Below are positions 1 to 64,000 of a DNA stretch of 64,000 nucleotides, piece by piece. Source of the stretch: a virus; IMG/VR virus record IMGVR_UViG_3300049988_000263; one strand, given 5' to 3'. Both the position numbers and the translations under genes were made by a program. The first letter of the stretch is position 1, and the number at the start of each line of letters is the position of its first letter. The notes below the pieces were generated by a model. It did not search any database and had not been told where the DNA came from. It worked only from the letters and a program-made list of their open reading frames with translations.

Positions 1-339
1 GACAACCGCGCTCACCGAGATGTCCGAGTTGCGACGCTGCTGGCGCTGCGAATGGAACTCGTTGAAGATGTCATCGAAGCCGAACGGACCCTGGTGGGCA
101 CGAAGATCAAACTCGAAATCCCCACCCGACTGCGGACGCGGGTTTAGCGCCTCGGCCCGCTTCTGGGGATCGCTGAGAATCTGGTGGGCCTCATTGATTT
201 CCTTGAACCGAGCCTCGGCCGCCTTGTCACCGGGATTCTTGTCCGGATGCCACTGAAGGGCCAGCTTGCGGAACGCCGCCTTGATCTGTTCCGGCGTTGC
301 GTCGCGTGACACGCCAAGGGTCACAAATGGGTCGTTCAT
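1..339 (-). CDS. dnaJ: DnaJ/Hsp40 J-domain protein (3' end outside window)
   Basis: Hand translation from ATG at 339: [55 protein letters not shown]; HPD motif followed by a G/F-rich stretch. Confidence 0.9.
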
Positions 340-415
340 AACAACTCTCTGAAAACAATTGAACCCTGATAGCACCAATTGCTACCAGGGTTCAATTAAT
401 TCAAAGACGCTTTAC

Positions 416-769
416 TTAGTGCCCGGCGACAACTTCACTGCGAGAATCGGAAACGTTCTTCAAGTATACGACGACCTCTTTCTGCTCGCGGATGTACCGC
501 TCTAGCTCGTTCAGGTTCAGAGCGAGGTTCTGGTATCCCTTTGGAGTCATCGCGATCACCGATAGCTGCTTGTCCGTGCCGTTCTTCTTGGCCGTCGCGA
601 TCAGCTTCTCAAGCTCCTTCACGTTGTAAACCTTAAACTTCACGTCCCGCATCACAACGGGCTGTGGAGTCGGAACGGGAACAGCCGCAAGCTGCATCGG
701 GGCAACCTGCTGGGAATTCTGGCAACCCGCGACGGATAGCGCGAGCAGCATGGCAAGGATCGGCTTCAT
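416..769 (-). CDS. Outer-membrane lipoprotein, o-spanin (Rz1-like)
   Basis: Lipobox LSVAG-C, Pro-rich segment, overlaps the i-spanin-like gene by 4 nt. Confidence 0.65.
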   Translation of the reverse strand: MKPILAMLLALSVAGCQNSQQVAPMQLAAVPVPTPQPVVMRDVKFKVYNVKELEKLIATAKKNGTDKQLSVIAMTPKGYQNLALNLNELERYIREQKEVVVYLKNVSDSRSEVVAGH

Positions 770-1182
770 GGTTGGGTCAATGCCTCCAGGCGAGAGAACG
801 TATCCTTGGTCGCCTTGTTGATATGATTCTCCAACACCTTGGGATGCTTAGCCCCAATCTTGTCAAGATCATATTTGGTGATCTTCTTCTGTTGTTCAGC
901 AGATTCGGTGCGAATCTTGGTGAGATTCTGGATCATCTGCTGGGAGTGCTTGATGATCGCCGCCTGATCCTTCTGAATCATCTCAGCCTGAATCTTCATC
1001 TGCTCGATCTGGAACTGCTGTACCGCGATCTCAGCGGCCAAAGCGTTCTTATGCTTGATGTCGAAATACGCGTACAGACATACGCCGAGAATGGTCACGA
1101 GAGCGACCACGCCAATGATGATTTGGGACTTATACTTGTCCAGAGTTAGGGCCATTTTGGCTTTGAGAAGAGCGTACAACAT
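766..1182 (-). CDS. i-spanin (Rz-like): N-terminal TM plus coiled coil
   Basis: TM IIIGVVALVTILGVCLYAYF then Q/E/K heptads; start placed 5 nt after CTAAATA. Confidence 0.6.
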   Translation of the reverse strand: MLYALLKAKMALTLDKYKSQIIIGVVALVTILGVCLYAYFDIKHKNALAAEIAVQQFQIEQMKIQAEMIQKDQAAIIKHSQQMIQNLTKIRTESAEQQKKITKYDLDKIGAKHPKVLENHINKATKDTFSRLEALTQP

Positions 1183-1231
1183 GTAGATATTTAGGGGGCA
1201 TCCGGCCCCACATCTACTCACATAGAATCAC

Positions 1232-1259
1232 TTGAAATTCTGACGGATCGGCGTATTAT
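1232..1259 (+). promoter_or_regulatory. Early-type promoter variant
   Basis: TTGAA-N13-GGCGTATTAT matches the repeated TTGAC-N13-GGTGTATATT motif. Confidence 0.5.
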
Positions 1260-1265
1260 CGGGGT

Positions 1266-1562
1266 ATGACGAAAATTCCTCTCCTACGCGAATGGGTTGA
1301 GTACGACGAGTTCGCACCTTGGCGACGTCAAATCGACATTAACCGGCTCGATCGGGAGAGTATCCACGCGGTGCTACGCGATACGCTGAAATCGGAGTAC
1401 CGGGACTGGCTCGATCTGCACACGCCCGGCTATCAGGTTTGCTGGTTCGAGATCATTATCCGCAATCCAGCCGAGGCGTTCGCCTTTCGGATGCGCTGGG
1501 GCGGGACGGTAGGGACTCCCATGAGACCTCCGCGCACGCATGGAGAGCCCATTCAGATATGA
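1266..1562 (+). CDS. FKxRW-family small protein (with C-terminal extension)
   Basis: IRNPAEAFAFRMRWG followed by 18 extra aa. Confidence 0.75.
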   Translation: MTKIPLLREWVEYDEFAPWRRQIDINRLDRESIHAVLRDTLKSEYRDWLDLHTPGYQVCWFEIIIRNPAEAFAFRMRWGGTVGTPMRPPRTHGEPIQI

Positions 1563-1843
1563 GCAAGCTTTCTGAGGCATGGCGGCGCGCCAAAGGGGCC
1601 ATGCAGGTCGGTCTTCACGGACGACGCTACACGGATTCCCGGCGCGGCTTGATTTATGCGGTCGATGTGCTGTTCACCGCACGTGAGCCCGAGGCGGCAC
1701 GATTCGAGTGGTGCGAGGAGAACATCACCGGGAAGTTTTCGACCATCTCGATGGGGCGGCATCCCACACTGGTTGCCTATCGGCTGAAATATATATTCTC
1801 GAATCCTGACGACGCGTTCGCTTTTAAGATGAGGTGGGGGTGA
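1559..1843 (+). CDS. FKxRW-family small protein
   Basis: Ends FSNPDDAFAFKMRWG; start overlaps the previous stop. Confidence 0.8.
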   Translation: MSKLSEAWRRAKGAMQVGLHGRRYTDSRRGLIYAVDVLFTAREPEAARFEWCEENITGKFSTISMGRHPTLVAYRLKYIFSNPDDAFAFKMRWG

Positions 1844-2073
1844 TGCACTATCTGACCCTGGGCTGGAAACATCGAACAAAATGGTACAGCCACGGCGTCC
1901 CCATGATCTCGATGGAGCCGAACGAGGACGTTCGCGGTTGGGCGTGGGAGCAGGGTATCCGCTACACGATCAAAATTGTCTCGTGGGAAAACAACGACCA
2001 ACTTTTCGCCGCCCTCTGGATCGGCTTCTATACGGACGATGACGCATTCGCTTTCAAGATGAGGTGGGGATGA
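1843..2073 (+). CDS. FKxRW-family small protein
   Basis: Ends FYTDDDAFAFKMRWG; TGATG coupling. Confidence 0.8.
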   Translation: MHYLTLGWKHRTKWYSHGVPMISMEPNEDVRGWAWEQGIRYTIKIVSWENNDQLFAALWIGFYTDDDAFAFKMRWG

Positions 2074-2330
2074 TCGGCTTTCGTATCCATTACACCATGA
2101 TGATCAGGGTTGTTGCGAACGTCTGTATTCTCACGCGCGGCGAATACATGCATTTCAAGCGGAAAGAAGGGTGGTACTACGAACTCGATGAGACCCTTCG
2201 GGCATGGTTCTATGAGCAAGAGATTCGCCCGATCCTTTACATCGTGAAGAACTCTCAAGGGCTGCTCGAATTGTGGGTCCGCTTCCAAGACGATGCCGAT
2301 ACCATGGCATACAAACTGCGCTGGGGCTGA
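2070..2330 (+). CDS. FKxRW-family small protein
   Basis: Ends FQDDADTMAYKLRWG; ATGA coupling. Confidence 0.8.
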   Translation: MIGFRIHYTMMIRVVANVCILTRGEYMHFKRKEGWYYELDETLRAWFYEQEIRPILYIVKNSQGLLELWVRFQDDADTMAYKLRWG

Positions 2331-2602
2331 TGATGAAATTCAAACACCTAGGGCCACAAACGGATTTTCTCGGGTATCCCCATGCGTTCGCCATCCCCGG
2401 TCATGTGTTCAGCCATTCCCACGTGAATGAGAACAGCAAAGCGTTCTGGGCCGGGGTCACATGGTGCGTGGAGCAGTTTGGGGAGGAAAACCAGGGGAAT
2501 CTCTATCACTCCGGCACATGGACGATCTCCGCGCCTCAGGTGCCGAGAATCCTGTTCCGGGACGCCGAGGACGCGTTCGCGTTCAAAATGCGCTGGGGTT
2601 GA
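2330..2602 (+). CDS. FKxRW-family small protein
   Basis: Ends FRDAEDAFAFKMRWG. Confidence 0.8.
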   Translation: MMKFKHLGPQTDFLGYPHAFAIPGHVFSHSHVNENSKAFWAGVTWCVEQFGEENQGNLYHSGTWTISAPQVPRILFRDAEDAFAFKMRWG

Positions 2603-2658
2603 CCACTTTCGGTCAACCAAATTCTCCTCTACAGGTTGGACCCTGATAGGGGAGACAC

Positions 2659-2988
2659 ATGGAAAACACGCTGGAATGGACCGAATCGGTTCCGCGCAAC
2701 AAAGCCGAGACTAAGGCGTTCTCCCGCCCAATCGTTACTTTGACCCAACAGGTGATTCGGTTCAAGCTCGTGCTTACCCCGGAGCGCTTCAAACGCCATC
2801 AACAGGCAATGCAACAGGTTCTGGGACGCTCCTACGCGGAGAACCTAAAAATTACGAAACCCTGCGTACGGGATAATCGCCATACCTACGGAGTCACCGC
2901 TTTGATTCTGTCCAGCGCGGTGCCATTATACGAGCGTCTGACAGGGTTCAAACTGATCCAAGATGAAATCGAAACCCGTGATTCGTGA
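2659..2988 (+). CDS. Hypothetical protein
   Basis: SD GGAGA upstream; 109 aa. Confidence 0.6.
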   Translation: MENTLEWTESVPRNKAETKAFSRPIVTLTQQVIRFKLVLTPERFKRHQQAMQQVLGRSYAENLKITKPCVRDNRHTYGVTALILSSAVPLYERLTGFKLIQDEIETRDS

Positions 2989-3436
2989 GCGATCTCTTAT
3001 CGATCTCCCTCAGGAGTTCGGGTTCGACGGCCTCAAGCTTCTCAAGCAGCCAAGGCCGAACGCTCAATGGTGGGCCAAGGCGGACGAGCAGGTCCGAGCC
3101 CTCTGCATCGACGAGCAAGCAGTCCTCCTTGGAAGCGGGCTGGTCGCCAAAATGGATTCCGCGCAGGGCTGGATCAGCGCAAGCAGCATCGACGTGCTGA
3201 CCCAGGAAGAATACCAAACCCTCCTGAATCGACTGCCTCACACAAAGAGTGAATCCCTTTTCTGCGAAAACGTAGAAACCATTTACTTTACCACGATACA
3301 ATCATCCCAAACGGTTGTCGGGATTCTCTCGTACATGTATGGTGATCTATCTCGGGCCAAGGTCTATGCAAGCAGCAATGCCGGATCGACCAAAGTGGCC
3401 AAAGCTATCGCGCAAATACCACGTTTTTCCTTCTGA
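2963..3436 (+). CDS. Hypothetical protein
   Basis: 157 aa ORF in an operon-like run. Confidence 0.55.
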   Translation: MKSKPVIRERSLIDLPQEFGFDGLKLLKQPRPNAQWWAKADEQVRALCIDEQAVLLGSGLVAKMDSAQGWISASSIDVLTQEEYQTLLNRLPHTKSESLFCENVETIYFTTIQSSQTVVGILSYMYGDLSRAKVYASSNAGSTKVAKAIAQIPRFSF

Positions 3437-3447
3437 ATTGGATCATC

Positions 3448-4116
3448 ATGCTGACAATCGCCTTCGCCGACATTCATGGACGGCGGGACCTTCTCGAAAA
3501 GATGCTCAGCACGATCTCCGCCTACGTGGGAACGCGTGAGCACCAAATCATCGCGCTCGGCGACTATGTGGATCGCGGCCCCGACTCCAAGGGGGTACTC
3601 GACCTCCTCATGACCCGCCCAGATATCATCAAGCTCCGGGGTAACCACGAGGGCATGATGCTGGCCGCCCAACAAGGGCGCTTCTCCGAGGTCCGGCACT
3701 TCGTCGATAATGGCGGCGGCGCCACCTGCAAGAGCTTCGGCGTGGTTGCTCCTCATACGATCCCAGAAGAGTACTTCGACTGGATCAGAGAGAACACCAA
3801 GCTGTATCACGAGGACGCCCGCCGGGTGTACGTCCACGCGGGCGTGGGTTGGCGTGAGCCCGATATGTCGAAGCAGCCCGAGCAGTGGCTCCTGTGGATT
3901 CGGGACGAATTCCTCCTCCGCACCGAGCCGTTCTTCAAATACATCGTCCACGGGCATACCCCGAGCCACAGCCGCAAGCCGCACATCGATCAACCCGAGG
4001 TGCTGTCCAATCGGTGCAATCTCGACACGGGCGCATACTTCACAGGCGTCCTCACCGCAGCGGTGTTCGATGACTCCCAGGATATGCCGCTGGAATTGCT
4101 CACCGTTACGCTCTGA
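3448..4116 (+). CDS. Metallophosphoesterase (PPP/lambda NinI-like Ser/Thr phosphatase family)
   Basis: Motifs ADIHG, LGDYVDRG, LRGNHE, VHAG, VHGHTP, NLDTGA. Confidence 0.92.
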   Translation: MLTIAFADIHGRRDLLEKMLSTISAYVGTREHQIIALGDYVDRGPDSKGVLDLLMTRPDIIKLRGNHEGMMLAAQQGRFSEVRHFVDNGGGATCKSFGVVAPHTIPEEYFDWIRENTKLYHEDARRVYVHAGVGWREPDMSKQPEQWLLWIRDEFLLRTEPFFKYIVHGHTPSHSRKPHIDQPEVLSNRCNLDTGAYFTGVLTAAVFDDSQDMPLELLTVTL

Positions 4117-4181
4117 GCTTACTTGGACTTGACGTTTATCTAGAACCGCGTACATTGCGCGCTCCCCAACAGGAGCGCGCA

Positions 4182-5108
4182 GTGGTAATCAACATCGAAA
4201 GACTGCTGAGCGCCAGCCGGACCACCCACGCGAAACTCGCCCAGGAAACCCACTGCTACTGGTGCGAGGAACTGTTCAACGACGAACACGTCTATGGGTC
4301 GAACCCGACCATGGATCACGTCATTCCGCTGGCCGATCTCGGACCCCGTACCGCCGCGTTCAATCTCGTCCGAGCCTGCGGGTTCTGTAATGGACTGCGC
4401 GGGCACGCCCACGTGTACGAATGGGAAGTCGTCGTACATGACTTCGTCAAACCATACCGGCGCGATCTCCCCGGTATGGCCCAGGCTCTGGCCCAGGCAG
4501 AAGGCTTCCGACGATACGCGGTGATCGTGAAAAGCATCGCCGAACGCCAAGCCATCGAACAAGTCGAAGAAGTCTCGATCCGCCGTTGGTCAGTCGATGA
4601 CGCCGCCTCAGAATTCAACGTCTCGCTCAAACGGCTCCCGAACGATTACGGGATCAACTGGTTCGAGTTCCTAAAAAGCATGATCCATACGGTCAAGGTG
4701 GATCAGATGAGCGCCGCCACCTCTCCGGTCTGGACCAACGCGGGCCTCGACCTGAAGATCAGCCGCCATGCCCGCCATGGAGCGCTGCTGGACGGCGATC
4801 TCGCCATGGTCACCCCAACGGAATGGAGAATCCTGAAGACGTTCAAAGACGCTCCAGAAGCCGTCCGCTTCCGAACAGCGGTCGGTGATGGGAATGTCTA
4901 CATGAACCTGCTCAAACTCGGCCGAGATCGAATGGGTATCCTTCTGCATCGGCCTAACCGGACCAAACAGGAGGCGAAGAACCTCTTCCTCTACGGAACG
5001 AGCGGAGCCGCCGCCCTGCGAATCCACGCGTACGCAACCCAAGAAATCATCCATCCCCTGTTGATGGAGCAAAAAGAGGTTGACACGCGTTTAGGGGTTC
5101 CTGCATAA
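4182..5108 (+). CDS. HNH nuclease-domain protein
   Basis: CYWC...MDHVIPL...NLVRACGFCNGLRG; GTG start after AGGAG. Confidence 0.75.
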   Translation: MVINIERLLSASRTTHAKLAQETHCYWCEELFNDEHVYGSNPTMDHVIPLADLGPRTAAFNLVRACGFCNGLRGHAHVYEWEVVVHDFVKPYRRDLPGMAQALAQAEGFRRYAVIVKSIAERQAIEQVEEVSIRRWSVDDAASEFNVSLKRLPNDYGINWFEFLKSMIHTVKVDQMSAATSPVWTNAGLDLKISRHARHGALLDGDLAMVTPTEWRILKTFKDAPEAVRFRTAVGDGNVYMNLLKLGRDRMGILLHRPNRTKQEAKNLFLYGTSGAAALRIHAYATQEIIHPLLMEQKEVDTRLGVPA

Positions 5109-5111
5109 ATA
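5080..5111 (+). promoter_or_regulatory. Promoter of the Ser/Gln leader
   Basis: TTGACA (5080) and CATAAATA (5104). Confidence 0.7.
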
Positions 5112-5116
5112 AAATC

Positions 5117-5212
5117 ATGATCGTCCTGAGTTCACAGCAGCAGTCCCAACAGTCGTCGTCCTCATCGAGGGCGCGGGGTTCTGTGCTGGGCGTGGAAGAG
5201 ATTGCTTTGTAA
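5117..5212 (+). CDS. Attenuator leader peptide, Ser/Gln-rich (MIVLSSQQQSQQSSSSSRARGSVLGVEEIAL)
   Basis: 9 Ser and 5 Gln codons in 31 aa; followed by a terminator; upstream of Ser/Gln tRNAs. Confidence 0.8.
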   Translation: MIVLSSQQQSQQSSSSSRARGSVLGVEEIAL

Positions 5213-5239
5213 GCGAATCCCAACCACGTTTAGGTTCAG

Positions 5240-5269
5240 ACCCCGGTGCGAAAGCAGCCGGGGTTTTTT
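5240..5269 (+). terminator. Attenuator terminator 1
   Basis: ACCCCGG-TGC-GAAA-GCA-G-CCGGGGT-TTTTT; the 5' arm is also complementary to 5174-5183. Confidence 0.85.
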
Positions 5270-5294
5270 ATTGCCAAATTCAGGAAGAATCACA

Positions 5295-5612
5295 ATGAGT
5301 TACCGAAATATCAACATCGACGGCCGACAGTGGCGCTTCAAGATCGGACGATCGTCCGTCCATCTTCGCGACCCGGACGGCAAGGGACAGGTGATCCCCA
5401 AGATCGAGATCACCCGTTACCGCCAGAGTCCGCGCAAGGAGATCAACATCGATCTGCAAGTGCACCGGGATGATCCGAAGAGCTTCCTCGACGCGATCAG
5501 TCGATGCTCCGATGCTCTCGCGATCATCGAAGAAGAGACAACATTAGGTCCACGTGACATTCGTCACTGGATCGAGAATCGACGCACGACTACTTCGATC
5601 TACAGAAACTAA
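5295..5612 (+). CDS. Hypothetical protein immediately after attenuator 1
   Basis: MSYRNINIDGRQWRFKIG...; AGGAAGA upstream. Confidence 0.6.
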   Translation: MSYRNINIDGRQWRFKIGRSSVHLRDPDGKGQVIPKIEITRYRQSPRKEINIDLQVHRDDPKSFLDAISRCSDALAIIEEETTLGPRDIRHWIENRRTTTSIYRN

Positions 5613-5644
5613 TCTGAAAAAGATCGAAAATAGTACTTGCAACA

Positions 5645-5890
5645 CCCCGTTCGATGATCTAGGTAAGGGTCATCGAACGGGGCACGGACCCTACCAACGC
5701 CTTAGGGTCCATAAACATCAGCCAGAGGGGAAACCCCCTGGAGGTCCGCGAGAGCACCGTCCGGGGTCAAGCCGATAACAGGCGAGTACCGGAAGGCCAT
5801 GGAGCGGGTGGCCAAACATAAGGAAGGAGTGAGGGTCATGGGTACAGCAGGGCGGGGCGCCCATCCCTAAGTCGGGAAAGCCTCAACAGA
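5645..5890 (+). ncRNA. Putative structured ncRNA before the tRNA-Ser cluster
   Basis: No credible CDS; 16-bp hairpin 5645-5682, GGACCCT/AGGGTCC, CCAG-GGGG-AAA-CCCC-CTGG and GGCCA/TGGCC hairpins. Confidence 0.45.
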
Positions 5891-5901
5891 GAGTGTAGCG
5901 C

Positions 5902-5990
5902 GGACGGGTGACCGAGCCCGGCTTAAGGTAGCGGTCTTGAAAACCGCCGAGGGTGAAAGCCCTCCGTGGGTTCGAATCCCACCCCGTCCG
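5902..5990 (+). tRNA. tRNA-Ser(UGA)
   Basis: Cloverleaf, loop CTTGAAA, long variable arm, G73; no encoded CCA. Confidence 0.95.
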
Positions 5991-6038
5991 CCCTACACTT
6001 TCACGATCCAGCGGAGATTTGCTGAGGTCGTAACAAGA

Positions 6039-6159
6039 ATATCAGAATCGCGTGACTGAGAGGCTTAAGGTTGACGCAGATAGATTGTGACCCGAAGGTG
6101 TCTGCAACACCGCGTGAAGGGAGCAACCGCAGGCTCGAATCCTGTCGCCTTTCTGATAT
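6039..6159 (+). ncRNA. tRNA-like RNA with expanded anticodon arm
   Basis: Ser/Leu-type D-loop ACTGAGAGGCTTAAGGT, T-arm GCAGG-CTCGAAT-CCTGT, acceptor pairs 5/7, closing stem ATATCAG/CTGATAT. Confidence 0.55.
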
Positions 6160-6165
6160 ACCTAC

Positions 6166-6251
6166 GGAGTCTGGGCAGGATGGTAATGCAGCGGTTTGCT
6201 AAACCGTACAGCCGAAAGGCTGAATGGGTTCGATTCCCATAGACTCCGCCA
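6166..6251 (+). tRNA. tRNA-Ser(GCU)
   Basis: Cloverleaf, loop TTGCTAA, variable arm, GCCA end. Confidence 0.95.
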
Positions 6252-6303
6252 AAAAATAAGTATCACGCCTTACAAAATGCGTGGTAGATTAGTATTTGCG
6301 CAG

Positions 6304-6392
6304 GGCGAGTTGGCGGAGTCTGGCTGATCGCGAACGATTCGAAATCGTTTAGACCTGAAAGGGTCTCGGGGGTTCGAATCCCTCACTCGCCG
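6304..6392 (+). tRNA. tRNA-Ser(CGA)
   Basis: Cloverleaf, loop TTCGAAA, variable arm. Confidence 0.95.
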
Positions 6393-6416
6393 CGCTAAAT
6401 TCTATATGTTTTTGAG

Positions 6417-6507
6417 GGACAGGTGGCTGAGTTGGCTTAAGGCGCGCGCCTGGAAAGTGCGTGTACGTGAAAGCGTACCCCGAGTTCGAATCTCGGTCTG
6501 TCCGCCA
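6417..6507 (+). tRNA. tRNA-Ser(GGA)
   Basis: Cloverleaf, loop CTGGAAA, GCCA end. Confidence 0.95.
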
Positions 6508-6570
6508 AAAACATATAGATAGTAAATGAGCTAATTTCTATTATTCCTGCATATTGTAGGAATTTTAGAA

Positions 6571-7038
6571 GTGAATAGAAAACCCAATTGTAGTTGTTCT
6601 GTTTGTAGTACTGAAATATACAGAAGACCGATTCAAATTGAAGCAGGTCCAGTTTTCTGTAGCTCAAAATGCCATGGGTCAACGACGAGAAGACCTCCGG
6701 GTAAGTGCGCAAACTGCGAAGCGGAGATTTCAGGAAAGAGAACATATTGTTCTAAGTCTTGTGCTACGCATAGTAAAATTGGACTGAAGTACAACAAGGG
6801 TAATCCCGCGCTGTATTACAGTTTGAAGCTTAGGGTTGATCTTGCGGAAGCTCGCGGTGGAAGCTGTGAAATCTGTAGGAATGATAACTTCGCAATTCTA
6901 CAAGTCCATCACCTCATTAGAAGGTGTGATGGAGGCGGGGATGAGCATAGTAATCTTCAGCTTCTTTGTGCAAACTGTCATGCAGAGCAGCATAGGGGTA
7001 AATTTACATTCGATATGTGGAAAGAAAAGAAAGAGTAA
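6571..7038 (+). CDS. HNH homing endonuclease within the tRNA cluster
   Basis: Several CxxC motifs; LQVHHLIRR...NLQLLCANCHAEQH; AT-richer than flanks. Confidence 0.85.
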   Translation: MNRKPNCSCSVCSTEIYRRPIQIEAGPVFCSSKCHGSTTRRPPGKCANCEAEISGKRTYCSKSCATHSKIGLKYNKGNPALYYSLKLRVDLAEARGGSCEICRNDNFAILQVHHLIRRCDGGGDEHSNLQLLCANCHAEQHRGKFTFDMWKEKKE

Positions 7039-7053
7039 CGAGAAGTGTTTTGC

Positions 7054-7127
7054 TGAGGGATCATCTAGCGGTAGGATAGCGGTCTCTGACACCGTTCACC
7101 TTGGTTCGAATCCAAGTCCCTCAGCCA
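7054..7127 (+). tRNA. tRNA-Gln(CUG)
   Basis: Cloverleaf, U1, loop CTCTGAC, GCCA end. Confidence 0.93.
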
Positions 7128-7155
7128 AACACTTTACAAGACAGCAGTAATTCGC

Positions 7156-7226
7156 TTGGGATTAGTTTAACGGTAGAACTAAGCACTCTGAATGCTTCAG
7201 TCGTGGTTCGAATCCATGATCCCAAG
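7156..7226 (+). tRNA. tRNA-Gln(CUG), second copy
   Basis: Cloverleaf, loop CTCTGAA. Confidence 0.9.
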
Positions 7227-7243
7227 CAAATTACTGTTTTAAT

Positions 7244-7285
7244 GTAGCCAGGGCAGCGATGCTCTGGCTACAATCGTTTCATGAC
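7244..7285 (+). repeat. 42-bp direct repeat copy 1 (11-bp hairpin + ATG)
   Basis: GTAGCCAGGGCAGCGATGCTCTGGCTACAATCGTTTCATGAC, identical to 7541-7582. Confidence 0.95.
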
Positions 7286-7544
7286 GATCCCCGACAATCT
7301 CCCGCTGATCCAGTCTGAAAAGACGGCGCCGACCGACGATCCACTGTTCAGCGATTTCGCTTATGGGTTCACCCTCGACGATCGGCACGCACAGCTTTAC
7401 GAATGTGTCGCGTGGTGTGCCGAGCGATTCGGAACGTGCAGCAAGAACGGAAGTTGGTTCCTGAACGCCGTTGGCCGGTATGGGACCGCGATCTGGTTCC
7501 GAGATTTCAACCACGCGATGGAGTTCAAGCTCACATGGAAGTAG
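7281..7544 (+). CDS. FKxRW-family small protein
   Basis: Ends FRDFNHAMEFKLTWK. Confidence 0.8.
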   Translation: MTIPDNLPLIQSEKTAPTDDPLFSDFAYGFTLDDRHAQLYECVAWCAERFGTCSKNGSWFLNAVGRYGTAIWFRDFNHAMEFKLTWK

Positions 7545-7582
7545 CCAGGGCAGCGATGCTCTGGCTACAATCGTTTCATGAC
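7541..7582 (+). repeat. 42-bp direct repeat copy 2
   Basis: Identical to 7244-7285. Confidence 0.95.
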
Positions 7583-7823
7583 CATCCGCTTCATCGTCCG
7601 CGACCCCGATACGCTATGGTACAACCACGATATCCGTCGATTCCGGTTCGGATTCATAGATGTTTCTGCGGTCTTATACCGGGAGGATCAGCGAGAGATC
7701 GAGATGTGGTGCCAGGAGCATATCGGTGAGTACGGTGCCAAGGGGCTGTGGTACACGCATGATGCGACCTTCTGGTTCGTCCACGAGGATCACGCGATGG
7801 AATTCAAGCTGCGATGGTTCTGA
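7578..7823 (+). CDS. FKxRW-family small protein
   Basis: Ends FVHEDHAMEFKLRWF. Confidence 0.8.
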   Translation: MTIRFIVRDPDTLWYNHDIRRFRFGFIDVSAVLYREDQREIEMWCQEHIGEYGAKGLWYTHDATFWFVHEDHAMEFKLRWF

Positions 7824-7825
7824 AC

Positions 7826-8092
7826 ATGAACCAATATCGTATCCAACTTCCTCTGATCCGCGCCGAGATCGTTAACCCAACGGGTGAGCGATTCTACAAC
7901 GGGTTCTCGTATGCGTTCGACCTATACGATCAGCACGCATCGTTTAAGGACGTGATCGCGTGGTGCGAGGAGCGATTCGGCGCGGACGATCCCGAGGGGC
8001 ATTGGATGACCGAGACCAACACGATGGCGACCGTCGTCGTATGGTTTCGCGAGTCCGCCGAGGCGATGGAGTTCAAGCTCAGATGGGCGTGA
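7826..8092 (+). CDS. FKxRW-family small protein
   Basis: Ends FRESAEAMEFKLRWA. Confidence 0.8.
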   Translation: MNQYRIQLPLIRAEIVNPTGERFYNGFSYAFDLYDQHASFKDVIAWCEERFGADDPEGHWMTETNTMATVVVWFRESAEAMEFKLRWA

Positions 8093-8304
8093 AGCCGAGA
8101 ATCTGTCCGACGACTTGCCCTAGACCTGACGGGTTCGAGTATGGATTCTATGCACCATACGCGGACGACGTAATGGTTTGGGAGCATGAGGTGGTCCGCT
8201 GGTGTGTTGCGCGATTCGACAGGCGTGAGTGGTTAATTTTGACTCATATCATTTGGTTCAAGCACGCAGATCACGCGATGGAGTTCAAGCTGAGGTGGGT
8301 ATGA
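8089..8304 (+). CDS. FKxRW-family small protein
   Basis: GTG start overlapping the previous stop; ends FKHADHAMEFKLRWV. Confidence 0.8.
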   Translation: MKPRICPTTCPRPDGFEYGFYAPYADDVMVWEHEVVRWCVARFDRREWLILTHIIWFKHADHAMEFKLRWV

Positions 8305-8576
8305 GCGTCGATCGCCACTTGGAGATACACATGTCTGGTGAGAGGCAGATTCGGTTCTTCCCTCTGCCGGAGACGGGCTACAAAATCTCACCCTTCCCGT
8401 ATGCGTTCACCACTGTAATCACGCAGGAGAATTACCAATCTTACAGGGACTGCCTGGATTGGTGTATCGAGCGATTCGGCGGCCCGGATTTCGAGAACAC
8501 GTGGTACATTCACGACGTGACGCTTTGGTTCAACGATCCTGTCCAGGCGATGGAGTTCAAGCTCCGCTGGGTCTAA
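8301..8576 (+). CDS. FKxRW-family small protein
   Basis: Ends FNDPVQAMEFKLRWV. Confidence 0.8.
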   Translation: MSVDRHLEIHMSGERQIRFFPLPETGYKISPFPYAFTTVITQENYQSYRDCLDWCIERFGGPDFENTWYIHDVTLWFNDPVQAMEFKLRWV

Positions 8577-8581
8577 CTGAG

Positions 8582-8609
8582 TTGACAGATTGTTTTTTCG
8601 GTGTATATT
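8582..8609 (+). promoter_or_regulatory. Early-type promoter
   Basis: TTGAC-N13-GGTGTATATT. Confidence 0.75.
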
Positions 8610-9200
8610 AGTTCCATCAACAGCGAGGAATTCCAGATGCATACGACGGTCATCGTTCAGGACAGCGGCGACACCAAGGTGATGATCGACAACGGCTTTC
8701 ATCCGAACGTTATCGGGATTCGTCGAGCAAATCAGCATTACCTTTCGGAAACTCCTTCCGATTGGACATTAATTTCCAACGCCTTCCATTCTAATTCGGA
8801 AGAGTACGAATTTGAGATTTCTTTGGCCGTAAAAAATCGGAAATTTCTTCCAGTTCTTTTCTGCGATCATAAGACGATCAACGATTTTTTCGATAGCTAT
8901 CCCGATATGATTGAGACAATTCTCGGCGGGAAAGTCGTCAAGCACAAACAGGTTGAGGTGACGGTCGCCTATGTGATCGCGGCTCGTCTGTCATACGCAA
9001 TTCGTCAAATCGAAGACGAGAAGGCGGCGGCAGTCGCCACGGACAATGCCCTGACGCATATGGTCGAGTCTTACCAACCCGAGGTTGTCATCGATTTCAT
9101 TCGCGGCCTAGGCTATGAGGATCGCCCGTATCTTGCCGGAGACCGGTCGCATCGGGCGTACTCGAAGTACAGCATGATGTTCGACGGCATATTCAACTGA
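8601..9200 (+). CDS. Hypothetical protein (true start probably the MHTTVIV ATG)
   Basis: About 185-199 aa ORF after the promoter; GAGGA SD. Confidence 0.6.
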   Translation: MYISSINSEEFQMHTTVIVQDSGDTKVMIDNGFHPNVIGIRRANQHYLSETPSDWTLISNAFHSNSEEYEFEISLAVKNRKFLPVLFCDHKTINDFFDSYPDMIETILGGKVVKHKQVEVTVAYVIAARLSYAIRQIEDEKAAAVATDNALTHMVESYQPEVVIDFIRGLGYEDRPYLAGDRSHRAYSKYSMMFDGIFN

Positions 9201-9210
9201 AGTTCTCCTA

Positions 9211-9492
9211 TTGAAAGGAATTAAACCCATGTATATTTCCTCATTATTCGTCACGGTTATGCTGACTTCGGTCTACGCGGCCTCCTACAAGCCCGGTCCT
9301 GCCAATTTTCGGGTTGATCCTCGTTCGATCGTGACGATTTTTCCTGCGCTTGAGTGTCCAACTCCTGTCAAAGAGATGGCGAAGAACTGTTCGTGGCTGC
9401 GAACGAAGGACGGAAAATCCGAGCTTGTTCTTGGTTCGCCCGAAGAGATTGAGCAGAACATTCGGGCGCAACTGAAAGAGATGAAGGAATAA
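9211..9492 (+). CDS. Small secreted/membrane hypothetical protein
   Basis: Signal-peptide-like N-terminus, two Cys. Confidence 0.5.
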   Translation: MKGIKPMYISSLFVTVMLTSVYAASYKPGPANFRVDPRSIVTIFPALECPTPVKEMAKNCSWLRTKDGKSELVLGSPEEIEQNIRAQLKEMKE

Positions 9493-9498
9493 GCTCAG

Positions 9499-9780
9499 AT
9501 GGGCATGATCGACGAGGAGCCGAAGCCGTTAAGTGAGATTCACGATCCCGAGCATCTTGCGGATGCTCCCACGGGGTTCGTTCACGGGTTCTATCCGTTT
9601 GTCCATGCCGATTCGGGAATGGCGTACGAGACGTACCTTGAGATTCGTCAGTGGTGCAAAGACCATTTCGGGATCGAGGGTAACTGGCCTGGGCACCAGT
9701 GCGCGTGGGAGGAGAATCGTAGTGGAATCTGGATCAGGAATCCGACACACGCGATGGAGTTCAAGCTCAGATGGCTTTGA
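9499..9780 (+). CDS. FKxRW-family small protein
   Basis: Ends IRNPTHAMEFKLRWL. Confidence 0.8.
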   Translation: MGMIDEEPKPLSEIHDPEHLADAPTGFVHGFYPFVHADSGMAYETYLEIRQWCKDHFGIEGNWPGHQCAWEENRSGIWIRNPTHAMEFKLRWL

Positions 9781-10013
9781 AGTTCGTTGAAGTCTCGCGG
9801 GACACTTTTATCCATCCGTTCCCAACCGGCTACCACTACATGTTCTTCGCCAATGCGTTCGCGCACAACTATGATATTTGGGAGGAAGCCCGTCGCTGGG
9901 GTGTGGCTCGGTTTGGGCCGGATGATCCGGATGCGGAATGGTTCTCCCATAATGGGCGGATGTTGTTTCGCCGGTTGGACCATGCGATGGAGTTCAAGCT
10001 TCGCTGGTGTTGA
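9771..10013 (+). CDS. FKxRW-family small protein
   Basis: Ends FRRLDHAMEFKLRWC. Confidence 0.8.
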   Translation: MALKFVEVSRDTFIHPFPTGYHYMFFANAFAHNYDIWEEARRWGVARFGPDDPDAEWFSHNGRMLFRRLDHAMEFKLRWC

Positions 10014-10039
10014 TGTATTTCTGAATACGAGTATATTCG

Positions 10040-10264
10040 TTGGACCATCAAGGGGATTTTCCGATGTACGCGGCGACCGAACATAAGATCACATTCGGTC
10101 CGTTGAGGATCAACGGGGAGTACCCGGTATATCTGGACGACGTCCTTCGTGGCTGGGTTGCCCGGCACTTCTCAAGCTGGGCGTACGGCTACCTACCGGG
10201 GGAGCGGATGGTCGGCCACGAGCATTCCCAGATGGCCGCCGCAGAGGCGCTGATTGAGCGCTAA
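10040..10264 (+). CDS. Hypothetical protein
   Basis: Fills the gap between family genes. Confidence 0.45.
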   Translation: MDHQGDFPMYAATEHKITFGPLRINGEYPVYLDDVLRGWVARHFSSWAYGYLPGERMVGHEHSQMAAAEALIER

Positions 10265-10265
10265 T

Positions 10266-10505
10266 ATGCCGCTTCGATTCACACCAATTCCCACAATGTT
10301 CCTCGGTGGGGGCGTGGACATATTCCCCTATATGTTCTCCATCAACGTCTCGTATGAGAACTATCTGGAGTACGAGGCGTGCCTGAGGTGGTGCATCGAG
10401 CGGTTCGGTGAGCCGGACCTTGCCCAGCACTGGTACATCTGCGACTCGATGTTCTTGTTCAATCGTCTCGACTACGCGACGGAGTTCAAGCTTCGATGGG
10501 TCTGA
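10266..10505 (+). CDS. FKxRW-family small protein
   Basis: Ends FNRLDYATEFKLRWV. Confidence 0.8.
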   Translation: MPLRFTPIPTMFLGGGVDIFPYMFSINVSYENYLEYEACLRWCIERFGEPDLAQHWYICDSMFLFNRLDYATEFKLRWV

Positions 10506-10741
10506 ACGTCTACCAGCGTGACCCGGATGACTATCATCACGGGCTCTATATGATCCCTAAGGAATTCCCACACGTATTCCTGATTGAGGTCAGTTGGCCG
10601 GACACGCATGCGTCGATTCGCGATTGGTGCGTCGCGCATGTGGGTGAAGCTGGGCTTGCGCAGGATTGGTGCTACAACTCGGCATCCATCTGGTTCCGGC
10701 ATGCTCACCATGCGATAGAGTTCAAGCTCCGTTGGACGTAG
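10496..10741 (+). CDS. FKxRW-family small protein
   Basis: Ends FRHAHHAIEFKLRWT. Confidence 0.8.
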   Translation: MGLNVYQRDPDDYHHGLYMIPKEFPHVFLIEVSWPDTHASIRDWCVAHVGEAGLAQDWCYNSASIWFRHAHHAIEFKLRWT

Positions 10742-11363
10742 GGTGGCGCGGCGGCGGGTACGCGGATGGTGTATCCTTGGGGAAGAAGTCTCCAAGCTGC
10801 TGGATCACGACAGCCCTCGGGATCACCTGGGTGCTCCGACCTCCGACCATGCGTCCCATAAAGACGCCATGGCCGTGACCGCCAGAGTGGTAGATTTCCC
10901 ATTCTTGGTCTTTGTACTGGACAATTTTACCTACATAGTGCTGTTTCCAATGGCGGCCATCATAGGCAATCCTATGGGGCTTCCAGCTATTCCAGAACGC
11001 GAATGCTTCATCGCTCACGCTCGTTGCTGGGACCAGATACCCGCCTTTGGACTCGCAGTACTTCTCTACGGCATCGTACAATGCGCGGGCGACGCCTTTA
11101 CGGCGATACTTCTCATCAACAACCGATTTGTAAATGTGAAAAACGCGCTCACCTTTCTCGTCTACATCGGTGGGCGATCCCATAAAAATGGCACCGCCGA
11201 TCTTCTTACCACCGAGACGGGGTGATCCATTGTAAGCCCAGATAGATTGGTAGCCATCCTCGACTATCACAAGATTCTTCTCAGGCGTGAAGTCTTTATA
11301 CGTTCGAGATTTTGGCTTCTCAACGTCTTCGTTTAGGTGGTAGGCAAAGTCATGGTATCGCAT
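10722..11363 (-). CDS. GNAT-family acetyltransferase, late gene
   Basis: Motif A VVDEKYRRKGVARALY; start MRYHDFAYHLNE placed 5 nt after GTAAATA. Confidence 0.7.
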   Translation of the reverse strand: MRYHDFAYHLNEDVEKPKSRTYKDFTPEKNLVIVEDGYQSIWAYNGSPRLGGKKIGGAIFMGSPTDVDEKGERVFHIYKSVVDEKYRRKGVARALYDAVEKYCESKGGYLVPATSVSDEAFAFWNSWKPHRIAYDGRHWKQHYVGKIVQYKDQEWEIYHSGGHGHGVFMGRMVGGRSTQVIPRAVVIQQLGDFFPKDTPSAYPPPRHPTSNGA

Positions 11364-11405
11364 GACCCTATTTACAAAATATCGGGATTTGGCTAATAAT
11401 TTCGT

Positions 11406-11654
11406 ATGACGAAAGCCCTGCTTAAGATGGCATCGATCCAGATTGACTCCAACCATGGGGCGCCTGTGGGGTTCCCGTTCTGCTTCTTCTGCCCCCTGTA
11501 TATCGACAACATCCGGGAGTTCGATGAGATACTGGACTGGTGCCGATCCCGTCATGGAGAGGACGGACCTGACGAGGACTGGTACGAGCGGTATGGAGCG
11601 ATCTTCTTCCGCCGAGAGGACGACGCGATGGAGTTCAAAATCCGATGGGGGTAA
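11406..11654 (+). CDS. FKxRW-family small protein
   Basis: Ends FRREDDAMEFKIRWG. Confidence 0.8.
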   Translation: MTKALLKMASIQIDSNHGAPVGFPFCFFCPLYIDNIREFDEILDWCRSRHGEDGPDEDWYERYGAIFFRREDDAMEFKIRWG

Positions 11655-11896
11655 GGGTGATCGAATTGTCACCGGAAGTCCGCCGGGGCTACCACATTGG
11701 TTTTCCCGAGGGGTTCGATCACGGTTTCCATGTGGTCACCGAGACTATGGGGAACGATGAGGCAATCCCGCATTACGAATGGTGCGTGGAGCGGCATGGA
11801 GCAAGCGGCGGGGCATTCCTGTTCACCTCGCACAACTGCGTATTCTGGTTCCGCGACGCGGCGGCGGCCTTCGAATTTAAGGTCCGCTGGGCGTGA
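11645..11896 (+). CDS. FKxRW-family small protein
   Basis: Ends FRDAAAAFEFKVRWA. Confidence 0.8.
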   Translation: MGVRVIELSPEVRRGYHIGFPEGFDHGFHVVTETMGNDEAIPHYEWCVERHGASGGAFLFTSHNCVFWFRDAAAAFEFKVRWA

Positions 11897-12168
11897 TCGG
11901 GGTCGAGGAGGGTGTGTTCCACCCGCGATTGCCTCGTTACGTCCGTAGGATGCCCCCATTGAAGAGGGAGCGGCATCTACGTGGGCAGGTACCCCGGACG
12001 TTTCGATTTCGTGTGAACACGAGCCAACTGCATTGGTCTTCTTCCGATCAAGCCCAGCAGATTATTTGGTGTCGTACTAACGGAGTCCAGGGTTGGGCGA
12101 GGCGGGGCTTATCCTTCTTGTTTGATCGAGAAGTCGATGCGGTGGGGTTCGTGATGCGGTGGGGTTAG
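11893..12168 (+). CDS. FKxRW-family small protein
   Basis: Ends FDREVDAVGFVMRWG. Confidence 0.7.
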   Translation: MIGVEEGVFHPRLPRYVRRMPPLKRERHLRGQVPRTFRFRVNTSQLHWSSSDQAQQIIWCRTNGVQGWARRGLSFLFDREVDAVGFVMRWG

Positions 12169-12584
12169 CGCCACTGTGATGGCGACGTAAATCCGTCAGA
12201 CATCGTCTTCACGGCAGGTCCGACCCGAAGGCTATCCATGTACGCGACCAGACCACGCCGATTGTCGAACACCTGATAGGTCATGGCATTGTCCTTGAGG
12301 GAGAATCCGACATAACGAACATCCTTCAGTCGTGGCGCGAGGACTTCGTCCAAGGCCAGGAGGCGAAAGCAAATCGCCCCAAGGCAGTTAATCATTGTCT
12401 CGGACGCCTCCATATCCATGCTACCCGAATACATGCTAATCCAATAGTCGTGGTTATTCTCGGGGGCATCCTTGAACGCGAACTGGCTGATATCATCGAG
12501 AACATCTCGGCGTATCTTGGCCTGATACACGACGCGCCCAAACGGCTTATGCTGGCTGAATCCAAAGTGCACAAAATTTGACAT
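12165..12584 (-). CDS. Hypothetical protein
   Basis: GAGGAGA SD; 139 aa. Confidence 0.6.
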   Translation of the reverse strand: MSNFVHFGFSQHKPFGRVVYQAKIRRDVLDDISQFAFKDAPENNHDYWISMYSGSMDMEASETMINCLGAICFRLLALDEVLAPRLKDVRYVGFSLKDNAMTYQVFDNRRGLVAYMDSLRVGPAVKTMSDGFTSPSQWR

Positions 12585-12701
12585 GGGGTTTCTCCTCTTT
12601 CAGGAAAATTACCCCGTAGGGATCAGGTGCGTCCATATTTTTGTGACTTGCAATCCTCACAAATAGATGTATATTGGTGCAATCGGTTCAGGGGGATTCA
12701 C

Positions 12702-13262
12702 ATGGCCAACCATTGCAAGACGGTTTCGATTGTCTCTCTGATCGAGAAGGTCAATGCGTTCTGTCTGAATACGGCGGACGACATGAAGGCGGAGCGTGTG
12801 GCGATGGCGAGTTTCCTCGCCGACATCCTGCACCAGAACAACGTCTACGCAGGCTTCGGCTACCTCTACGCCCATCACATGGAGAAGTCCGAGCGCGGCA
12901 CCTCCGTGGGGATCATCTTCGACGAATCTCCCGAGCACAAGCACGTGTATCCGGACGAGTCCCGCGTCTACTACTACGTTGCGCGGAAGCTCGAAGACCC
13001 GGATCGGATTAAGAAGGGCAAGACCATGCCCAAGGGGATGGAGACGATCCGTCTGACTAATGCCCAGGCGAACGTGTTCTTCAACGAAGGACTGCGCCGC
13101 AAGATGCGGGAGTGGCTGGAGGCTCGCCGCTGCTCGATCGTCTACACGGAATTCGAAGATGGGCGTCCTCTCCCTGGTCACGGTGCGGCTGACTTCTCAG
13201 GCTTCACCATCGGTGCGGCCAACCCGAATACGTTGCTCGAATTCAAGCTCGCGTGGTTCTAA
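12702..13262 (+). CDS. Hypothetical N-terminal domain fused to an FKxRW-family domain
   Basis: Follows early promoter variant 12648-12675; ends ANPNTLLEFKLAWF. Confidence 0.7.
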   Translation: MANHCKTVSIVSLIEKVNAFCLNTADDMKAERVAMASFLADILHQNNVYAGFGYLYAHHMEKSERGTSVGIIFDESPEHKHVYPDESRVYYYVARKLEDPDRIKKGKTMPKGMETIRLTNAQANVFFNEGLRRKMREWLEARRCSIVYTEFEDGRPLPGHGAADFSGFTIGAANPNTLLEFKLAWF

Positions 13263-13537
13263 TGGTGGGAATCATGACAGACTCTTCTCGCATCCCTCGG
13301 TTCACCATAGGATCAAGTGCACTTCTTGCAAGGGCAAATCAGGAGTGTGGAGAAGGCATCACATACGTATTTACGATAGAAAGCGCCATATCGATTAAAG
13401 GTTCTTTTTCTTTGCTTGTGGAGGCTAAAGAATGGTGTGATGAAAACCTTAGTAATTACGACTGGTGTTCGTTCTCGTATACGATCGGATTTAGAGATCA
13501 GATGCCCGCCACATTATTTCGTCTCGTTTGGACGTAA
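13253..13537 (+). CDS. FKxRW-family small protein
   Basis: Ends FRDQMPATLFRLVWT. Confidence 0.7.
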   Translation: MVLMVGIMTDSSRIPRFTIGSSALLARANQECGEGITYVFTIESAISIKGSFSLLVEAKEWCDENLSNYDWCSFSYTIGFRDQMPATLFRLVWT

Positions 13538-13887
13538 AGATCATGCATACAATCTGGCAGTGGCGCAATCATGGAGACACCGTCTGGAAGGGGTTGAGCA
13601 CGGAGAAACCCCGCCAGTTCTGGATACAGAAGGAATATCGGGAGATCGAGATTGGTGAGCCCCGGTTCCACTATGAAGCGGAAGAGGTCGGGGCGCGCTG
13701 GCCGCACCGGTTCAGTCTAATCAATTTAGAACCCCGTGATTCATCTTCGTCGCTCAGACTGGTGGTTAAACCGGCCTTACGATGGTGTGAAGAAAACGTT
13801 GACGAAGAAGCGTGGATGCAGGTTTGGGCTAACGTCTACTTCAAAGATTATACCGCTGCGATGGCATTCCGTTTGCGTTGGTGCTGA
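13528..13887 (+). CDS. FKxRW-family small protein
   Basis: Ends FKDYTAAMAFRLRWC. Confidence 0.75.
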   Translation: MDVKIMHTIWQWRNHGDTVWKGLSTEKPRQFWIQKEYREIEIGEPRFHYEAEEVGARWPHRFSLINLEPRDSSSSLRLVVKPALRWCEENVDEEAWMQVWANVYFKDYTAAMAFRLRWC

Positions 13888-13891
13888 TCTA

Positions 13892-14122
13892 ATGTGCTCG
13901 ACCTTCATGGATCAATTCGGTAGAACATTTCGATGCCCCGAGGGGTACTCGTACGGATTCAGCATCACCCACGTGCACCCACCAAGAAGGGGCGAGATGT
14001 TGGACTGGTGTCAGAGGCACTTCGGTCGCGGGAACTCGTATCGACGGTGGGCACATGATGGGAACGCCGTGTTCTTCCGATATCAAACGGATGCGTTCGA
14101 ATACAAGGTGCGATGGCTATGA
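13892..14122 (+). CDS. FKxRW-family small protein
   Basis: Ends FRYQTDAFEYKVRWL. Confidence 0.75.
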   Translation: MCSTFMDQFGRTFRCPEGYSYGFSITHVHPPRRGEMLDWCQRHFGRGNSYRRWAHDGNAVFFRYQTDAFEYKVRWL

Positions 14123-14358
14123 GACGAGGTGAGATGGGCGACGTTCACGGTGAGCCTATGAGCCGGAGGGTCACGATCCTTTTAGTCGCTCTTGTGGCGG
14201 TGGGTGCGTGCTTTCTCGGCCCTATGATCCCGGTGGAATCTGCTTATAAGTCGAGGATGGATTGCGGTGAAGGATTCGTTCTCGTGAGTGGCCTTTACCA
14301 GAATCCGAAATTCGTTTGCGTTGCAGGACATTTACCAAAAGTGGTGCCGAACGAATGA
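14113..14358 (+). CDS. Small membrane protein
   Basis: Hydrophobic VTILLVALVAVGACFLG, Cys pair. Confidence 0.5.
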   Translation: MAMRRGEMGDVHGEPMSRRVTILLVALVAVGACFLGPMIPVESAYKSRMDCGEGFVLVSGLYQNPKFVCVAGHLPKVVPNE

Positions 14359-14567
14359 AAATCACGGTGATAGAGCGGCGTGACAATAATACCTCGTACT
14401 TCTTCATCGGAAGTATTGCAGCGATCTCGAATCAAGAGGAAGAGGTCGAGCGGGTCAGAGAATGGCTCGCCGACAACCTCAGACCTAACAAGTATACGTT
14501 GCGGGTAAACCTTCTCTGGTTCGAGGATGATCGCGACGCCTGTGCGTTCAAACTGGTGTGGATGTGA
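14355..14567 (+). CDS. FKxRW-family small protein
   Basis: Ends FEDDRDACAFKLVWM. Confidence 0.75.
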   Translation: MKITVIERRDNNTSYFFIGSIAAISNQEEEVERVREWLADNLRPNKYTLRVNLLWFEDDRDACAFKLVWM

Positions 14568-14842
14568 TGCGGACGTTCAAGGATATCCAAAACGACGATG
14601 CAACCACGGTGATCCATCCGGCTGACCCGTGGTCGCTTGCGGTGTTTCAGGCGATGAAGAGCGCACTGGAGGCCGAAGCGGAACTCGACAAGGCCCTGTC
14701 CGACCCTGCCCTGAACTACACGGGGCAGTACGAGGCGATCGACTTCCACGGAGGCAAGGAGATCGCGTTCAATCGCGCGGTGGACCATCTCGGTTCGACG
14801 ATCACCAACATGGTGGTTGCCAAAACCAAAGAGATCAGCTAA
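14558..14842 (+). CDS. Hypothetical protein
   Basis: 94 aa, coupled to the previous gene. Confidence 0.55.
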   Translation: MDVMRTFKDIQNDDATTVIHPADPWSLAVFQAMKSALEAEAELDKALSDPALNYTGQYEAIDFHGGKEIAFNRAVDHLGSTITNMVVAKTKEIS

Positions 14843-14921
14843 ATAGGTTTGATGACCTACGCGATCCACCAACGACAAACGGCCTGAAGACTTCGTCCCC
14901 TTGGACGAGGTCTGTTTCTGT

Positions 14922-14995
14922 TCGGGGATCGTTTAATGGTAGGACGGGGGATTTTGGCTCCCTTAATGTGGGTTCGACTCCTACTCCCCGAGCCA
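14922..14995 (+). tRNA. tRNA-Gln(UUG)
   Basis: Cloverleaf, U1-A72, loop TTTTGGC, GCCA end. Confidence 0.9.
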
Positions 14996-15331
14996 AATCA
15001 TCTAAGTGTTGTGGCTAAATATCGGTATGACCGATCGTAGCTCCGATATGCGCTATATTCTCTCGCAGGTCCGCCTCCACACCGGAGGAACCGTGGCAGA
15101 GACTACCCGCTCCCCCAACATGACGAAGAAGTCCGCGCTTCAGGGTTTGCCCGCACTGCTCCCGGCCACGCCGGAGAACATCGAGCGCGCGAAGGTGTTC
15201 GCTCTGAAGAAGGACGACGCCGAGGGGATGGCCGAGTACGACGCGAAAGCCGCTGGCGGCTGCTGCGGGTTCTACGACAGACACATCACCGTCCTGGGCC
15301 GCCCAGCCATGATTGGCTGCAACTACGGCCA

Positions 15332-15721
15332 TTGAGGATGCAGGACGGACCATCCCTCGGTGAGTTCATCACCGCTCTTGGTATTGTCGGGATCATCATC
15401 GGCCTATCCTGTATCCTTGTGTACCTGATGTCTGAGTACGTCGATCCCTGGCGGGCCAAGCGGAAAGCTCTCCGGCGGGTCAAGGGCTGGAACGTGGTAA
15501 CGTTGAACCGTAGAGACCTTTCGCGGGACAGTTACTGCGAGAATAAAATGACACCGCATTGGTTTCGACCTGACGTCGGCCTCTGGTGCCTGGAAAACTG
15601 TCAGGGCAATTACGGGACAATCCCAATCTTCGGGGTGTGCGACGCTTACAAGGTGACCGAGCGCAGTTATGCGTTCGAGCGGGTTGATGACGCAATGATG
15701 TTCAAGATGGTCTGGGGATGA
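15332..15721 (+). CDS. N-terminal TM plus FKxRW-family domain
   Basis: FITALGIVGIIIGLSCILVYLM; ends FERVDDAMMFKMVWG. Confidence 0.75.
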   Translation: MRMQDGPSLGEFITALGIVGIIIGLSCILVYLMSEYVDPWRAKRKALRRVKGWNVVTLNRRDLSRDSYCENKMTPHWFRPDVGLWCLENCQGNYGTIPIFGVCDAYKVTERSYAFERVDDAMMFKMVWG

Positions 15722-15795
15722 TTCGCTGTCTTCTTGGATACGATTAGGCTTTAGACGAATCCTAAATACCACGCACGCGTGTTTAGGATCATATC

Positions 15796-17541
15796 ATGTC
15801 CGCTACCCTGGTAATCAAATTCTCTGAAATACTTGCCAACGATGTTGGAGAGGGTATTTCTATTGTCTCGATCGGCGTTCCTACCAACGGAGGAACGGCT
15901 GTTTTAAATTCTGAGGCGAAGACGATCACCTATACTGCGCCGGAAGTGGGAAACTTTGACACTTTCACTTATAAGATTTCCGATCGGTTAAAGCAAACCT
16001 CGATCGCGACCATCAACATCTCAATCAGCGGCGAATCACCAATGGATCGTGAGATCACACTCACGTACCCCGATTATCCCGGTTTGATTATCATTCCGGT
16101 TGATCGATTCCTCCCCGAGGGTTCCGGATCAACGGTTCGTCTTACTTACGTGGGGCCTTCCGTGGTTAATCAAACCAAGGGTACGGTGTTTTTCCAGGCT
16201 GGAGAGGATATCCGATACTTTGTTCCGGACGATCATACGCAGGGCGGCGGGGACGTTATCACGGACGACTATCTTAGCTATACGTTTTCCGATTCATCTG
16301 GAACGTCATTGACCAGAGAACTCCACCTAATCCTGAAAGACTCACCAAGCGCCATTGATGATAATTTGGTTCTACCTGCTAGGAACAGTGCTGATTTTGC
16401 CAGTCAGGTTCAAATCTACAATTATACCCTCCTAGGCAATGACCTAGGTCGCAACCTTTCCGTCTCTGGATTTACGCAGCCAAAGTTCGGAACGATCACT
16501 CCAATGACAAACGGTCAGGGGATCATCTATACGCGGCCAGCCGACCCGACTCCGGTGGATACATTTACGTACACGATCTCGAATCTGAAAGGTGAAGTCT
16601 CAACTGCCAAGGTAACTTTGAGCGAGACCAGTGATGAGGCGGCTGGATTTCCAATAGCTAGAGATGATATCATTCCTCTATCTGGTTCAAGCGCATTTGC
16701 TGAACCAATCAGAGTGCAAATTATTACGCTACTTGGAAACGACACTTATGATGGTTCGGTAAATGTGGCGTTTAGTCCATCTCCAAATGGCGCGGAATCT
16801 TACAAGGATGGTGATGACTTCGTGTACATACCAACGACCCCACCACGTGATGATTTGATCACTTATACGATCACAAATTCTCTTGGAAGGCAGTCAAGCG
16901 CGCGGGTTCTATTCAAAGCTCCAACCAACGCGCCGACGAACCAGTACGGTCGATTCAAACAAATCTGTACGGGACTGATTAGCGATGCGAGACTCGTAAA
17001 TGTTACTCTCGATGCGCCGCCAACTGTCGGTAATATTTTAGTCGCTATCGCGATAACATATCAGGGCGCGCCTAATACGAGATTCGATTGGACTGGTATT
17101 GATCTAAAAAATTCCGTGTTCAACTTCAATCTTGGTGCCGTAACAACGGCATACAAGGTTGTTACATCGGAAGATACTACAGATCGTCGAACTATTCCGT
17201 TTGTTAACAGTGCAGGTACGACTGGATACATTGGAGTATTTGAATTTTCCGGAAATCCAGCAAACCTCAGTGGCTTGTTTGTGGATTCGACAAACGCAAC
17301 CACATACACGCATCAAGAGACCCCTCCGACGAACGGTGCGGTGATCGGTATCGCAATGAGTCCGGCTGGGGCTGGACCGAGCGTGTCGGGGGATGGAGTA
17401 GAGACCGGCCCGCGTGTATTTGATGATCGAACGGGAATCTATCCGTTCTACGCGGAGGCCGCAGCATCCGTGATTGCGGAAGCTCCGCCCTCGACGGGGA
17501 AGGTTCTCGTGTATGCGTCAATGAGCGTAGTCTTTGGATGA
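15796..17541 (+). CDS. Virion/decoration protein with cadherin-like Ig (Big_9-type) repeats
   Basis: Repeats of xxD..LLGND...G.I.Y.P...DTFTYTISN; CTAAATA upstream. Confidence 0.75.
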   Translation: MSATLVIKFSEILANDVGEGISIVSIGVPTNGGTAVLNSEAKTITYTAPEVGNFDTFTYKISDRLKQTSIATINISISGESPMDREITLTYPDYPGLIIIPVDRFLPEGSGSTVRLTYVGPSVVNQTKGTVFFQAGEDIRYFVPDDHTQGGGDVITDDYLSYTFSDSSGTSLTRELHLILKDSPSAIDDNLVLPARNSADFASQVQIYNYTLLGNDLGRNLSVSGFTQPKFGTITPMTNGQGIIYTRPADPTPVDTFTYTISNLKGEVSTAKVTLSETSDEAAGFPIARDDIIPLSGSSAFAEPIRVQIITLLGNDTYDGSVNVAFSPSPNGAESYKDGDDFVYIPTTPPRDDLITYTITNSLGRQSSARVLFKAPTNAPTNQYGRFKQICTGLISDARLVNVTLDAPPTVGNILVAIAITYQGAPNTRFDWTGIDLKNSVFNFNLGAVTTAYKVVTSEDTTDRRTIPFVNSAGTTGYIGVFEFSGNPANLSGLFVDSTNATTYTHQETPPTNGAVIGIAMSPAGAGPSVSGDGVETGPRVFDDRTGIYPFYAEAAASVIAEAPPSTGKVLVYASMSVVFG

Positions 17542-17623
17542 GCTATTTACGCGCCCGTGTAACCGCGCTAGGAGGAGGATAGTTTTCGAGAACGCGGGCC
17601 GAATCGCCTCCCCTCGAAATGAG

Positions 17624-17650
17624 AAAGCCCGCCTGAGCGCGGGCTTTTTT
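17624..17650 (+). terminator. Intrinsic terminator
   Basis: AAAGCCCGC...GCGGGC-TTTTTT. Confidence 0.75.
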
Positions 17651-17727
17651 CGTTCTATCTCTTTCGTATTGGCTTGACGAATTTTTGAATCCGCGTATCT
17701 TTTAGAGATCAACGTGGGAGTCAAATC

Positions 17728-17937
17728 ATGTCCGATGCTCGCAAGGTTCGTATGGTTATCGATCCCCCGCTCACGGTAGAGCAGCGCGCCCGGCTGCGGG
17801 ATGTTGCCCATGGAGACTTGCGCGACTTCCATACGAACGAACTGCTGATCTCCGCAACCGTCGACTACATCGTTGCGGCGTTGGGCGATCCTCGGCGGAA
17901 TCTCACGTTGGTCGAAACCATTCATGGAACCCGCTAA
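17728..17937 (+). CDS. Hypothetical protein
   Basis: GGGAG SD; 69 aa. Confidence 0.55.
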   Translation: MSDARKVRMVIDPPLTVEQRARLRDVAHGDLRDFHTNELLISATVDYIVAALGDPRRNLTLVETIHGTR

Positions 17938-18061
17938 TGAACGAACACACCTACGCGATGGGTCCGAAGGCGGCCATTCGCTTTGAACTGAAGAAGATCG
18001 CCTTTTACGGGGCGGTGTTCGCGGTGGTCTTCACCTACAACTATTTCACGGGGGTGTATCG

Positions 18062-18316
18062 GTGAAGGGATTTTTGCTCACACCCTGGGTGAAGCCGGGT
18101 AAGGACAAGAAGACCAAGGAACCCATTCCGGGTCCCTATTACCTGTGCCCGGTCGAGTTCCTGGGTGAGAACCGCTATCGCTTCGTCGGCGAGGATATCA
18201 CGGTGGATTCGCGTGAGGCCGTGCTGAAGCGCTGCACGGACGAGGGTATTCCGATGTGGCCTCATCCGATGACTCCGGATACGTGCACGTTCCTCCAACT
18301 CGGAGCCGACTGGTAA
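18062..18316 (+). CDS. Hypothetical protein
   Basis: 84 aa, coupled to the next gene. Confidence 0.55.
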   Translation: MKGFLLTPWVKPGKDKKTKEPIPGPYYLCPVEFLGENRYRFVGEDITVDSREAVLKRCTDEGIPMWPHPMTPDTCTFLQLGADW

Positions 18317-18627
18317 TGGCCTGCACCCACTATCACGCTCGAACATGGCGGCAGTGGCGGCATTGGTTCGCCAAGCAGCCGAGCGGAAACGATGTACCAT
18401 GGTTTCCCGGCAGTGACCGCGAGGCTCAGAGCGCCTTGATCCAACGGATCGAGGCGTGGTTCCTTACCGATGAGGCGCACGGTTTGTACTGGTGTACCTC
18501 GACAATGCCCCCGCACGCGACAAGGCACGAGAACGGTACAACTTCGTGCCATGTCGATGAGATGGGGTGGACGTGGCAATTCACCGACCCCGACACGGCG
18601 TTCGCCTTCAAGATGCGGTTCATGTGA
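18316..18627 (+). CDS. FKxRW-family small protein
   Basis: Ends FTDPDTAFAFKMRFM. Confidence 0.75.
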   Translation: MACTHYHARTWRQWRHWFAKQPSGNDVPWFPGSDREAQSALIQRIEAWFLTDEAHGLYWCTSTMPPHATRHENGTTSCHVDEMGWTWQFTDPDTAFAFKMRFM

Positions 18628-18941
18628 TGCAACTGACATCCGAATCCGGCTGGTTCTACGTCACTCTGACACCTGAAGAGACCGATCGATTTTTCGATCC
18701 ATTCGATCCCATGGATCACGAGATGCCAAGTCACCTGCACCGTGCACGGCATCGCTATATCAAGGAAGACATCTACGCGTGGCTGGTCGAAAACTTCGGC
18801 GAGGTCGGCGTATGGATGACCCATCCCGACTTGTGTCCGGTCACGCACCAACCCATTCGATGCTTTGAGTTTTCCGATCAGAACCACGCGGTTCTGTTCA
18901 CAACCATGTGGGCGGGTATGCCCTTGGGAGAACCTACGTGA
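18627..18941 (+). CDS. Divergent FKxRW-family protein
   Basis: YAWLVENFGEVG.W...FSDQNHAVLFTTMWAG. Confidence 0.6.
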   Translation: MQLTSESGWFYVTLTPEETDRFFDPFDPMDHEMPSHLHRARHRYIKEDIYAWLVENFGEVGVWMTHPDLCPVTHQPIRCFEFSDQNHAVLFTTMWAGMPLGEPT

Positions 18942-19858
18942 AAGACCTGAAAATCCTCCAGCGAACCGCCCAGGGCGATGCCGTGGGGGCGGGCTACGAG
19001 TACGTCCCACAGAACAAGGTTCAGCACTTTCACCTGTCGGACGGCTACATCCAGCACGCCAAACACACCGAGATTCGTCCCGGTATGTGGACCGACGATA
19101 CCATGATGAGCGTCGCCGTCGCCTCCTCCCTGTTCGGGACCGGAAACTCCTGGGATATGACGGAGATCGAACGGCACACCCTTCGCCTCGCCGACAACAT
19201 GGTGGCGCTGCATCGGTCTCACTGGACCAAGGGATACTCCTCCGGCATGCTCGCCGCGCTCGATGATGCCGCGCTGGCAGAGGATGCCGGGGGCAAGCGA
19301 TTGTCAGCGAACTTCGATAAACACGGGCGCTCGCAGAACAACGGCTCGGCCATGCGCAGTGCCGCGTACGGGATCGTCCCGGACTTGCATGACGTGCGCG
19401 AACTCGCGACCGCCGGAGCCATTCTGACCCATTCAGGTCTCGGCGTGGAAGGCGCCGTCGTGGTCGCGATGGTCTCGCACTTCTTTGTGTTCGATCTCGG
19501 CACGCAGGAGCAGATGGACGACTTCCTCGGCGATCACGGGTTCGCCACCTACACCACGAGGATGCGTGAGCGTGTGGCGGCCCAGAATGGCCCCCTAACG
19601 TTCCTTTCGGTCACGGCGGCACTGACTGCGATTCGCGAGTCGCGGACGCTCAGCGGGGTTCTGGAGCGATCCATACGGGTGGGCGGGGACGTGGATACGG
19701 TTGCGGCCATCGCGATGGGCCTTGCCGGATCGTGCAACGAGATCGAGGACGACCTGCCCCCGTATATCGACGCGGAGATGCAGCCGGTCGCCGGATTGTC
19801 CGTTAGTGAGATCATCGACCTCGATAAGGGATTAACCAAGCTGGCCTTCACGGTTTGA
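18938..19858 (+). CDS. ADP-ribosylglycohydrolase (ARH/DraG family)
   Basis: WTDDTMM, NNGSAMRSA, GGDVDTVAAIAMG motifs. Confidence 0.9.
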   Translation: MKDLKILQRTAQGDAVGAGYEYVPQNKVQHFHLSDGYIQHAKHTEIRPGMWTDDTMMSVAVASSLFGTGNSWDMTEIERHTLRLADNMVALHRSHWTKGYSSGMLAALDDAALAEDAGGKRLSANFDKHGRSQNNGSAMRSAAYGIVPDLHDVRELATAGAILTHSGLGVEGAVVVAMVSHFFVFDLGTQEQMDDFLGDHGFATYTTRMRERVAAQNGPLTFLSVTAALTAIRESRTLSGVLERSIRVGGDVDTVAAIAMGLAGSCNEIEDDLPPYIDAEMQPVAGLSVSEIIDLDKGLTKLAFTV

Positions 19859-19909
19859 TTTATTGACAAGTCGGTGTATCTTTTGAGAGCCTAATCAGGA
19901 GATACACTG

Positions 19910-20182
19910 ATGCCCAAAGAAAAGGTTGACCCGATTTTTCGGAATCTTACCGGGGATCGCTTGATCGCCGCCAAGGTTTTGTCGGGTCTCTCGCAGTTCG
20001 AGATCATCACCTCAACCGAGTCCGGCAACGTCCACTCTCAGAACTGGATATCCAAGTGGGGACTGTCGGACTTCGTCATCTCGGCTGAGAACGGCCCGCA
20101 TATGTCCACCTGGGTGTTCAAGGTGCCGCGCCATCTCGCCGCGCACGTTCGGGCGATCCTCAACCAGAGCACACCCGCGTGA
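19910..20182 (+). CDS. Hypothetical protein
   Basis: Early promoter variant 19855-19882; AGGAGA SD. Confidence 0.65.
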   Translation: MPKEKVDPIFRNLTGDRLIAAKVLSGLSQFEIITSTESGNVHSQNWISKWGLSDFVISAENGPHMSTWVFKVPRHLAAHVRAILNQSTPA

Positions 20183-20490
20183 GTACGGACACGGTTATGA
20201 GTCCGCGCTTCTCGCATGATCCGGTCGAGGACGTTCAAATCGTGGGCGGACGCAAGCGCTGGGTGTTCGTCTGCTACAATCTCGAAGACATCATCCCGAA
20301 GCACATCCGTCCGTCCGACATCGCCGCGCGGGATCGGAACCGCCTGTTCAAGAGTGTCACCGACTGGTGCTTCGATCAGTTCGGCCCGAGTATCACCGAT
20401 GGGATGGACCGCTGGTGCCATACCCGGCGGTGCGTGATCTTCTACGACCCGACCTTCGCCACGGCGTTTCGAATTCAGTGGTGTGGGTAG
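20179..20490 (+). CDS. FKxRW-family small protein
   Basis: DWCFDQFGP...W; ends FYDPTFATAFRIQWCG. Confidence 0.75.
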   Translation: MSTDTVMSPRFSHDPVEDVQIVGGRKRWVFVCYNLEDIIPKHIRPSDIAARDRNRLFKSVTDWCFDQFGPSITDGMDRWCHTRRCVIFYDPTFATAFRIQWCG

Positions 20491-20518
20491 TTGACATCCT
20501 CCCGTATTGGTGTATATT
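20491..20518 (+). promoter_or_regulatory. Early-type promoter
   Basis: TTGAC-N13-GGTGTATATT. Confidence 0.75.
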
Positions 20519-20544
20519 AAAGACATCAGCACGGGAGACAACAC

Positions 20545-20943
20545 ATGGGCCAGCGCATCGACCGCCTCTTCGCCACCCTCGACGAGGTTCACATCCTCTA
20601 CCATGGGTTCTACCGGAACGTTGAGGTCCGCATCTCCGGGAACGTCGGCTTCTCCGCCCGCGATACCCGGTTGTTCGTGAAGATGTTCTGGAACGGTCAT
20701 CGGATCAACTCCTACACCCGTCCGTTCAACACCATGGCAACCGCGCGCAAGTACGCCCAGCGGATGGCGGAGGAGAATACCCGCATGGCCCTGATTGGGC
20801 GGCGGGACGGCTGGACCGAGCGGTGCGACTACGCCGCTCATATGCCGGACTACCGCAACTATCACGCCGATCGCGGACTGCCCTACTACGACTATCGTCG
20901 CAAGGACGGCCCGGTGATTTACCCCCAGCGCAAGGCGGCCTGA
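20545..20943 (+). CDS. Hypothetical protein
   Basis: GGGAGA SD after the promoter. Confidence 0.65.
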   Translation: MGQRIDRLFATLDEVHILYHGFYRNVEVRISGNVGFSARDTRLFVKMFWNGHRINSYTRPFNTMATARKYAQRMAEENTRMALIGRRDGWTERCDYAAHMPDYRNYHADRGLPYYDYRRKDGPVIYPQRKAA

Positions 20944-21102
20944 TCATGACGATGGCTCAAGCACTCTCCCAGGCCCGCGCCGAAGAGGCCCGCCGCTATG
21001 CCCAGGAGGCCGCCCAGGCGGTCTCCGCGCAATCCTCCGCATATTGGCTCGCGCAAGCCGCTGAAGCCCGTCGTGCTGCCGAAACCTTGAAGGGGAAGTC
21101 TT

Positions 21103-21360
21103 ATGCGTAACCGTCATTTCGAGTCGGATTTTAATCGCCGCCAGCGCAGCTTCGACCGGAGCTTCGCGATCCACCGGTTCATCGTCACCCTGGGGATGAT
21201 TCTGGTGTTCGGCTTCGTCGCCTACGGGTTCTACGAGAACTTCGCCTCGGACAAGTTCTCGCTCCGCAAGGACGAGTACTCGTGCACGGCTTCACATATC
21301 GAAGCGAACCACAACGAGGTGTATACGATCTGTGACACCTATCAGAGAGTTAACCGATAA
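21103..21360 (+). CDS. Membrane-anchored two-Cys protein (paralog of 21360-21644)
   Basis: TM then SLRKDEYSC...ICDTYQR. Confidence 0.6.
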   Translation: MRNRHFESDFNRRQRSFDRSFAIHRFIVTLGMILVFGFVAYGFYENFASDKFSLRKDEYSCTASHIEANHNEVYTICDTYQRVNR

Positions 21361-21644
21361 TGGCCGAGAACCTGACCGCTGACCCGAAGGCACCCGAAGT
21401 CCCCACACGGAAGTTCGACCTACGTAAATCTGTATACGAGACCCGCTATATCCTGCTCGGCACGCTCGGGCTGATCGCGGTCTGCGCGACCATTCTCGTA
21501 GTGTTCAGCGAACGCTCTGCCCTGGTGACCCTTCGGGAGACGGACTTCGCATGCAGTCAACCAGCAGCGACGAATCGCTACCGGTTCGACAAGGTCGAGA
21601 CCTGCAACCAATACACGCGCAAGGTGCCCGTATGGATCAAGTGA
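21360..21644 (+). CDS. Membrane-anchored two-Cys protein (paralog of 21103-21360)
   Basis: TM then TLRETDFAC...TCNQYTR. Confidence 0.6.
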   Translation: MAENLTADPKAPEVPTRKFDLRKSVYETRYILLGTLGLIAVCATILVVFSERSALVTLRETDFACSQPAATNRYRFDKVETCNQYTRKVPVWIK

Positions 21645-21671
21645 AGGAACACCTTCGCTAATCCACGTTTT

Positions 21672-22205
21672 TTGGGGAGGCATACGATGTCTTATTATCT
21701 GTGCGTCGAGGACGTTGGCGAGGAAGTCGCCAACGCGCTGAATCAGTTTCTTGGTGAAACCCTTCCGGATACTGAAGAAACTTCTTACCCGAAGCCGGAC
21801 GTGGTCGCAGGTCTGCGCCCGGTGATGGTGAGCTTCCACCCCACCCTGGACGCCGAGGTGATCGGCCAGATTTCTGAAATCGTTCGGCACATCGACATGG
21901 GATCGGACGAAGACCCGGCGCCGACGCGCGGTAAGGGTCTGAAGCGCGCCCGCGCGGATTTCGCCAGCTTCACGCAGAACAGAGAGTTTCGCGGCGAGAG
22001 CGTCTACCGGTGGTTCTTCGCTCATTCGGAAAAGCTCACGGGGGTTGCCGACGACGCCGCCATGCGGGCGGGATACGCCGCGTATTGGCGGAGCGAGTTC
22101 GAACGGCTTATCAAGTTGATCGAGATGGTCGCGATGGAGCGAGACAACAACGACGATCAATTCTATGAGTGGGAAGCCGCCATGGGGAGCGAGGACGATG
22201 CCTGA
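21672..22205 (+). CDS. Hypothetical protein (start probably MSYYLC)
   Basis: GGGGAGG SD. Confidence 0.6.
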   Translation: MGRHTMSYYLCVEDVGEEVANALNQFLGETLPDTEETSYPKPDVVAGLRPVMVSFHPTLDAEVIGQISEIVRHIDMGSDEDPAPTRGKGLKRARADFASFTQNREFRGESVYRWFFAHSEKLTGVADDAAMRAGYAAYWRSEFERLIKLIEMVAMERDNNDDQFYEWEAAMGSEDDA

Positions 22206-22689
22206 CATCTACATCCGACCGAAAGAGATTCCGTCGTCCACTACGACGATGAGCCCCGCGCTGATCGCGCTGGCGGTGCAGTTGGGTGAGTTCAAGGCGA
22301 TCAGCGGGATCGAGTTCGGCGTCGAAATGCACGACCGACTTCACCTGAAGTTGACCTACTATCTGGACGAGGCGTTCATCGCGCTGCGCCTGAAGTTCGG
22401 TCACCTGTTCGTAGAGAAGCCGCAGGTCGCACAGGCACGCCCGGCACGCCCGGTACCGCCCCCGCCACCGCTGACACGCCCTAAGGTGAGACCGCTCACC
22501 ACGGGTGGAGGCCACGAAATGTGGACGTGGCAGGATCGATTCAGCGGGAAGACCGCTCTTGAGCGGATGGCGGAATCCGAGCGGGAAGAGGCGAGTCGTC
22601 AGCTTCGTGAGATTATGAACACCCAACTCGCCGAGGAGACCTCCACGGGATGGAAGCACAAGCTCACCAAGCGCTTGCTTGGTCGCTAA
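22198..22689 (+). CDS. Hypothetical protein, possibly a divergent FKxRW domain plus Pro-rich tail
   Basis: YYLDEAFIALRLKFG followed by PARPVPPPPP. Confidence 0.5.
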   Translation: MPDIYIRPKEIPSSTTTMSPALIALAVQLGEFKAISGIEFGVEMHDRLHLKLTYYLDEAFIALRLKFGHLFVEKPQVAQARPARPVPPPPPLTRPKVRPLTTGGGHEMWTWQDRFSGKTALERMAESEREEASRQLREIMNTQLAEETSTGWKHKLTKRLLGR

Positions 22690-23145
22690 ACCGGCTAACA
22701 CGATTCTGGTCCGGAAATTCCGGGCCAGCCCAGGCGCACCCGCCGCCTTAGGTATCAACGATGATGCATGGTCACTGCGCGTTTTGCGTCCATCGTGCGA
22801 GAATGCGCCACGAATTGTGCGCCCGCAATGCTGATCCCCAACAGTACCAGGGCGGTCCATGAGGCGCGAAACGCCCGGTTCATTGTACGCTTTGATGTAA
22901 TCATTTTAGTTCCCCCATTTTCGAAATTATTTAGCCTTCGCGGGTGCGAGATTCGTATTGACATTATACGTCAAAACGTGAGAAACCCGAGGTGGGCCAC
23001 GAGAGTGCCTGCCGCTCGCAGACGCAAGTCACGGTGAAACCTCGGACTACTCACGACTCTGACATCGATCTCCCACCCATTCCAGGGCCGGATCGGTAAC
23101 GCGAGCAACCCGTCGATATGGCCCGATGAATGTGGAAGGCGAATC

Positions 23146-23826
23146 ATGTCCAACGTTACCATTCAGTCGCTGAAGACGCTCGCAAAGTCGCTGCGTTCCG
23201 ACACGGTCTCTCACTCCCAAGCGCTCGAAATCGTCGCCAAGCAGAACGGATTCAAAGATTGGAACGCCGCTGTGGCGATGTCCCCGCCGGAGCCGAGCGC
23301 GGCGAGCTTCGACAGCTTCGTTCGGCGGTTTGACGGGATCGCACCAAAGTATGATGTGCTTCGCCCGATTCCTTTTGCCTCGAACCGACCTGAGTACGAC
23401 GAAGTGGTGGCCGAGATTGATGCGGTCTTCCGGGATATGCAGGATGCCGGACGATCCTGGCAGGAGATCGCTGCCTGCATGCGATATGTGGGGTACCATC
23501 TTAGCCTACCCCTGCTCGTTCGGAGTCCAAACTTGGCTCGGTTCACTTTGAGGCACCGCGATCACATCATGAGTGTGAATGTGGAGGAGAACTTCCTGCG
23601 GTTCTTCCCCCATCTGGCCAAGCCCGCTCTGACCGTCCTGTCTTACGGGGTCCTCGTTCAGACTGTACAGAGCATCGTCGCGGAGTTTCCTGGCATCAAG
23701 CACGAAGAGGTCATCGCCAAAATCGACGAGCGCCATCCCAACTCGGATTACAGGCAGCAGTCCGTCGTCCAAATCATGCTCAGGGGGCCGGGCTGGAAGA
23801 ACGAGCCGGGTTGGAAAAAATCGTAG
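23146..23826 (+). CDS. Hypothetical protein with a Glyoxalase_8-like N-terminal helical domain
   Basis: LKTLAKSLR...SHSQALEIVAKQNGFKDWN. Confidence 0.55.
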   Translation: MSNVTIQSLKTLAKSLRSDTVSHSQALEIVAKQNGFKDWNAAVAMSPPEPSAASFDSFVRRFDGIAPKYDVLRPIPFASNRPEYDEVVAEIDAVFRDMQDAGRSWQEIAACMRYVGYHLSLPLLVRSPNLARFTLRHRDHIMSVNVEENFLRFFPHLAKPALTVLSYGVLVQTVQSIVAEFPGIKHEEVIAKIDERHPNSDYRQQSVVQIMLRGPGWKNEPGWKKS

Positions 23827-23833
23827 AACGAAG

Positions 23834-23864
23834 TTGACACCTCGGTTAAGGTCTGAGATAAATA
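23834..23864 (+). promoter_or_regulatory. Promoter of the His leader
   Basis: TTGACA-N17-GATAAATA. Confidence 0.75.
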
Positions 23865-23869
23865 AAGTC

Positions 23870-23920
23870 ATGAACACGCATTCGCATCATCATGTCTCGA
23901 AGGGGTCACACCCGTCGTAA
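23870..23920 (+). CDS. Attenuator leader peptide, His-rich (MNTHSHHHVSKGSHPS)
   Basis: 5 His in 16 aa, three in tandem; terminator and tRNA-His follow directly. Confidence 0.85.
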   Translation: MNTHSHHHVSKGSHPS

Positions 23921-23951
23921 ACGCCGCAAGGCGTGATGCGAATCTGTGTGC

Positions 23952-23982
23952 AACCCCGGTAAGCTATGCTTCCGGGGTTTTT
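23952..23982 (+). terminator. Attenuator terminator 2
   Basis: AACCCCGG-T-AAGC-TAT-GCTT-CCGGGGTT-TTT; 23946-23957 can pair instead with 23902-23911. Confidence 0.85.
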
Positions 23983-24003
23983 CTTTGGTCTTTGGACCAA
24001 TAT

Positions 24004-24079
24004 GGTGGCCGTAGTTCAGTGGTAGAACGTCGCCCTGTGACGGCGAATGTCGCCGGTTCGAATCCGGTCGGCCACCCCA
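24004..24079 (+). tRNA. tRNA-His(GUG) with G-1:C73
   Basis: Cloverleaf, loop CTGTGAC, encoded G-1, C73 and CCA. Confidence 0.95.
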
Positions 24080-24098
24080 AAGTTTTCCGAGGATTCCC

Positions 24099-24650
24099 AT
24101 GAGAATTTCGACCGAGCAGGCGCATGCGTTGTTCGACTGCTTCGAAGACTCTGGGCTTCTCATCGATCCGGACGGGTCCTGGCGCAAGAACTTCCACATG
24201 GAGGTCTCTGTGCTCGGGCATAAGCGCTGGAGCCAAGGCCCGTGGACGCTGATGAACGAGTGGGGCAAGCTGAAGCCTCCTCGGCTGTCGATGGCACCGC
24301 TCGGCGCGTTGTCCACGCCGGAACGCGAGATCGCCGAGGCCGACCGGCTGGAGCGGGTCAACGCGGAGATCGCCCGGATCATGTCGAACGAGCCCGTGCC
24401 GGACCCGGACTTCGCCAAGAGCTTCCCCCGGATCACCCAGGCCGAGATGGAAGCGATGGACGAGGCCCAATGGGAAGCGTTCTTCGACAAAGTCGATGAG
24501 ACCGGCCCCTACATCATCACGAGCCCTCACCGCAAAGACGTGGTGATACTCTCGATCAAGCAATTCGCACGTCTGACAGGAGAAAAACTATGCTGCGAGG
24601 AACTCGAATCATCGACGGAGCCCAGGCCCGACTCTTCACCGACACCATAG
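24099..24650 (+). CDS. Hypothetical protein, possible C-terminal Phd/YefM-like domain
   Basis: FFDKVDETGPYIITSPHRKDVVILSIKQFARL. Confidence 0.55.
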   Translation: MRISTEQAHALFDCFEDSGLLIDPDGSWRKNFHMEVSVLGHKRWSQGPWTLMNEWGKLKPPRLSMAPLGALSTPEREIAEADRLERVNAEIARIMSNEPVPDPDFAKSFPRITQAEMEAMDEAQWEAFFDKVDETGPYIITSPHRKDVVILSIKQFARLTGEKLCCEELESSTEPRPDSSPTP

Positions 24651-25199
24651 AGACGATCCGGAGGTGTCTTCATCGAGGCTGAGTTCGAGGAAATCATCGT
24701 CCCCTCGATTTGGGAGGCGGAGACTTTTCTGGACAAGGTCGGCGACGAAAATCGCCGGATGATGTGGACGTTTCAGGACAAGGGCGAGCGTAACGTCTGC
24801 CTGATCCCGGAGGTTACCGGACTGTTGCAGGAGACGTGGCGGGAGGATTGGTCGAAGCGCTCCAAAACCCGCAACGTCTTCTACGTCCAGCGCTGCTACC
24901 GGTACGAGCGCCCCCAGGCGGGTCGATACCGGGAGTTCACCCAGCTTGGTATTGAGATGCTGGGGAGCCAGGACAGCACCAGGGCAAAGGCGCTCCTACG
25001 GGATTGCCTTGACCGGTTCGACGTGGAATATTCGTTCAACGAATCTGCCAAGCGCGGCCTCTCCTACTACGTGGAGGAGGGGTTCGAGGCGAGCGTGGCC
25101 AAGCTCGGCGCGCAGAAGCAGATCGCGGGTGGAGGGGCCTACGCCGAAGGTGTAGGCTGGGCCATTGGAATCGATCGATTGGTCCTGGCGAGGCAGTAA
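24590..25199 (+). CDS. hisS: Minimal histidyl-tRNA synthetase-like catalytic core with a +1 frame break near 24662
   Basis: AGGAG SD; MLRGTRII...ETIRR then, in the +1 frame, VFIEAEFEEIIVPSIWE; motif 2 YRYERPQAGRYREFTQLGIE; motif 3 GWAIGIDRL; no anticodon-binding domain. Confidence 0.8.
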
Positions 25200-25753
25200 T
25201 GGCTAAGATTGACAGCCACACCGATTTAGATGAGCTTCGGCGGCGTCAGAAGGGTGATCGCGATGCTGAGAGAAATCAGGAGGCCGAGGCGATCTACAGG
25301 AAAGACCTGGGAAACCTCGCCCTTCCGATCCTGAGTATTTTTTCAATTCTCTTCTTCATCATTGATTTTAAGGAGATTCCGTCTTCATCGGGTATCGGAC
25401 TGCTGTTGCTCGCCTCGTGTATCACGTACATTATAGGGTTTGTGCTGGGCACGGCGATCACCATAGGGGCCGTCTGCTTTATCGTCTTGAAGAATCGTTG
25501 GCGCCGACGCCAGGATGATCGAATCCTTAATCTCCATGAAGATGAGCGTGAACATCTGGTCCACTATGCGTACGGTGGAGATCGTCCTCTGGTCTGCCGG
25601 TACATCGTCTTGCGGGACGAGGTGCTGGATTGGGCGAAACAATCCGGAGTCAAGATGGCCGTGCTCACAACGTATCGGAAACAAGGGGACATCCCACTGG
25701 TTTGGTTCAGAAATCCCGAACACGCTGTGGCATTCAAGATGCGTTGGTATTAG
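25199..25753 (+). CDS. TM segments fused to an FKxRW-family domain
   Basis: Two hydrophobic stretches; ends FRNPEHAVAFKMRWY. Confidence 0.75.
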   Translation: MAKIDSHTDLDELRRRQKGDRDAERNQEAEAIYRKDLGNLALPILSIFSILFFIIDFKEIPSSSGIGLLLLASCITYIIGFVLGTAITIGAVCFIVLKNRWRRRQDDRILNLHEDEREHLVHYAYGGDRPLVCRYIVLRDEVLDWAKQSGVKMAVLTTYRKQGDIPLVWFRNPEHAVAFKMRWY

Positions 25754-25762
25754 ATAGAGTTT

Positions 25763-25837
25763 GGGGGTGTAGCTAAGTGGTAAAGCCGGTCGCTCATAAC
25801 GGCCTCATCGCGTGTTCGATTCACGCCACCCCTACCA
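25763..25837 (+). tRNA. tRNA(CAU): Met or Ile2
   Basis: Cloverleaf, loop CTCATAA, ACCA end. Confidence 0.9.
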
Positions 25838-25871
25838 CTAACCATGAATCAAATCTATACTTGCTCCCGCT

Positions 25872-26291
25872 TTGATTCTCGTGAAAGATGATTCGATCAT
25901 CCTATCGGGGTATTCTATGCGCATCGCCATTCTGACGCTTCTCATGTTCACGACCCCGGTGGTGGCCGAGCCAGACTTCTCCGGGCGGTGGGCGGAAAAG
26001 GAAGCCGACTGCATCGGTCAACCCGACATACCCCCGGTGGAGATCACCGCATCCACCTACAAGGGTTACGAACAGTTCTGCGTATTCGAGCGTGTCGATG
26101 CGACCTTCGTCAAGGGGTCGTTCGAACCCGTATGGTGGACCGTCCGGATGCGCTGCAAGGGCGAAGGGGTGACCGAGACGTCAACCTCGGAGTTCCTGCT
26201 TAATCGCGACGGCAACTCTCTTTTCGAGACACCCATTCACAATGGCGTTAGAGGGGATACGATTGCCCGTAACCGTTGCCCCTGGGATTAG
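25872..26291 (+). CDS. Secreted hypothetical protein (start probably MRIAIL)
   Basis: Signal peptide; G.W....DC and Cys pattern. Confidence 0.55.
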   Translation: MILVKDDSIILSGYSMRIAILTLLMFTTPVVAEPDFSGRWAEKEADCIGQPDIPPVEITASTYKGYEQFCVFERVDATFVKGSFEPVWWTVRMRCKGEGVTETSTSEFLLNRDGNSLFETPIHNGVRGDTIARNRCPWD

Positions 26292-26549
26292 ACCGATGAA
26301 TCATACCGACCCTGAATACCAAGCCTATCAGGGCATGAAGAGCGCAATGGAGCGGGTTGCCGTGTACCAGGGCCAGGATGGGCGCTGGTACGCGACGATC
26401 AAGGTTGAGACGGGTATCCATCTGGAGGGGCCATTCGATGCCGAGGACGAAGCTCAAGAGGGTGGACTACGCACGGCGATGCAAAGCTATTGACGGAGTA
26501 AGCAATCGCTGACAAAAGTCAGAGATCACTTAACCGAATAGGTATTTGC

Positions 26550-26855
26550 ATGTCACCCCTGGCCTATTACGCTACGTCGCCGATGTCGATTCTAATCGAC
26601 GATGCCATTCATCGCTCCAAGAAACCCCGCGCGGTTCTCGCAGCGGAGATTGGCATCAATCCGAACATGGTTTCGATGATTAAGCGCGGGACCCACGCCA
26701 TGCCGTGCGAACGAGTTGAGGCGTTCGCCAAAGCTCTGAATATTCCGGTGCGTACGTTGATCGAGGCAGGGATCGCCTCCTATCCGGACAACCAGGGCTG
26801 GCGCGCCATGGGAATCGTTATGCGGATTCGTGTGGCTGATCTTCTCGCCGCATGA
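26550..26855 (+). CDS. XRE/Cro-C1-like HTH protein
   Basis: LAAEIGINPNMVSMIKRG...VEAFAKALNI. Confidence 0.75.
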   Translation: MSPLAYYATSPMSILIDDAIHRSKKPRAVLAAEIGINPNMVSMIKRGTHAMPCERVEAFAKALNIPVRTLIEAGIASYPDNQGWRAMGIVMRIRVADLLAA

Positions 26856-27082
26856 AGTTCGTACCCGATCCGATCCTACGGAATACCCCATGGCAGTCCA
26901 ACTACAAGTACCACTTCGTGGCCGAGTCCAAGAGAGACGCGGGCGAACAGATGTCCGCCGTGATCCGGTGGTGCATCGAGCAGTTCGGACCGCTCGATAA
27001 GGGGCGTTGGTACGCGCAGGGCTGGCGGGTGGATTTCCTCACCCAGGCGGACGCGACGGCATTTCGGTTGAGGTGGGGCTGA
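26852..27082 (+). CDS. FKxRW-family small protein
   Basis: Ends FLTQADATAFRLRWG. Confidence 0.8.
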   Translation: MKFVPDPILRNTPWQSNYKYHFVAESKRDAGEQMSAVIRWCIEQFGPLDKGRWYAQGWRVDFLTQADATAFRLRWG

Positions 27083-27339
27083 TGGGCGGGACCCAACATA
27101 TGAATCGGTACGCGGAGTACTGGATCGAGAATCCTCGGTTCGAGGTTCACGACTACTACGACGGGCGCCACACCCTAATGGTGATCGAAACCCAGGTGGG
27201 CGGTCGGGTCCCGAAGGAATACCTCGACGAGGTCAAGGCGTGGATCATCGATCAACAGTTCCCCGCGTATTTCGTTGGTCAGCGGGTCTCGTTCGAGCAG
27301 GAAGCCCACGCCATCGCGTTTAAGATGAGGTGGGGATGA
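27082..27339 (+). CDS. FKxRW-family small protein
   Basis: Ends FEQEAHAIAFKMRWG. Confidence 0.8.
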   Translation: MGGTQHMNRYAEYWIENPRFEVHDYYDGRHTLMVIETQVGGRVPKEYLDEVKAWIIDQQFPAYFVGQRVSFEQEAHAIAFKMRWG

Positions 27340-27644
27340 CACGCGAGATCGGAGAACCCTGCTTCACCCGCCCCAGGGTTACCCCGCTGGCTAAGCGCTG
27401 CGTGAACGAGATCACCGTCGCCCTCGCTGGAGCCGGAGTCGCCGGGATGTGGCGGATGGTCGATTGGATAGAAGACCCCGACAATGCCTGCCGTGGGGCG
27501 TTCCTGTTCGCCCACCAGAGCGAGGGGTCTCAGGACAGTGAGATGCGCCGCCTCGACGCGGAGAGTTGGCAGTCTGGCAAGGGCATCACGATGCGGTTCG
27601 AGTGCCCTATCACGGCGATGATGGTCAAGATGAGGTTTGGATGA
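27336..27644 (+). CDS. FKxRW-family small protein
   Basis: Ends FECPITAMMVKMRFG. Confidence 0.7.
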   Translation: MTREIGEPCFTRPRVTPLAKRCVNEITVALAGAGVAGMWRMVDWIEDPDNACRGAFLFAHQSEGSQDSEMRRLDAESWQSGKGITMRFECPITAMMVKMRFG

Positions 27645-27871
27645 TCTCGATCACTGACATCGACGGGCACCCGGCTGTCCGTTTCCGCTTGACCTTCGTA
27701 CCGTCCAGCATTGGGTACGGAATGTCCCTGGAGATTCCCGTCGAGATCACCGCGTGGCTAGCCGAGAATGTCCCGAAAGGCCGATATCAGATTCGGCACG
27801 ACCTCTCACACGCTATTGCATCGTTCCTCGACGAGGAACACCGCTTCGCCTTCAAGATGCGGTTCGGTTGA
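27641..27871 (+). CDS. FKxRW-family small protein
   Basis: Ends FLDEEHRFAFKMRFG. Confidence 0.75.
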   Translation: MISITDIDGHPAVRFRLTFVPSSIGYGMSLEIPVEITAWLAENVPKGRYQIRHDLSHAIASFLDEEHRFAFKMRFG

Positions 27872-27966
27872 CCGGAGCCGCACTGGCGCCTGAGGCGAGG
27901 GGGTGAAACCCAAGGCGTCAGGGCGGCACCGGTCTAGGTCGAGCCTAGAGGCAAGCTAGGCGTTTG

Positions 27967-28890
27967 TCACGCATCGATGAAGCGACACTCAAACTCTTGC
28001 GCGAAAGCGCGCTCACCCAGGGCATTCCGTTGCGTCGTGGCCCAGGCTTCATCCCGATCCGGATGGCAATCCCACGGAGCGAAGAACGGCGCGATCCCAT
28101 TCTGCCCACGACCATTGTCATCCACCTGAGTCTGCGACCCCTGCCAGACCTTGTGGAACAGGTCCCCGGTGAAGTTTGGCGTCGAGGTGAGGATGAAACG
28201 TGACGTGGGATTGCCCATCATCACCTGCATGGCATCCCACAGGTCCGGGCCAAGGCTGTGTGAGATATAGGCGAGTTCGTCGATGATCGTCAGCGAGATG
28301 GTCAGACCTCTAAAGGAGCCCGAGCCAGCCGCACGGGCCACGATCCGAGTCCCATTGTCGAAGCAAATCGCACCCTTGTTGTACTCGGTCGTGCCCATCT
28401 GAATATGCGGGGGTAGCTGCTCATAGATGAATCGGATTCGCTCCATGATCTCTAAGGCCCCGGCATATCGAGACGAAATGACCATCACGGTCTTATTGTC
28501 ATGAAATAGCGCGAACCACAGCGCATAGATCGCGATACAGGTGGTTTTCCCCATCTGCCGGGCCATATTCACCACGGTCCGAGGATTTCCCTGATAGAAA
28601 GCAAGAAGATGTTTCTGGAAGGGATACGGTTGGAACTTGATCGAACCCTTCACCGGGTGGTTGACGTGGCAATGCTTGGAGAATTCGAGAACACTTTCCG
28701 ACGCCTTGACGAGGTCCCGCATCTCTTCGAACAGGTAGGACTTCGCGGGTTCCTTCTTTGGTGGCGTGACCGGGGAAATGTAGTCGGCGATCGCGTTGGC
28801 TTTTAGGAACAGATCGTTAAGATTCGTCATTCCGGGATGCAGGCGAATGGCCGCATCGAGTGCGTGAACGCGCACTTGCTTCTTATCCAT
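27967..28890 (-). CDS. T4 gp17-like terminase ATPase domain (no nuclease domain)
   Basis: HPVKG..FQPYPFQ, Walker A MARQMGKTT, Walker B IIDELA, motif III TSTPN; ends at QEFECRF. Confidence 0.85.
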   Translation of the reverse strand: MDKKQVRVHALDAAIRLHPGMTNLNDLFLKANAIADYISPVTPPKKEPAKSYLFEEMRDLVKASESVLEFSKHCHVNHPVKGSIKFQPYPFQKHLLAFYQGNPRTVVNMARQMGKTTCIAIYALWFALFHDNKTVMVISSRYAGALEIMERIRFIYEQLPPHIQMGTTEYNKGAICFDNGTRIVARAAGSGSFRGLTISLTIIDELAYISHSLGPDLWDAMQVMMGNPTSRFILTSTPNFTGDLFHKVWQGSQTQVDDNGRGQNGIAPFFAPWDCHPDRDEAWATTQRNALGERAFAQEFECRFIDA

Positions 28891-28986
28891 AATGGTTTCA
28901 CTTCAAATATACCTGCCGAGTCGTCTCCGCCCGCCACAGGACTAACCCGTCGTCTCCGCAGGCTAGCGCGAATATTTAGTCTGGTG

Positions 28987-29346
28987 TTAAAAACCCACAA
29001 CTTGTACGAAAATCCGTGTGGGCGTGGTCATGAATGCTGCGCCGTTCCACACGCCGCCAAGAAAAATTCCACCAGACGCCGGGCGCAAAACCCATCCGGT
29101 GACCTGGGTGGACGTGTAGGTTCGCACCGTAGCGATCGGAATCGAGTTGATTGAAGTCTCGTTGGATTGCGCCGTCGCGACCACGCTGATCACTTGGGTG
29201 AAATCAGCCGCGTCCACATCGAGCTTCCAGCTACCGTCGCTCGATGAGGTTACCTGACCGGCCCAGATTCGAAACTCTTTTCCTTGAGGTAATGCGACGC
29301 TTGGCGCGGTTACGACTCGGTCTTTTCGAGGAGGATAATAAGACAT
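28987..29346 (-). CDS. Small beta-rich, probably structural protein
   Basis: 119 aa, T/S/V-rich. Confidence 0.5.
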   Translation of the reverse strand: MSYYPPRKDRVVTAPSVALPQGKEFRIWAGQVTSSSDGSWKLDVDAADFTQVISVVATAQSNETSINSIPIATVRTYTSTQVTGWVLRPASGGIFLGGVWNGAAFMTTPTRIFVQVVGF

Positions 29347-29422
29347 ATTCTAGTTAGGGTTTAACATCGCACATAATAACCTATCACAAAAATGTTTTGT
29401 CTTAAAAATCATAAATACATTC

Positions 29423-29539
29423 GAAGTAGATGCTCAATGGTTAAAGTCCATCCCTTGGCAGGCGTCGGGACGGTCCATGAAGGACGAGCTTTGGTTACGG
29501 GGGAAACCCCATCGGGTTCGATTCCCGGCTACCTCACCA
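29423..29539 (+). ncRNA. tRNA-like RNA (117 nt)
   Basis: GAAGTAG/CTACCTC-ACCA acceptor (6/7), D-like GCTCAATGGTTAAAGT, T-arm TCGGG-TTCGATT-CCCGG; starts 5 nt after CATAAATA. Confidence 0.6.
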
Positions 29540-29557
29540 AATCTTCTAAATAGGTCT

Positions 29558-30169
29558 ATGCGCAACTGGATCGACTCCGTCAGGCTTCTGTTCGAGAAGC
29601 ACAAGCGCGAGCCGGTCATGCCGCTCGCAACCTTCATTGCTAGGAATGGCGGACTGGAACTTGATAGCGACGTGGAGGCGGCAGACTTTCATAAGCTGTA
29701 TGTTCCCGGCGCAGGTCCACTGGCACGTAAATCGGGCAAGTCGATCGATGGGTTCTGGCGTGAAGCTTTGGCGGATGCTGGCTTTATCGAGCGTGACGCA
29801 GATGGGTATATCTCCCGCGACATCCGCAACGAACTCTTCGACCTGCTTCACGCGGAGCAGAAGGCTCGCCTGTTCGGGACTCGAATCGCGGGTGAGTATC
29901 ACCACGGCGAGAACGAGGAATTCGCCGAGATCGAGGCGAGCATCGTCGCGGCGGTCAAGCACTACGGATTCCGGGTCGAACCCCATCTGGTCTCGAAGGC
30001 CGCGCTGATCCTCTGGAATGGCCAAACTGATGACCCTCTTGAGGCGTACGAACACGCCGTGATGGCTGAGCCCGAGGGCGAGCCGGAAGCCGCTCACGTG
30101 CCCGCCCAGGCGCCACGAAAGCCTATGCCCGTACCCACACGGGTCTCCGACGACGATCCACCATTTTGA
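29558..30169 (+). CDS. Hypothetical protein
   Basis: Start moved to MRNWIDS because the longer ORF overlaps the tRNA-like RNA. Confidence 0.55.
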   Translation: MRNWIDSVRLLFEKHKREPVMPLATFIARNGGLELDSDVEAADFHKLYVPGAGPLARKSGKSIDGFWREALADAGFIERDADGYISRDIRNELFDLLHAEQKARLFGTRIAGEYHHGENEEFAEIEASIVAAVKHYGFRVEPHLVSKAALILWNGQTDDPLEAYEHAVMAEPEGEPEAAHVPAQAPRKPMPVPTRVSDDDPPF

Positions 30170-30185
30170 TTGACAGACTATCAAA

Positions 30186-30527
30186 TTGAGCTACATTTAT
30201 GGGATGAAGCATGTCTTTGGCCTCTCGCCATTAAACGACGAATCCCAAGAATCCATGGCAATGGTCAGGGATTGCTGGCCCCATAGGGTGGCCTGCGTGA
30301 ACCCGCTCGGGGATGGCGTCAGCCCGGCCCACCAATTCTGCGTCGATCGGTATGGCCCATGTGCGAGCGTTGTCGAGTGGGCCAAGGATAAGGGACAAGC
30401 GCCCGAGCGGGTTACGCTGGATACCGATCTGACCTGGGTAAATACTGGCCGGTGCTTCTACTTTCGTAACGCCGATCAGGCGTTCGAGTTCAAGCTCGCC
30501 TGGGGACAGCCCGATTATGATTCATGA
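30186..30527 (+). CDS. FKxRW-family small protein
   Basis: WVNTGRCFYFRNADQAFEFKLAWG. Confidence 0.75.
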   Translation: MSYIYGMKHVFGLSPLNDESQESMAMVRDCWPHRVACVNPLGDGVSPAHQFCVDRYGPCASVVEWAKDKGQAPERVTLDTDLTWVNTGRCFYFRNADQAFEFKLAWGQPDYDS

Positions 30528-30807
30528 ATTCTGGATCAAACGGAAACGGAATCAATCTCGTGTTGCGGTTCGGTTCAGCAACACCATCTGGACCAACATG
30601 GTCCGGTACTCGGCGCCGTTCAGTCACGAGACCCCCGTTCACCTCTGGTGCGAGGGACAGTTTGGACCCTGCGGGAGCCTCGTCTTAGAGGATAAGCCGT
30701 TCGAGAAGGTATGGCTCGATACCGACCGTGCCTGGGTGAACACAGGAGCGTTCTTCTGCTTCAAGGACCCCAACCACGCGTTTCATTTCAAGATGGCCTG
30801 GGTATGA
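30517..30807 (+). CDS. FKxRW-family small protein
   Basis: WVNTGAFFCFKDPNHAFHFKMAWV. Confidence 0.8.
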   Translation: MIHEFWIKRKRNQSRVAVRFSNTIWTNMVRYSAPFSHETPVHLWCEGQFGPCGSLVLEDKPFEKVWLDTDRAWVNTGAFFCFKDPNHAFHFKMAWV

Positions 30808-31127
30808 TCAAAGTGGTGAACATCTCGGCTTGGGCGCGGATGTCTGAGCGAAGCCGCAAACGGGTCAACGCCAGCGATCCGAACCAACAAGTCGCCCTAC
30901 AGTGGCCCCATCGGGTCCCGCACGACCACGCGTTTCGTGATGACGGCTCCGTCGTGATGGATTGGCTGGAGGAGAATTTCGGCCCATGCGGGTCTCAGGT
31001 GTGGCAGGATGCGGATTCCGATCGTATGCTGAACATCGAGACTGACTCCGCCTGGGGCAAGGTCGGTGGCGGCTTCCACTTTCGCGACCCCGATCACGCA
31101 TTCGCGTTCAAGATGCGCTGGGGATAG
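30804..31127 (+). CDS. FKxRW-family small protein
   Basis: Ends FRDPDHAFAFKMRWG. Confidence 0.8.
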   Translation: MIKVVNISAWARMSERSRKRVNASDPNQQVALQWPHRVPHDHAFRDDGSVVMDWLEENFGPCGSQVWQDADSDRMLNIETDSAWGKVGGGFHFRDPDHAFAFKMRWG

Positions 31128-31130
31128 CCG

Positions 31131-31340
31131 ATGAAGTTCGAGTACAGCCGCAAGATCGAGGGGCAGCATCACTTCTGCTGCTTCCCCCAGGGAATGACCG
31201 CAAACGAGAATTTCGTCCGCTTCGTCACCTCTGGCCAGAAGTGGGCCGAGCGGCGTGGGGAATGCGAGCGGGCTGGGCTCTACGTCCTGCTGATCCGGGA
31301 CGACGACCTTGCCATGGAATTCCGTATGAGGTGGTGCTGA
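31131..31340 (+). CDS. FKxRW-family small protein (MKFEY subtype)
   Basis: Ends IRDDDLAMEFRMRWC. Confidence 0.8.
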   Translation: MKFEYSRKIEGQHHFCCFPQGMTANENFVRFVTSGQKWAERRGECERAGLYVLLIRDDDLAMEFRMRWC

Positions 31341-31633
31341 TGGTTAAGATGTTCGAAATTAGAGAAGTTAGAGAAGTGGATAGTCCCGGTTACAGGTTTT
31401 TTTTGAAAGAGCATTGGCCATACTGCGGCGAGATGAACGCTATTTTTTTGATAGATCAGTCTCAGAGGTATCGAGCACAAAAGTGGTGTCGCACGCGATT
31501 CGGAGATCAGGCAAACCGCGAATCAAGCGGTCAGCTTTTCTATAACACGAAGCGCTCCTGGGTTAACGTTCATACGTTTTTCCGCTTCAGAAACGAGAAT
31601 GACGCGTTCGAATTTAAGATGACCTGGGGATAA
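31340..31633 (+). CDS. FKxRW-family small protein
   Basis: Ends FRNENDAFEFKMTWG. Confidence 0.8.
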   Translation: MVKMFEIREVREVDSPGYRFFLKEHWPYCGEMNAIFLIDQSQRYRAQKWCRTRFGDQANRESSGQLFYNTKRSWVNVHTFFRFRNENDAFEFKMTWG

Positions 31634-31692
31634 TGGGAACGCATAATTTTATTATATATCGCGATGACGATTAACCGAAGGATGGCGTACAT

Positions 31693-31920
31693 ATGAGAAC
31701 AACCGAATCACCGCGAACCCTGGTCTACCTCGATCATGTGGAATTCGATTTCACCAATGACGCCGGGGTACGCTCGCGTCGATCGGTCGAATTCCATAGC
31801 TTCCAGTATCTAAACGGGACGATCCTGCTGAGCGCCTGGGACTTCGACAAGAAGGCCCAGCGATCGTTCGACGTCACCAAACTCTCGAACGTCACGGCCC
31901 AACGAGGGCCGCGCTCGTGA
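31693..31920 (+). CDS. Small WYL-like hypothetical protein
   Basis: FDFTNDAGVRSRRSVE...LLSAWDFDKKAQRSFDVTKL resembles the WYL Y....G..R.V.P...C..R...R.F pattern. Confidence 0.5.
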   Translation: MRTTESPRTLVYLDHVEFDFTNDAGVRSRRSVEFHSFQYLNGTILLSAWDFDKKAQRSFDVTKLSNVTAQRGPRS

Positions 31921-32129
31921 AGTTCGAGTACGAGCAAGAGACGCGCTACGGTAAGCACTGCTTCACCTGCTTTGGAACCGATGCGCACTCGCACGACGAA
32001 GTGATCGCGTTCGTCGATGAGGCGGCGTGCTGGGTCGGTGAACAGGGTGGCGGGATTCGCCACCACAGATATGCGATTCTCATCGACTCGGACGACCTCG
32101 CGTTCGAGTTTAAGATGCGGTGGTGCTGA
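31917..32129 (+). CDS. FKxRW-family small protein (MKFEY subtype)
   Basis: Ends IDSDDLAFEFKMRWC. Confidence 0.8.
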   Translation: MKFEYEQETRYGKHCFTCFGTDAHSHDEVIAFVDEAACWVGEQGGGIRHHRYAILIDSDDLAFEFKMRWC

Positions 32130-32380
32130 TGATCACATACGATCGACACCTTAAGAACCGGTCCGCCATGCCTCATCGATTCGAGATCAAAGAATCGTCC
32201 AAGTTGATCCTCGACGATATCGTTGCATGGTGCCAGGAACAGTTCGGGGAACCGTTCCCCGGTCCCTTTTCGGGTCGCCCCGCCAGTCCAGATGAATTGT
32301 GGTGCGGCATGTGGGGAAACGAAGTAATCTTCATCCGACACGACCGGGATGCATTTAATTTCCGCCTGCGGTGGTGTTGA
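32129..32380 (+). CDS. FKxRW-family small protein
   Basis: Ends IRHDRDAFNFRLRWC. Confidence 0.8.
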   Translation: MITYDRHLKNRSAMPHRFEIKESSKLILDDIVAWCQEQFGEPFPGPFSGRPASPDELWCGMWGNEVIFIRHDRDAFNFRLRWC

Positions 32381-32616
32381 TGCCACGCTTCACCTACGAT
32401 TTCGAGAACACAAACTACGCAAGATTCCCGCACGCGTTCTCACTCGTCGGCGAGATTGAGAATCTTCGCATCAAAGATGCCGTCCACTTCGTGACCGAAG
32501 CCGAGAAATGGTGCGCCCAAGCGTTCGGCGAGAAATCCTACTGGCGCTCCAGCATGTTCGTGCTCCGCCTGCACACGGACGACCAAGCCTTCGCATTCCG
32601 CCTGCGTTGGTGCTGA
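32380..32616 (+). CDS. FKxRW-family small protein
   Basis: Ends LHTDDQAFAFRLRWC. Confidence 0.8.
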   Translation: MPRFTYDFENTNYARFPHAFSLVGEIENLRIKDAVHFVTEAEKWCAQAFGEKSYWRSSMFVLRLHTDDQAFAFRLRWC

Positions 32617-32680
32617 AATTTCATCTTGTAATTCGAATTGCACCGGTTATGTAGGCAATACGAATTCACGAGGGCGCCCC

Positions 32681-33130
32681 ATGTACGACTGGTACAAGGT
32701 CCAATCGATCGTCACCGAATCCCTCCCCCGTGATGCACTCCGGCGCCTGCGCGAGATGGAAGCGGAGATCGAACAGGACGTGGAGCGGCAAACCGCATTC
32801 CTCAGCCGGGTGCGCGATCGGATCGACGGACTCACCAAGGTGATCGGTGACGAACCCACCCTCAAGACGAATGACGTTCAGGCCCTGGTGGATCGGATCA
32901 ACCACGAGCCGGATACCCTGCGCAATCAAGTGATCAAGGTGTTGCTCGCAGCAGACTACCCCATGACCCCCAAGGGCGTGAGCGAGTGCATCCCCGGCGC
33001 TCAATACCACGAAGTCTGGCGCGTGTTCTCCAAGCCCAAGAAGGGCATGAAGGCCCTGGTCCAAGAACCTTTCATCAATACGATCGGCTTCGGAAGGGAT
33101 CGACGCTACGAGATTCCGAAGAGCACGTGA
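32681..33130 (+). CDS. Hypothetical protein (coiled coil plus possible wHTH)
   Basis: GAGGG SD; 149 aa. Confidence 0.6.
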   Translation: MYDWYKVQSIVTESLPRDALRRLREMEAEIEQDVERQTAFLSRVRDRIDGLTKVIGDEPTLKTNDVQALVDRINHEPDTLRNQVIKVLLAADYPMTPKGVSECIPGAQYHEVWRVFSKPKKGMKALVQEPFINTIGFGRDRRYEIPKST

Positions 33131-33157
33131 AGGAACAGAAATCTCGTTCGACGGTTA

Positions 33158-33189
33158 TTGACACGCGTTTTGCACTCCCGGTATAAATA
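33158..33189 (+). promoter_or_regulatory. Promoter of the Met/Cys/Pro/Tyr/Phe leader
   Basis: TTGACA-N18-TATAAATA; shares TTGACACGCGTTT with the promoter at 5080. Confidence 0.75.
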
Positions 33190-33194
33190 AAATC

Positions 33195-33263
33195 ATGAAC
33201 ACGATGTGCCGCCCAATGCCGTATTTTCCCACCAAGGGGGCTCAGCCCACCGTGGAGCGGTAA
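33195..33263 (+). CDS. Attenuator leader peptide MNTMCRPMPYFPTKGAQPTVER
   Basis: Same promoter-leader-terminator layout as 5117 and 23870. Confidence 0.75.
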   Translation: MNTMCRPMPYFPTKGAQPTVER

Positions 33264-33292
33264 CACGCGCATATCCATAGGTGAGGTTTCGA

Positions 33293-33322
33293 GCCCCGGT
33301 CGCGAAAGCAGCCGGGGTTTTT
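33293..33322 (+). terminator. Attenuator terminator 3
   Basis: GCCCCGGTCGCGAAAGCAGCCGGGGTTTTT, nearly identical to terminator 1; GAGCCCC (33291-33297) pairs with GGGGCTC (33237-33243). Confidence 0.85.
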
Positions 33323-33435
33323 CTTTGCCTATAGCGTTCCCAAGTCAGACTCACCGAGTCAGATAACGGGGAAGCTGTGTCAGTAATAAAATTTGAGAGT
33401 ACTGAAAATACTTTCAAAAAAATTCAAATTAGTCG

Positions 33436-33464
33436 TTGACACCAAGATCGAGATGGAGGATAAC
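33436..33464 (+). promoter_or_regulatory. Possible sigma70-type promoter for the ncRNA/tRNA cluster
   Basis: TTGACA-N17-GATAAC. Confidence 0.5.
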
Positions 33465-33480
33465 AGGACAACGAAACGAC

Positions 33481-33710
33481 GGAACAAGTAACCGATCACA
33501 TCAAGGCTGGTGTAACGGCAGGATACCCAAAGCGCACCTTCACTCTCGCATCTGAGAGGTCGGATCGCCAGGGCCGAAGTCGAAATACGGTCTGACCGTG
33601 ATAGGCGCCTATCTGATCAGGACGTGCATGCCCGGCATGGAACCGGGAGGTGGGGCCGACTTATAAATCGGATTCCCGATTGTCATCTGATGTGATCGGT
33701 TACTTGTTTC
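33481..33710 (+). ncRNA. Structured ncRNA module A
   Basis: 21-bp perfect closing inverted repeat 33483-33503/33688-33708; GGATACC, GGCCGA, CTGAC motifs. Confidence 0.7.
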
Positions 33711-33713
33711 AGA

Positions 33714-33880
33714 AGAATCGTTGAATGATCTCATAGCTGGGGGCGTAAAAGGTAGGTCACCTTAAGGGCGATTGATGGCCTCAAAGGCCGATACCAAAAC
33801 TGACGCAAAGGAGTTTTAAACTCCTAGGAAAGGTATGAATCCCTTCCCAGATTGACACTATGAGATCATTCAACGATTCT
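33714..33880 (+). ncRNA. Structured ncRNA module B
   Basis: 23-bp perfect closing inverted repeat 33714-33736/33858-33880; GGTCACC, GGCCGA, CTGAC. Confidence 0.7.
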
Positions 33881-33882
33881 AA

Positions 33883-34055
33883 AAGGACGAAGAACAGACC
33901 GTAGTAAAGAGGTCCGGGCAGGACACCAAAGCCACGTAGGCTTAGGCCGATGCCCGCGCTGACAAACAGCGCTTTAGTGGGACGCCATGCATGAAACATG
34001 GAGGAGTCGGCGCAATACCGGCCAAGTCACCTACTACGGTCTGTTCTTCGTCTTT
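33883..34055 (+). ncRNA. Structured ncRNA module C
   Basis: 21-bp perfect closing inverted repeat 33886-33906/34032-34052; GGACACC, GGCCGA, CTGAC. Confidence 0.7.
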
Positions 34056-34288
34056 AAGAGGTAGGTAGTTAACCGTACTTGCACTAAGATAATCAGTTGG
34101 TCACCTCGGATGTGCGCACATCCAGGCCGAAACTGACACCATTCGCTGCGTAAGCAAAGGCTCCAAGGGTGAGACTGATCATCCACCTTTGAAGCTGGCG
34201 GTGGGAGGCAATCTGGCGAGTTTGGAACTCGTGAAATCTGGGTGAGAATCCCAGGTGAGACATGAGTACGGTTAACTATCTACCTCTT
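34056..34288 (+). ncRNA. Structured ncRNA module D
   Basis: 24-bp closing stem (one G-U) 34056-34079/34265-34288; GGTCACC, GGCCGA, CTGAC. Confidence 0.7.
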
Positions 34289-34290
34289 AT

Positions 34291-34374
34291 GGGAGAGTGT
34301 CCCGAGCGGCAATGGAGGCAGACTGTAAATCTGCTGCGTAAGCTTCGTAGGTTCGAGTCCTACCTCTCCCACCA
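34291..34374 (+). tRNA. tRNA-Tyr(GUA)
   Basis: Cloverleaf, loop CTGTAAA, variable arm, ACCA end. Confidence 0.95.
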
Positions 34375-34567
34375 AGAATTACCGAACGGTAATAAAAACC
34401 GTTTATTACCGTTCGGTTATAACGATGCTCGACAGCAGAATGAGGCTGGCGGATGGGAATCCATGGTAGTGCCCACCGTGCCCTTCGGGGATAGGTGGTG
34501 TGATTCCCCAAGCATCGACCAGAGATCGAGACCTGCGCGTTCTGCGGTGCGCCCATGGTCTCGTCGT

Positions 34568-34646
34568 CGGGGTGTAGCTCAGTCAGGTAGAGCGCTCGGT
34601 TTGGGACCGAGAGGATTCGTCAGTTCGATTCTGACCGCCCCGACCA
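34568..34646 (+). tRNA. tRNA-Pro(UGG)
   Basis: C1-G72, loop TTTGGGA, ACCA end. Confidence 0.93.
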
Positions 34647-34714
34647 AAGAATACCGGTAGGAGGAGCACCCGTTCCTCTCTAAGTCGCCCTGCGGATGGA
34701 GGGTAGAGCCAAAT

Positions 34715-34790
34715 GCCTCTGTAGCTCAGTTGGTAGAGCTTTCGATTGAAGATCGAAGAGTCGGCGGTTCGAGTCCGTCTGGAGGCACCA
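34715..34790 (+). tRNA. tRNA-Phe(GAA)
   Basis: Cloverleaf, loop TTGAAGA, ACCA end. Confidence 0.95.
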
Positions 34791-34899
34791 ATTCGTCCTC
34801 CCTGAGTAATTGGGAAGGATAACAGGGTAGAAGTGGGGTTAGATCACTGCAACGTTCGGAACGTTGCAAACTCGGGGCAGCGCCGGGTACCCTGACCAC

Positions 34900-35400
34900 T
34901 TACTGTCGCTTCCGCCACGCGTCTATGTAGGCCATGATCTTGGCCTCGACGAGGTGGCGGAAGCGGGAGTGCCAATATTGGTGATGATTTGGACATAGCG
35001 GGATGAGATTCCCAGGCTCGTTGTTCGAATTATCGCCATCGAGATGATGCACTTCGACGATGTTCTCTTCGTCGCAGACAACGCATCGTTTCGAATGGAA
35101 GTGAAAGCAGGTGGAGCGATACCGGGATTCTTTCCAGTTCGCAGAATCTGGTCCAGAGCGGAAATGGGTGTTTGCGCATCCGTATCCGCAAGTTGCTGAT
35201 GTCTTGTAGTTCTTTATCGGAGAATCGCAGACAATACAGGGTTTTAGATTCGACGGATTCAGGTGGCACGACGCTTCGTGTTTCTTGATGTTACCAAGAG
35301 TTCTTTCGGCAGAACAGTAGCGACAGGCTTCCTTCCGGACAGCCGCTCGGCGCGCTTTCTCAAGATTCTGGTAATGTTGTTCGGATCGATTATAAGACAT
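34900..35400 (-). CDS. HNH homing endonuclease within the tRNA cluster (antisense)
   Basis: CxxC motifs; VEVHHLDGDNSNNEPGNLIPLCPNHHQYWH. Confidence 0.9.
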   Translation of the reverse strand: MSYNRSEQHYQNLEKARRAAVRKEACRYCSAERTLGNIKKHEASCHLNPSNLKPCIVCDSPIKNYKTSATCGYGCANTHFRSGPDSANWKESRYRSTCFHFHSKRCVVCDEENIVEVHHLDGDNSNNEPGNLIPLCPNHHQYWHSRFRHLVEAKIMAYIDAWRKRQ

Positions 35401-35465
35401 GTCAGAGTAAGGCTTAATGAATAAGCATACTCTGACAGATCGGTTGGACTCAGGTCCATAAGTTT

Positions 35466-35540
35466 GGCAGTGTAGCTCAGGGGTAGAGCAGACGACTCAT
35501 AACCGTCAGGTCGGTGGTTCGAAGCCACCCACTGCCACCA
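35466..35540 (+). tRNA. tRNA(CAU): Met or Ile2
   Basis: Cloverleaf, loop CTCATAA, ACCA end. Confidence 0.92.
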
Positions 35541-35546
35541 AGGTTT

Positions 35547-35621
35547 GTTCGTGTGGTGTGAAAGGTTAGCCAGGGCTCTGCAAAAGCTCTTATGACAGTT
35601 CGAGTCTGTCCACGAACTCCA
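35547..35621 (+). tRNA. tRNA-Cys(GCA)
   Basis: Loop CTGCAAA, U73, CCA. Confidence 0.88.
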
Positions 35622-35627
35622 GGGTAT

Positions 35628-35704
35628 CAGCGCGTAGCTCAGTCAGGTAGAGTATCACGTCGGGAACGTGAGGGTCGTTGGGTCGTAGCCAACCGTGCTG
35701 ACCA
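35628..35704 (+). tRNA. Atypical tRNA-Pro (GGG in the standard register)
   Basis: C1-G72, A73, CCA; anticodon loop TCGGGAA (C33, A37); T-loop GTCGTAG. Confidence 0.65.
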
Positions 35705-35750
35705 TTTTTACTAACGGAATCGCCTACCAGAGATTCATCGGATAACTGAA

Positions 35751-35778
35751 TTGACTTTCTTCAGTATCGGTGTATATT
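35751..35778 (+). promoter_or_regulatory. Early-type promoter
   Basis: TTGAC-N13-GGTGTATATT. Confidence 0.75.
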
Positions 35779-36264
35779 TTTGGGATCAGCGATGGAGATT
35801 TCATGTACACGAAGGACACGCTTCTCGATCTTGCCATTCAGAACCAGTCCATTCTCGACGAAATGAGACAGCAGCCGGGCACGACCTGCGACATCAGTGC
35901 CGATGCTCGGCGCGTACGTGACAAGGCCCTCGTTGCCGCCCTGTGGATGGAGCAGAACAATATCGAGGAGATCGCCCACGTCGGGGATTTCTCTTCCTTC
36001 GAACTCAAGAAGGGTCAACAGGTTCGTCTCCGTCGTGGTGCGATTATCTACAGCACGAGCCCGAGTGTCGGGCGGGGCGGAAAAGTGAATACGCTCAATC
36101 GGAAGATCAAAGTCGATTATGTCAACAGTGGGTACATTGACATTTACTCGCTCTACGGATTTAGTGATGATTCTGAAAAATCGGTCCGTAACGGGCAGGT
36201 GAATTGGGCTGGAGCCGGTGGTTACTGGTTCTGGACTGATATCAACAACGTTGAGTTCATCTAG
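35770..36264 (+). CDS. Hypothetical protein (start probably MYTKDT)
   Basis: GGAGA SD after the early promoter. Confidence 0.65.
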   Translation: MYIFGISDGDFMYTKDTLLDLAIQNQSILDEMRQQPGTTCDISADARRVRDKALVAALWMEQNNIEEIAHVGDFSSFELKKGQQVRLRRGAIIYSTSPSVGRGGKVNTLNRKIKVDYVNSGYIDIYSLYGFSDDSEKSVRNGQVNWAGAGGYWFWTDINNVEFI

Positions 36265-36267
36265 TTT

Positions 36268-36476
36268 GGGCGCGAACGCACAGAGTTCGGCGGTGCACCG
36301 GAGAAATGAAGCCGGTTTGGGTAAAACCAGAGGTGTCGGTAAGAGGATAGGGGTATCTTTCGATCCACCCTTGGGCTGTGAGGACCACGGTTCACGGGGA
36401 CACGAATTTCGAACCTGATTCCTGCCCTTCGGGGTGACGCTTTCCTTCGCGGGTTCGAATCCCGTCGCGTCCACCA
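36268..36476 (+). ncRNA. tRNA-like/tmRNA-like RNA with an Ala-type acceptor (209 nt)
   Basis: GGGCGCG/CGCGTCC with G3-U70, A73, CCA; T-arm GCGGG-TTCGAAT-CCCGT. Confidence 0.6.
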
Positions 36477-36494
36477 TTCTCACGCACGAGAAAT

Positions 36495-36737
36495 TTGATG
36501 ATTCGGTTCTTTCCGTTCAGATATGTCGGAGCCAGAAAGGAAGTATTCCCCTGGCCTTATAAGTTCGATTCGGGATTCATCGGGCCTATAGAGGCTGAAA
36601 ACGCAGGCATTTTGATTGTGCATACGTGGTGTGTCGATCAGTTCGGCGAACCCGGTCTACGCTGGGACAATCGCGAGAGTTTCTTTGGCTTCGCTAGTCA
36701 GGTGGACGCGACTGCATTCAAGATTCGGTGGGGTTGA
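36495..36737 (+). CDS. FKxRW-family small protein
   Basis: Ends FASQVDATAFKIRWG. Confidence 0.8.
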   Translation: MMIRFFPFRYVGARKEVFPWPYKFDSGFIGPIEAENAGILIVHTWCVDQFGEPGLRWDNRESFFGFASQVDATAFKIRWG

Positions 36738-36964
36738 TGGGGTACATCGAGGATCGCGACAACCGCCGTGTCCGTGGGGGCGAGGAGATAGCCGACGCCA
36801 TCGCGGACGCGCTCCGTCTGCGTGATCCCCAGGTGGTTTCCCCGGACGATCGTTCTGAGCACACCGAGTACCGTCACGCGATGATGGTGCTGCTCGGCGT
36901 GTTCGAGCAGTTGGCGCGCGACGAGATCAACCAGCGCGAGATGGACCTGTCCTACGACGGTTAA
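36728..36964 (+). CDS. Hypothetical protein
   Basis: 78 aa, coupled to the previous gene. Confidence 0.5.
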   Translation: MGLMGYIEDRDNRRVRGGEEIADAIADALRLRDPQVVSPDDRSEHTEYRHAMMVLLGVFEQLARDEINQREMDLSYDG

Positions 36965-36978
36965 CCATAAATATGCGC

Positions 36979-37350
36979 ATGAGAATGCGCGAGATCATGG
37001 CCCTGGTTGAGAACACTATTCCACGGGTCCTATACCATGCTACGTACGCCCCGTACCTTCCGTCGATCGAGGATCACGGAATCGGTGGGAAGCCCGGCCT
37101 GAAGAACTATGACGCCTCCGAGGATGGCATCGTGTATCTGGCAACCAGCCGGAACGTTGCGGTATCGTACGCGGAGGTGTCCGAGGAGGTGCCGGAGGCA
37201 TTTCTAGAGCAGATCGTCGTCTTGGCCGTGGCGGTCTCTGATCTCGATCCCTCGAAGCTCGCGGCTGACCGAAACGTTCATATGGACGAGCCGGAGCATG
37301 GTCAGACCTTCGAGTATCATGGAGTGATTAAGCACTTCCGAGTTCTATGA
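36979..37350 (+). CDS. Late protein with a possible ADP-ribosyltransferase/Tpt1-like fold
   Basis: LYHATY..YLPSIEDHGI...VYLATSRNVAVSYA; ATAAATA upstream; N-terminus MRMREIMALVE. Confidence 0.5.
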   Translation: MRMREIMALVENTIPRVLYHATYAPYLPSIEDHGIGGKPGLKNYDASEDGIVYLATSRNVAVSYAEVSEEVPEAFLEQIVVLAVAVSDLDPSKLAADRNVHMDEPEHGQTFEYHGVIKHFRVL

Positions 37351-37383
37351 AGGCGCGAGCATATCGGTGAAATGTTGAAGCGA

Positions 37384-38094
37384 TCAAACGTCTGACGGGG
37401 CTCCTATCAGCAATGGCCTGATTGTTTGACTGATGAATCTCATCGACCGTTTGTCAAAACGGCGACGCACTTCAGGTTCTAGATTATTGATAAAGTCTTT
37501 TTTCACGCATGACCGAACCATGAACTCATACAACTGCTGGTCCGTCATGTCCTTGTATTCCTGAAGAATTTCCGGCGAAGCGTATTCGATGATCGACCGC
37601 ACCAAGCGGCGAAATCCTGCGGTTGATTCTACATAGTTTGCTTGGACTTCTTCCGAATTGTTGTAGTATGCGGTTTCCCCACGTTCGTTATAGTCATTGA
37701 CCGAGTTGGCGTACTCACGCCCTTTGCTGAGGTAGTGCGCGTACTCATGGACGAACGTGTCGTGACCTCCCGATCCGAATCTCGTATCTAGGTATTTGGT
37801 ATCTCCGGGTCCTCGCAGGCAGTTGACCAGAATCACGTCATTTCCACCGGCCGTTCCGATACCGCTATGCCCGGTATGGGTGAACACGATGATGAGGCTT
37901 CGAGCGAGGCCGACCTTTGAGCCTCGGATACAGAAATCGCCCTGGCGGACCGGCTGAAGCGCGTCATCGAGATAGGCGGCGTGTTTGGTCAGGTAGTTTT
38001 TGACCGCCTCGTAGGCCGTCTCTGCTTCATCTCGAACCTTGTCGTCCGATGGCTCGTCCTCGTTAAGGACGTTCAAGATATCCCGCATTTTCAT
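37384..38094 (-). CDS. Late protein with a zincin HExxH motif
   Basis: TFVHEYAHYL...EEVQAN; ATAAATA + 5 nt + ATG; N-terminus MKMRDILNVLNE. Confidence 0.65.
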   Translation of the reverse strand: MKMRDILNVLNEDEPSDDKVRDEAETAYEAVKNYLTKHAAYLDDALQPVRQGDFCIRGSKVGLARSLIIVFTHTGHSGIGTAGGNDVILVNCLRGPGDTKYLDTRFGSGGHDTFVHEYAHYLSKGREYANSVNDYNERGETAYYNNSEEVQANYVESTAGFRRLVRSIIEYASPEILQEYKDMTDQQLYEFMVRSCVKKDFINNLEPEVRRRFDKRSMRFISQTIRPLLIGAPSDV

Positions 38095-38146
38095 CTAGGT
38101 ATTTATTTCTTCGCTATTTTTTATTTTAAATAGTATAACTGTATGT

Positions 38147-39202
38147 TTGTATAGAAGGACAAGTATTAAAATGGGAGTTATTTTAAAAGGTAATTTCAAT
38201 AGAAATCTTCGAATGAAGATTAGATTGATTGAAGTGATTCCGAAGGTGGTTTCCCTATTGCTTGGTTCTACTGGCGTATCGAGTATTACTCTGTCGTTTT
38301 TTGAACAGCCTGGGGTGTCATACGAGTACTCATTCGATAATACGACTTGGGTTTCACTTCCGGCAAACAAGATCATCACTGGAGTATCTTCGCAGGTAAA
38401 CTCGGTGAGGGTTCGAGGCGTAAACAAGTACGGTATCGGGCCATCTTCAAACATCGTAGCGTTTTCGATCAATGCGGCACCGGTCTGGTCCACGCCTTCT
38501 GGCTCCATTGGGACGCTACGTCAGGGAGAGAATTTCTCGTATATCTTCACGGCAACGGATTCCGATGGCGTTCAATATTCGATCGTCTCTGCTACTCCGG
38601 CTCTACCTGAAACGGTTGGACTCATACCATCGGCAAATTCTTCAACGCTAGCTGGATATTTTACTTCAGATATTCTTTCTTCACCGACTTGGAATACACC
38701 GGCCGGATCACTCGGTGTGATGGGCAAAGATACGGTTTTCACTACTACTCTCTCGGCAACTGCCGCTGGATCAGCGACGATTCAGAAAATGAATGTTGTG
38801 AATTCATATCTTCCGGCTGGCATCATCCTGTCATTCTCTGGAAATACCGGAACACTAAGCGGAACAACCGATTTTTATTCAGCTAGTCTTGAGCCCGTCG
38901 TGGTTCTCGACGGTCCGATTTGGTCGAATGATGCTGGCTCTCTCGGAACTGCAAGAAATGGTCAATCGATCAGTATTTCGCTATCTGCTGCAAAATCTGG
39001 CAAGACCGTAACATATAGCGTTCTGTCCGGATTTATTCCCGCTGGTACAACCCTATCATCGGGGGTTATTTCCGGAACACTCGACGCTGGAACTTCAACG
39101 GCTACTCTTTCTTCGAATCGAGTTTTTTCGTTTACAATTCGAGCAACTGCTTCGGATGCAAGTTTCACTGATCGTTCTTTCACTTATACCGTTACAACCT
39201 AA
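38147..39202 (+). CDS. Virion protein with Ig-like (He_PIG/FN3-type) repeats
   Basis: Repeats P.W.T..GSLG...SG.LP.G..L...G..SGT. Confidence 0.7.
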   Translation: MYRRTSIKMGVILKGNFNRNLRMKIRLIEVIPKVVSLLLGSTGVSSITLSFFEQPGVSYEYSFDNTTWVSLPANKIITGVSSQVNSVRVRGVNKYGIGPSSNIVAFSINAAPVWSTPSGSIGTLRQGENFSYIFTATDSDGVQYSIVSATPALPETVGLIPSANSSTLAGYFTSDILSSPTWNTPAGSLGVMGKDTVFTTTLSATAAGSATIQKMNVVNSYLPAGIILSFSGNTGTLSGTTDFYSASLEPVVVLDGPIWSNDAGSLGTARNGQSISISLSAAKSGKTVTYSVLSGFIPAGTTLSSGVISGTLDAGTSTATLSSNRVFSFTIRATASDASFTDRSFTYTVTT

Positions 39203-39213
39203 GGATTTCGAAT

Positions 39214-40365
39214 ATGTCTACTTATAATTTTACCGTTCGAGCAACCGATAGCCTTGGTGCGTACGCGGACCGAAACTTCTCGATGACCGTCAACAACACG
39301 AGTGTTGACCGATTTGTCATTACGGGAAGCAGCGCGGTGGCGCATTCTCAGACTGGCCTTCCCGGTTCGTGGGTTATAGAGACGGGAACGTTCGCGGAGA
39401 CCACTGAATTCGTCAACGGCCTCTGGATCAATTACGGTCCTACTCTTGGCCGGGCAATCAAGACGTCCACTGATGCATCGACTTGGAATCTGATCAACCC
39501 ATCATTTCCGAATCCAACCGATAATGGCTATGCTTGGCGTTTCTCTTCGATGGGTCGGATCAAATTTTTCAAAAACAAATGGTATGCCTATGTTCTGTTT
39601 TCCGAACCCCTTGCTAACAGGATTCAGATCACTGAATTCACGAGTTCCGATCTAACAAACTGGACTCAGACGGGTAACGTTAGTGGGACTAGATATTATA
39701 GTACTGAATACGAGAACGAAGTCACAGACGTATTATACGATCCGGGAACCGATACGACGGTTCTTGCCACGGGAATGCGCTACATAGGCTCGGGCAGCAA
39801 CTATATTCCTTTGGGAATGATCTACTCCAAGGTTGGAACCGGCGCATGGAATTGGCGAATGGAGTCGAGTAGTAATACTGTTGTCGGAGCATATAGATCG
39901 GGTGCTATTTCCTTCATCAATGGTTTTTGGTGCGTTAATCTTGGATCACAGCCAACAACTGGCGTATACACGAGTATCGATGGGGTGAACTTTACGGCGC
40001 GTCCACTTCCGAGTGGAGCGACCGGTGTTAACTTCAACACAGGGTCTCTGGTTTATAACGATGGGCGTTTGCTTACCTATATCCAGTCGTCAAGTGGTGG
40101 TTCAACCGGAGTCATTGCATCCAGCTTGAATGGTGGTCGCACGTGGACGCAGTTTTCAACCTCGACACCGGTTTATCAGACGCAACATGCCGTTCGACAG
40201 TGGATGGCAAGTTACGGTGGAGTCATACTTATGGTCAACGGCTCGCTATCGACCAGTGCGAACAACCTCGTAATTTCACAAAACGGTGGTTCGTCCGTTA
40301 CTTCATTTACGATTAGTCCGTCCCTTGGCAACAATATCTATGGGGTTGCCGCTCGTAAAACCTAA
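39214..40365 (+). CDS. Virion/tail protein with BNR-like (SxDGxxW) repeats
   Basis: STDASTW, SIDGVNF, SLNGGRTW, SQNGGSS. Confidence 0.65.
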   Translation: MSTYNFTVRATDSLGAYADRNFSMTVNNTSVDRFVITGSSAVAHSQTGLPGSWVIETGTFAETTEFVNGLWINYGPTLGRAIKTSTDASTWNLINPSFPNPTDNGYAWRFSSMGRIKFFKNKWYAYVLFSEPLANRIQITEFTSSDLTNWTQTGNVSGTRYYSTEYENEVTDVLYDPGTDTTVLATGMRYIGSGSNYIPLGMIYSKVGTGAWNWRMESSSNTVVGAYRSGAISFINGFWCVNLGSQPTTGVYTSIDGVNFTARPLPSGATGVNFNTGSLVYNDGRLLTYIQSSSGGSTGVIASSLNGGRTWTQFSTSTPVYQTQHAVRQWMASYGGVILMVNGSLSTSANNLVISQNGGSSVTSFTISPSLGNNIYGVAARKT

Positions 40366-40405
40366 GAATCATGGGCCGTCTCTAAAGGCGGCCCAATATC
40401 ACCAC

Positions 40406-40433
40406 TTGACTCTCTACCGAATCGGTGTATATT
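40406..40433 (+). promoter_or_regulatory. Early-type promoter
   Basis: TTGAC-N13-GGTGTATATT. Confidence 0.75.
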
Positions 40434-40649
40434 GGAATCATCAGCAACGGAGAGACAGCCATGGCGACCGAGCGTTTCAGCAAGACGAGTTTCCGCGACA
40501 AGCTTGTTCGTCGCATGAATGCGATTCAGGCTGTCCAGAAGTTCAACCCAAACGATGGGTGGAATCAGGTCAAGAATTCTCCAACCGAGCGGGTTGTCGA
40601 GTACGGACGGTACATTGAGCTTCGCGCGCTTATCGACGACCTTAACTGA
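40425..40649 (+). CDS. Hypothetical protein (start probably MATERF)
   Basis: GGAGAG SD after the promoter. Confidence 0.6.
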   Translation: MYIGIISNGETAMATERFSKTSFRDKLVRRMNAIQAVQKFNPNDGWNQVKNSPTERVVEYGRYIELRALIDDLN

Positions 40650-40934
40650 GGAGGGACGAGCGCACCGGGGTGCTGATCGTCCTCAAGGCTCGGGCAGATT
40701 TGTTGAATCGAGTGAACGTGCAGTGTGTGCCGCCTAGATGAAGGTACAATACCATGTTTAAACGTGATGAGAAAAAGGCTTCGACCAAGGCCCTTCAGGA
40801 ATGGCTCTATATGATCAATCTTAAGATTCTCGGGCTGCGCTGGGACGACTACGAGATGAAGCGTTCGTGGGAGGCCGATCGCAAACGTGTTACGAAAATT
40901 CTCGAATCACGGGCGGCGGCGAACGCGGTGTGAC

Positions 40935-40962
40935 TTGACTTCTTCTCTCAATGGTGTATCTT
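40935..40962 (+). promoter_or_regulatory. Early-type promoter
   Basis: TTGAC-N13-GGTGTATCTT. Confidence 0.7.
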
Positions 40963-40987
40963 ATAGGAATCAGCCACAGGAGATCAC

Positions 40988-41390
40988 CATGTCGAACCGT
41001 TACACCGCAGTCGCAAAGTTCGTTGGCGCCCGCGTCAACGTGGTGGTCACCGACACGCAGCCGATGTGCAAGGGTGACCGCACGGTCACCTCGTGGACCA
41101 CGGTTCAGAACATTGACGGCTCGAACCGGTTCATGTTGGACGGCGACGGGTGGACGTTTCTGCCCACGCACAACGAAGCGTTCATGACGGCGCTGCGCGA
41201 GGCTGCGGCACCCCTGTTCGCGCTGGAGTATACCGTGAGTGTGCGTGCGCAGACCCTGGCGAGCCTCCGCCACATGATCGTCCGTCAGATCGGCTTCGTC
41301 CGGAACGCCCCTGGTGAGGCCACCAAGGCTCATTGCGTGAAGGTGTTGCGCGAGTACCTGGGTATTCGTTCACGGCAGATGGCGGCCTGA
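40988..41390 (+). CDS. Hypothetical protein (MSNRYTAVAK)
   Basis: AGGAGA SD. Confidence 0.6.
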
Positions 41391-41620
41391 TGATGCGATA
41401 CCGAGAGGCTGGGTTTCAATGGACAGGGCGCGAAGCTTGTGCAGCCGCGTTCGTCCGCACGAACTCGGGTGAGTCCTTAGAAGAGGACATCGACGCTTTG
41501 TATGGGTTGTATGACTGGCTTGATCATAATTTTGGTTATAAGGGTTGGGATGTTGAGGGGGGAATCATTGGTGTTCGGGATTCGAACAACGCAATGATGT
41601 TTAAGATGCGCTGGTGTTAG
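41390..41620 (+). CDS. FKxRW-family small protein
   Basis: Ends VRDSNNAMMFKMRWC. Confidence 0.8.
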   Translation: MMRYREAGFQWTGREACAAAFVRTNSGESLEEDIDALYGLYDWLDHNFGYKGWDVEGGIIGVRDSNNAMMFKMRWC

Positions 41621-41635
41621 AAAGAACGCGAACCC

Positions 41636-41968
41636 ATGTACTCGATGCCCAACGACATGGTGAACGGGAAGCTCTCCGACCAGAGATTAACGGAGAACTT
41701 TCCGTTTCACGTGTATCTGAACACGGTGAAGAACGGAGCGATCTCGATGGCCATCTACGGTCCTTCGAATGAGATCGCCGAGTGGTTGGACGCAAACGGA
41801 CTCACGAAGGAATCCGGGTTGGCGGATTTTCGGAAGAACATCATTGTGCCGGAGAAAGCGCTCGCATCCCCGTTTAATCGATATGAAACACAGCCGGTCT
41901 ACTGTTTCAAGAACGAGTCGGATGCGATAGCGTTCAAGCTTCGTTGGTCTGGGACGGACGGGATATGA
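41636..41968 (+). CDS. FKxRW-family small protein
   Basis: FKNESDAIAFKLRWS plus a short tail. Confidence 0.75.
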   Translation: MYSMPNDMVNGKLSDQRLTENFPFHVYLNTVKNGAISMAIYGPSNEIAEWLDANGLTKESGLADFRKNIIVPEKALASPFNRYETQPVYCFKNESDAIAFKLRWSGTDGI

Positions 41969-42268
41969 GCGGGTTCCGCAGGCGTTTCAGGCGCCATCTC
42001 ATAATGACCACGTCCGTCTACGTATTGGCGGCGATCCTTGGCGCCGTCGCTGGCGGCGTATACGGGTACTATCAGACCGCTCCGGTGGAGACACGATGAT
42101 CAAGCTTTTCAAATTCTCGACCACGAAGAATCTTGACGAGGCAGAGGATACTGTTAATACTTTCATCTCGACTGAGAACGCTGCTGGACGACGGTGGCGG
42201 ACTGCCGGGCCGATCGTTGTGGAGAACTACACGTTCTACGTGACGTTGATCTGGGATGAATATAAATA

Positions 42269-42394
42269 GGGCACGATGCTTAGGGGTTCAATTCCCCTAC
42301 GGTCCACCATTGGGGGCCGCCCTGGATTGGGATAAAAGCTATCGGATGACGGGCCTGCGCAGCCTACGGGGTTCGAGTCCCCGCGTGTCCACCA
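42269..42394 (+). ncRNA. Nested double tRNA-like RNA (two T-arm + CCA units)
   Basis: Outer GGGCACG/CGTGTCC-ACCA; inner ACGGTCC-ACCA pairs with downstream GGGCCGC; both have G3-U70 and A73. Confidence 0.65.
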
Positions 42395-42410
42395 TCAAAC
42401 TGGAATCACC

Positions 42411-42641
42411 ATGACCTATGCTGGGGCGATCAGCCCTTACTGTTTCCGACGCGTCCCCCAGGGGTTTTCCCATCCGGTGGAGTGTGGACCGCGTACGATG
42501 CTCTCACAGGCCACCGCATGGTGCCGCCAGCACCTTTCCGAGGACCAGTGGTGGGTCTGGGCACAAACACCGCCCGCGAACGTCCTGCTGTTCCGGGACG
42601 CGACCACGGCAGATCGATTCAAGCATGCCCTGCCTGTATGA
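42411..42641 (+). CDS. Divergent FKxRW-family protein
   Basis: AWCRQHL...WW...FRDATTADRFK. Confidence 0.6.
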   Translation: MTYAGAISPYCFRRVPQGFSHPVECGPRTMLSQATAWCRQHLSEDQWWVWAQTPPANVLLFRDATTADRFKHALPV

Positions 42642-42882
42642 CCGAAACCTGTGCGACACGGCCCCAGACGAGGCCATTCGGGTGACCTTCTATCACCGGG
42701 ACGACGTGTTCACGGACATCGCCGATCAATGGCTGGCACAGTACGGCGAGGGCTTCTACGCGCCGATCATCACCGAGACGCTTGGTCTGGTCACGCTGAC
42801 CGACGCGGACGTGGATTTCTACCGAGAAATCGTTTTTACCGATCCGGACACGGCATTAGCTTTCAAGACAAGATTTTACTGA
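42625..42882 (+). CDS. FKxRW-family small protein
   Basis: Ends FTDPDTALAFKTRFY. Confidence 0.7.
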   Translation: MPCLYDRNLCDTAPDEAIRVTFYHRDDVFTDIADQWLAQYGEGFYAPIITETLGLVTLTDADVDFYREIVFTDPDTALAFKTRFY

Positions 42883-42912
42883 AATAAATATTCCGGCAAC
42901 AAGAGGTGCCGG

Positions 42913-43527
42913 ATGATTACTGAGGACAATACGAAGATCAACAAAGCCATTGGTGTCTTAATGGGCCGGATCAAGAAGTCCGGTGAACTCGATAAGCCGA
43001 TCTTCAAGCGCGCTCTACTACATTTGAATCTCGCTAGAACCTTAGAGAATCTTGGTCATACCAAGTTTGCCGAAGCGATGGTCGGGATCGCTCACACGCT
43101 GGTTCACAACGGCGTCCTGGGGAAGACCGATCCGATGGCGAGCCCGCCCGTGGACGTGCCCAGCCTGAACAAGACCATCGGTCTTTGCATGCACGTGATG
43201 AAAGGCAAGGGCGCCTCGACGGACGCAGACAAGGCCACGGCGAAGGAAGCGCTCGGCTACTTCAATCTGGCGAGGACCACGGCGGGCCTCGGCTACGGGA
43301 AGCTCACGCAGTTTCTGATTCGTACGGGAGAGCACAAGCTCGCGCAGATCGACCGGGTCAACCCGGTGGTCCATTATGACGACGATACACCACGACGGGC
43401 GGCTGGGACCAAGGAAACGCCTCCTCGCCCGGCGCCGCCCGCGCATCCCAATCCGATCATTCGCAACTTCGATCGCGCCCGCCACAGTGTGCAGACCGCT
43501 TTGGACAAGTTCGGAATCATCACCTAG
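42913..43527 (+). CDS. Late hypothetical protein with an internal tandem helical repeat
   Basis: KINKAIGV.M...HLNLARTLENLGHTK repeated as LNKTIGL.M...YFNLARTTAGLGYGK; ATAAATA upstream. Confidence 0.65.
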   Translation: MITEDNTKINKAIGVLMGRIKKSGELDKPIFKRALLHLNLARTLENLGHTKFAEAMVGIAHTLVHNGVLGKTDPMASPPVDVPSLNKTIGLCMHVMKGKGASTDADKATAKEALGYFNLARTTAGLGYGKLTQFLIRTGEHKLAQIDRVNPVVHYDDDTPRRAAGTKETPPRPAPPAHPNPIIRNFDRARHSVQTALDKFGIIT

Positions 43528-43567
43528 TCACGTTGACTGAATCTCGTTTTCATCATAATCTTGATGG

Positions 43568-44005
43568 ATGTTTAGTGAACCTATTTTGCTCATCCTATCG
43601 CTGGTTTTCTTGCTGATCGTCGCTGGTTTCGGCGTGCTCAAGGTTGTCGATCGCATTCACCGCAAGCGGCTTTTCGGAAAACTGCGTGCGACTCAGCTTC
43701 GAGAGGAAGCTGCAATGCAAGCGATTTACGATAGGCAGAAGCGTGAGCTTGTCGGAAAATGGCAGGGCGGCGCGATCCTCGATCTTCTGAAGGATGGCCG
43801 ACATGGATTACTCGGGAGTATCGCCGCCCCATCGAACAGCTTTATCCATACGCCTCGGATGACGCGACCTGTTCGGCGGTGGTGCGACAACAACCTCACC
43901 AGCCCGTTTGAGCCGATCTCGTACATGAACGACGAAGAGCGCATCGCTAAGATTTGGTTCGCCGATCCGGACGACGCGTTCGCGTTCAAGATGCGCTGGT
44001 ACTAG
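43568..44005 (+). CDS. N-terminal TM plus FKxRW-family domain
   Basis: ILLILSLVFLLIVAGFGV; ends FADPDDAFAFKMRWY. Confidence 0.8.
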   Translation: MFSEPILLILSLVFLLIVAGFGVLKVVDRIHRKRLFGKLRATQLREEAAMQAIYDRQKRELVGKWQGGAILDLLKDGRHGLLGSIAAPSNSFIHTPRMTRPVRRWCDNNLTSPFEPISYMNDEERIAKIWFADPDDAFAFKMRWY

Positions 44006-44547
44006 GAAAACTGAATTTTAAATTCAAACCGGTGGTCGGGATTCTCGAACAGAAAGATGTATCCGGCGTTGGTCCAGTACTGACCGGGCTCGTCGTTGGT
44101 CCCGCAATGCTCGGATACCCATGCGAGGACTTGCTCGACCGTGAACTGTTCCCGTTTGGGTAGGTTGTGCTGACCCGTAATATAGTTTCGGAAGGTTCGG
44201 TCGTGCCGACTTCCTGAAGAGTCGTATTGCGCCTCCTTATCGACTACGACCATGGAGGCGCGGAAGCGAGCGGCATCCCCCGGCCACATGAACTGGTACT
44301 CGCCGTGATGCGCATCGAGCCAAACTTTTCCCGGCTCGACCGACTCCGTGTACATGTTATGGGCTGGTCCATGGAGGCGTGTGAGCCACGCATCGATCTT
44401 GTCCGTCTCCTGGCGGGAGTCATAGGTACTACGCCCGGCGAGAGCTTCGTCGTCCAAAAATACGACGCTCCCAAACAGGATCGGGGTGATCTTTCGGGCG
44501 TAGCTCGGCTCCCTCCGGGTATCGAAGAAATCCATCGGGTCGTACAT
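44002..44547 (-). CDS. FKxRW-family protein with probable tandem domains (minus strand)
   Basis: Internal FMWPGDAARFRAS and terminal FENPDHRFEFKIQFS. Confidence 0.7.
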   Translation of the reverse strand: MYDPMDFFDTRREPSYARKITPILFGSVVFLDDEALAGRSTYDSRQETDKIDAWLTRLHGPAHNMYTESVEPGKVWLDAHHGEYQFMWPGDAARFRASMVVVDKEAQYDSSGSRHDRTFRNYITGQHNLPKREQFTVEQVLAWVSEHCGTNDEPGQYWTNAGYIFLFENPDHRFEFKIQFS

Positions 44548-44580
44548 TGACTTATTTCCGAATAAGCGTATGTTGATGTC

Positions 44581-44919
44581 ATGAGCAGCATAGACTACTT
44601 CACCTGGGAGATCGAGATGGTGTCTCCGCTTCTGGACCCGGTTGTCCACGATCTCAGGCCGGTCAATGACGGAGAGACCGTCTGGTACGAGGTCCAGGGA
44701 CGGTACGAGCCTGTGATCGAGATACTGACCCAGGAGGGGATCGAGGTCGAAGACATGCCCTACAGGAAGGTGCTGAAGTTCATCCGTGACGTTGCTCGCG
44801 TCTGGATCGAAGAGAATACCACGTCGAAGTCCTATCTGGTCGAGGTCCGGCGGGGCAAGATCGATGCGGCGTTCGCCGATCCTAATGATGCCGTGGCGTT
44901 CAAGATGCGTTTCGGCTGA
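44581..44919 (+). CDS. FKxRW-family small protein
   Basis: Ends FADPNDAVAFKMRFG. Confidence 0.8.
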   Translation: MSSIDYFTWEIEMVSPLLDPVVHDLRPVNDGETVWYEVQGRYEPVIEILTQEGIEVEDMPYRKVLKFIRDVARVWIEENTTSKSYLVEVRRGKIDAAFADPNDAVAFKMRFG

Positions 44920-45194
44920 TGGATAGCGAGGCGGTCTACCATTACGTTGCGGTGAACACTACCCATCTACAGGCTGAGGCGGAGGCCGCTGGGATTACCG
45001 TTCCGCGTCAGGCGGTGGCACCGTACAAGGCGCGATGGGAATGGGACACCATGCTGACGATTGTTCGAGAGTGGCTGAAAAAAGAGTGCGTAGGGGATTC
45101 AAGTGCGTGGATTCAATACGGGAAGGACCGTTTGATTGTCGCGCAGTTCGAAGAACTCGACGGTGCGTTTGCGTTCAAGATGAGATTCGGATGA
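44919..45194 (+). CDS. FKxRW-family small protein
   Basis: Ends FEELDGAFAFKMRFG. Confidence 0.8.
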   Translation: MDSEAVYHYVAVNTTHLQAEAEAAGITVPRQAVAPYKARWEWDTMLTIVREWLKKECVGDSSAWIQYGKDRLIVAQFEELDGAFAFKMRFG

Positions 45195-45918
45195 TTGAAA
45201 AAGTAACTTTTGCCGCTCACTGCGAGCGGATCGAGGCGATCTTCGCCAGCATCTTCGCGGGTCTCCCCGAATGGTCGAAGACCGATCCAGAGATGAAGGT
45301 GGTTCACGACTACATCGGCTACCGCGAGTACGCCGAGGCGGTAGCGAACCTCTGCGCGCTAGCGGCGCGCCACGGCGACTATGGGACGGTTCGCGAACCT
45401 CTCCTGGCGCTCGCCCATGAGATGGGTGAACACGATTTCACGCCCAATTCCCCGATCTCCTACTGAGGCGACTGCGATGAACCTGCGCGATTCCCGATCC
45501 GGCTGGCGTTACACGGCCTATCTGGTGTACCGATTCACGTTCTTCGGGATGCGCGCGGTGAGTGACACCGAGATCGGCAACCTCCCACGGTGGTATCTTG
45601 CGCTGCTTGGAGGACGAGGCAAAAATTCTTCGTGAAACTGTGAATAAATTCGGTGGACAGCGGGCGGACGAGGAAGCCGAATCTCGTATGCATCGAGAGA
45701 TTTGCTAGGTCGTTAGGCGAATCGATTTGAGATTTTAGTGCCTGTTTTCAACAGCCTGACAGGGTACCTGCTCGCGTTTTAACCGTTTTTTAACGCAGAA
45801 AATGTCAGTCGCTCGCCTCCCAAATTTATCGCGATAAACTGCTTGACATGTGCCGGGTTCGGCCATTTGGTATGACTAACCCAAATGCGTAATTGGGTTA
45901 CCACGAAAGGGTACCACG

Positions 45919-46461
45919 ATGACCGCAACGCAAGCTTACGGCCAGCAGGGTTTCATTCCCCCGCAACAGACCACCGCGCAGAAGCCGGTGCAGGTTCTCA
46001 TCCAGCTTCTCCTTTCCACCGCCGGTCTCCCCACGTCGGACCAGCGTGTGGTTACCAAGCGTCAAGTGGACGCGATCACGGGCGGAGACTGGCGCATCCG
46101 CAACCTCGCCGTTGACATGTGCGCGGCCAACCATGACGTGTTCTACGAGCGCATTTCGTCGGGGAAGAACCGGGGTGACCTCTTCATCCCCTCCCCCGAG
46201 AAGAGCCTCGATCGGACCGAGAAGGTCATCACCAAGCTGCACACCAGCCTGGAGCGGTCCTACGGCGTCCTGAAGTCGATCGAGCCCGATCTGTCCCTGG
46301 ACCAGCGGCCCCGTGCCCGCTCGCTCCGGGCTCTGGTCGGCGCGGCGACCGAACTCGTGGCGGCACCCACGATCGCCGAGGCCCACACGGTCGAGACCAC
46401 CCGTGGGGCATCCATGGGCCAGTTCATCTCGGACGTGGCCGGGCGGCGCAAGTGGCGCTAA
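45919..46461 (+). CDS. Hypothetical protein
   Basis: 180 aa with strong phage-like codon use. Confidence 0.65.
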   Translation: MTATQAYGQQGFIPPQQTTAQKPVQVLIQLLLSTAGLPTSDQRVVTKRQVDAITGGDWRIRNLAVDMCAANHDVFYERISSGKNRGDLFIPSPEKSLDRTEKVITKLHTSLERSYGVLKSIEPDLSLDQRPRARSLRALVGAATELVAAPTIAEAHTVETTRGASMGQFISDVAGRRKWR

Positions 46462-46517
46462 TCGACTGACCTGACTAACAGGACCGGCGTGCGCCGGTCC
46501 TGCCCTCTAGAGAGCTT

Positions 46518-49349
46518 GTGGACCTGATGAAACTCGGCGATCTCCAAACCGTTGCGCTCGATGATACCCAGGTCAAGGCTCTTGTGACAGAATGGTTGGG
46601 TGGGGACAACCCCACCCATATGCCTTGGGGCGAGGGGTTTATGTCCCTCTCCAAGGTCTACGACATTTATTTCAAGCCATGGTTGGTCTCGGCGAAGAAG
46701 AAGATCGACGACTCCGGTCTTGCCAAGACCATGCTGATCTATCGCTTCGGCCATGCCCTGGAGGCATTTCCCCACTTGGTGGAGCGGAATGCGCGCGGTG
46801 ACGTGTCATTCAACACGTCTGCGCAATTCGTCGAGAAATGGATCACCGAGGCGAACAACGTGCCCTGGAACTTCGGGGCACACCACGCGGGTGAGATCGG
46901 CGCGCATTTTCTGAAATGGCTCGACCAGACCAGCCCCAAGGATGGCGCGTTCTTGAGGGGGGCCTACGACACCCCGGTGAAGCTGGCCTCGTACTTTAAA
47001 TTTGGGGTGGAGCAGAGCAATCACGTCTCGATCGGCAAGAACCGCCGCCGCTCGTATACGGTGATCCAGCGGGACGACCGTCTGTGGGAATTCTATTCGG
47101 CGCACGGCAACGTTGACGGTCGTACCCTCGTCCAGCATTGGATGTATTCTCGACGGAATGAGGACGTCCCATGGGGGGATGAAATCAGCCCTACCCAAAT
47201 GAAGACCGCGTTCGATGCCTTTTGCACGCGATATTTTGCTGAGGAATTTGGTTCCGATTATCAGTCCGAGTACATCTCGCGCGAGTCTCTTGAAGAGTAT
47301 TTCTTCGAATACGCTCGGGCAGCAGCCAACCTCGATACGTTCAAAGTCGTGCGGTACAAGAAGGGTCCGCACGATCAGAAGTTCAAGTTCTACCATCCCG
47401 AGCGTCATCTTCTCCAAGAGAAGTATGATCTTGAGAACCCTCATCCGCATGGGGAACGGGTCTTTCGCGCGATCATGCTGGAACTGCGCGAAAGACCTAA
47501 TTGCGTTTGGGGATTGTGGCTGAAACTCGATAAGAACCCCGACTTCAAAGTTTCGTACTTCGAAGTCCAGTACGCCCGTCTGAAGCTCTTAGACGGCGGC
47601 TATCTGAGCAACACTGGTCGCCATCAGGGATTGCCGCTCTGGTCGGTGGTCAAACCGTATAGGCAGATTGCTCTGGAAGCGGCGCCGCGCCGTGAACCGA
47701 CCCGGCCGACCATTGTGGCGACGGGTCTGGTTCCGGCGGTGATCAAGCCGAAGGAAGTCGGCGTCAATCTTCCGTCAAAGCCTATTCCGGTGCCACCAGA
47801 GCCTGCTAGGGCAGTCGAGCCCTTACCGGAGCCCAAGGTTGAGACTCCGGCTGTCACGACGTCTCCGAAGGACCCGGAACCGATCCAGGCGGATATCAGT
47901 CGGATCATGTCGATCTCGGAGATTGCTCGCCTATTCAAGGTTGCCCGCCATCACGTTCAGCGGGTAATCGACAAGCATGAACTGAAGCAGCACACAAAAA
48001 CCCGTTTTCACGTCCCGCTCCATTTGATTCAGGAGTACGAGAAGAAGGTCGTACGGACTCTCGTTCCGTCTCATTCGATCGGCCAGAAATACGATGCCGC
48101 AAGGCGGACAATTGCGGCGGATATCGCACGAGCGTTCAACAAGCTCGGCACGATTCCGTCGTATAACGATTACCTTGCCTGGGACGAGCGTTCGCTCGAA
48201 TTCGCCAACAAGGATGCGTTCAATCACTACTTCTCCGATTGGGATGCCGCCCTGATTGTTGCAGGGATTCTCAGGGCACCGGTCAAGCCCGCTCTGGTCA
48301 AGACGAAGCCGGAACGGCCGACGATCTCGATTGCGGCGTCGAAACCAGAGGCTGACTCCGCACCGGAGCCGACCCCGGACCCCCATTTTTGGGATGAGGT
48401 CGAGCTTCGGTCGCAGCAGATCAAGCCTAAGACGCTCGCAGAACTCAAGGCCGAGTACCCTACGATCGACCCCGCCCTGATAACGCGGATGCACGAGCTT
48501 TCCGAGTTAGGGCGCGAAACCGTTCCGGTCACACGACGCTTCTCGGAGAAATGGGAACTCGACCGCGTCTCGAAACAGCTTGCCGAGTTGGATGACGAGG
48601 ACGAGGACGGAGAGACGGGGTCCGTCGAAGCCAAGGTCGTTCTTGAGCCTATCCCGGCCACGCCTGGGCCGCTGCCCGTGGTGATCGAACAGCCCAAGCG
48701 GATCACCACGTCAGGGGATTGGTTCGACGACACCACGCCGTTCGAACCGATCGAGACAGACACAAATACGTTCGACTTCCTTTCCGAGACCATCCAGTGG
48801 AACCCCGTGGACAGCTTCACCAAGGCGGTGGATTTCGAAGTGCTGCGCCTTCCAAACACCTGGGAGGATCGCCAGATCGTGAAGGTTGGAGACTTCGCGG
48901 GGATCAACCTGCTCATGCTCGGTCAGGTGCTTGGCGTGATGATCGCCAACCCTCGGCATCTGTTCTTGATCGAGACGCGTGATGTCGGATATTTCAATAA
49001 TCTCAACGAGATGATCTCGTGGGAGCCCAACATCTTCCTCGGCGTGAAGACGGAGTTTCTAATCGACCATGGGCCGAATCTCCAAGAGCAGCTTCACGCG
49101 TTGGAGCATTCGCAGGCCAAGATACGGTTCATTCACTCGAACCTCGACTCGCACGGAATGCTCAACCTCGACCTGACCCATGTGGATTGGGTGATCGCAG
49201 GTGCTCCATATGAGCACCATGACACAAGCGAGCACAACCTCATCACCCTGGCGGAACGTTGCGCTAAACGAGGGAAGGCGTTCTACTTCAAGGGATGGTA
49301 CGGCCCCCACACGTTGGCGGGGAAGCTCTACCGGGAGGTCCCAGCGTGA
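46518..49349 (+). CDS. 943-aa mosaic protein: HNH-associated repeat plus a degenerate DUF5131/Gp37Gp68-like C-terminus
   Basis: LGTIPSYNDY...FSDWDAALIVAG; C-terminal NIFLGV...VDWVIAG...AFYFKGW. Confidence 0.6.
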   Translation: MDLMKLGDLQTVALDDTQVKALVTEWLGGDNPTHMPWGEGFMSLSKVYDIYFKPWLVSAKKKIDDSGLAKTMLIYRFGHALEAFPHLVERNARGDVSFNTSAQFVEKWITEANNVPWNFGAHHAGEIGAHFLKWLDQTSPKDGAFLRGAYDTPVKLASYFKFGVEQSNHVSIGKNRRRSYTVIQRDDRLWEFYSAHGNVDGRTLVQHWMYSRRNEDVPWGDEISPTQMKTAFDAFCTRYFAEEFGSDYQSEYISRESLEEYFFEYARAAANLDTFKVVRYKKGPHDQKFKFYHPERHLLQEKYDLENPHPHGERVFRAIMLELRERPNCVWGLWLKLDKNPDFKVSYFEVQYARLKLLDGGYLSNTGRHQGLPLWSVVKPYRQIALEAAPRREPTRPTIVATGLVPAVIKPKEVGVNLPSKPIPVPPEPARAVEPLPEPKVETPAVTTSPKDPEPIQADISRIMSISEIARLFKVARHHVQRVIDKHELKQHTKTRFHVPLHLIQEYEKKVVRTLVPSHSIGQKYDAARRTIAADIARAFNKLGTIPSYNDYLAWDERSLEFANKDAFNHYFSDWDAALIVAGILRAPVKPALVKTKPERPTISIAASKPEADSAPEPTPDPHFWDEVELRSQQIKPKTLAELKAEYPTIDPALITRMHELSELGRETVPVTRRFSEKWELDRVSKQLAELDDEDEDGETGSVEAKVVLEPIPATPGPLPVVIEQPKRITTSGDWFDDTTPFEPIETDTNTFDFLSETIQWNPVDSFTKAVDFEVLRLPNTWEDRQIVKVGDFAGINLLMLGQVLGVMIANPRHLFLIETRDVGYFNNLNEMISWEPNIFLGVKTEFLIDHGPNLQEQLHALEHSQAKIRFIHSNLDSHGMLNLDLTHVDWVIAGAPYEHHDTSEHNLITLAERCAKRGKAFYFKGWYGPHTLAGKLYREVPA

Positions 49350-49642
49350 ATCCTACCCTGTCGGTTCCGCTCTACGAACTGATGCGTCTCGCTATCAACG
49401 GGAACCCTCAGGTCTACGGGCAATGGTCCATGGGGGCATTCAACGCCATGATCACCCACCTCCAGAAACACGCCGCAGACCTTCGGCTGGTTCAGTTCGA
49501 TGGCAAGAATTACGAAGAAGCTAAGAAATGGGCGGACAATCAGTTCGGCTCGCATATGGGGGAATGGTACGTGATCAGTCTTGGCTTATTCTTGTTCCGC
49601 AATGATACTGCCGCGACGGCGTTCAAAATCCGATGGGGATAA
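49346..49642 (+). CDS. FKxRW-family small protein
   Basis: Ends FRNDTAATAFKIRWG. Confidence 0.8.
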   Translation: MNPTLSVPLYELMRLAINGNPQVYGQWSMGAFNAMITHLQKHAADLRLVQFDGKNYEEAKKWADNQFGSHMGEWYVISLGLFLFRNDTAATAFKIRWG

Positions 49643-49709
49643 TCGAGAAGCCTTGCCAGGACGCCCTCAAGAACGATCTCGCCGCGACCGCCCTAAAACA
49701 CATTGACGA

Positions 49710-50093
49710 TTGACTTCTTCACGAAAGCGCTTATATTTAAGGAATCAGCGCGAGGGAGGTCGTCTTATGGTTTGTCTTTTGTATGTAATCGAAGACGAAC
49801 GCAATGACGACGATAGTGGTTGGAAGGTCGGAAAACACCTTCAAACCGTATACGCGTCCCTGGATCGGGCTCTCCGCTACATTCGGAGAGAACGTCTTGT
49901 TGAGCTTGCCGACCACCCGATCCGGGTTAATCGATGGGATAACGACCCGCGAAAGCCGTATCAGTATCGAGCGCGCAAGACCACGTACAACCTCATGGAA
50001 GTCTGGGTTATAGAGCGAGCAAAACGCGGCGAAAACGAAAAATGGACCGTAGCTGAACGTTACGAATTGGTAGAGATGTCCGTAGTGGAGTAA
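49710..50093 (+). CDS. Hypothetical protein (start probably MVCLLY)
   Basis: GGGAGG SD; promoter-like TTGAC-N13-GCTTATATT. Confidence 0.55.
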   Translation: MTSSRKRLYLRNQREGGRLMVCLLYVIEDERNDDDSGWKVGKHLQTVYASLDRALRYIRRERLVELADHPIRVNRWDNDPRKPYQYRARKTTYNLMEVWVIERAKRGENEKWTVAERYELVEMSVVE

Positions 50094-50158
50094 TTTTTTT
50101 TCTCCAATACTTTCTTGCGAGCTTCGATCAGCGCCTCGGTATCCCGAACGGCCTGCTC

Positions 50159-50489
50159 GTGCTCCGCCGAGGGATGCGCGGTCGCGATCATGCGCTCCTC
50201 AAGCTGCTGAGCGCGAAGTTCGAGGATCGTGCGATCGATTCGCTTGCGTCGGAAAGGAAGAATCATGGATTGGGCCAAGGAACTGAGAGATCGGATCGAA
50301 CGACTCGACCGGTTCACCGAAGAGTTGTCGCCCCTGCAAGATCGCTTACGGGAGATCAGCGCGAGGCGGAGAGCCGATAAGATCGCCGCATGGGTCGATC
50401 GGTCGGCCATACTCACTCCGTCCCAGGTCTCCGCGTTGGAAGCGGCACTTGGTTACTCCGTCGAGGAAGCCAGTCAAACCCGGCATTAG
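50159..50489 (+). CDS. One or two small coiled-coil hypothetical proteins (50159-50380 frame uncertain; 50265-50489 MDWAKEL)
   Basis: GGAAGA SD before MDWAKEL. Confidence 0.35.
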
Positions 50490-50539
50490 CGGAAATTTCT
50501 TAACACATCGTTCACCCTATCGGAACAGGAGCATTACCC

Positions 50540-51064
50540 ATGGGCTACACGACTGACTTCGACGGCCACATTCAGGTTTCTCCCCCGCTGAACGCGGACG
50601 AGATCGCCTACCTGAAGAAGTTCAACGAGACTCGGCGGATGAAGCGGACCAGTGGCCCGTACTACGTCCAGGGTAGCGGCTGTTACGGCCAGGGTCACGA
50701 CGCCGATATCATCGATCACAACGATTCTGGTGATCAGCCCGGTCTCTGGTGCAAGTGGACGCCGACCGAGGATGGGGCGGCGATCGAGTGGGACGGGGCA
50801 GAGAAGTTCTACGATTCAGTCGAATGGATGCAGTACCTAATCGACCACTTCCTCAAGCCGGACGCGCTCGCCAAGACCCAGACGACGGATGGCAAGCTGT
50901 TCTTCACCTTTCAGGATCACGTCCTCAATGGCGCGATCGAGGCACAGGGCGAGGACGAGGATGACCACTGGTATCTGGTGGTGATCAACAACAAGGCGGA
51001 GGACCGCAAGGCGCTCCCGCCGAAACTAAAGGCCATCGGGAATCGAATGATCCCTTCGGCTTAA
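50540..51064 (+). CDS. Conserved phage hypothetical protein
   Basis: MGYTTDFDG...PGLWCKW...WDGAEKFY...WMQYLIDHFL; AGGAG SD. Confidence 0.75.
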   Translation: MGYTTDFDGHIQVSPPLNADEIAYLKKFNETRRMKRTSGPYYVQGSGCYGQGHDADIIDHNDSGDQPGLWCKWTPTEDGAAIEWDGAEKFYDSVEWMQYLIDHFLKPDALAKTQTTDGKLFFTFQDHVLNGAIEAQGEDEDDHWYLVVINNKAEDRKALPPKLKAIGNRMIPSA

Positions 51065-51103
51065 TCGGATATGGCCTGGGATGGATTCCCAGGCCGTTTT
51101 TCA

Positions 51104-52444
51104 TTATGGGACTGGAATCGCCAGCGGCTTTTCCACGTACAACGCGGTGAATCCGTTAGAAACTACGCGGAGTTCGAGCGAAAATCCGTTCAGGTCGGCG
51201 TAGTCGAGAAACGGCTTTGCGCAGTAGTGATAGGGATTCTGCGGATCACGAAGCTCGTACGAGGGTAGGTCCACAAGAATCAGGACGGGCGTCATCACAT
51301 CGAGCGTCCGCTTGATGAACGCATCGATCTGATTCTGAGCCACGATAAGTCCTTCGCGAATCCTCTTTTCGCGTGAGAGGAAGACGCCGGGTGAAGCCAC
51401 ACGCATACCCTCTTTAATGACCCGCACGATCTCGACCTGCGACAGGCGCCCTGCGGGAGGAACGAACACCAAGGGGAGTGTCGCCTGGGCGCTATGGTCG
51501 GGTCTCGTGCGTAACTTCTGCATGGCCACCACCGATTCGGCAAGTTCGGATTCTGGAGCGGGCGCCGGTATGGGTTTGGGAACTGCCACGGGCGTCGGCC
51601 GGGTTTCGATAAGCAGCGCCTTGGGTTTGCCCTCACCGCCGTCGTAGTCAGACCGGACACGCATCTTGAGCCGCACCAGAGCGGCTTCGGCCGCGTGACG
51701 CTTGAAGATACCGTGGAACGGGTGGTGGGTCTCGTCCAGCATGATCGGGACATTTCGATCCGAGCGCCAGATGAAAGGTCTCTCGCGACCAGTCAGGTAG
51801 ATACGGTGCTCATGCTGTCCCCGGATGGCCTTAGAGACTGCGGTGGTGAACTCCGCATCCAAAGCCTTCTCCATCCGGTCGCGTTCGATCGCCTCGATCA
51901 GTTCGGCGTCCTTTGGCGGCTTACGCTGAACACGCTTGTTGAGGCCCAATTGAAGCTGAAGCTCGTTCACCACATCGTCGGGGACGTAGTTGTTCATTCG
52001 ATTGGCAAGGAACGCGAGGCCCTTTTCATTGATCGAATGGACGTAGTCGTTCCAATGCGAGTTCGCGCGGATGCCAACCTCATCGGTGAAGTGGTAATTC
52101 TTGTAGCATCGCGACATCGTTCCAGTGAACAACCCGCGCTTGCGGTTGTCCTGGCCATCGTCCTCATCGTCGATGCAGATTCCCTCGTCCTTACGACCAT
52201 GCAGGGGAACACGGGCCATCAGATTGCGCTGAAGCGCGTGATTACGAAGCTCAGTCGTGGTCGCAGGCCCAAGCTCTCGCAGGAGCAGCAGCATCACGTC
52301 GATCGTGGTCAGGTTGCGCTCTTGGCTATTAGCCTCGCCCTTCATCGCACGAATCTTACCCGGCTTGACCTTGGTCTTCGAGACACGCGTACGCGGCCCC
52401 TTCCAGTTGGGCGCAAGATTCGATGGCTGGGCGACCGCGAGCAT
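51104..52444 (-). CDS. Hypothetical protein, possible N-terminal wHTH
   Basis: 446 aa; LTTIDVMLLLLRELGPATTTEL. Confidence 0.6.
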   Translation of the reverse strand: MLAVAQPSNLAPNWKGPRTRVSKTKVKPGKIRAMKGEANSQERNLTTIDVMLLLLRELGPATTTELRNHALQRNLMARVPLHGRKDEGICIDDEDDGQDNRKRGLFTGTMSRCYKNYHFTDEVGIRANSHWNDYVHSINEKGLAFLANRMNNYVPDDVVNELQLQLGLNKRVQRKPPKDAELIEAIERDRMEKALDAEFTTAVSKAIRGQHEHRIYLTGRERPFIWRSDRNVPIMLDETHHPFHGIFKRHAAEAALVRLKMRVRSDYDGGEGKPKALLIETRPTPVAVPKPIPAPAPESELAESVVAMQKLRTRPDHSAQATLPLVFVPPAGRLSQVEIVRVIKEGMRVASPGVFLSREKRIREGLIVAQNQIDAFIKRTLDVMTPVLILVDLPSYELRDPQNPYHYCAKPFLDYADLNGFSLELRVVSNGFTALYVEKPLAIPVP

Positions 52445-52515
52445 GTCGGAACTCCGGGAGATGGAACCGCGAATCTTAGAACGAATGGTGAATCGGTCAA
52501 TGAGATAAATACGCT

Positions 52516-53409
52516 ATGCGCGATTTCATCAACATCATCAACGAAGCGGGAGCGAAGGTTGAGCCGTTCGTCCTCGCTCCGGGCCTCGACCCAAAGAACT
52601 ACCAGATCACGGACAGCTTCAAGCAGTTCAAGACTTGGAAGTGTATGACCTACGTCGGTGAAGGTAATGTGAAGAAGGGCGACATGGGTCCGGTCGGTTA
52701 CGTGTGGATTTCCACCGTGGACAACTCGATCATCCCGATCTCTCGTGGTGATGAACACCATACGGGCGGAGACATGGTCGGCCAGATGAATGAACGTGGT
52801 CTATGGCGGATCGACCGGAGGCAGTACATTCCCGTCTGGGGCTACGGTCACAATTACATCTACCATGAAGAAGAGATTCCCCGGTGGATCAACGTGCTTC
52901 AAAAGTTCCTCGCCTGGGGCGGACCAGATGGGATCATGGACGGCGCCAACAGCCTCCGCGATGTCTCGATGACGCTTTCACAGTTTGCCAATTCTGGCGG
53001 TGACATCCGGCTGAAGCCCGGACAGCTTGCCCCGCTCGGGCAGATGTTCTTCGACCTCTACACGCAGTTGAGCCACGCCATCGTAGAGGCGCGATCCGCC
53101 ACGACGAAGACCGGCGTGGCCAAGCCGTTCCAGATCGCCGTTCAGCTTACCGCGTTCCTCACCAAGAACAGCATGACCCTGGACATCGACCACGACATGC
53201 TGAAGGCGATGCCCGGTCAGATTCGAGCGCTCGCCAAGGAAGCCGACCACGAAGGGCTGATGAAGCTGTTCTTCGATTTCGGGCAGATCAAGCAGAAGGT
53301 CCACCACGGCCTGCGCACGTACGATCCCAAGGACGTGTGGTCGGGTCCGAAGCTCAAGGCGTTCTGGGGCGACGTGGCCCTGGCCGCCCATATGCTGGCC
53401 GATCTCTGA
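52516..53409 (+). CDS. Late hypothetical protein, candidate internal virion protein
   Basis: GATAAATA + 4 nt + ATG; N-terminus MRDFINIINE. Confidence 0.7.
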   Translation: MRDFINIINEAGAKVEPFVLAPGLDPKNYQITDSFKQFKTWKCMTYVGEGNVKKGDMGPVGYVWISTVDNSIIPISRGDEHHTGGDMVGQMNERGLWRIDRRQYIPVWGYGHNYIYHEEEIPRWINVLQKFLAWGGPDGIMDGANSLRDVSMTLSQFANSGGDIRLKPGQLAPLGQMFFDLYTQLSHAIVEARSATTKTGVAKPFQIAVQLTAFLTKNSMTLDIDHDMLKAMPGQIRALAKEADHEGLMKLFFDFGQIKQKVHHGLRTYDPKDVWSGPKLKAFWGDVALAAHMLADL

Positions 53410-53655
53410 TCAACCGCACTGCATCTTAAAGTGGAACGCGGCGCCAAAGCCGTTGAACAGATACACCCAGGCATGCTCGTCCTCACGCCGGGTATGCTTG
53501 ACCCCGGTCTCGCGAAGGAACGCATCGACCCGGCCCTGGTCGTGATTCTTCTTCTGCACGATCACCTCGAACGCCTCGACATCGCCCGGACCGAGCGCGG
53601 CGAGTTCGGATATTTCGAGTGAGCGCATCACGCGCAGGCTGTGTTCGTCAATCAT
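53410..53655 (-). CDS. FKxRW-family small protein (minus strand)
   Basis: Ends FNGFGAAFHFKMQCG. Confidence 0.65.
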   Translation of the reverse strand: MIDEHSLRVMRSLEISELAALGPGDVEAFEVIVQKKNHDQGRVDAFLRETGVKHTRREDEHAWVYLFNGFGAAFHFKMQCG

Positions 53656-53748
53656 CGCGGATATTCTAACGAACCCGTGAGTGGATGTCGTATTGTTTCT
53701 ACGCGGACGGGTTGCCTTCTTTCGCAGTTGCGATAGAGCGGGATTCGT

Positions 53749-54210
53749 ATGATTCGAGACCTGCCCCGTGTGGACCGCATTAGACCGCCCCGGAAACGGA
53801 GGCGGCACGGCGCGGTGATCCTGTTAACCTTGTTGAGTCTGTCCGGTGGTGTCGCCTGGGTGCTCGCCCGCGCGCCGTCCGGTCCGGAGGTCACAGTGAT
53901 CCGGGCAGAAACGGTTGGTACGATTCCCGTGGGTATCCCCGCTCCGCTGATCGCACCGATGGCCCCGGCGGTGCTCATACAGCCCCGTACAGCCGCCTTG
54001 GTCGATCCCGATCAAGCCGTGATGGCCAAACCCGCCGAAGCCCGTCCTGGGCCTTCCGTGCGAGTTCCCCCAAGAAGCCTACCGCGCATTGTCCGACACA
54101 CGGTGATTCCGAGAGTGTCACCAAAGGTTAACCAATCTCGCATCACCAGAAAACCACTCGAAGAACGACCAAATAGCCTTTCCCTCCCGTCGTCGCTGTT
54201 GCCTTTTTAG
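53749..54210 (+). CDS. Single-TM Pro-rich hypothetical protein
   Basis: RRH-GAVILLTLLSLSGGVAWVL then a Pro/Ala-rich region. Confidence 0.5.
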   Translation: MIRDLPRVDRIRPPRKRRRHGAVILLTLLSLSGGVAWVLARAPSGPEVTVIRAETVGTIPVGIPAPLIAPMAPAVLIQPRTAALVDPDQAVMAKPAEARPGPSVRVPPRSLPRIVRHTVIPRVSPKVNQSRITRKPLEERPNSLSLPSSLLPF

Positions 54211-54251
54211 TCGTTTTATTGCTTGGTTTCCTTCTAACCATGAGGGCACCC

Positions 54252-54728
54252 ATGCGAGCATTAACCATCATTGCGTCCAGCGTCCTGTTGGGCGGCTGCT
54301 TGAACACGACTGCCCCGGACAGGGAGACCGTCAGCGGCTGGCAGATGCCAATCGAGATTCGGCCGATTTCCTCAACCGGCGGCGAGACAATCATCGAGTC
54401 GTTCGTTCCCGGTACGGGTATCGTTCGGGCTAACGCGAAGGCCATGGAGGCGATTGGCCAGGAGCTTCCGAAGGACCCCGGCCCGAATCGGACGATCGAC
54501 GCGTGTATCGCGGCGGTGATCGGTGAAGCCAGCAAGGTCGGCGCGAAGACGATCGAGGCAGCGTCGGCCGGTCCCGAGCGACAGGCCAAGGGTGGCAACT
54601 ATTTCGCCCCGGTGCGCTTCCGAATCACCTACGTCCGACCGTATGGGTATGACGTTCGGGATGACGCAATGATCTGCGTGACCAAGCCGGATGGGTCGAT
54701 CGTCGATGCGTATATGGCAGAGCGTTAA
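54252..54728 (+). CDS. Lipoprotein
   Basis: MRALTIIASSVLLGG-C lipobox; two further Cys. Confidence 0.7.
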   Translation: MRALTIIASSVLLGGCLNTTAPDRETVSGWQMPIEIRPISSTGGETIIESFVPGTGIVRANAKAMEAIGQELPKDPGPNRTIDACIAAVIGEASKVGAKTIEAASAGPERQAKGGNYFAPVRFRITYVRPYGYDVRDDAMICVTKPDGSIVDAYMAER

Positions 54729-54818
54729 CTACCGCGCGATTCTAGGCTGGACCATCCTCGGTCTGGCCTTCATAGAATGTTGGCTCTGGGTATTGGGGTA
54801 CATTTGAAAGGTCACATT

Positions 54819-55253
54819 ATGCTGACGATTCCCGAGATCGACCCCGAGGTGGTCAAGGCGGTTGCCGATAAGATGTACGGGGGCGACACCGAGAAGGTCC
54901 CCACGACGACGTTGAACGATATTCTCGTCCGAGGCGTCACCCTGAACAGCCGCTACGCGAAGGCGGCCGAACTTAACACAATGCAGATGGTCGTCCTCGA
55001 ACTGCCCCAGGAGATGATCGACCGGATCGCCTCGATCATGTGCGATAGCAAGGCCAGTGACACCTACGAGGTCAAGCTGAGGGTCTGGAACAAGTACGCG
55101 GCGAAGGAGATCGGCAAGGCGATGGAGAACATCCTGCTGCTGATCCGAAACGGTCACAATGGGATCGCTCTGACCGGCACACGCGATGGCGAGCACGTGG
55201 ACATCTTCGCGGACTGGAACGAACCCAACGACTGGAACGAAGCGGACGACTGA
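54819..55253 (+). CDS. Hypothetical protein
   Basis: 144 aa, ends before the terminator. Confidence 0.6.
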   Translation: MLTIPEIDPEVVKAVADKMYGGDTEKVPTTTLNDILVRGVTLNSRYAKAAELNTMQMVVLELPQEMIDRIASIMCDSKASDTYEVKLRVWNKYAAKEIGKAMENILLLIRNGHNGIALTGTRDGEHVDIFADWNEPNDWNEADD

Positions 55254-55272
55254 AATGAAAAGACGACCGAAC

Positions 55273-55302
55273 AAAAAGGGCGCCCCGAGAGGCGCCCTTT
55301 TT
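55273..55302. terminator. Bidirectional terminator
   Basis: AAAAAGGGCGCC...GGCGCCCTTTTT between convergent genes. Confidence 0.85.
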
Positions 55303-55303
55303 G

Positions 55304-55981
55304 TTACTTGTCCGAGAACATCGGCTGGCAGTGCGCTTCCAGCATATCCGGGTAGAGGTCCCACTGCCGCATGGCGAACTTGAACCGAAATCCGTAGCTG
55401 GTCACGTGGCACTTCGAGACACCCGAGGGGACGGCGGCGGCCACGTAGTCGGGATAGAAGATTCCCCCGTGGTGGAGCAGCGACCAGAGCGAATTGAAGT
55501 GATCCTCACGCACCCGGTAGTAGACCGAATTAGCCTCCGTGCAGGGTAGGCCCTCGCATCCCTTGATCGAATGCAGGTTCTGCGACGGGTCAATCTCCTG
55601 CGAGTTCGTCAGATAGACATCCTCGATCTCGTAGGTGATCGCGAACATTCCGGCGTCGAAGAAGAACCGTGCCACCGGAATGGCCACATAGAACGCAGCG
55701 ACCGTGGCGAGGATCATCCCGCCCGCCCGGAGACGGGAGAAGTGTCCCGACCGCCGGTACACGGCCTTGTCCCAGAGGCGCCGGTACTGGCGGAACAGGT
55801 ACAGCCCCGCCCGCCAGATCGGCTTGGTGACCGGGCGGATGACCCGGTCGTAGACCCATCCGAGACCAGACAATACCTGATAGAGAAACTTCAGGAATAG
55901 TCCGATCACCGTGATCCGCTCCGCCGGAGTCGGCGGAAGCGGTATTCTTGTCGGACGCGGTGTACTACGCGGCGGCTGCAT
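55304..55981 (-). CDS. Membrane protein, third gene of the ClpB-like operon
   Basis: Hydrophobic segments; overlaps the ClpB-like stop. Confidence 0.65.
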   Translation of the reverse strand: MQPPRSTPRPTRIPLPPTPAERITVIGLFLKFLYQVLSGLGWVYDRVIRPVTKPIWRAGLYLFRQYRRLWDKAVYRRSGHFSRLRAGGMILATVAAFYVAIPVARFFFDAGMFAITYEIEDVYLTNSQEIDPSQNLHSIKGCEGLPCTEANSVYYRVREDHFNSLWSLLHHGGIFYPDYVAAAVPSGVSKCHVTSYGFRFKFAMRQWDLYPDMLEAHCQPMFSDK

Positions 55982-58160
55982 TCAAGTCCTCCTCGAATTC
56001 TGCGGTAAACTTCCTCAGGTTCGGGTCGTACTTTACCTCAAACAGACCCCGCGCGCCGTGAGTTTCGAGAATACGGTTAACGATGATCGGTTCGAGGTTC
56101 GCCTGGATGAATCCGGGTAGACCACGGGCGCCCATCTTGGCGTCGTACCGCTGGGCGCAGAACGCCTTGAGGTCGTCGTCGTGAAGGTTCGCCCGGATAC
56201 CCTGGTGGGAGTAGGCGCGATCCAGCCCGGTGACTTCGCGACGAACGATGCGCTCGATCGACGGCAGGTGCAGGCGTTCGAAGCCGATGATGTTCTCGCG
56301 ACCTGCGAACCGGTTGAGGAATTCCGGACGGTAGGTCCCTTCGAGGTCGATCATCGCCAGGGCGCTGGCTTCCTCGTGGCCGATCTCGGTGTTGAGGAAG
56401 TGCGGCTGGCCCGTGTTGGTCGTGCAGATGATGATCGATTCGTTGAACTGCGCGACCCGCCCGACGTTGTCGGAGAGTCGGCCGTCATCGAGCACCTGAA
56501 GCAGGATGTTGAACACATCCGGGTGGGCCTTCTCGATCTCATCGAACAGGATGATGCGGCGGCGATTCTTGCGCATCGCGTTCGTGAGGATGCCACCGGC
56601 CTCGAACCCCTCGTAACCCGGAGGGGCACCGATCAGCTTGGCCACCGCGTGCTTCTCCATGTACTCGGACATGTCGAAGCGCAGCAGGGCCTTTTCGTCG
56701 CCGAGCAACGACAGAGACAGCACCTTGGCCACCTCGGTCTTGCCGACGCCGGACGGACCCATGAACATGAAGCTGGCCAGCGGTTTGTCGCCGTTGCGGC
56801 GGCCGATCTTTGAGACCTTGATCGCGTTCGAGACCTTGGCGATGACCGGGTCCTGACCGAACACGCGCCCCCGCAGGTCGGCGTCGAGGCGGCGGAGCGC
56901 ACCGATGTCGTCCTCGTTGAGCTTGTCCGTGTTGATCCCGGTAATGAGCGAGAACTCGGCCGTGACTTCCTTCTCACCGAGCGAGAGGTTCGCGTTGATC
57001 TCCGAGGTGATCGCGTCGAACGAAGCCTTATTCTTGGCGATCTCGCCCTGGTAGAGGCGAATCTTCGACGTGATCTCGGCGACCGGAGCGGACTCGCCCA
57101 TGGCGGCGAAAGCCGCACCAAAGCCGCGACGGGGCTGCTCCTGCTCCACATAGGTGCCTTCGGCGAGCGCCTTCTCGCGCTCCGCCTTAGCCTTGGCTTC
57201 CTTGGCCAGAATGCCGTCTTTCTCCTCCTCCAACGCGAGGATGGCGGTCTCGCCCTCGCGCTGAAGCCGGTAGAGGTGCTTGATCGATTCCTGACGCTGA
57301 GTCCACGTGCGGACTTCCGCGATCAGGCGCTGCTCCAGCGCGGGGCGAGCCTCCGGCGTGGCCGACGCAAGCTCGACTTCCAGCGCGGTAATCGTCGGGG
57401 TGGTCTTGTGCGCGGCCAGCCGGTACGTGGACAGGGCGCGGTCGAGCAGCGAGACGGTCCGGTCGGGCTGGGCGCGCGAGAGGCCGCCTTCCTCGATCGG
57501 ATACTTGCTGGTCAGATCGATGGCCTTGCGGATTGCCGCATCGGTGATCCGGATGTGGTGATGGTTGAACAGCCCTTCGGCGACACCCGCGACGATCTCG
57601 TAGAGGTGTTCGGCGTTCGGCTCCTGCACATCCATGAACGTGTAGGACTCGCGGATATCGGAGTGCCACTTAAGGACGAAGTCGAGGTCGCCGTCGCGGG
57701 TCTCCAAGATCACCTGGGTCTTGTTCGACTTCACCGCGAGCGTGAGCGCGTTGATGAAGTGATTGTTTCCGGACGAACGCGAGGCTTCGATGAAGTCCCG
57801 CGTGTCCTCGATGATCAAAACGGATTCAGGCGTGACGTTGAGTTGCTTGATCAGACGGTCGAATTCCGTCCGGATGGTCTCGGAATTGCCCGACGAGAAC
57901 AGCCCATCGGTGTCGAGCCAGAAGATACGCTTCTCGACGATGTCGAAGGGCGCGTTCGGGTCGTTCTTCATCGCCTGGAGCCCCAGGCAGAGCGCGGTGG
58001 TGCCGACCCCGGCGGGGCCGACGAGGAGGACCGAGTTGGCCTTCTTGCGCACGAGGATCGCCGTGAGACGACGCAGTTCATCGTCGCGGCCGATCAGCCG
58101 GAAGCCGGGATAGCGGTCCAGAAATGCTCCACCGCGAATGAGATGCGTCGCCTCAGCCAT
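55965..58160 (-). CDS. clpB: ClpA/ClpB-like AAA+ ATPase without an N-domain; NBD1 degenerate
   Basis: LIGRDDEL, PDRTVSLLDRA, coiled M-domain, NBD2 GPSGVGKTE, RFDMSEYME.HAVAKLIGAPPGYEG, DEIEKAHPDVFN. Confidence 0.9.
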   Translation of the reverse strand: MAEATHLIRGGAFLDRYPGFRLIGRDDELRRLTAILVRKKANSVLLVGPAGVGTTALCLGLQAMKNDPNAPFDIVEKRIFWLDTDGLFSSGNSETIRTEFDRLIKQLNVTPESVLIIEDTRDFIEASRSSGNNHFINALTLAVKSNKTQVILETRDGDLDFVLKWHSDIRESYTFMDVQEPNAEHLYEIVAGVAEGLFNHHHIRITDAAIRKAIDLTSKYPIEEGGLSRAQPDRTVSLLDRALSTYRLAAHKTTPTITALEVELASATPEARPALEQRLIAEVRTWTQRQESIKHLYRLQREGETAILALEEEKDGILAKEAKAKAEREKALAEGTYVEQEQPRRGFGAAFAAMGESAPVAEITSKIRLYQGEIAKNKASFDAITSEINANLSLGEKEVTAEFSLITGINTDKLNEDDIGALRRLDADLRGRVFGQDPVIAKVSNAIKVSKIGRRNGDKPLASFMFMGPSGVGKTEVAKVLSLSLLGDEKALLRFDMSEYMEKHAVAKLIGAPPGYEGFEAGGILTNAMRKNRRRIILFDEIEKAHPDVFNILLQVLDDGRLSDNVGRVAQFNESIIICTTNTGQPHFLNTEIGHEEASALAMIDLEGTYRPEFLNRFAGRENIIGFERLHLPSIERIVRREVTGLDRAYSHQGIRANLHDDDLKAFCAQRYDAKMGARGLPGFIQANLEPIIVNRILETHGARGLFEVKYDPNLRKFTAEFEEDLNAAAA

Positions 58161-58205
58161 GTGTGTTCCTTCGGTCTGATTGGGGGTCGTCGCTCGAAAG
58201 CGACG

Positions 58206-59888
58206 TTACTTCTTGAGGCCGAACGGCGAGGGCGCCGAGGTCGGGGCCGGAGCACCGTCGCGCTTCACCCCGAGGCCGACTTCCGCGTGAACCGCGATGT
58301 TCTCGGAGATCGACCCCTGAACGTTCGTGGCGAGCCGCTGAAGCTCTTCGAGGTTCTGGCGCATCTCGGCGACCGACTCGCGGGTGATGTTGGTGGTCTC
58401 GTCCAGCACCTCACCGTACGCGGCAAGGCTCTCGATCGAGCGCACGAGATCGTCGCGGGTTTCGACGCCGCCCATGGCGATCTTGATCGCGTCCTGCTGA
58501 GCCACCTTGTCGGTAGCCGACTGCATGCCCTTCATGGTGTCCTTGGCCGCCGCCGACGCCTCATTGAGGGCCGCCGCCGAGACCGACTGGAGAACCGTGG
58601 ACAGGCGATCGGCGACCGAGGCGACACCCTGCGAGTGCATCGCCTTGACCCGGTTGACCTGGGACTCGTTGGCCTCGGCCATCGTCTTGATCCGGATGGT
58701 CTGCGAGGTCAGATCGGCGTAGGTCTGCATCGTGTCGGTCGCCGAAGCCTGGAGAGACTTCAGGTGGGTCTCGATGTTGGACTTCTGGTCCTCGCGGGTC
58801 GTGCGGGTGATCAGGTCTTCCTCGACCCCCTCAGGTGGCAGCAGGGCGGACCGCTTCTCGTGGTTGATCGTCTCGGCGTCCTTCAGGCCCTCGTTCATGA
58901 TCGCGTACATGCGAGTCATGTTCGTGTTGGCATCGCCGAGACCTTCGACCTGCTCGCCCATCTTGTCCAGATGCTGACGAACCGAGCCGACGCGGGCCTT
59001 CGTCGTGGTGACGAAGTTCAGCGCGGACGCGACCAGACGCTTCTGCCGCTCGACGTGCTCGCCCGACGAGATATCGAGAAGTTCACGCAGCTTGTCCTTG
59101 GCGAAGGCAAGCTCGCCGAGCTTGGACGAAGTCTCGTTCCTGCGCTGCTCGATCTCGGAGATTTCCTTGTCCAGAGCAGCCTGCCGGGCGGCCTTCTCCT
59201 GCGAGACGGCGGTCTTCTCGGCGATCTCGACGCGAGCCGCTTCCTTGATCCCACCATACCCCCAGAAGGTCTTCTGCTCGCGAAGCCGGATGATGTCCTT
59301 GGAGAGGCGGTTGAGTTCGTCGGTGACGCGCTGCTCCTCCTCGGTCTTCTCGGCGAGTTCCTTCGCGAGGGCTTCCTCGCGCTTCTTGTCTTCCTGAATT
59401 TCCTTGAACGCATCCATCGTGAGGCCGCCGGTCCGCAGCTTGTAGATGGCGTCGATGATGTCGGTGAGCGGGGCCATCTCGTTATTGAAGTCGAGAAGCG
59501 CCGTGTTGAGGTCGTCGTAGACCTTCTTGAGTTCCGAGAATGCCTCGGTGTCGGTCAGACGGATGATCTCGGTGGCCATCTCCTCGCGAAGCTGCTGGAG
59601 ATATTCCTTGAACGTCTCGAACTCCTTGGCCCGAGCACGGTCCTGTTCCTTGTTGCCGGTCACAGTCCAGGCCACCGTGATGGCCTTCTTCTGCTCTTCC
59701 GGAGACTTGGAAGTATCGCCCATGATCTGGTAAAAGACGTTCGCCGCAATATTAGCGAACCGCGCATCGACCACCTGGGTGGCCTTTGCGGCTGTCTGTC
59801 GTGCCGTCTGACGATTGCGAACGGAATCGTTCAAGACTTCCGATAGATCGGCGCTTGATTTGCGCGAGGCTGAAATACCGCCACTCAT
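58206..59888 (-). CDS. Long coiled-coil protein (loosely TelA/toxic-anion-resistance-like)
   Basis: 560 aa with heptad pattern; GGAG SD; first gene of the operon. Confidence 0.7.
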   Translation of the reverse strand: MSGGISASRKSSADLSEVLNDSVRNRQTARQTAAKATQVVDARFANIAANVFYQIMGDTSKSPEEQKKAITVAWTVTGNKEQDRARAKEFETFKEYLQQLREEMATEIIRLTDTEAFSELKKVYDDLNTALLDFNNEMAPLTDIIDAIYKLRTGGLTMDAFKEIQEDKKREEALAKELAEKTEEEQRVTDELNRLSKDIIRLREQKTFWGYGGIKEAARVEIAEKTAVSQEKAARQAALDKEISEIEQRRNETSSKLGELAFAKDKLRELLDISSGEHVERQKRLVASALNFVTTTKARVGSVRQHLDKMGEQVEGLGDANTNMTRMYAIMNEGLKDAETINHEKRSALLPPEGVEEDLITRTTREDQKSNIETHLKSLQASATDTMQTYADLTSQTIRIKTMAEANESQVNRVKAMHSQGVASVADRLSTVLQSVSAAALNEASAAAKDTMKGMQSATDKVAQQDAIKIAMGGVETRDDLVRSIESLAAYGEVLDETTNITRESVAEMRQNLEELQRLATNVQGSISENIAVHAEVGLGVKRDGAPAPTSAPSPFGLKK

Positions 59889-59974
59889 TTATGCTTCTCC
59901 TAATTGGGGACCGCTGTCATATGCACGTCTTACGGATTTTCGTCAAACGAAAACCGAATCGTGGTTAACCGGAT

Positions 59975-60286
59975 TCATCCGTAGATCATTTTGAAATGGA
60001 ACGCCTGATCTGCATTCACGAAATAATAGCGACTGTAGTAGACCGCCCATGCGCTGCTCCGGAGGATTTTCACGCGCTTTACACCGTGTTGCCGAATATA
60101 GGCGGGCAACCCGCAGTGCTCCTCACACCACGCCATAGCCTCGTCGTGGTACGTTTCGTTGCGTACGGTTGGGGGTGGTCTGACCACCTCATGCGGAAAG
60201 ATCGCCTGAGACACCCATACGATGTTCTCGGGGATGTCGTATTTCAATGTGGTCGCGAGAATGTCGCGATCAGCGCGGTATATCAT
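59975..60286 (-). CDS. FKxRW-family small protein (minus strand)
   Basis: AMAWCEEHCG...W...FVNADQAFHFKMIYG. Confidence 0.75.
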   Translation of the reverse strand: MIYRADRDILATTLKYDIPENIVWVSQAIFPHEVVRPPPTVRNETYHDEAMAWCEEHCGLPAYIRQHGVKRVKILRSSAWAVYYSRYYFVNADQAFHFKMIYG

Positions 60287-60354
60287 ACAAATTCCCTACC
60301 ACGACTCGTTTTGGGTTGACAGACCCGCGAATCCGTTTATATACAAATGCATGT

Positions 60355-60430
60355 AGCGACGTGGCGTGAGTGGATAACCGCAGGCCCGCAAGGTCTGATC
60401 ATACAGGTTCGAATCCTGTCGTCGCTGCCA
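60355..60430 (+). tRNA. Atypical tRNA (GCA anticodon, Cys-like or pseudo)
   Basis: 7-bp acceptor, T-arm ACAGG-TTCGAAT-CCTGT, loop CCGCAAG (C33), weak D-stem, G73, CCA. Confidence 0.55.
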
Positions 60431-60492
60431 AAGAATCACACGAGGCGGACACCTCGTTAGGTCTTGATCTGGACCTATCTTAGAATGTTTAA

Positions 60493-60522
60493 GGCCCGAC
60501 CCCGAAAGGGGCCGGGTTTTTT
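60493..60522 (+). terminator. Intrinsic terminator
   Basis: CCCG-CCCC-GAAA-GGGG-CCGGG-TTTTTT. Confidence 0.75.
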
Positions 60523-60700
60523 GTTGCCTTGAAAGCACACATGGTTAACCTTAATATTGGTCGATAAAAATTGACTCTTTTCAATGCTTTGAATCCAACC
60601 TAAACCGTTAGCATTCAGCCAGAGGTTCGCAGGATTGGTTAGACGAAAACCAAGCGCCTTAGGTCGATTGATAACAACTGGTTCATCGGGGGGATCGAAG

Positions 60701-61318
60701 ATGCGAATTGCAGTCTTGGCCATTGGAATGTGCTTGCTGAGCGCACCGCTGTGTGCTCAAACAGCTTCTAACTCGACGTCATCGTCGGTCTCGAACTCGC
60801 AATCGGGGGCCAGCATCGTGAACAACGCCCCGGCGGTCATCACCTCCAGGGGTGTGAATGAGATCACGGCAAGCGCCTTCGCTCCCGGCCTGACCGCAGC
60901 GGGCATCAATTCGTGTGCCGGTTCCAACTCGGCAGGCGTCGGCGGAACGGGCTTCAACTTCGGCATCGGTGGTACCTACGAGATGGACGAGTGCACGGCG
61001 CGTGCCAACGCTGCCGCACTCGCCGGTCTCGGCCAGGGTCTGGCGGCCCTCGAAAGCCTCTGCCAGAGCCCGCGCATGCGTCAGGCCCTGAACGCCTCCG
61101 GCACCGTCTGCCCGTCGCAGCGCGCCGAGTATCTGGCCGCCCAGCAGCGCGCGAACGAATCCGGGCAACTCTACTACGCCACCGAACTCGCTCAACCGGA
61201 GCCGGTGGTGGTTCGTCCCACCCGCGCGGGTTCCCGTGCGGCCCGCCGCGTGGCGGTCGATGCCCAGGCTTCGAACTCCGGCGCCTCCGTCGCGCAACAG
61301 GCGGCCAGCCGCCGTTAA
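60701..61318 (+). CDS. Secreted protein, Ser/Ala-rich with a Cys motif
   Basis: Signal peptide MRIAVLAIGMCLLSAPLCA; NSC...DEC...LCQ...VC. Confidence 0.65.
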   Translation: MRIAVLAIGMCLLSAPLCAQTASNSTSSSVSNSQSGASIVNNAPAVITSRGVNEITASAFAPGLTAAGINSCAGSNSAGVGGTGFNFGIGGTYEMDECTARANAAALAGLGQGLAALESLCQSPRMRQALNASGTVCPSQRAEYLAAQQRANESGQLYYATELAQPEPVVVRPTRAGSRAARRVAVDAQASNSGASVAQQAASRR

Positions 61319-61434
61319 TTAGACTTTATTCGCCCCCACAGGCGTCATCCTAGTAGGGAAGCAGGGATAGTCTCTGCTTCCCCTCCGGGATGCCACTTCC
61401 AGGCGTCAACTGTACTACCAAAAGGGGAAACGAA

Positions 61435-62031
61435 ATGCGCTCCACCAAGATCATGCTCGGCCTCGCCCTCATCGCGGGCTTCGCTGCTGCCCCGGCCCTC
61501 GCGCTCGACCTGTCGAACGCCGGTCTCCAGAACCTGACCATCGGCACGGGTGGCAACGTCACGAGCGGCAACGCCAATCTGAACAACTCCTCGTCCATCT
61601 CTGGCTCGACCATCGGCGCCACCACGACGAGCACGACCACGTTCGGCAACGGCGTCAACCAGAACCCGGCCGGTAACAGCGGGATCGGCGGCGTGTCCAC
61701 CGGCTTCGCCGAGACCACGGCTCTCAAGGCTGGTGGCGAGGCCATCGCTAACACCAACCTGAATGGTAACGGTTCGATCTCCGGCAACTACAACAACACC
61801 CAGACCCAGAACGGTGGTGGCAGCACCTTCAACACCACGAGCAACCTGAACGCCAACGGCACCCTCAACGGTTCGTTCGTCCGCACGGCCAACTCGAACG
61901 CCGCGACCGGCCTCAACGGCTATTCCGGCTCGCAGATGACCGGTGGTCCGGGCACCGTCTCCAACACCGTGGTCGGCTCGGCCTTCGGCGCTGGCGCCTC
62001 GCTCTCGGGCGGTTCGTCGCTGCGTCAGTAA
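61435..62031 (+). CDS. Secreted low-complexity Gly/Asn/Thr/Ser protein
   Basis: Signal peptide ending APALA; NxNxNxN-type repeats. Confidence 0.7.
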   Translation: MRSTKIMLGLALIAGFAAAPALALDLSNAGLQNLTIGTGGNVTSGNANLNNSSSISGSTIGATTTSTTTFGNGVNQNPAGNSGIGGVSTGFAETTALKAGGEAIANTNLNGNGSISGNYNNTQTQNGGGSTFNTTSNLNANGTLNGSFVRTANSNAATGLNGYSGSQMTGGPGTVSNTVVGSAFGAGASLSGGSSLRQ

Positions 62032-62152
62032 TCTGTTCGGGCGGTGCGACAAGCACCGCCTTGACCAAGTGAGTCGGTCATGCGACTCAGGGGTAGACGT
62101 TCGGGGACGTAGCAACGTGGTGCCCCCCATTATAACTTGCCCCGAATCGTTA

Positions 62153-62183
62153 GGGTGGGTGCCTTCCGGCGCCCACCCTTTTT
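62153..62183 (+). terminator. Intrinsic terminator
   Basis: GGGTGGGTGCC-TTCC-GGCGCCCACCC-TTTTT. Confidence 0.8.
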
Positions 62184-62217
62184 CTTGATCGGGTTAACCA
62201 ATACCCGAATCGCGTAG

Positions 62218-62245
62218 TTGACTGTCTTCGATTCAGGTGTACATT
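62218..62245 (+). promoter_or_regulatory. Early-type promoter
   Basis: TTGAC-N13-GGTGTACATT. Confidence 0.7.
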
Positions 62246-62271
62246 GAGTGCATCGGAATCGGAGTCCCACC

Positions 62272-63198
62272 ATGAAGAATGACGCTCAGGAAACCTTCGA
62301 TCTAATCACCCGAAACATCATCGCGGAACTCCAGAACGGCGTCCGCCCGTGGAAGCAGACGTGGTCCGAGTATGGCGGGTCGGCTCTGCCGAAGAACGCC
62401 CTCACCGGCAAGACCTACCAGGGCGGCAACATCCCCCTGCTCTGGGGCTCGGCCCTGGCGGAGGAGTTCTCCGTCCATAGCTGGCTTACTCTGAATCAGG
62501 CGAAGAAGGCCGGTGGCACCCCGATCGAGGGCGAGGCCCCGTTCAAGGTGGTGAAGTTCGGCTATGCCCCGATCCGCGACCCGAAGAATAAGGAAATTGT
62601 CCTCGCGACGATTCCCTATCTGAAGGCGTTCGAGGTCTACAACGTCAACCAGATCGACTACCTGCCGGACGCCTACTACGACCGTCCGACCCTGAACCCG
62701 ACCGAGCGCAACGCCCAGATCGAGGCGCTGATCTCTGGGCTTTCCCTGAAGATGCGCGAGCGTAAGGCGCCGGGCTACGTCGAGAAGACCGGCGAGATCG
62801 GCATTCCCGCGATGGGGGCGTTCGAGTCCGAGCACGCCTACTACACCGCTCTGTTCAATCTGATCGCCAACTGGTCGCTCGGCAAGGACCGACTGGATGT
62901 GAACCTCCAGAAAAAGTACGGCACCCGTGCGATGGCGTTCCAGGCGATCACCTGCGAACTCGCCTCCGCCTTTCTCTGCGCCCAATACGGGTACGATGTG
63001 ACGGAGTACCGGCACTCGGCGGCGATCGACGTGTGGATCGACGTGCTCAAAAGCGACTCCAAGGCGTTCATGAGCGCCGCCGCCCTGGCTGGCCGGATCG
63101 TCCGGTTCGTCCACGGGGAGGAGAAGCCCAAGCCGAAGCGCGAGAAGAAGGAAGCCGTGATGAAGAAGGCCAAGCTCGCCGCTGGAGCCCACGCATGA
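62272..63198 (+). CDS. ardC: ArdC-like anti-restriction / ssDNA-binding protein
   Basis: ITRNIIAEL..G..PW...P.NALTG..Y.G.N..LLW...WLT.NQA..AGG; C-terminal YA.E..A...AFLCA. Confidence 0.8.
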   Translation: MKNDAQETFDLITRNIIAELQNGVRPWKQTWSEYGGSALPKNALTGKTYQGGNIPLLWGSALAEEFSVHSWLTLNQAKKAGGTPIEGEAPFKVVKFGYAPIRDPKNKEIVLATIPYLKAFEVYNVNQIDYLPDAYYDRPTLNPTERNAQIEALISGLSLKMRERKAPGYVEKTGEIGIPAMGAFESEHAYYTALFNLIANWSLGKDRLDVNLQKKYGTRAMAFQAITCELASAFLCAQYGYDVTEYRHSAAIDVWIDVLKSDSKAFMSAAALAGRIVRFVHGEEKPKPKREKKEAVMKKAKLAAGAHA

Positions 63199-63686
63199 GC
63201 GGGCTCGATCATATGGCCATCCGGGACATCTATCAGATCGAGGGGATGGCGTTGCTCGCTGGATTCGATTGGTTCGGTGGGCATCCCGAACTCGAATCTC
63301 CATCGGAGGCAAACAAAGAGATGGTTCGGGCGGCCTCGGCCTACCGGAAGTGGTTCGAATCTCACAAAGACTGGTTCTCGGACAAGCTTGATACTGAGGT
63401 GATGCAGAGTATCGTCCATCTGATCCAGGCGCACGCCTCAACCACGGTCGTTCGCGATCTACTGATCAAGGACAACCTTTTAATGAAGAACGTCAAGAAC
63501 AAGGCCGATATCCCGAATTGGTACGTCAAGTACTCGATGTTCGACCCCACCATGGGGATGTACGATCCGGAAGAGGCGGAGAACTACTTCCGCCAGCGGA
63601 TGGTGAAACGCTTCAACACGCTGTCCCACTTCTTCGAGACACGCGTAGATCGCAAGAAGAAAAAGATGCATTTGACTTCCTCCTAA
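63195..63686 (+). CDS. Hypothetical protein
   Basis: Coupled to the ardC-like stop. Confidence 0.6.
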   Translation: MSGLDHMAIRDIYQIEGMALLAGFDWFGGHPELESPSEANKEMVRAASAYRKWFESHKDWFSDKLDTEVMQSIVHLIQAHASTTVVRDLLIKDNLLMKNVKNKADIPNWYVKYSMFDPTMGMYDPEEAENYFRQRMVKRFNTLSHFFETRVDRKKKKMHLTSS

Positions 63687-63727
63687 ATCGGCGTACATCA
63701 GGGGAATCAACCGCAGGAGCCCACCAT

Positions 63728-64000
63728 GATCAACCTCAACGCCGTCACGTTCACGCAGTCCGAGGGCCGGTTCACTGCGTTCGCGATGACGTTGAGCGAC
63801 GGCCTCGGTGTCACCGTAGATCGGGTCACCCAGGCTGATGCCTACTCGATCGACATCAAGGTGAGCCAGCCCCTGAGCACCGCGCAGATCATGAAGATTC
63901 TCCTCACCCCGATCGTGCTGGGTGAGACCGCCTACACCTGCGCCCGCATCACCCCTGGGTCGTTCAACGGAAACGCCTACAACGCGCTCGAATTCGACGC
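63728..64000 (+). CDS. Hypothetical protein (runs off the window)
   Basis: Early promoter variant 63672-63699; AGGAG SD; open frame to the edge. Confidence 0.6.

Follow-up and report, generated by a model that had tools for sequence, protein, structure and literature searches.

In Enterobacteria, the his operon attenuator (hisL; Rfam His_leader, RF00514) consists of a short ORF in which His codons cluster, together with a terminator and an antiterminator, and controls histidine biosynthesis; in the absence of translation a stem pairs its control codons with downstream RNA. The ilvGMEDA leader is multivalent, with Leu, Val, and Ile codons, whereas the pheM leader attenuates pheST, an aminoacyl-tRNA synthetase operon, and therefore acts on the translation apparatus and not on biosynthesis. 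T-box riboswitches likewise act on translation-apparatus genes, choosing between terminator and antiterminator as tRNA charging dictates, but they recognize the uncharged tRNA by direct binding and do not depend on translation.

The window analyzed here, 64,000 nucleotides of a giant uncultured phage (IMG/VR record IMGVR_UViG_3300049988_000263), contains three paralogous units with a common layout. On the strength of their sequence, we consider it likely (probability of roughly 0.8) that these are ribosome-mediated (leader-peptide) transcription attenuators, each placed over a phage operon consisting mostly of tRNA genes, and, as part of the same reading, that unit 2 also governs a mini HisRS-like gene.

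Unit 2 resembles hisL in its His-rich short ORF, terminator, and antiterminator, and in a stem that sequesters the control codons in free RNA. It differs in having 5 His codons versus the hisL run of 7, in lacking a Shine-Dalgarno sequence and being probably leaderless, and in preceding a tRNA-His gene and a 146-amino-acid HisRS-like gene. Its score against RF00514 is 13 bits, versus a gathering score of 49, and it is therefore not a member of that family by sequence or structure. Units 1 (Ser, Gln) and 3 (Met, Cys, Pro, Tyr, Phe) resemble the ilvGMEDA leader in that several charged tRNAs would be sensed by one leader. However, the ilv amino acids share a biosynthetic pathway, whereas those of the phage units share only the adjacency of their tRNA genes, and the amino acids that the leader covers vary among phages along with the tRNA cluster. 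The HisRS-like gene behind unit 2 recalls pheST, but pheST encodes only the synthetase, whereas the phage units would mainly produce the tRNAs themselves, closing a direct feedback loop. Instead of the specifier loop of a T-box, the units have an ORF, and a T-box family search gave no match anywhere in the window.

The same design is found in two units of phage phiCbK. In one, the annotated gp083 (45 codons, with abundant Leu, Ser, Lys, and Pro) and an annotated terminator precede tRNAs for Pro (two), Lys (two), Leu (three), and Ser (two); in the other, an unannotated ORF (Q-F-V-R-Q-I-Q-V-V-R-N-I) and a terminator precede tRNAs for Phe, Val, Ile, Ile, Val, Gln, and Gln. The window phage belongs to a different lineage, huge phages related to Sinorhizobium phage Phosso (42% identity for the terminase and 65% for the HisRS-like protein), and differs from phiCbK in its three paralogs, fixed promoter-to-ATG spacing, and mini-HisRS gene inside one block. 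The strings "attenuat" and "leader" are absent from the phiCbK genome paper, and no published description of leader-peptide attenuation on tRNA genes was found in the literature searched. This agrees with the preliminary description of this DNA, which knew of no such report, and the application to tRNA genes thus appears to be undescribed in that literature.

Anatomy of the three units

The units lie at 5080-5269, 23834-23982, and 33158-33322 and consist of TTGACA, ATAAATA, 5 nt, ATG, a short ORF, and a CCCCGG/CCGGGG hairpin followed by a T-run. Their features and those of the gene blocks behind them are as follows.

Unit 1 (Ser/Gln)
5080..5111, + strand: promoter, -35 TTGACA at 5080-5085 and -10 region CATAAATA at 5104-5111 (motif counts)
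5117..5212, + strand: leader ORF, 31 codons plus TAA
5174..5183, + strand: region 2, CGGGGTTCTG (folding)
5238..5269, + strand: intrinsic terminator, stem 5238-5249 / 5254-5266, T-run to 5269
5295..7227, + strand: gene block behind the unit
5295-5612, + strand: ORF with no Pfam match
5901-6507, + strand: four tRNA-Ser genes (UGA, GCU, CGA, GGA)
6571-7038, + strand: HNH endonuclease ORF
7054-7227, + strand: two tRNA-Gln genes (CUG)

Unit 2 (His)
23834..23864, + strand: promoter, -35 TTGACA at 23834-23839 and -10 GATAAATA at 23857-23864
23870..23920, + strand: leader ORF, 16 codons plus TAA, with His at codons 4, 6, 7, 8, and 14
23874..23949, + strand: protector stem of 14 bp in free RNA, control codons 23874-23888 with 23935-23949
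23902..23957, + strand: antiterminator, GGGGTCACAC (23902-23911) with GTGTGCAACCCC (23946-23957) (folding)
23952..23982, + strand: intrinsic terminator, stem 23952-23964 / 23968-23979, T-run to 23982
24005..25837, + strand: gene block behind the unit
24005-24079, + strand: tRNA-His GUG, 22 nt behind the unit
24099-24650, + strand: ORF
24759-25199, + strand: HisRS-like gene, 146 amino acids
25199-25753, + strand: ORF
25763-25837, + strand: tRNA(CAU), end of the block

Unit 3 (Met/Cys/Pro/Tyr/Phe)
33158..33189, + strand: promoter, -35 TTGACA at 33158-33163 and -10 TATAAATA at 33182-33189
33195..33263, + strand: leader ORF, 22 codons plus TAA
33237..33297, + strand: antiterminator, a long imperfect hairpin of 33237-33259 with 33268-33297, including GGGGCTC:GAGCCCC (folding)
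33291..33322, + strand: intrinsic terminator, stem 33291-33303 / 33308-33320, T-run to 33322
34291..35704, + strand: tRNA cluster, Tyr GUA, Pro UGG, Phe GAA, CAU, Cys GCA, Pro GGG
34900-35400, opposite strand: HNH ORF inside the tRNA cluster

Every feature that the preliminary description had assigned to this layout was recovered, and the motif counts exceed chance. With zero mismatches, ATAAATAAARTCATG occurs exactly three times in the window (5105, 23858, and 33183); allowing up to 3 mismatches, which was the search threshold, raises the count to 6 (1.0 expected), which no shuffle reached. CCCCGG-N-CCGGGGTTTTT likewise occurs exactly three times (5241, 23954, and 33294; expected number, 0), and TTGACA...ATAA[AT] sites are confined to the three units. 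The + strand of the window has 11 terminator-like sites, three of which are the unit terminators.

No Shine-Dalgarno sequence precedes the ATG in the three window leaders. Given this and an ATG only 5 nt past ATAAATA, the unit 1 transcript, and probably the leader transcripts of the window as a whole, would be leaderless mRNAs, and translation of these leaders would therefore hinge on leaderless initiation.

The control run of unit 1 (codons 5 to 17, 5129-5167) consists exclusively of Ser and Gln codons, and that of unit 3 (codons 4 to 12, 33204-33230) reads M-C-R-P-M-P-Y-F-P, with 8 of 9 codons cognate to the six downstream anticodons. The proposal that the biased amino acids correspond to the downstream tRNAs holds for each unit (binomial test on residues 2 to 21; P = 2.7e-9, 2.3e-5, and 2.0e-3 for units 1, 2, and 3). 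The leader codons also cover all the isoacceptor anticodons, but this is uninformative, because, for these peptides, random synonymous codons would achieve full coverage about 85% of the time. The tRNAs begin 632 nt behind unit 1 and 969 nt behind unit 3; transcription of the unit 3 tRNAs could also start independently, from a second TTGACA at 33436. Three of the window's tRNA genes are not preceded by their own leader: two are isolated (14922 and 60355), and the third (25763) closes the unit 2 gene block.

Alternative structures of the leaders

Constrained folding, with a ribosome footprint on chosen codons and the transcript truncated before the terminator 3' arm, gave the antiterminator with the footprint on codons 2 to 15 of unit 1, 2 to 7 of unit 2, and 2 to 10 of unit 3. 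In the folds of free RNA, or of RNA on which the ribosome has moved past those codons, the 5' arm becomes available and the terminator forms. Across 20 units (three from the window and 17 from relatives), the RNA between the edge of the stalled ribosome and the last base of the 5' arm shows unusual stability (mean z of -3.1; -3.5, -2.9, and -4.4 for the window units), and the 5' arm, once added, contributes more folding energy than it does when the upstream sequence is shuffled (mean z of -2.8, P = 1.4e-6). Real and shuffled leaders could not be told apart by a coarser statistic, the proportion of arm bases that are paired.

The alternative GGGG:CCCC pairing proposed earlier is thus real in the folds and goes beyond shuffled leaders for unit 1 (-13.0 kcal/mol versus -4.8 ± 2.6, z of -3.1) and unit 3 (-14.7 versus -7.3 ± 2.9 kcal/mol, z of -2.5), but for unit 2 alone the gain is not significant (z of -1.0). 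The unit 2 antiterminator overlaps the 5' arm of the terminator, and the consensus structure that RNAalifold returned for five divergent His-type leaders is the GGGG:CCCC antiterminator. In support of the protector stem, the unit 2 leader without its terminator folds with a z of -4.15. With a ribosome on codons 8 to 10 of unit 3, the antiterminator is the minimum free energy structure even for the full-length transcript. In unit 1, the partner of region 2 is 5237-5245 (the antiterminator) on occupied control codons and 5135-5147 in free RNA. The GGGG segment is read in different frames, as A-R-G in unit 1 and K-G in units 2 and 3.

At the level of sequence, the units thus support the ribosome-mediated attenuation architecture that had been suggested for these loci: a short ORF lies close to the promoter, its control codons are clustered, and the intrinsic terminator is mutually exclusive with a predicted antiterminator just 3' of those codons.

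Leader composition and tRNA sets in related phages

We compared 45 tRNA-bearing loci, the window and 44 relatives, from huge phages of 200 to 600 kb. Such leaders are present in 21 of the 45. The preliminary description would have been contradicted by leaders unrelated to their downstream tRNAs; instead, co-variation is clearly positive, in statistics that ignore shared descent. The mean -log10 P of the leader/cluster match is 2.69, versus 0.78 ± 0.17 for re-paired sets (0 of 5,000 permutations reach it), and the odds ratio between an amino acid being in the cluster and occurring at least twice in the leader is 20.8. Restricted to the Ser/Tyr/His/Cys group, the 2x2 test gives no more than a suggestive result (P = 0.066). 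The leaders follow the tRNA set of their locus in composition over a phage G+C range of 41 to 58%, covering Ser, Gln, His, Tyr, Cys, Pro, Phe, and Met and, further, Leu, Asn, Lys, Arg, Trp, Glu, and Ile. In the closest cultured relative, Phosso itself, no such leader was found in the 62 kb where the majority of its tRNAs lie.

Among the relatives, a Tyr/Ser leader is followed by tRNAs Tyr, Tyr, Ser, and Ser, the leader HAHHCHHSH by two His and two Cys tRNAs, and a Leu/Asn/Pro leader by Ile, Leu, Pro, and Asn tRNAs. Where the His and Met/Cys/Pro/Tyr/Phe clusters are merged in one relative, the leader is merged too; relative L065 has a single cluster with His, Tyr, Phe, Pro, Met, Thr, and Cys and a single leader, F-T-M-C-H-M-P-F-H-Y-P-S-H. 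A normal Shine-Dalgarno sequence lies ahead of the leader ATG in L019, L020, and L065, which argues for translation of the leader ORFs.

In natural variants, leaders gain His codons in frame, and paired changes preserve both the length of the promoter spacer and the terminator stem. Two variants of unit 2 (L018 and run X4) have one extra in-frame His codon; in L018 the two promoter hexamers are conserved with a divergent spacer, and in a silage variant the spacer length is kept by a paired 1-nt deletion and insertion.

Proposed mechanism and alternatives

For transcription start, leader translation, and the read-through response, we infer the following sequence. Transcription would begin from the host-type promoter at, or a few bases from, the leader ATG, and a ribosome would translate the leader while RNA polymerase advances. 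With plentiful charged tRNAs for the control codons, the ribosome would run through, covering the GGGG segment in units 2 and 3, whereas in unit 1 the control-codon region would re-pair with it; the CCCCGG hairpin would then form and end transcription ahead of the tRNA genes. With slow decoding, the ribosome would stall on the control codons and leave the GGGG segment, 7 to 9 nt downstream, free to pair with the terminator 5' arm, so that the polymerase reads into the tRNA genes. The phage would thus probably make these tRNAs only when their codons are decoded slowly, and since the products are the very tRNAs tested, each unit would be a negative-feedback supply controller of its own set.

Unit 1 fits this scheme less well. 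Its stop codon lies 31 nt past the GGGG segment, and termination without stalling therefore needs the control region re-paired with region 2; with a ribosome at the stop, the antiterminator forms again in the thermodynamic model, which counts against attenuation as the best explanation.

The same hardware might serve as an inducible counter-defense switch instead of a routine supply homeostat, firing when particular host tRNAs are lost to anticodon nucleases of the host or to tRNA decay that the phage induces. Phage tRNAs are reported to compensate for host tRNA loss and to evade tRNA-targeting defenses, and the logic fits, as any loss of cognate charged tRNA would lead to stalling. We regard this as unlikely: nothing within the window ties the units to a defense system, and the very broad amino acid coverage across relatives resembles general supply control and not a response to one nuclease. 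Starvation or an anticodon-nuclease defense as the trigger, as put forward in the preliminary description, is speculation.

Translated leaders could also sense decoding speed with an output other than intrinsic termination, such as a change in the access of Rho, in how RNase processes the tRNA precursor, or in the translation of the ORF that follows (5295-5612 or the HisRS-like gene). The protein genes in the controlled blocks, the poorer fit of unit 1 to the textbook model, and relative L048, in which a His-rich leader precedes a HisRS-like gene with no tRNA-His detected at the locus, lean this way. It is nonetheless improbable, given that every unit ends in a canonical G+C-rich hairpin and T-run ahead of the first regulated gene and that the competing structure overlaps precisely the 5' arm.

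Least probable by our estimate, and very much so, are constitutive promoter-terminator cassettes for an sRNA or a functional small peptide, with the likeness in composition otherwise caused: a promoter, short transcript, and strong terminator are sRNA gene anatomy as well, and weak sub-threshold Rfam similarities to sRNAs, driven by the terminator, were seen, but this leaves unexplained the compositional tracking of local tRNAs across the 41 to 58% G+C range, the retention of GGGG in different frames with beyond-chance complementarity to the terminator arm, and the control-run indels that amount to in-frame His codons.

Three promoter-leader-terminator units and their tRNA genes

Three units of the window (unit 1, 5080-5269; unit 2, 23834-23982; unit 3, 33158-33322) share one order of elements, namely TTGACA, a spacer of 18 to 19 nt, ATAAATA, exactly 5 nt, the ATG of a short leader ORF and a terminator hairpin. 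The leader ORFs are the following.

5117-5212, + strand: unit 1 leader, 31 codons, ATG 31 nt after the -35 hexamer
23870-23920, + strand: unit 2 leader, 16 codons, ATG 30 nt after the -35 hexamer
33195-33263, + strand: unit 3 leader, 22 codons, ATG 31 nt after the -35 hexamer

The 15-mer ATAAATAAARTCATG occurs in the window in three mismatch-free copies; allowing up to three mismatches yields six matches against 1.0 expected, a count reached in no shuffle. The CCCCGG/CCGGGG terminator pattern is found three times where none is expected. These intrinsic terminators, with stems of 12 to 13 positions (10 to 12 pairs in two helices) followed by 5 to 6 T, sit between each leader and the genes it is proposed to regulate, and they make up 3 of just 11 terminator-like sites detected on the + strand across the 64 kb. 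The -10 element of the units was not found after any other TTGACA site in the window. The single layout that the preliminary description had reported for the three loci is confirmed. Alignment of the units showed that the -35 element, the block from the -10 element to the ATG and the terminator are conserved but the intervening coding part differs, which indicates that the units are diverged paralogues. A scan of viral contigs for TTGACA-N17-19-ATAAATAAARTCATG found nothing, and its nine hits in metagenome contigs and eight in genome contigs are all unrelated chance occurrences without the leader and terminator layout.

No Shine-Dalgarno sequence precedes the leader ATG in the window or in the nearest relatives (loci L018 and L063), and the ATG lies 5 to 8 nt after the -10 element in all of these, 5 nt after ATAAATA in the window. 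This proximity places the likely transcription start at or next to the ATG, from which we infer that the window leaders are leaderless mRNAs. In relatives that are more distant, the 5' region is longer and the leader ATG is preceded by GAGGA (second unit of L019), AGGAG (L020) or GGAG (L065); these Shine-Dalgarno sequences support translation of the leader ORFs.

ARAGORN identified 16 tRNA genes in the window, all on the + strand, and 15 of them were confirmed by Rfam. The amino acids favored in each leader are those of the tRNA genes downstream, as the preliminary description had claimed, and the claim was borne out in every unit against a binomial background of the amino acid frequencies in long ORFs of the phage group.

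Control codons, downstream tRNA genes, binomial p of the amino acid match, and distinct anticodons with a cognate codon in their own leader
Unit 1: 13 consecutive control codons, all Ser or Gln; tRNA-Ser UGA, GCU, CGA and GGA and two tRNA-Gln CUG; p = 2.7e-9; 5/5
Unit 2: His at 5 of the 15 positions after the start codon; tRNA-His, 22 nt past the T-run; p = 2.3e-5; 1/1
Unit 3: M-C-R-P-M-P-Y-F-P, 8 of 9 codons Met, Cys, Pro, Tyr or Phe; tRNAs Tyr, Pro (UGG), Phe, CAU, Cys and Pro (GGG); p = 2.0e-3; 6/6

The full coverage of anticodons is not significant for the window leaders, being reached in about 85% of simulations with the peptide fixed and synonymous codons drawn at random. The anticodons of the cluster can read no larger a share of the informative codons than expected (z = 0.6), and anticodon coverage was only marginally above the synonymous-codon simulations (92 versus 87.3 ± 2.3, P = 0.025). 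Since synonymous codons reach coverage about as often, the signal of the leaders lies at the level of the amino acid; leader design at the level of isoacceptors is not claimed, given that the codon-level tests did not discriminate.

No leader accompanies two tRNA genes of the window, namely tRNA-Gln(UUG) at 14922 and tRNA-Cys at 60355; a third, tRNA(CAU) at 25763, closes the unit 2 gene block and has none of its own. The stand-alone tRNA-Cys (60316-60522, +) has its own TTGACA/TATATA promoter at 60316 and a plain terminator at 60495, providing an internal contrast to the three putatively attenuated clusters. Between the unit 3 terminator and tRNA-Tyr lie about 970 nt of highly structured noncoding DNA (33323-34290, +), in which no Rfam match was found; the corresponding gap in the relative L019 is only 189 nt. 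This stretch may yield an RNA that is processed or serve as a separate promoter region, and a second TTGACA at 33436 could provide an independent supply of the unit 3 tRNAs.

Alternative structures of the leader RNAs

Leader transcripts were folded with a 30-nt ribosome footprint set at every codon. In the free RNA of all three units, constrained folding pairs the control-codon region with downstream sequence, and the terminator forms. Unit 2 displays a strong 14-bp stem in this state (23874-23888 with 23935-23949; z = -4.15). The corresponding pairing of the control-codon region is present but weak in the other two units, with z = -1.6 for unit 1 and z = -0.5 for unit 3. When the ribosome is placed on the control codons and the transcript is cut before the 3' arm of the terminator, a GGGG-containing segment, which lies 7 to 9 nt past the last control codon in each unit, pairs with the 5' arm. 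The antiterminators predicted by constrained folding are the following.

5174-5183 with 5237-5245, + strand: unit 1 antiterminator
23902-23911 with 23946-23957, + strand: unit 2 antiterminator
33237-33259 with 33268-33297, + strand: unit 3 antiterminator

A ribosome positioned further on or at the stop codon covers the GGGG segment in units 2 and 3 and leaves the 5' arm free. This textbook arrangement does not hold for unit 1, where the stop codon follows the GGGG segment at a distance of 31 nt; termination without stalling must therefore rely on re-pairing of the control region (5135-5147) with region 2 (5176-5188).

How large a fraction of the terminator-arm bases is paired once the transcript is truncated did not discriminate, shuffled leaders pairing 0.4 to 0.7 of them, since shuffled sequence offers partners to any G+C-rich arm; this measure was therefore replaced by energy-based tests. 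Across 20 units (3 from the window and 17 from relatives), the segment from the stalled ribosome to the end of the 5' arm exceeds dinucleotide shuffles in stability (mean z = -3.1), with z values of -3.5, -2.9, and -4.4 for units 1, 2, and 3. Addition of the arm likewise brings a larger energy gain than it does with shuffled upstream sequence (mean z = -2.8, p = 1.4e-6, 20 units), amounting to -13.0 versus -4.8 ± 2.6 kcal/mol in unit 1 and -14.7 versus -7.3 ± 2.9 kcal/mol in unit 3; for unit 2 by itself the gain is not significant. The alternative pairing of the 5' arm claimed in the preliminary description is thus upheld by the constrained folds in all three units and, in units 1 and 3 as well as in the 20 units together, by comparison with shuffles, but not by the arm gain of unit 2 alone. 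The consensus obtained with RNAalifold from five divergent His-type leaders is the GGGG:CCCC antiterminator. Moreover, the GGGG segment is read as A-R-G in unit 1 and as K-G in units 2 and 3, and its retention in different frames suggests that the RNA, not the peptide, is under constraint.

Leader composition and tRNA content in related phages

The window is phage DNA, as indicated by a T4-type terminase N-terminal domain and HNH endonuclease ORFs within two of its tRNA clusters (6571-7038, +; 34900-35400, -), which are likely homing-type mobile genes. The terminase match (27967-28890, -) comprises the N-terminal ATPase domain only, in a 307-aa ORF amid small plus-strand genes, and is possibly part of a split large terminase. 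The best cultured relative is the 469-kb Sinorhizobium phage Phosso, with 42% identity in the terminase and 65% in a HisRS-like protein. Codon-matched leaders were absent from 62 kb of Phosso in which most of the 59 tRNA matches of this phage lie; the feature is thus not universal in the group, and Phosso does not offer a ready model for experiments on it. DNA similarity to INPHARED phages is confined to tRNA genes, with no close relative among deposited phages, and a search with a 943-aa protein found no relatives; near-identical DNA is present in leaf and silage metagenomes. The related locus L065 encodes a GcrA-like protein (12579-13163) and a histidine kinase/response regulator pair (9888-11415), and these genes, along with the similarity to Phosso, hint at an alphaproteobacterial host.

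Through the HisRS-like protein, 48 related loci were fetched; they lie on huge-phage contigs in IMG/VR, up to 608 kb long, and in other assemblies. A generic scan that is blind to composition and asks for an ATG ORF of 8 to 45 codons, a T-run hairpin, and tRNA genes no more than 1.2 kb away returned leaders that resemble lists of the downstream tRNAs.

Leaders of relatives and the tRNA genes downstream
Tyr/Ser leader: tRNAs Tyr, Tyr, Ser, Ser
HAHHCHHSH leader: tRNAs His (two), Cys (two)
Ser/Tyr/His/Cys leaders: mixed Ser, Tyr, His, Cys clusters
Glu/Tyr leader: tRNAs Glu, Glu, Tyr, Tyr
Leu/Asn/Pro leader: tRNAs Ile, Leu, Pro, Asn
Gln/Ser leader: tRNAs Gln (three)
Lys/His/Ser/Phe/Trp leader: tRNAs Lys, Arg, Trp, Ser, His, Phe
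Lys-rich leader: tRNAs Lys (two)

With shared descent ignored, the agreement between leader and cluster reaches a mean -log10 p of 2.69, compared with 0.78 ± 0.17 when leaders and clusters are re-paired, a value attained in 0 of 5000 permutations. On the same footing, the presence in the cluster of a tRNA for an amino acid and its occurrence at least twice in the leader are associated with an odds ratio of 20.8. At least one leader is significant after correction in 21 of the 45 tRNA-bearing loci (44 fetched and the window); for the Ser/Tyr/His/Cys group taken alone, the association is suggestive only (p = 0.066). Leader composition therefore co-varies with the downstream tRNAs in relatives, a clearly positive outcome of the test suggested in the preliminary description. 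That the leaders are chance ORFs in sRNA-like cassettes is rejected, since their composition tracks the tRNAs and the GGGG segment complements the arm beyond chance.

Among single cases, L065 (81% HisRS-like identity) is the most telling: here tRNA-His and Tyr, Phe, Pro, Met, Thr, and Cys genes are merged in one cluster behind a single leader of the unit 3 type with added His codons (F-T-M-C-H-M-P-F-H-Y-P-S-H). Close variants of unit 2, in L018 and in the silage metagenome run X4, have one extra in-frame His codon, and paired indels preserve the length of the promoter spacer and the terminator stem. In the X4 variant of 23842-23969, the additional codon is a CAT in the His run, a 1-nt deletion and a 1-nt insertion lie 9 nt apart in the spacer, and the terminator carries compensating indels. 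The same leader design is seen in L020, a 1.14-Mb contig (NCBI GCA_043956695.1) encoding EF-G-like and class I aminoacyl-tRNA synthetase (aaRS)-like proteins, which represents a phage genome of exceptional size or else a misbinned or chimeric assembly.

Attenuation as a proposed control of phage tRNA genes

The comparative evidence supports the interpretation, put forward in the preliminary description, of units 1 to 3 as ribosome-mediated attenuators of tRNA clusters. With leader-peptide attenuators (trpL, hisL, pheL, thrL, leuL, and ilvL) they have in common a promoter-proximal ORF, control codons, a terminator, and a mutually exclusive antiterminator, and judging from sequence they share the working logic of the his, trp, phe, leu, thr, ilv, and pheM-pheST leaders. 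Classic leaders regulate cellular genes for amino acid biosynthesis or aaRSs, whereas units 1 to 3 would regulate phage tRNAs and, in unit 2, a HisRS-like gene as well. The novelty is thus in the regulated product and not in the mechanism. A scan of the whole window at Rfam gathering thresholds returned tRNAs only, with no leader family and no T-box; the match to His_leader (RF00514) scored 13 bits (E = 7) against a gathering score of 49, which places it outside that family. Without a covariance-model match, the units are not T-box riboswitches.

Two units of the codon-matched type were also found in the Caulobacter phage phiCbK, whose genome paper annotated terminators before tRNA clusters and never mentioned attenuation or leaders (PMC3556154). 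A full-text literature search found no description of leader-peptide attenuation of tRNA genes, in accordance with the earlier statement that the design is undescribed for phage tRNA arrays. These units would be the first case found of the classic leader-peptide mechanism controlling tRNA genes.

Phage tRNAs are usually viewed as supplements for codon usage or as replacements for degraded host tRNAs, and to our knowledge essentially nothing is known about how phages regulate their own tRNA genes. Attenuation by a leader would place tRNA supply under direct feedback, because the tRNA product would relieve the very stall that induces it, and would predict when and why phage tRNAs are made. A link to anticodon-nuclease defense is possible. 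A further reading, which we consider rather unlikely, is that each cluster is an autonomous, modular sensor of demand, its leader a checklist rewritten as tRNAs move, that fires upon destruction of host tRNAs by anticodon nucleases or phage-induced decay. If true, the units would be inducible counterdefense devices and programmable sensors of decoding speed built from leaderless mRNAs. The design also offers a sequence signature by which such leaders, now unannotated or listed as hypothetical proteins, could be annotated in hundreds of huge-phage genomes. It would in addition supply small natural sensors that report decoding speed for as many as about ten amino acids simultaneously.

The His unit would tie an unexplained family of HisRS-like proteins to the supply of tRNA-His. 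The member encoded behind unit 2 (24759-25199, +) has 146 aa, far too short for a normal HisRS, and consists of the class II core alone (Pfam tRNA-synt_His/tRNA-synt_2b). Its homologues on huge-phage contigs number more than 2000, with 40 to 95% identity, and the gene adjoins tRNA-His in most loci examined. In L048, a 180-kb IMG/VR contig, a His-containing leader (K-L-H-H-H) and a terminator (9670-9789) directly precede the HisRS-like gene in a locus where tRNA-His was not detected; this arrangement suggests that the same switch can control a protein gene alone.

Follow-up and report, generated by a model that had tools for sequence, protein, structure and literature searches.

Positions 5080-5269 of this phage DNA probably form a ribosome-mediated (leader-peptide) transcription attenuator, placed over a gene for a 105-aa small protein (ORF105), a structured RNA, four tRNA-Ser genes and two tRNA-Gln(CUG) genes (Table 1; the window is the whole 64,000-nt stretch that was analysed). 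The elements, the alternative pairings, their conservation and their covariation are present, and leader composition matches the tRNA set across many units. A Ser/Gln attenuator had been proposed here in the first-pass annotation, and that reading is supported at the sequence level by the four-segment layout, the compensatory changes, the cognate codons and the leader-tRNA rule.

Table 1. Features of the putative attenuator, the genes downstream of it and the related units in the window.
Feature	Position (strand)	Remarks
Putative promoter	5080..5111 (+)	-35 TTGACAC (5080-5086), -10-like CATAAATA (5104-5111); read from sequence
Leader ORF	5117..5212 (+)	31 codons + stop; reads MIVLSSQQQSQQSSSSSRARGSVLGVEEIAL
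Regulatory run	5129..5167 (+)	13 codons (codons 5-17), Ser and Gln only; direct reading
Segment 1	5136-5148 (+)	inside Ser/Gln run
Hairpin 1:2 (predicted anti-antiterminator)	5135..5188 (+)	-25.4 kcal/mol, z = -3.0
Segment 2	5173..5188 (+)	GCGGGGUUCUGUGCUG; alternative partners are segments 1 and 3
Hairpin B	5190..5229 (+)	nested in antiterminator; holds leader stop 5210-5212
Segment 3	5233..5246 (+)	antiterminator 3' strand and terminator 5' arm
Predicted intrinsic terminator	5238..5269 (+)	GC-rich hairpin 5238-5266, core CCCCGG/CCGGGG; -20.4 kcal/mol, z = -4.6
ORF105	5295..5612 (+)	105-aa small protein; Shine-Dalgarno AGGAAG at 5282-5287
Structured non-coding stretch	5613..5900 (+)	z = -3.5
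tRNA-Ser UGA	5901-5993 (+)	ARAGORN, Rfam
tRNA-like element	~6040-6160	among tRNA-Ser genes
tRNA-Ser GCU	6166-6251 (+)	ARAGORN, Rfam
tRNA-Ser CGA	6304-6393 (+)	ARAGORN, Rfam
tRNA-Ser GGA	6417-6507 (+)	ARAGORN, Rfam
HNH homing-endonuclease gene	6571..7038 (+)	inserted in tRNA cluster; Pfam HNH 5e-08, phrog_1271 3e-15
tRNA-Gln CUG (two genes)	7054-7127, 7156-7227 (+)	ARAGORN, Rfam
Candidate mini-unit	14840..14921 (+)	TAAATA-N6-ATG, leader MTYAIHQRQTA (two CAA codons); less well supported than the three main units
Unit 2	23834..23985 (+)	same promoter, leader MNTHSHHHVSKGSHPS, terminator; pattern matches
Unit 3	33158..33325 (+)	leader MNTMCRPMPYFPTKGAQPTVER, terminator; pattern matches

The regulatory run reads AGT TCA CAG CAG CAG TCC CAA CAG TCG TCG TCC TCA TCG, which bears out the earlier description of a run made only of AGT, TCA, TCC, TCG, CAG and CAA, with Gln codons at four CAG to one CAA and tRNA-Gln(UUG) encoded elsewhere (14922). 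The downstream tRNAs listed in that annotation were recovered by both ARAGORN and Rfam, and the run contains a cognate codon for each of the six (four Ser, two Gln(CUG)), so that all four Ser isoacceptors encoded 3' are covered as had been claimed. No two-amino-acid run in any of the six frames of the window is longer, and one other, of 13 residues, is equally long. Four orthologues (comparison set L001-3, L004 and L147) preserve the 13-codon Ser/Gln-only run; Ser and Gln replace each other at codons 11, 16 and 17, and no other codon enters. The leader ORF has 30-31 codons in these four, with diverged C-terminal halves.

Downstream of the run, CGGGGTTCTG (5174-5183) had been proposed to pair with CAGACCCCG (5237-5245). 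The two are indeed complementary, and the best duplex extends to 5173-5188 / 5233-5246 at -18.7 kcal/mol, which was equalled by 12 of 500 dinucleotide shuffles; this 2:3 complementarity is only moderately beyond chance, single units being matched by 12 to 98 of 500 shuffles. The fold energies of hairpin 1:2, the whole antiterminator (5174-5245, -35.3 kcal/mol, z = -3.7) and the terminator are all far better than those of shuffles. Hairpin 1:2, in which the Gln/Ser codons CAGCAG.CAG.CCC pair with GGG..CUG.UGCUG, appears in the full-length minimum-energy fold. Pairing in the terminator reaches 5266 and takes up the first three of six T residues (5264-5269). In the orthologues segment 2 is conserved and its changes are mirrored in segment 3, the 2:3 pairing being retained through a T-A to C-G double change. 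One pair of the terminator stem is T-A, C-G or A-T depending on the orthologue, which is again compensatory, and the sequence of hairpin B differs among them.

We modelled the switch with a ribosome at successive positions, forbidding pairs across the ribosome; the picture was the same with such pairs allowed. With the A site at codons 1-15, the 5' arm of the terminator is paired upstream (P 0.88-0.99). From codon 16 this upstream pairing ranges over 0.23-0.89, and from codon 19 it holds at 0.23-0.40. Folding under ribosome constraints, which the first-pass annotation had suggested as a check, fits an attenuator, with the antitermination pairing strong at codons 1-15 and weaker from codon 19. 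Units 2 and 3, L001 and L004 all show this step at the end of the regulatory run, and in the model unit 2 behaves as a classic his attenuator. The truncated, ribosome-free RNA of unit 1 already favours the antiterminator (P 0.97), so unit 1 would lack the classic state in which no translation means termination, unless hairpin 1:2 is kinetically trapped.

In full-length equilibrium folds the terminator prevails at nearly every ribosome position, and the switch would therefore have to be kinetic. Kinetic switching is likewise accepted for the trp attenuator. The same dominance of a very strong terminator, behind a strong promoter from which abundant short leader RNAs are expected, could point instead to a constitutively terminated small transcript (a small RNA or the 31-residue peptide), with the codon match due to another cause, e.g. 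a translational 'test' or tRNA titration. We regard this as improbable, since the C-terminal half of the peptide has diverged, yet codon class, ORF length and segment 2 are conserved. Moreover, the complementarity of segment 2 to the terminator arm is compensated in the four orthologues and found again in each of the three paralogues, and a transcript that always ended at the terminator would leave ORF105 no alternative route of transcription.

At its 5' end the unit overlaps another gene. The 3' end of an upstream HNH gene lies in the promoter (stop 5106-5108), the leader ORF starts 5 nt 3' of the -10 element, and inspection found no Shine-Dalgarno sequence before the ATG at 5117. The HNH overlap and the missing Shine-Dalgarno sequence, together with the other 13-residue run in the window, would suit a chance arrangement, where the terminator merely ends transcription of the HNH gene and a low-complexity (CAG/TCG) part of its 3' untranslated sequence happens to read as a Ser/Gln ORF. 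We consider this very improbable. The unit is intact in L001-3, where the upstream gene is different; the run admits no codon other than the Ser and Gln codons that exchange in evolution; and the ATG is always in frame with the run and a set distance past the promoter (in L147 it is 8 nt, not 5 nt, past ATAAATA). The promoter is kept in L001, L004 and L147. In the window TTGAC-N-ATAAA occurs exactly three times, each time before a leader (0.27 expected), and the terminator pattern CCCGG...CCGGGGTTTT occurs only three times, each time 3' of a leader; the two patterns always occur together.

The position of the ATG, just 5 nt past TAAATA, also suggests that the leader mRNA is probably leaderless, with the ATG as its 5' end. 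Among the 22 TAAATA sites of the window, nine have an ATG exactly 5 nt 3', and six of these nine open ORFs of 102-236 codons. A 499.6-kb phage has 10 TAAATA-to-ATG sites against none for a control pattern. The same promoter-to-ATG geometry thus serves long protein genes of the phage, which answers the objection that the leader has no Shine-Dalgarno sequence. From this shared geometry we infer that transcription starts at or beside the AUG, and the leader would be translated from there. One RNA-library contig of a related phage covers the leader and the terminator region and runs into the start of ORF105. Because it also extends ~35 nt 5' of the ATG, it is uninformative on the start site, and it may represent DNA carry-over.

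Another argument against a chance arrangement is that leader composition predicts the tRNAs that follow. This holds for both paralogous units of the window and for more than ten units found in other phages (the 499.6-kb phage, further IMG/VR contigs and metagenome contigs). Unit 2 has a His leader and is followed by tRNA-His, which starts at 24005; unit 3 has a leader of M, C, P, Y and F upstream of tRNAs Tyr, Pro, Phe, Met, Cys and Pro (34291-35704). Cognate codons cover 6/6, 1/1 and 6/6 of the downstream tRNAs in units 1, 2 and 3, which have three different tRNA sets. In other phages, the leader VAGRGVVANRANRG precedes tRNAs Gly, Arg, Val, Asn and Ala; TTTSSTTISWSIT precedes Ile, Thr and Ser; LPLLPLLPLPLL precedes three Pro and five Leu tRNAs; HSHHIHHH precedes two tRNA-His; a Thr-rich leader precedes three tRNA-Thr; and ELDEREDD precedes one Asp and two Glu tRNAs. 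In a permutation test on the first 12 units, 98 matches were counted; 200,000 permutations gave 31 on average and 81 at most, and none equalled the observed value. The candidate mini-unit resembles a Gln unit (...EAQRQQR) of the 499.6-kb phage, and its 10-bp hairpin and U-rich tail abut tRNA-Gln(UUG) at 14922.

The first-pass annotation had cautioned that the 105-aa ORF and a structured region separate the terminator from the first tRNA, and this caveat holds; the first tRNA lies about 630 nt past the terminator. ORF105 itself belongs to the regulated unit: its Shine-Dalgarno sequence is only 13 nt past the end of the T-tract at 5269, and on inspection there is no room for a promoter between the two. 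Judged from this layout, ORF105 would be transcribed only via terminator readthrough. Homologues with 97%, 72% and 48% identity occupy the same position, and the family comprises 14 clusters. ORF105 had no Pfam or PHROG match, and its AF2 model (pLDDT 78) gave no fold match. The structured stretch (5613-5900), for which no Rfam family was found, contains a kept hairpin (5645-5682, loop CTAGGTA), a 137-nt block (5686-5822) and a conserved 3' part. Some relatives have the block, and it is missing from L001, from L147 and from the run X4 relative; in an RNA library, depth is greatest over 5742-5818. The order of the four tRNA-Ser genes is the same in L001 and L004, and no intrinsic terminator was predicted on the + strand of 5270-7230.

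Since ORF105 is the first gene past the terminator, a real attenuator could serve only ORF105, and perhaps the structured RNA, with the tRNAs coming mainly from an internal promoter near 5637-5720. The sequence TTGCAA-N17-TAGGTA at 5637-5665 is kept as TTTACA-N17-TAGATA in L001, CATAAACA (5709-5716) is a near-copy of the phage -10 motif, and unit 3 likewise has a second TTGACA (33437) past its terminator. However, we think such a partial coupling unlikely. The leader codons fit the tRNAs and not ORF105, whose Ser/Gln content is ordinary (8 Ser and 4 Gln in 105 residues); more distant ORF105 homologues do not adjoin tRNAs; and in unit 2 and many units of other phages the tRNAs directly follow the terminator. 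The -10-like hexamers are poor, TAGGTA having 2/6 matches and lacking the final T, and a promoter scan made no call at TTGCAA-N17-TAGGTA. TAGGTA also lies in the loop of hairpin 5645-5682, whose stem covaries with L001 and L147, which marks an RNA-level feature and argues that RNA from upstream crosses the hairpin. A strong independent promoter at 5630-5660, which the first-pass annotation had named as a possible constitutive source of the tRNAs, is therefore not supported, given its poor sigma-70 match and the place of its -10-like hexamer in the covarying loop; a strong internal promoter seems unlikely.

Under the attenuator reading, which couples leader translation to termination, the strong promoter would start the RNA at or next to the AUG. 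A ribosome would load on this leaderless AUG and then meet the 13 Ser/Gln codons, which sample every downstream isoacceptor. If Ser- or Gln-tRNA ternary complex were short, the ribosome would stall on segment 1 and leave segment 2 free to pair with segment 3 once that is made; no terminator could then form, and RNA polymerase would continue into ORF105 and the tRNA genes. With fast decoding, the ribosome would translate past segment 2 and reach the stop at 5210, and hairpin 1:2 would re-pair behind it, such that the terminator hairpin forms and transcription ends at the T-tract.

This arrangement recalls the enterobacterial leader-peptide attenuators (trpL, hisL, pheL, leuL, thrL, ilv, and pheM of the pheST synthetase operon), which also have a short ORF with a regulatory codon run, mutually exclusive hairpins 1:2, 2:3 and 3:4, an intrinsic terminator directly before the regulated genes, and ribosome speed on specific codons as the sensor. 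Leaders with several amino acids recall thrL (Thr, Ile) and the ilv leaders (Ile, Val, Leu). The enterobacterial leaders share no sequence homology with those described here, however, and the present unit is phage-encoded, lacks a Shine-Dalgarno sequence, is apparently leaderless and has an extra stop-codon hairpin nested in the antiterminator. Its leaders list arbitrary amino acids, even isoacceptor-specific codons, mirroring the tRNAs that follow. What it regulates are tRNA genes and a small ORF, where the enterobacterial leaders regulate biosynthetic enzymes or a synthetase; the feedback would thus act on tRNA supply and not on amino-acid supply. We found no description of such control for tRNA genes in the literature.

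Polycysteine-encoding leaderless short ORFs have been described as cysteine-responsive attenuators in mycobacteria (bioRxiv 10.1101/834739). As described there, the leaderless mRNA begins at the AUG and consecutive cognate codons make the downstream operon responsive to decoding, as proposed here; those ORFs control bacterial cysteine-metabolism genes, whereas the present unit has an explicit terminator/antiterminator and phage tRNA genes.

T-box riboswitches, too, act in cis from a leader: they sense the state of one particular tRNA, switch between terminator and antiterminator, and precede genes that serve tRNA charging or amino-acid supply. They do so without translation, however, by direct binding of uncharged tRNA through a specifier codon and the T-box sequence, whereas the signal proposed here is a run of codons in frame with a preceding start codon. 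No match to a T-box or other Rfam family was found in the unit at E-values up to 10.

If the attenuator operates as proposed, it would provide negative feedback on decoding capacity, by which the phage replenishes precisely the tRNAs for codons that ribosomes are decoding slowly. This large, uncultured, leaf-associated phage, known only from metagenomes, would thus probably make its Ser and Gln tRNAs mainly under slow decoding.

Codons 5-17 of the unit 1 leader, the short ORF of the Ser/Gln unit, form a run of 13 consecutive Ser/Gln codons that is conserved across four orthologues. As the first-pass annotation had read it, the run uses AGT, TCA, TCC, TCG, CAG and CAA only, with 4 CAG to 1 CAA, and the genes downstream are tRNA-Ser with the anticodons UGA, GCU, CGA and GGA plus two copies of tRNA-Gln(CUG). 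The same reading placed tRNA-Gln(UUG) apart from this cluster, at 14922, and saw the terminator separated from the first tRNA gene by a 105-codon ORF and a structured region; all of this held when the sequence was inspected directly. The ORF (ORF105) spans 5295-5612 and has a good Shine-Dalgarno sequence, and the structured stretch (z = -3.5) is non-coding. The unit is not alone: the window has exactly three copies of its promoter pattern (TTGAC-N17-21-ATAAA) and exactly three of its terminator pattern (CCCGG...CCGGGGTTTT), always paired, and at the codon level 13 of the 13 tRNAs behind these three units are matched by a cognate codon in their own leader. Upstream of tRNA-Gln(UUG) lies a minimal candidate attenuator, whose 10-bp hairpin is followed by a U-rich tail that ends where the tRNA begins. 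By comparison, tRNA-Cys(GCA) at 60355 follows TTGACA-N18-TATACA immediately, together with an ATG-TAG start-stop pair, and neither a leader nor a terminator was found in 60318-60430; this gene is an unregulated counterpart of the tRNA-Cys in unit 3, the paralogue at 33158.

Features of the Ser/Gln unit, its paralogues and orthologues, and comparable units elsewhere (positions are those of the window unless a locus or record is named)
Feature	Position	Leader, sequence or fold	tRNA genes behind, or other detail
Unit 1	5080	SSQQQSQQSSSSS	tRNA-Ser x4, tRNA-Gln x2
Leader ORF, unit 1	5117-5212	MIVLSSQQQSQQSSSSSRARGSVLGVEEIAL	31 codons
Hairpin 1:2 (anti-antiterminator)	5135-5188	-25.4 kcal/mol, z = -3.0	CAG/CAG/CAG/TCC codons pair with GGG..CUG.UGCUG
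Antiterminator	5174-5245	-35.3 kcal/mol	variable hairpin with stop codon enclosed
Terminator	5238-5266	-20.4 kcal/mol, z = -4.6	T6 run 5264-5269, first three T paired at stem base
Segments 2/3, window		CGGGGTTCTG / CAGACCCCG	
Orthologue L004		MIFLSSQQQSQQSSSSSRARGSVLCVKETGV	ORF105 identity 97%; segments 2/3 TGTG / CACA, register shifted
Orthologues L001-3		MIVLSSQQQSSQSSSQQGTRGFALCRDKVGY	ORF105 identity 72%; segments 2/3 in L001 CGGGGCT / AGCCCCG, clean T-A to C-G double change
Orthologue L147		MIVLSSQQQSSQSSSQSGPRGFALARIKGM	ORF105 identity 48%; segments 2/3 CGGGGTTTTG / CAGAACCCCG, 10-bp helix
Unit 2	23834	MNTHSHHHVSKGSHPS	tRNA-His 20 nt past five-T tract, then HisRS-like gene (first-pass reading)
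Unit 3	33158	MNTMCRPMPYFPT...	tRNA-Tyr, Pro(UGG), Phe, Met, Cys, Pro(GGG)
Minimal candidate	14840-14921	MTYAIHQRQTA (11 codons, two CAA) behind TAAATA-N6-ATG	tRNA-Gln(UUG)
Long ORFs at TAAATA-ATG	1182(-), 11363(-), 15027, 29558, 36979, 38094(-)		no Shine-Dalgarno, no -35 element
Structured-RNA block	5686-5822		137 nt
Near-copy of -10 motif	5709-5716	CATAAACA	inside the block, near its start
tRNA-like element	~6040-6160; L001 1790-1915; L004 1365-1480	D-arm of Ser type, T-arm (GGxTCGAATCC), hairpin GGTGT-CTGCA-ACACC	between tRNA-Ser(UGA) and tRNA-Ser(GCU)
Inverted repeats	5893-5898/5993-5998; 6401-6413/6507-6519; both tRNA-Gln flanks		
HNH genes	4155-5108, 6571-7038		
L004 ORFs	L004 994-1203, 1827-2426		69 aa, 199 aa
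Locus L104		MFTHSHHIHHHCSEGSGKV	tRNA-His x2
Loci L055 and L064		12 Thr in 30 residues	tRNA-Thr x3
Metagenome scan		ELDEREDD and ADEREED	Asp + two Glu tRNAs
Metagenome scan		I/T/S/W leader	Ile + Trp tRNAs
499.6-kb phage		MNTNTTFVAGRGVVANRANRG	Met, Gly x2, Arg x2, Val, Asn x2, Ala x2
499.6-kb phage		MNTTTSSTTISWSITFG	Ile, unassigned tRNA with 4-base anticodon call UCCA, Thr x2, Ser x3
499.6-kb phage		MNTQSHHTYYHYHA	His x2, preceded by a stretch read as tRNA-Tyr-like, without ARAGORN call
499.6-kb phage		Shine-Dalgarno-led, with LPLLPLLPLPLL (TTG, CTA, CTG, CTT, CTC, CCA, CCG, CCC)	Pro x3, Leu x5
499.6-kb phage		...RKRKRL (short)	Lys x3
499.6-kb phage		...MERERSIG (short)	Glu x2
499.6-kb phage		...AQRQQR (short)	Gln x2
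499.6-kb phage, CUA-anticodon tRNAs	102238 (+), 106351 (-)		amber-reading; ARAGORN label 'Pyl'
499.6-kb phage, UCCA-anticodon tRNA	402970-403045 (-)		

The correspondence between leader and tRNA set recurs in other phages. IMG/VR was scanned for the promoter-plus-ATG pattern, and one locus with such a unit (L035) belongs to a phage record of 499,572 bp that carries several more. In the first 12 units taken together, 98 residues of the leaders matched the unit's own tRNA set, against a permutation mean of 31 and a maximum of 81, and the observed match was reached in none of 200,000 permutations. The short leaders in which a cognate codon alternates with Arg (RKRKR, ERER, QRQQR), a design also seen in the minimal candidate of the window, recur in the 499.6-kb phage. 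Two tRNAs of that record (loci L122-L146) have CUA anticodons, and the tRNA with the UCCA anticodon occupies the place where the single Trp codon of its leader predicts a tRNA-Trp. Most of the 107 pattern matches were unrelated, the dominant family being a 42-codon ORF, MRCRSAATALRF.... The 42-codon frame, MRCRSAATALRFSTLPTAATRRCARS..., stands behind the pattern at L008, L014, L015 and about 40 further loci, mostly from one metagenome; this conserved frame may be an RNA gene instead of an ORF.

No Shine-Dalgarno sequence was found before the unit 1 leader ATG, which lies exactly 5 nt downstream of CATAAATA. If a -10 element sits there, transcription is expected to begin at or beside the AUG. 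An ATG occurs at the 5-nt offset in 9 of the 22 TAAATA sites of the window, compared with 0-2 at any other offset, and six of the nine open ORFs of 102-236 codons. In the distantly related 499.6-kb phage the TAAATA-ATG pattern is found 10 times, versus 0 for a control pattern, and heads long ORFs (five) as well as short leaders. The orthologue L147 departs in spacing, having 8 nt instead of 5 before the ATG. At the six long ORFs the arrangement resembles a promoter of T4-late type from which leaderless mRNAs would be made, and the spacing may serve as a general rule for gene starts in the phage of the window. The geometry is consistent with leaderless initiation, and the leaders are probably leaderless mRNAs.

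All three structures expected of a leader-peptide switch, the 1:2 hairpin, the antiterminator and the terminator, fold far better than shuffled sequence. The antiterminator pairing proposed in the first-pass annotation was recovered over a slightly longer span, segment 2 (5173-5188) with the terminator 5' arm (5233-5246), at -18.7 kcal/mol; 12 of 500 shuffles equal this duplex energy. Segment 2 has two possible partners, the codon run or the terminator 5' arm, and in silico a 2:3-like pairing is present in units 2 and 3 too. A ribosome stalled on the regulatory codons would free segment 2 from hairpin 1:2, allowing 2:3 to form. Folding with a ribosome footprint, as had been suggested, was run on the complete leader at equilibrium, but the terminator was favoured at nearly all ribosome positions and the test could not discriminate, as is likewise the case for the trp attenuator. 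We therefore folded only the RNA present before the terminator 3' arm emerges, forbidding pairs across the ribosome. In this model of unit 1, upstream pairing of the terminator arm has P 0.88-0.99 for A sites on codons 1-15; P fluctuates from 0.23 to 0.89 once codon 16 is reached and remains within 0.23-0.40 from codon 19 onwards. The step in P coincides with the end of the regulatory run in 5/5 units modelled. The ribosome-free RNA of unit 2 (His) gives the classic terminator state (P 0.05); that of unit 1 does not (P 0.97), which is a weakness of the model unless hairpin 1:2 is kinetically trapped, which would restore the terminator state.

The window itself is large-phage DNA, with a NinI-type phosphatase, several HNH endonucleases, a ClpB-like ATPase and 16 tRNA genes, and was recovered nearly whole from leaf metagenomes. 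In INPHARED, blastn found similarity confined to tRNA-Ser and no close relative, and IMG/VR scans seeded with ORF105 and the HNH protein gave no match. Four variants of the Ser/Gln unit were reached via ORF105 homologues. All share the order promoter, leader, terminator, ORF105, structured RNA and tRNA-Ser genes, and tRNA-Gln genes were found in every variant whose contig extends far enough. The run consists in each case of 13 codons, Ser and Gln exclusively, and codons 11, 16 and 17 show Ser-Gln exchanges that each take at least two base changes. No sequence is conserved in the second, C-terminal half of the leader, yet the ORF is 30-31 codons long in every variant. One pair of the terminator stem is T-A, C-G or A-T depending on the variant. 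Taken with the co-changing segments 2 and 3, the run composition, the ORF length and this covarying terminator point to selection on codon class and RNA structure, not on the peptide.

Behind the unit 1 terminator lie ORF105 and six tRNA genes. The Shine-Dalgarno sequence of ORF105 starts 13 nt past the T-tract, so ORF105 is accessible by readthrough only. Its product had no Pfam or PHROG match, and its AF2 model (pLDDT 78) had no Foldseek match in PDB or the AlphaFold clusters. Distant homologues of ORF105 do not adjoin tRNAs, so it may be a passenger. On the arrangement of the sequence, the attenuator probably controls the whole unit, tRNAs included: no plus-strand terminator was predicted between 5270 and 7230. 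The other reading, that the attenuator controls ORF105 alone and the tRNAs are made from a separate promoter, is improbable. It would be favoured by a strong promoter at about 5630-5660, which the first-pass annotation had named as part of what would refute its proposal; TTGCAA-N17-TAGGTA does occur there, but it is a poor match that the promoter scan left uncalled. Moreover, the -10-like hexamer of this site forms a hairpin loop, and the stem of that hairpin covaries between relatives, which argues that RNA from upstream crosses this region. Further downstream, the near-copy of the -10 motif in the structured RNA could start a separate RNA. The 137-nt block around it is present in L004 and absent in L001, L147 and the relative in sequencing run X4, and may be an inserted small-RNA gene. 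A phyllosphere metatranscriptome has a relative at 90-95% identity, in the form of contigs that do not give start or end positions; depth in that RNA library is highest at 5742-5818. One contig reaches from the leader across the terminator region into the first part of ORF105, but it includes the promoter sequence and therefore proves little, and these contigs may be DNA carry-over.

Inverted repeats bracket the tRNA genes and add 6-13 bp to their acceptor stems; those on either side of tRNA-Ser(UGA) covary (GTGTAG/CTACAC in the window, GTCCAG/CTGGAC in L001), and the repeats may be processing sites of a polycistronic precursor. A conserved tRNA-like element with an invariant hairpin and flanking inverted repeats lies within the array, uncalled by ARAGORN and Rfam at ~6040-6160. 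Relaxed ARAGORN searches with introns gave it inconsistent identities across three orthologues (Ser, His, Gly), and it is left unassigned. Homing-endonuclease-type genes flank and interrupt the cluster; the window has HNH genes, and the two ORFs of L004 are placed elsewhere. Such differences in position among close relatives suggest that endonuclease genes move actively through the tRNA arrays.

Unit 1 shares with the trpL/hisL class a short ORF with a cluster of codons for the sensed amino acids, an intrinsic terminator between this ORF and the downstream genes, and predicted 1:2 and 2:3 pairings, the latter using the terminator 5' arm. To our knowledge, all described members of that class regulate amino-acid biosynthesis or aminoacyl-tRNA synthetase genes, whereas the targets here are tRNA genes of a virus and ORF105; unit 1 would thus work like this family but is not an ordinary member. 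Also unlike classical attenuators, the leaders list arbitrary amino acids, with isoacceptor-specific codons that mirror the tRNAs behind them, and their start appears leaderless. In initiation mode the closest relative is the mycobacterial leaderless polycysteine short-ORF attenuator (10.1101/834739). Rfam returned only tRNA, both for the whole window at the gathering threshold and for 5000-7300 at E-values up to 10, thus ruling out T-boxes, known leaders and known sRNAs; a T-box, with its stem I, specifier loop and T-box antiterminator sequence, had been considered and had no match at those thresholds. Full-text searches of the literature yielded no description of attenuators ahead of phage or cellular tRNA genes.

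The tRNAs of phages are usually regarded either as supplementing codon usage constitutively or as spares in case host tRNAs are cleaved. It is conceivable, if rather doubtful, that large phages have in these units a general, modular 'decoding-capacity sensor', by which clusters are turned on, one codon class at a time, when the matching host tRNAs vanish. If true, the triggers could be host shut-off, codon-usage mismatch or tRNA-cleaving defence nucleases, and the attenuators could serve as built-in detectors of tRNA-targeting immunity. These would also be the first known tRNA genes under leader-peptide attenuation, and ready-made orthogonal, codon-specific transcriptional switches; the units could be compact codon-specific sensors for synthetic biology. 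For annotation, the rule would be a promoter, a short ORF rich in the amino acids of the downstream tRNAs, and then a terminator. Attenuation, a textbook mechanism, would extend to tRNA genes as a target class and to viruses. If the leader works as proposed, the phage would sense how fast each codon is decoded and produce each tRNA set as it is needed, which would tie tRNA depletion in infected cells to the expression of phage genes in a directly testable way.

Follow-up and report, generated by a model that had tools for sequence, protein, structure and literature searches.

The 64,000-nucleotide viral DNA analyzed here (referred to as the window) carries what is probably a histidine-decoding module with two serial gates, both reading the supply of charged tRNA-His: a transcription attenuator ahead of a tRNA-His gene and a +1 frameshift within a gene for a miniature histidyl-tRNA synthetase (mini-HisRS). 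The histidine responsiveness, leaderless initiation, co-transcription, and catalysis assumed in this reading are inferred. That the +1 shift is obligatory for the conserved product, and that this product is a HisRS catalytic core, follow directly from the comparisons described below, with aminoacylation activity remaining an inference. We further propose, with confidence only slightly better than even, that the mini-HisRS family represents a natural charged-tRNA sensor based on hungry-codon +1 frameshifting, in which full-length enzyme is made only if the ribosome waits at a histidine codon, the product itself lacks histidine, the cassette arose at or moved to at least three positions, and, in the clade of the window, the sensor is stacked on an attenuator governing the cognate tRNA gene as well.

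An earlier note on this DNA had described a leader with its antiterminator and terminator, followed by tRNA-His, an ORF, and a HisRS-like gene. All of these were recovered where that note had placed them, and they are listed here with the other features of the region.

23834 to 23862, plus strand: sigma-70-like promoter, TTGACA at 23834-39, 17 nt, GATAAA at 23857-62 (from sequence; start site predicted)
23870 to 23920, plus strand: leader ORF, ATG at 23870, 16 codons including 5 His codons, stop at 23918-20 (translation inferred)
23874 to 23949, plus strand: region 1:2 helix in the minimum free energy (MFE) fold, 23874-88 (His codons) pairing with 23935-49
23902 to 23957, plus strand: antiterminator, GGGGTCACAC at 23902-11 pairing with GTGTG-CA-ACCCC at 23946-57 (23946-50 and 23953-57)
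23954 to 23986, plus strand: intrinsic terminator, G+C-rich stem of 10 bp at 23954-77 (one bulge, 3-nt loop) followed by TTTTTCTTT
24004 to 24079, plus strand: tRNA-His (GUG), with encoded G-1 at 24004, C73, and CCA (ARAGORN; Rfam, 70.9 bits)
24099 to 24650, plus strand: ORF of 183 aa, function unknown, weak Phd/YefM-like match
24590 to 24682, plus strand: 0-frame start of mini-HisRS, Shine-Dalgarno (SD) sequence AGGAGA at 24578-83, ATG at 24590, TGA at 24680-82
24659 to 24682, plus strand: +1 frameshift cassette, CGG-AGG-TGT-CTT-CAT at 24659-24673
24672 to 25199, plus strand: +1-frame body of mini-HisRS
25199 to 25753, plus strand: ORF of 184 aa, predicted membrane protein with a C-terminal FK-M-R-W motif
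25763 to 25837, plus strand: tRNA with anticodon CAU, Met or Ile2 type (ARAGORN, Rfam), the last gene in the studied stretch

The frameshift site and product of the mini-HisRS gene

The gene order proposed earlier, with an ORF and then a HisRS-like gene following tRNA-His, was upheld, but the HisRS-like gene is not the single ORF it had been taken for. It is split over two frames by a +1 frameshift, which the earlier note had missed. The 0-frame segment encodes the HisRS N-terminal helix, beginning with the sequence MLRGTR... that is conserved in all relatives. Within the cassette, an SD-like GGAGG (24660-64) is followed after 3 nt by a P-site CTT (24668-70) and an A-site His codon, CAT (24671-73), and the 0-frame TGA lies two codons past that CAT. 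A TAG at 24648-50 interrupts the +1 frame upstream, which stays open from 24651 onward, and the junction in the fused product joins ...RRCL directly to IEAEF....

The cassette recurs in 81 phage loci, which give 66 unique contexts and place it at three different points along the protein, and the cultured Sinorhizobium phage Phosso carries the frameshift site. The site always reads [C/G]TT-CA[T/C], with a 0-frame stop 0 to 12 codons downstream, and in two loci, L013 and L006, a +1-frame TAG and the 0-frame stop confine the shift to two codons. The P-site codon is CTT in 52 of the 66 unique contexts and GTT in the remaining 14, always with a C next; elsewhere in these genes CTT makes up 14% of Leu codons and GTT 18% of Val codons (log10 P about -76). 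Most contexts have an SD-like GGAGG, GGGGG, or GGGAG (or, more weakly, GGAGC) separated by 3 nt from the P-site codon, and a few, such as L021 and L022, lack it; conserved Arg/Gly codons occupy the same bases, so its signal cannot be wholly separated from coding. The motif is not rare by itself (2 matches in the window, against 1.2 expected), so its weight comes from position and conservation. Since the A-site codon is in all cases a His sense codon and not UGA, we class the site as a variant of the prfB type and not as a member of it.

Two considerations speak against a histidine-responsive site. The C after NTT was possibly selected for re-pairing on UUC and not for the His codon that it creates, and, the A-site codon being a sense codon, shifting could proceed at a steady rate free of regulation. 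Inspection by eye for conserved RNA structure downstream of the shift turned up one candidate, 6 bp of pairing in the window, which was dropped because L001 lacks it.

The fused product is a protein of 202 aa with a HisRS catalytic core and no histidine residue. Avoidance of this residue extends across the family, there being only seven His codons besides the shift site in 79 mini-HisRS genes (0.09 per gene); the ORFs of the window average 2.6% His. The fused product aligns with an unshifted homologue with 0 gaps, and the hisS model TIGR00442 aligns to it from residue 2, scoring 143 bits against a cutoff of 286.75, which is not met as a full-length match; only residues 28-156 and 227-316 of Thermus thermophilus HisRS are covered. 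A Pfam tRNA-synt_His match was obtained for mini-HisRS, in which the motif 2 loop, RGLSYY, and the motif 3 Arg are conserved. An AF2 model of the fused product (pLDDT 89.8) places the shift junction inside a confidently predicted helix, and Foldseek comparison of this model with bacterial HisRS gave TMq values of 0.84-0.89. Identity as HisZ was rejected, with 58-68 bits against cutoffs of 271-384, below the hisS match.

Mini-HisRS shares with bacterial HisRS (TIGR00442; PDB 1adj and 1kmm) the class II motifs 1-3, PExT, RGLxYY (HisA), and the motif 3 Arg, whereas it lacks an insertion domain of roughly 70 aa and the whole anticodon-binding domain. It also has FTQ for FHQ in motif 2, with loss of a conserved His, and the clade of the window has GGGAY where HisRS has GGGRY, so that catalytic activity must be regarded as unproven. 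An engineered catalytic-domain fragment of Escherichia coli HisRS exists. In PHROGs, no family was found for mini-HisRS or for either flanking ORF. A blastn comparison with isolate phages matched only tRNA-His genes and the HisRS of Phosso. Homologues across the full mini-HisRS family number about 2,000.

The histidine leader and its alternative structures

The -10 element of the predicted promoter lies 7 nt upstream of the leader ATG, and the leader mRNA is therefore probably leaderless or nearly so, without an SD, an inference made in the absence of a mapped 5' end. The window has three copies of the architecture TTGACA, N18-19, ATAAATAAA(A/G)TC, ATG, where 0 would be expected, and the arrangement is kept in L128, L131, L129, L001, L133, and L132. 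Motif scans of the sequence collection for the promoter-ATG arrangement and for regions 1 and 2 returned only chance matches (L044, L045, and L126) and the record of L001 itself.

The leader peptide would read MNTHSHHHVSKGSHPS. Its His codons are CAT at 23879, 23885, 23888, and 23891 and CAC at 23909, the tandem run spanning 23885-93, and a search of the window for short ORFs with five His in 16 codons found no second example. The leader region folds at -59.8 kcal/mol (z = -5.6), and none of 200 shuffled sequences folded as well. Pairing of the leader His codons in region 1:2, a classical 1:2 helix enclosing a small hairpin at 23921-34, had been missed in the earlier note.

The earlier note's pairing of positions 23902-11 with 23946-57, overlapping the terminator stem, was reproduced in folds in which the footprint of a ribosome was masked. 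Through its ACCCC segment the antiterminator ties up four bases at the start of the terminator 5' arm. In co-transcriptional prefix folds with the ribosome mask placed on His codons 6-8, the antiterminator formed at -29.9 kcal/mol; with the mask at the stop codon or with no mask it was absent, and the region 1:2 helix and terminator formed instead. The same contrast between stalled and stop or ribosome-free states was seen in masked prefix folds of L128, L131, L129, and L029. In full-length MFE folds the terminator was retained in every masked state, so the switch must be kinetic, and antitermination rests on kinetics. In L133, L132, and the Ser/Gln leader of the window, a ribosome at the stop codon leaves the antiterminator arm unmasked.

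Comparative data accord with the hairpin assignments. The antiterminator helix co-varies among three paralogous leaders of the window and in L001, L129, and L029, the upper stem of the terminator does so in L128 and L131, and an alternative antiterminator pairing exists in L001. A His-containing leader and terminator lie upstream of tRNA-His in 9/9 relatives, defined as those with a mini-HisRS at least 75% identical. These leaders contain four to seven His codons in total, with tandem runs of three, four, or five that differ by in-frame insertions of whole codons, and strain variants from independent metagenomes likewise insert CAT or CACCAC in the His run. The leaders of L135 and L134 also spell exactly the amino acids of extra tRNAs encoded downstream, and two paralogous leaders elsewhere in the window match their own tRNA sets. 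L029, an unrelated AT-rich phage, has an independent HHH leader and terminator before an unshifted mini-HisRS. Several relatives, including Phosso, have the frameshift and no leader upstream of tRNA-His, from which we conclude that the two gates are separable. The claim that this is a his-type attenuator is thus borne out as far as computation can take it: all the in silico hallmarks are present and are conserved or co-vary in relatives, with no experimental data. At the gathering threshold, Rfam matched only tRNAs and gave no His_leader match, and membership in RF00514 was rejected (13 bits, E = 6.3, against a gathering cutoff of 49).

The terminator U-tract occupies 23978-86 (T5CT3), and the body of tRNA-His (24005-79) starts 22 nt past its T5 run, the distance given in the earlier note. 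The 183-aa ORF is kept in L128 and L131, and another ORF takes its place in L129. The ATG of the 184-aa ORF overlaps the mini-HisRS stop (TAATG), and the FK-M-R-W motif of this ORF is the mark of a large paralogue family in the window. L128 likewise has a CAU tRNA downstream. A simple scan found no plus-strand promoter-like or terminator-like site between tRNA-His and tRNA-Met, which makes co-transcription of tRNA-His and mini-HisRS a plausible inference; the same scan misses the promoter and terminator of the leader, as its -10 rule demands T at position 6 and it disallows bulges.

A two-gate model and its rivals

The model that we favor supposes that, at the first gate, a ribosome would translate the leader while RNA polymerase is transcribing the leader region. 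A stall on the tandem His codons would melt helix 1:2 and free GGGGUCACAC, which could then pair with the terminator 5' arm and allow read-through into tRNA-His, the mini-HisRS gene, and beyond; with ample His-tRNA, the ribosome would reach the stop codon and cover the GGGGUCACAC segment, letting the terminator form. The second gate would be a prfB-like +1 frameshift, the A site of GGAGG-NNN-CUU-CAU being the sole His codon of the mini-HisRS mRNA. When His-tRNA is ample, CAU would be read and translation would stop within 0-5 codons (0-12 over all loci), leaving a dead-end peptide of roughly 30 aa. When the A site is empty, peptidyl-tRNA-Leu is predicted to slip from CUU to UUC, aided by the SD-like element 3 nt upstream, and the ribosome would go on to make the full histidine-free synthetase core. 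The earlier suggestion of a rescue module induced when His-tRNA runs low gains support from the presence of a His-codon frameshift gate in the synthetase gene together with a product free of histidine, its responsiveness to histidine still being inferred.

The most serious rival to a regulated second gate holds that the +1 shift is programmed but constitutive, holding the yield at a fixed low level or the short and long products at a fixed ratio, with the His codon a by-product of inserting a C between Leu/Val and Ile/Thr codons. All three site positions do correspond to Leu/Val-Ile/Thr dipeptides, UUC is by inference the best re-pairing for a GAG anticodon, and many programmed frameshifts, such as those of phage tail chaperones, are constitutive. 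We nevertheless regard this explanation as unlikely: the A-site codon is CAY in 66/66 unique contexts at three independent positions, although the equivalent residue varies (I, R, A, L, or G) in unshifted relatives and although CUU-U, which functions in prfB and would place Tyr there, is never seen, and a constitutive site would not account for the near-complete avoidance of His in the product or for the location of the gene beside tRNA-His and, in the clade of the window, behind a His leader. Far less credible is a split gene, whose N-terminal peptide of 28-30 aa and 175-aa body would be made separately, the body either by termination-reinitiation at AUUGA or by SD-directed starts at an AUU, AUC, or AUA lying 7 nt past GGAGG. 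The spacing from GGAGG to the first +1 codon would suit an SD, and the 0-frame stop overlaps that codon in 27 contexts, yet the first +1 codon is ACU or ACG, not bacterial start codons, in 12 of the 66 contexts, the L021 and L022 sites have no SD-like element, and initiation would leave the invariant NTT-C unexplained. The N-terminal part is moreover a conserved HisRS helix, continuous through the junction in the model, and at the third site position (L027 and L089) the break would fall in the middle of the catalytic domain. An assembly error or decaying pseudogene, as might be supposed from gene callers and from the Phosso annotation, which report a truncated gene or a false start, is effectively refuted by the recurrence of an identical site in the 81 loci from many studies, a finished isolate genome among them, by conservation of both halves as protein and of the motif at all three positions, and by the absence of indels at the shift site in site-spanning contigs from independent metagenome samples.

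The first gate, too, can be read more simply, as a mere terminator or small RNA behind a promoter, its His-rich ORF being fortuitous or sensing general translation capacity. The persistence of the terminator in full-length folds, the lack of an SD, the unproven initiation, and Rfam matches that are only weak (sRNA-like and His_leader) are all compatible with this, but we think it improbable. The ORF stays in frame while its His run expands by whole codons, every one of the nine relatives has His codons there, leader composition tracks the downstream tRNAs, and in independent designs the antiterminator arm lies within the leader ORF, just 3' of the stall site. We therefore retain the two-gate model as the preferred account.

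Known systems and significance

Like hisL (RF00514), trpL, pheL, and pheM, the phage leader combines a short ORF, regulatory codons under helix 1:2, and an antiterminator competing with an intrinsic terminator, with the position of the ribosome deciding the outcome; as in pheM-pheST, the regulated product includes a synthetase and not a biosynthetic enzyme. It differs from hisL in having three to five tandem His codons in place of seven, in its probably leaderless, SD-free mRNA, and in lying in a phage genome, where regulation falls first on the gene of the very tRNA that decodes the sensor codons, closing the loop on the tRNA itself. Attenuator-like leaders were reportedly described long ago at E. 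coli tRNA-Phe genes.

The frameshift cassette resembles prfB in its SD-like element exactly 3 nt before a P-site CUU, in an obligatory +1 slip, in a 0 frame that ends immediately or shortly afterward, and in an A-site codon that needs the product of the gene for its decoding. Unlike CUU-UGA-C of prfB, its A site is His CAU or CAC, the slip is to UUC and not UUU, GUU also serves as P-site codon, the cassette occurs at three places in the family, and the effect of the product would be indirect, through the charging of tRNA-His. It shares with yeast Ty1 (CUU-AGG-C) and with hungry-codon shifts in E. coli a +1 slip of tRNA-Leu on CUU before a slow A-site sense codon. In Ty1, however, decoding is slow because the tRNA is constitutively rare, and the outcome is a fixed Gag:Pol ratio, whereas the codon in mini-HisRS matches the encoded enzyme, and the laboratory hungry-codon shifts were artificially induced. 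Literature searches on HisRS with frameshifting and phage, hungry codons with synthetases, tRNA-gene attenuators, and jumbo-phage HisRS found nothing relevant. The sequencing runs that contain the phage are DNA runs only, with no RNA run among them.

Since the 1980s it has been an open question whether cells or viruses put hungry-codon frameshifting to regulatory use in nature, and a 2016 review of recoding called its natural use unclear (PMC5009743). The mini-HisRS family offers a directly testable case, with accessible material: the cassette is small and portable, and Phosso is cultured on Sinorhizobium meliloti. If the reading offered here is true, this would be the first aminoacyl-tRNA-synthetase-type gene autoregulated like release factor 2, and the logic of prfB would reach beyond stop codons and release factors to sense codons and the charging of tRNA. 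In about 80 database entries for mini-HisRS, the Phosso annotation among them, the start is wrong or the product is cut short. Few natural catalytic cores of the synthetase type are as small as this histidine-free one of 202 aa, and it is relevant to minimal and orthogonal aminoacylation systems. For the phages themselves, giant phages appear to regulate the translation genes that they carry through decoding feedback, and to do so at two levels.

Frame structure and nature of the mini-HisRS

The mini-HisRS gene that follows tRNA-His in the window is distributed over two reading frames:

24590 to 24680-82: 0-frame start (ATG, with a good SD upstream) and 0-frame stop
24651-25199: conserved body, open in the +1 frame (frame analysis)

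The first 27 codons from ATG 24590 encode the conserved HisRS N-terminus (MLRGTR...), and the +1 frame of the body contains no start codon before 24759. The frame overlap carries CGG-AGG-TGT-CTT-CAT-CGA-GGC-TGA, whose geometry (an SD-like element, a 3-nt spacer, and CUU as the P-site codon) is that of the prfB site (AGG-GGG-UAU-CUU-UGA-C), except that prfB has UGA where this cassette has a His codon. A single four-base step at CTT-C gives a 202-aa product that aligns without gaps to P0003, an unshifted homologue; it also aligns to the hisS model, from residue 2 onward. AlphaFold placed the junction, L27|I28, within a confident helix (residues 10-29; overall pLDDT 89.8), and no indel was found at the shift site in spanning contigs of independent runs, one of them ~2% diverged.

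The product is a HisRS catalytic core that lacks both the insertion and the anticodon-binding domain; enzyme activity has not been shown. A profile search aligned it to residues 28-156 and 227-316 of Thermus thermophilus HisRS, and Foldseek matched it to bacterial HisRS (TMq 0.84-0.89). The protein retains motif 2, PExT, RGLSYY, and the Arg of motif 3; in the window's clade GGGRY has become GGGAY. Sequence scores rank hisS (143 bits) above HisZ (58-68 bits), both falling under their cutoffs.

A 183-aa ORF at 24099-24650 is in frame with the HisRS body, with nothing but a TAG at 24648-50 between the two, and there is a 60-nt overlap between this ORF and the true HisRS start. Its Phd/YefM-like match is weak, and another ORF takes its place in one relative (L129). 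At the other end of the gene, the mini-HisRS stop overlaps the start of the next ORF (TAATG, 25197-25201). This overlap suggests translational coupling, and the frameshift may for that reason also gate the downstream membrane-protein gene.

Conservation of the shift site

The shift is common to three homologous phage loci (L001, L002, and L003) and is present in the finished genome of the cultured Sinorhizobium phage Phosso (L005, PV764938). The annotated start of the Phosso “histidyl-tRNA synthetase” CDS (2932-3573) is a false, +1-frame ATG; the gene really begins 51 nt upstream, in the 0 frame, preceded by AAGGAGG. In this phage a plain promoter, without a leader, precedes tRNA-His.

We surveyed 41 IMG/VR loci and 80 metagenome loci by a motif-blind frame classification, which required a +1 step at 79; about 24 relatives are unshifted, mostly more distant ones, with P0003 among them at 79% identity. 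A second script located 81 sites, representing 66 unique contexts, with CTT (52) or GTT (14) in the P site and CAT (54) or CAC (12) in the A site. The 0-frame stop is immediate in 27 contexts, 1-5 codons on in 37, and 10-12 codons on in 2, and in most contexts 3 nt separate the end of the SD-like element (GGAGG, GGGGG, GGGAG, or GGAGC) from the P site. At other positions of these genes, 14% of Leu codons are CTT and 18% of Val codons are GTT; the chance of finding CTT or GTT at the site in all 79 unique genes is ~10^-76. TTC is immediately preceded by a +1-frame TAG in L013 and L006, where the 0-frame stop comes right after CAY or two codons on, so that the shift is pinned to those two codons.

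The cassette occurs at three different protein positions, and at sites B and C it keeps the same order, GG-rich, NNN, CTT, CAY:

Site A: 80-82 codons before motif 2; most loci, window included
Site B: ~8 codons earlier than site A; L026, L028, L030, L105, L111, and L112
Site C: within the conserved, invariant VCL|IPE motif; L027 and L089

Internal initiation could in principle supply the body without a frameshift. It is unlikely because the first +1 codon is ACU or ACG in 12 contexts, the SD-like element is absent in a few, and site C lies mid-domain. We infer from sequence, without any demonstrated His dependence, that the shift senses histidine. At each of the three cassette positions the A site holds a His codon. 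The residue equivalent to the shift site varies in unshifted relatives and is only Ile or Thr in shifted genes, these being residues whose codons create CAY in the 0 frame. The prfB slip, CUU-U, would be mechanically fine here, but the A-site codon would then be Tyr, and this slip has zero occurrences among the shift sites. Other His codons number 7 in total across 79 shifted genes (0.09 per 205 codons), whereas window ORFs average 2.6% His; not even the His that HisRS conserves in motif 2 is retained. It follows that no His-tRNA is required on the productive route, and the single His codon sits on the abortive route, as would be expected of a design for synthesis under scarce His-tRNA(His). 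Two papers on frameshifting (PMC5009743 and PMC3711429) mention no synthetase or His codon of this kind, and our literature search found nothing else relevant.

The leader upstream of tRNA-His

An earlier note had proposed a his-type attenuator here, and its layout of promoter, His-rich leader, terminator, and tRNA-His is present as described (sequence, ARAGORN, Rfam):

23834-39 and 23857-62: promoter, TTGACA and GATAAA, 17 nt spacing
23870 to 23918-20: leader ORF, ATG to stop, peptide MNTHSHHHVSKGSHPS
23874-88 with 23935-49: region 1:2 helix, His-codon segment in its 5' strand (minimum-energy fold)
23954-77: terminator stem, then TTTTTCTTT (minimum-energy fold)
24005-79: tRNA-His(GUG) (ARAGORN and Rfam)

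His accounts for 5/16 leader codons. Because the -10 element ends 7 nt before the ATG and no Shine-Dalgarno precedes that ATG, the leader mRNA is probably leaderless, as judged from sequence; its transcription start and translation have not been shown. The tRNA gene encodes G-1 (24004), C73, and CCA. Between terminator and tRNA-His lies a small hairpin (GGTC-TTTG-GACC, 23987-23999) that L128 and L131 preserve through compensatory changes; it may serve as a processing signal.

The minimum-energy structure of the leader (139 nt; -59.8 kcal/mol, z = -5.6 versus shuffles) is a long helix plus the terminator. That helix, 1:2, was missing from the earlier description, whose alternative pairing of 23902-11 with 23946-57 is real. 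When growing transcripts were folded with ~26 nt masked as a ribosome footprint, an A site on His codons 6-8 let the antiterminator appear once 23958 was transcribed (-29.9 kcal/mol) and last until the terminator's last three bases emerged; with the ribosome at the stop codon, or with none, helix 1:2 formed and the terminator 5' arm was free. Since the terminator is part of the full-length minimum-energy structure in every masked state, the switch must be kinetic, as in the trp attenuator. The contrast between stall and stop holds in L128, L131, L129, and L029 and is weaker in L133 and L132.

Leaders upstream of tRNA-His in relatives fetched via mini-HisRS (identity of the fetched protein to the window's body; leader; tRNA genes)
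L128: 95%; MNTHSHHHHVSKGSHPS; His (Met-CAU further on)
L131: 92%; MNTHSHHHHHVSKGSHPS; His
L129: 84%; MNAIHHIHHHTRGASSLS; His
L135: 81%; MFTMCHMPFHYPSHGGVSHL; His, Tyr, Phe, Pro, Met, Thr
L133: 79%; H-Q-H-S-H-H type; His, His
L132: 79%; three dispersed His; His
L001: 77%; H-Q-H-S-H-H type; His
L134: 76%; two tandem leaders rich in H, M, P, I, C; His, Ile, Pro, Met, Pro, Cys

A His-containing leader and terminator precede tRNA-His in 9/9 relatives. In L135 (1991-2120) and L134 (1583-1880), the latter with two leader-terminator sets in tandem, the His leader is merged with other amino acids, and its composition (H, M, F, P, Y, T, C, I) follows that of the downstream tRNA set. Leaf and silage metagenomes of several studies contain the phage and close strains (window 23800-25300), which were not found in RNA data sets; strain variants in contigs from independent metagenomes of these two kinds insert CAT or CACCAC after 23884, and leader-ORF indels among them are whole His codons only. 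An unrelated AT-rich 180-kb phage (L029:2700-2890) has an independent HHH leader, its 3' end pairing with the terminator, directly before an unshifted mini-HisRS. Membership of the window leader in the Rfam enterobacterial His_leader family was rejected on a score of only 13 bits, making it an analogue.

Two paralogous units in the window (5080-5269 and 33158-33322) share the promoter-ATG architecture of the his unit (3 matches versus 0 expected) and a CCCCGG/CCGGGG terminator. In one, four tRNA-Ser and two tRNA-Gln follow a leader with a Ser/Gln run; in the other, the leader M-C-R-P-M-P-Y-F-P is followed by tRNA Tyr, Pro, Phe, Met, Cys, and Pro. Across the three units the antiterminator extension (TCTG:CAGA, CTC:GAG, CACAC:GUGUG) differs in sequence and keeps its complementarity. 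At 14853-14921, an 11-codon ORF (MTYAIHQRQTA) that contains two CAA codons leads into a hairpin and a T-rich run, with tRNA-Gln(UUG) coming immediately after; this arrangement may be a fourth, minimal attenuator.

Two proposed gates on histidine supply

In the model that we propose, ample His-tRNA would keep both gates shut. When charged tRNA-His is scarce, the leader ribosome would stall and transcription would read through into tRNA-His and the synthetase mRNA, co-transcription of which has not been shown; the same scarcity would leave the A site empty at CAU, and the resulting +1 slip would yield a full-length, His-free enzyme.
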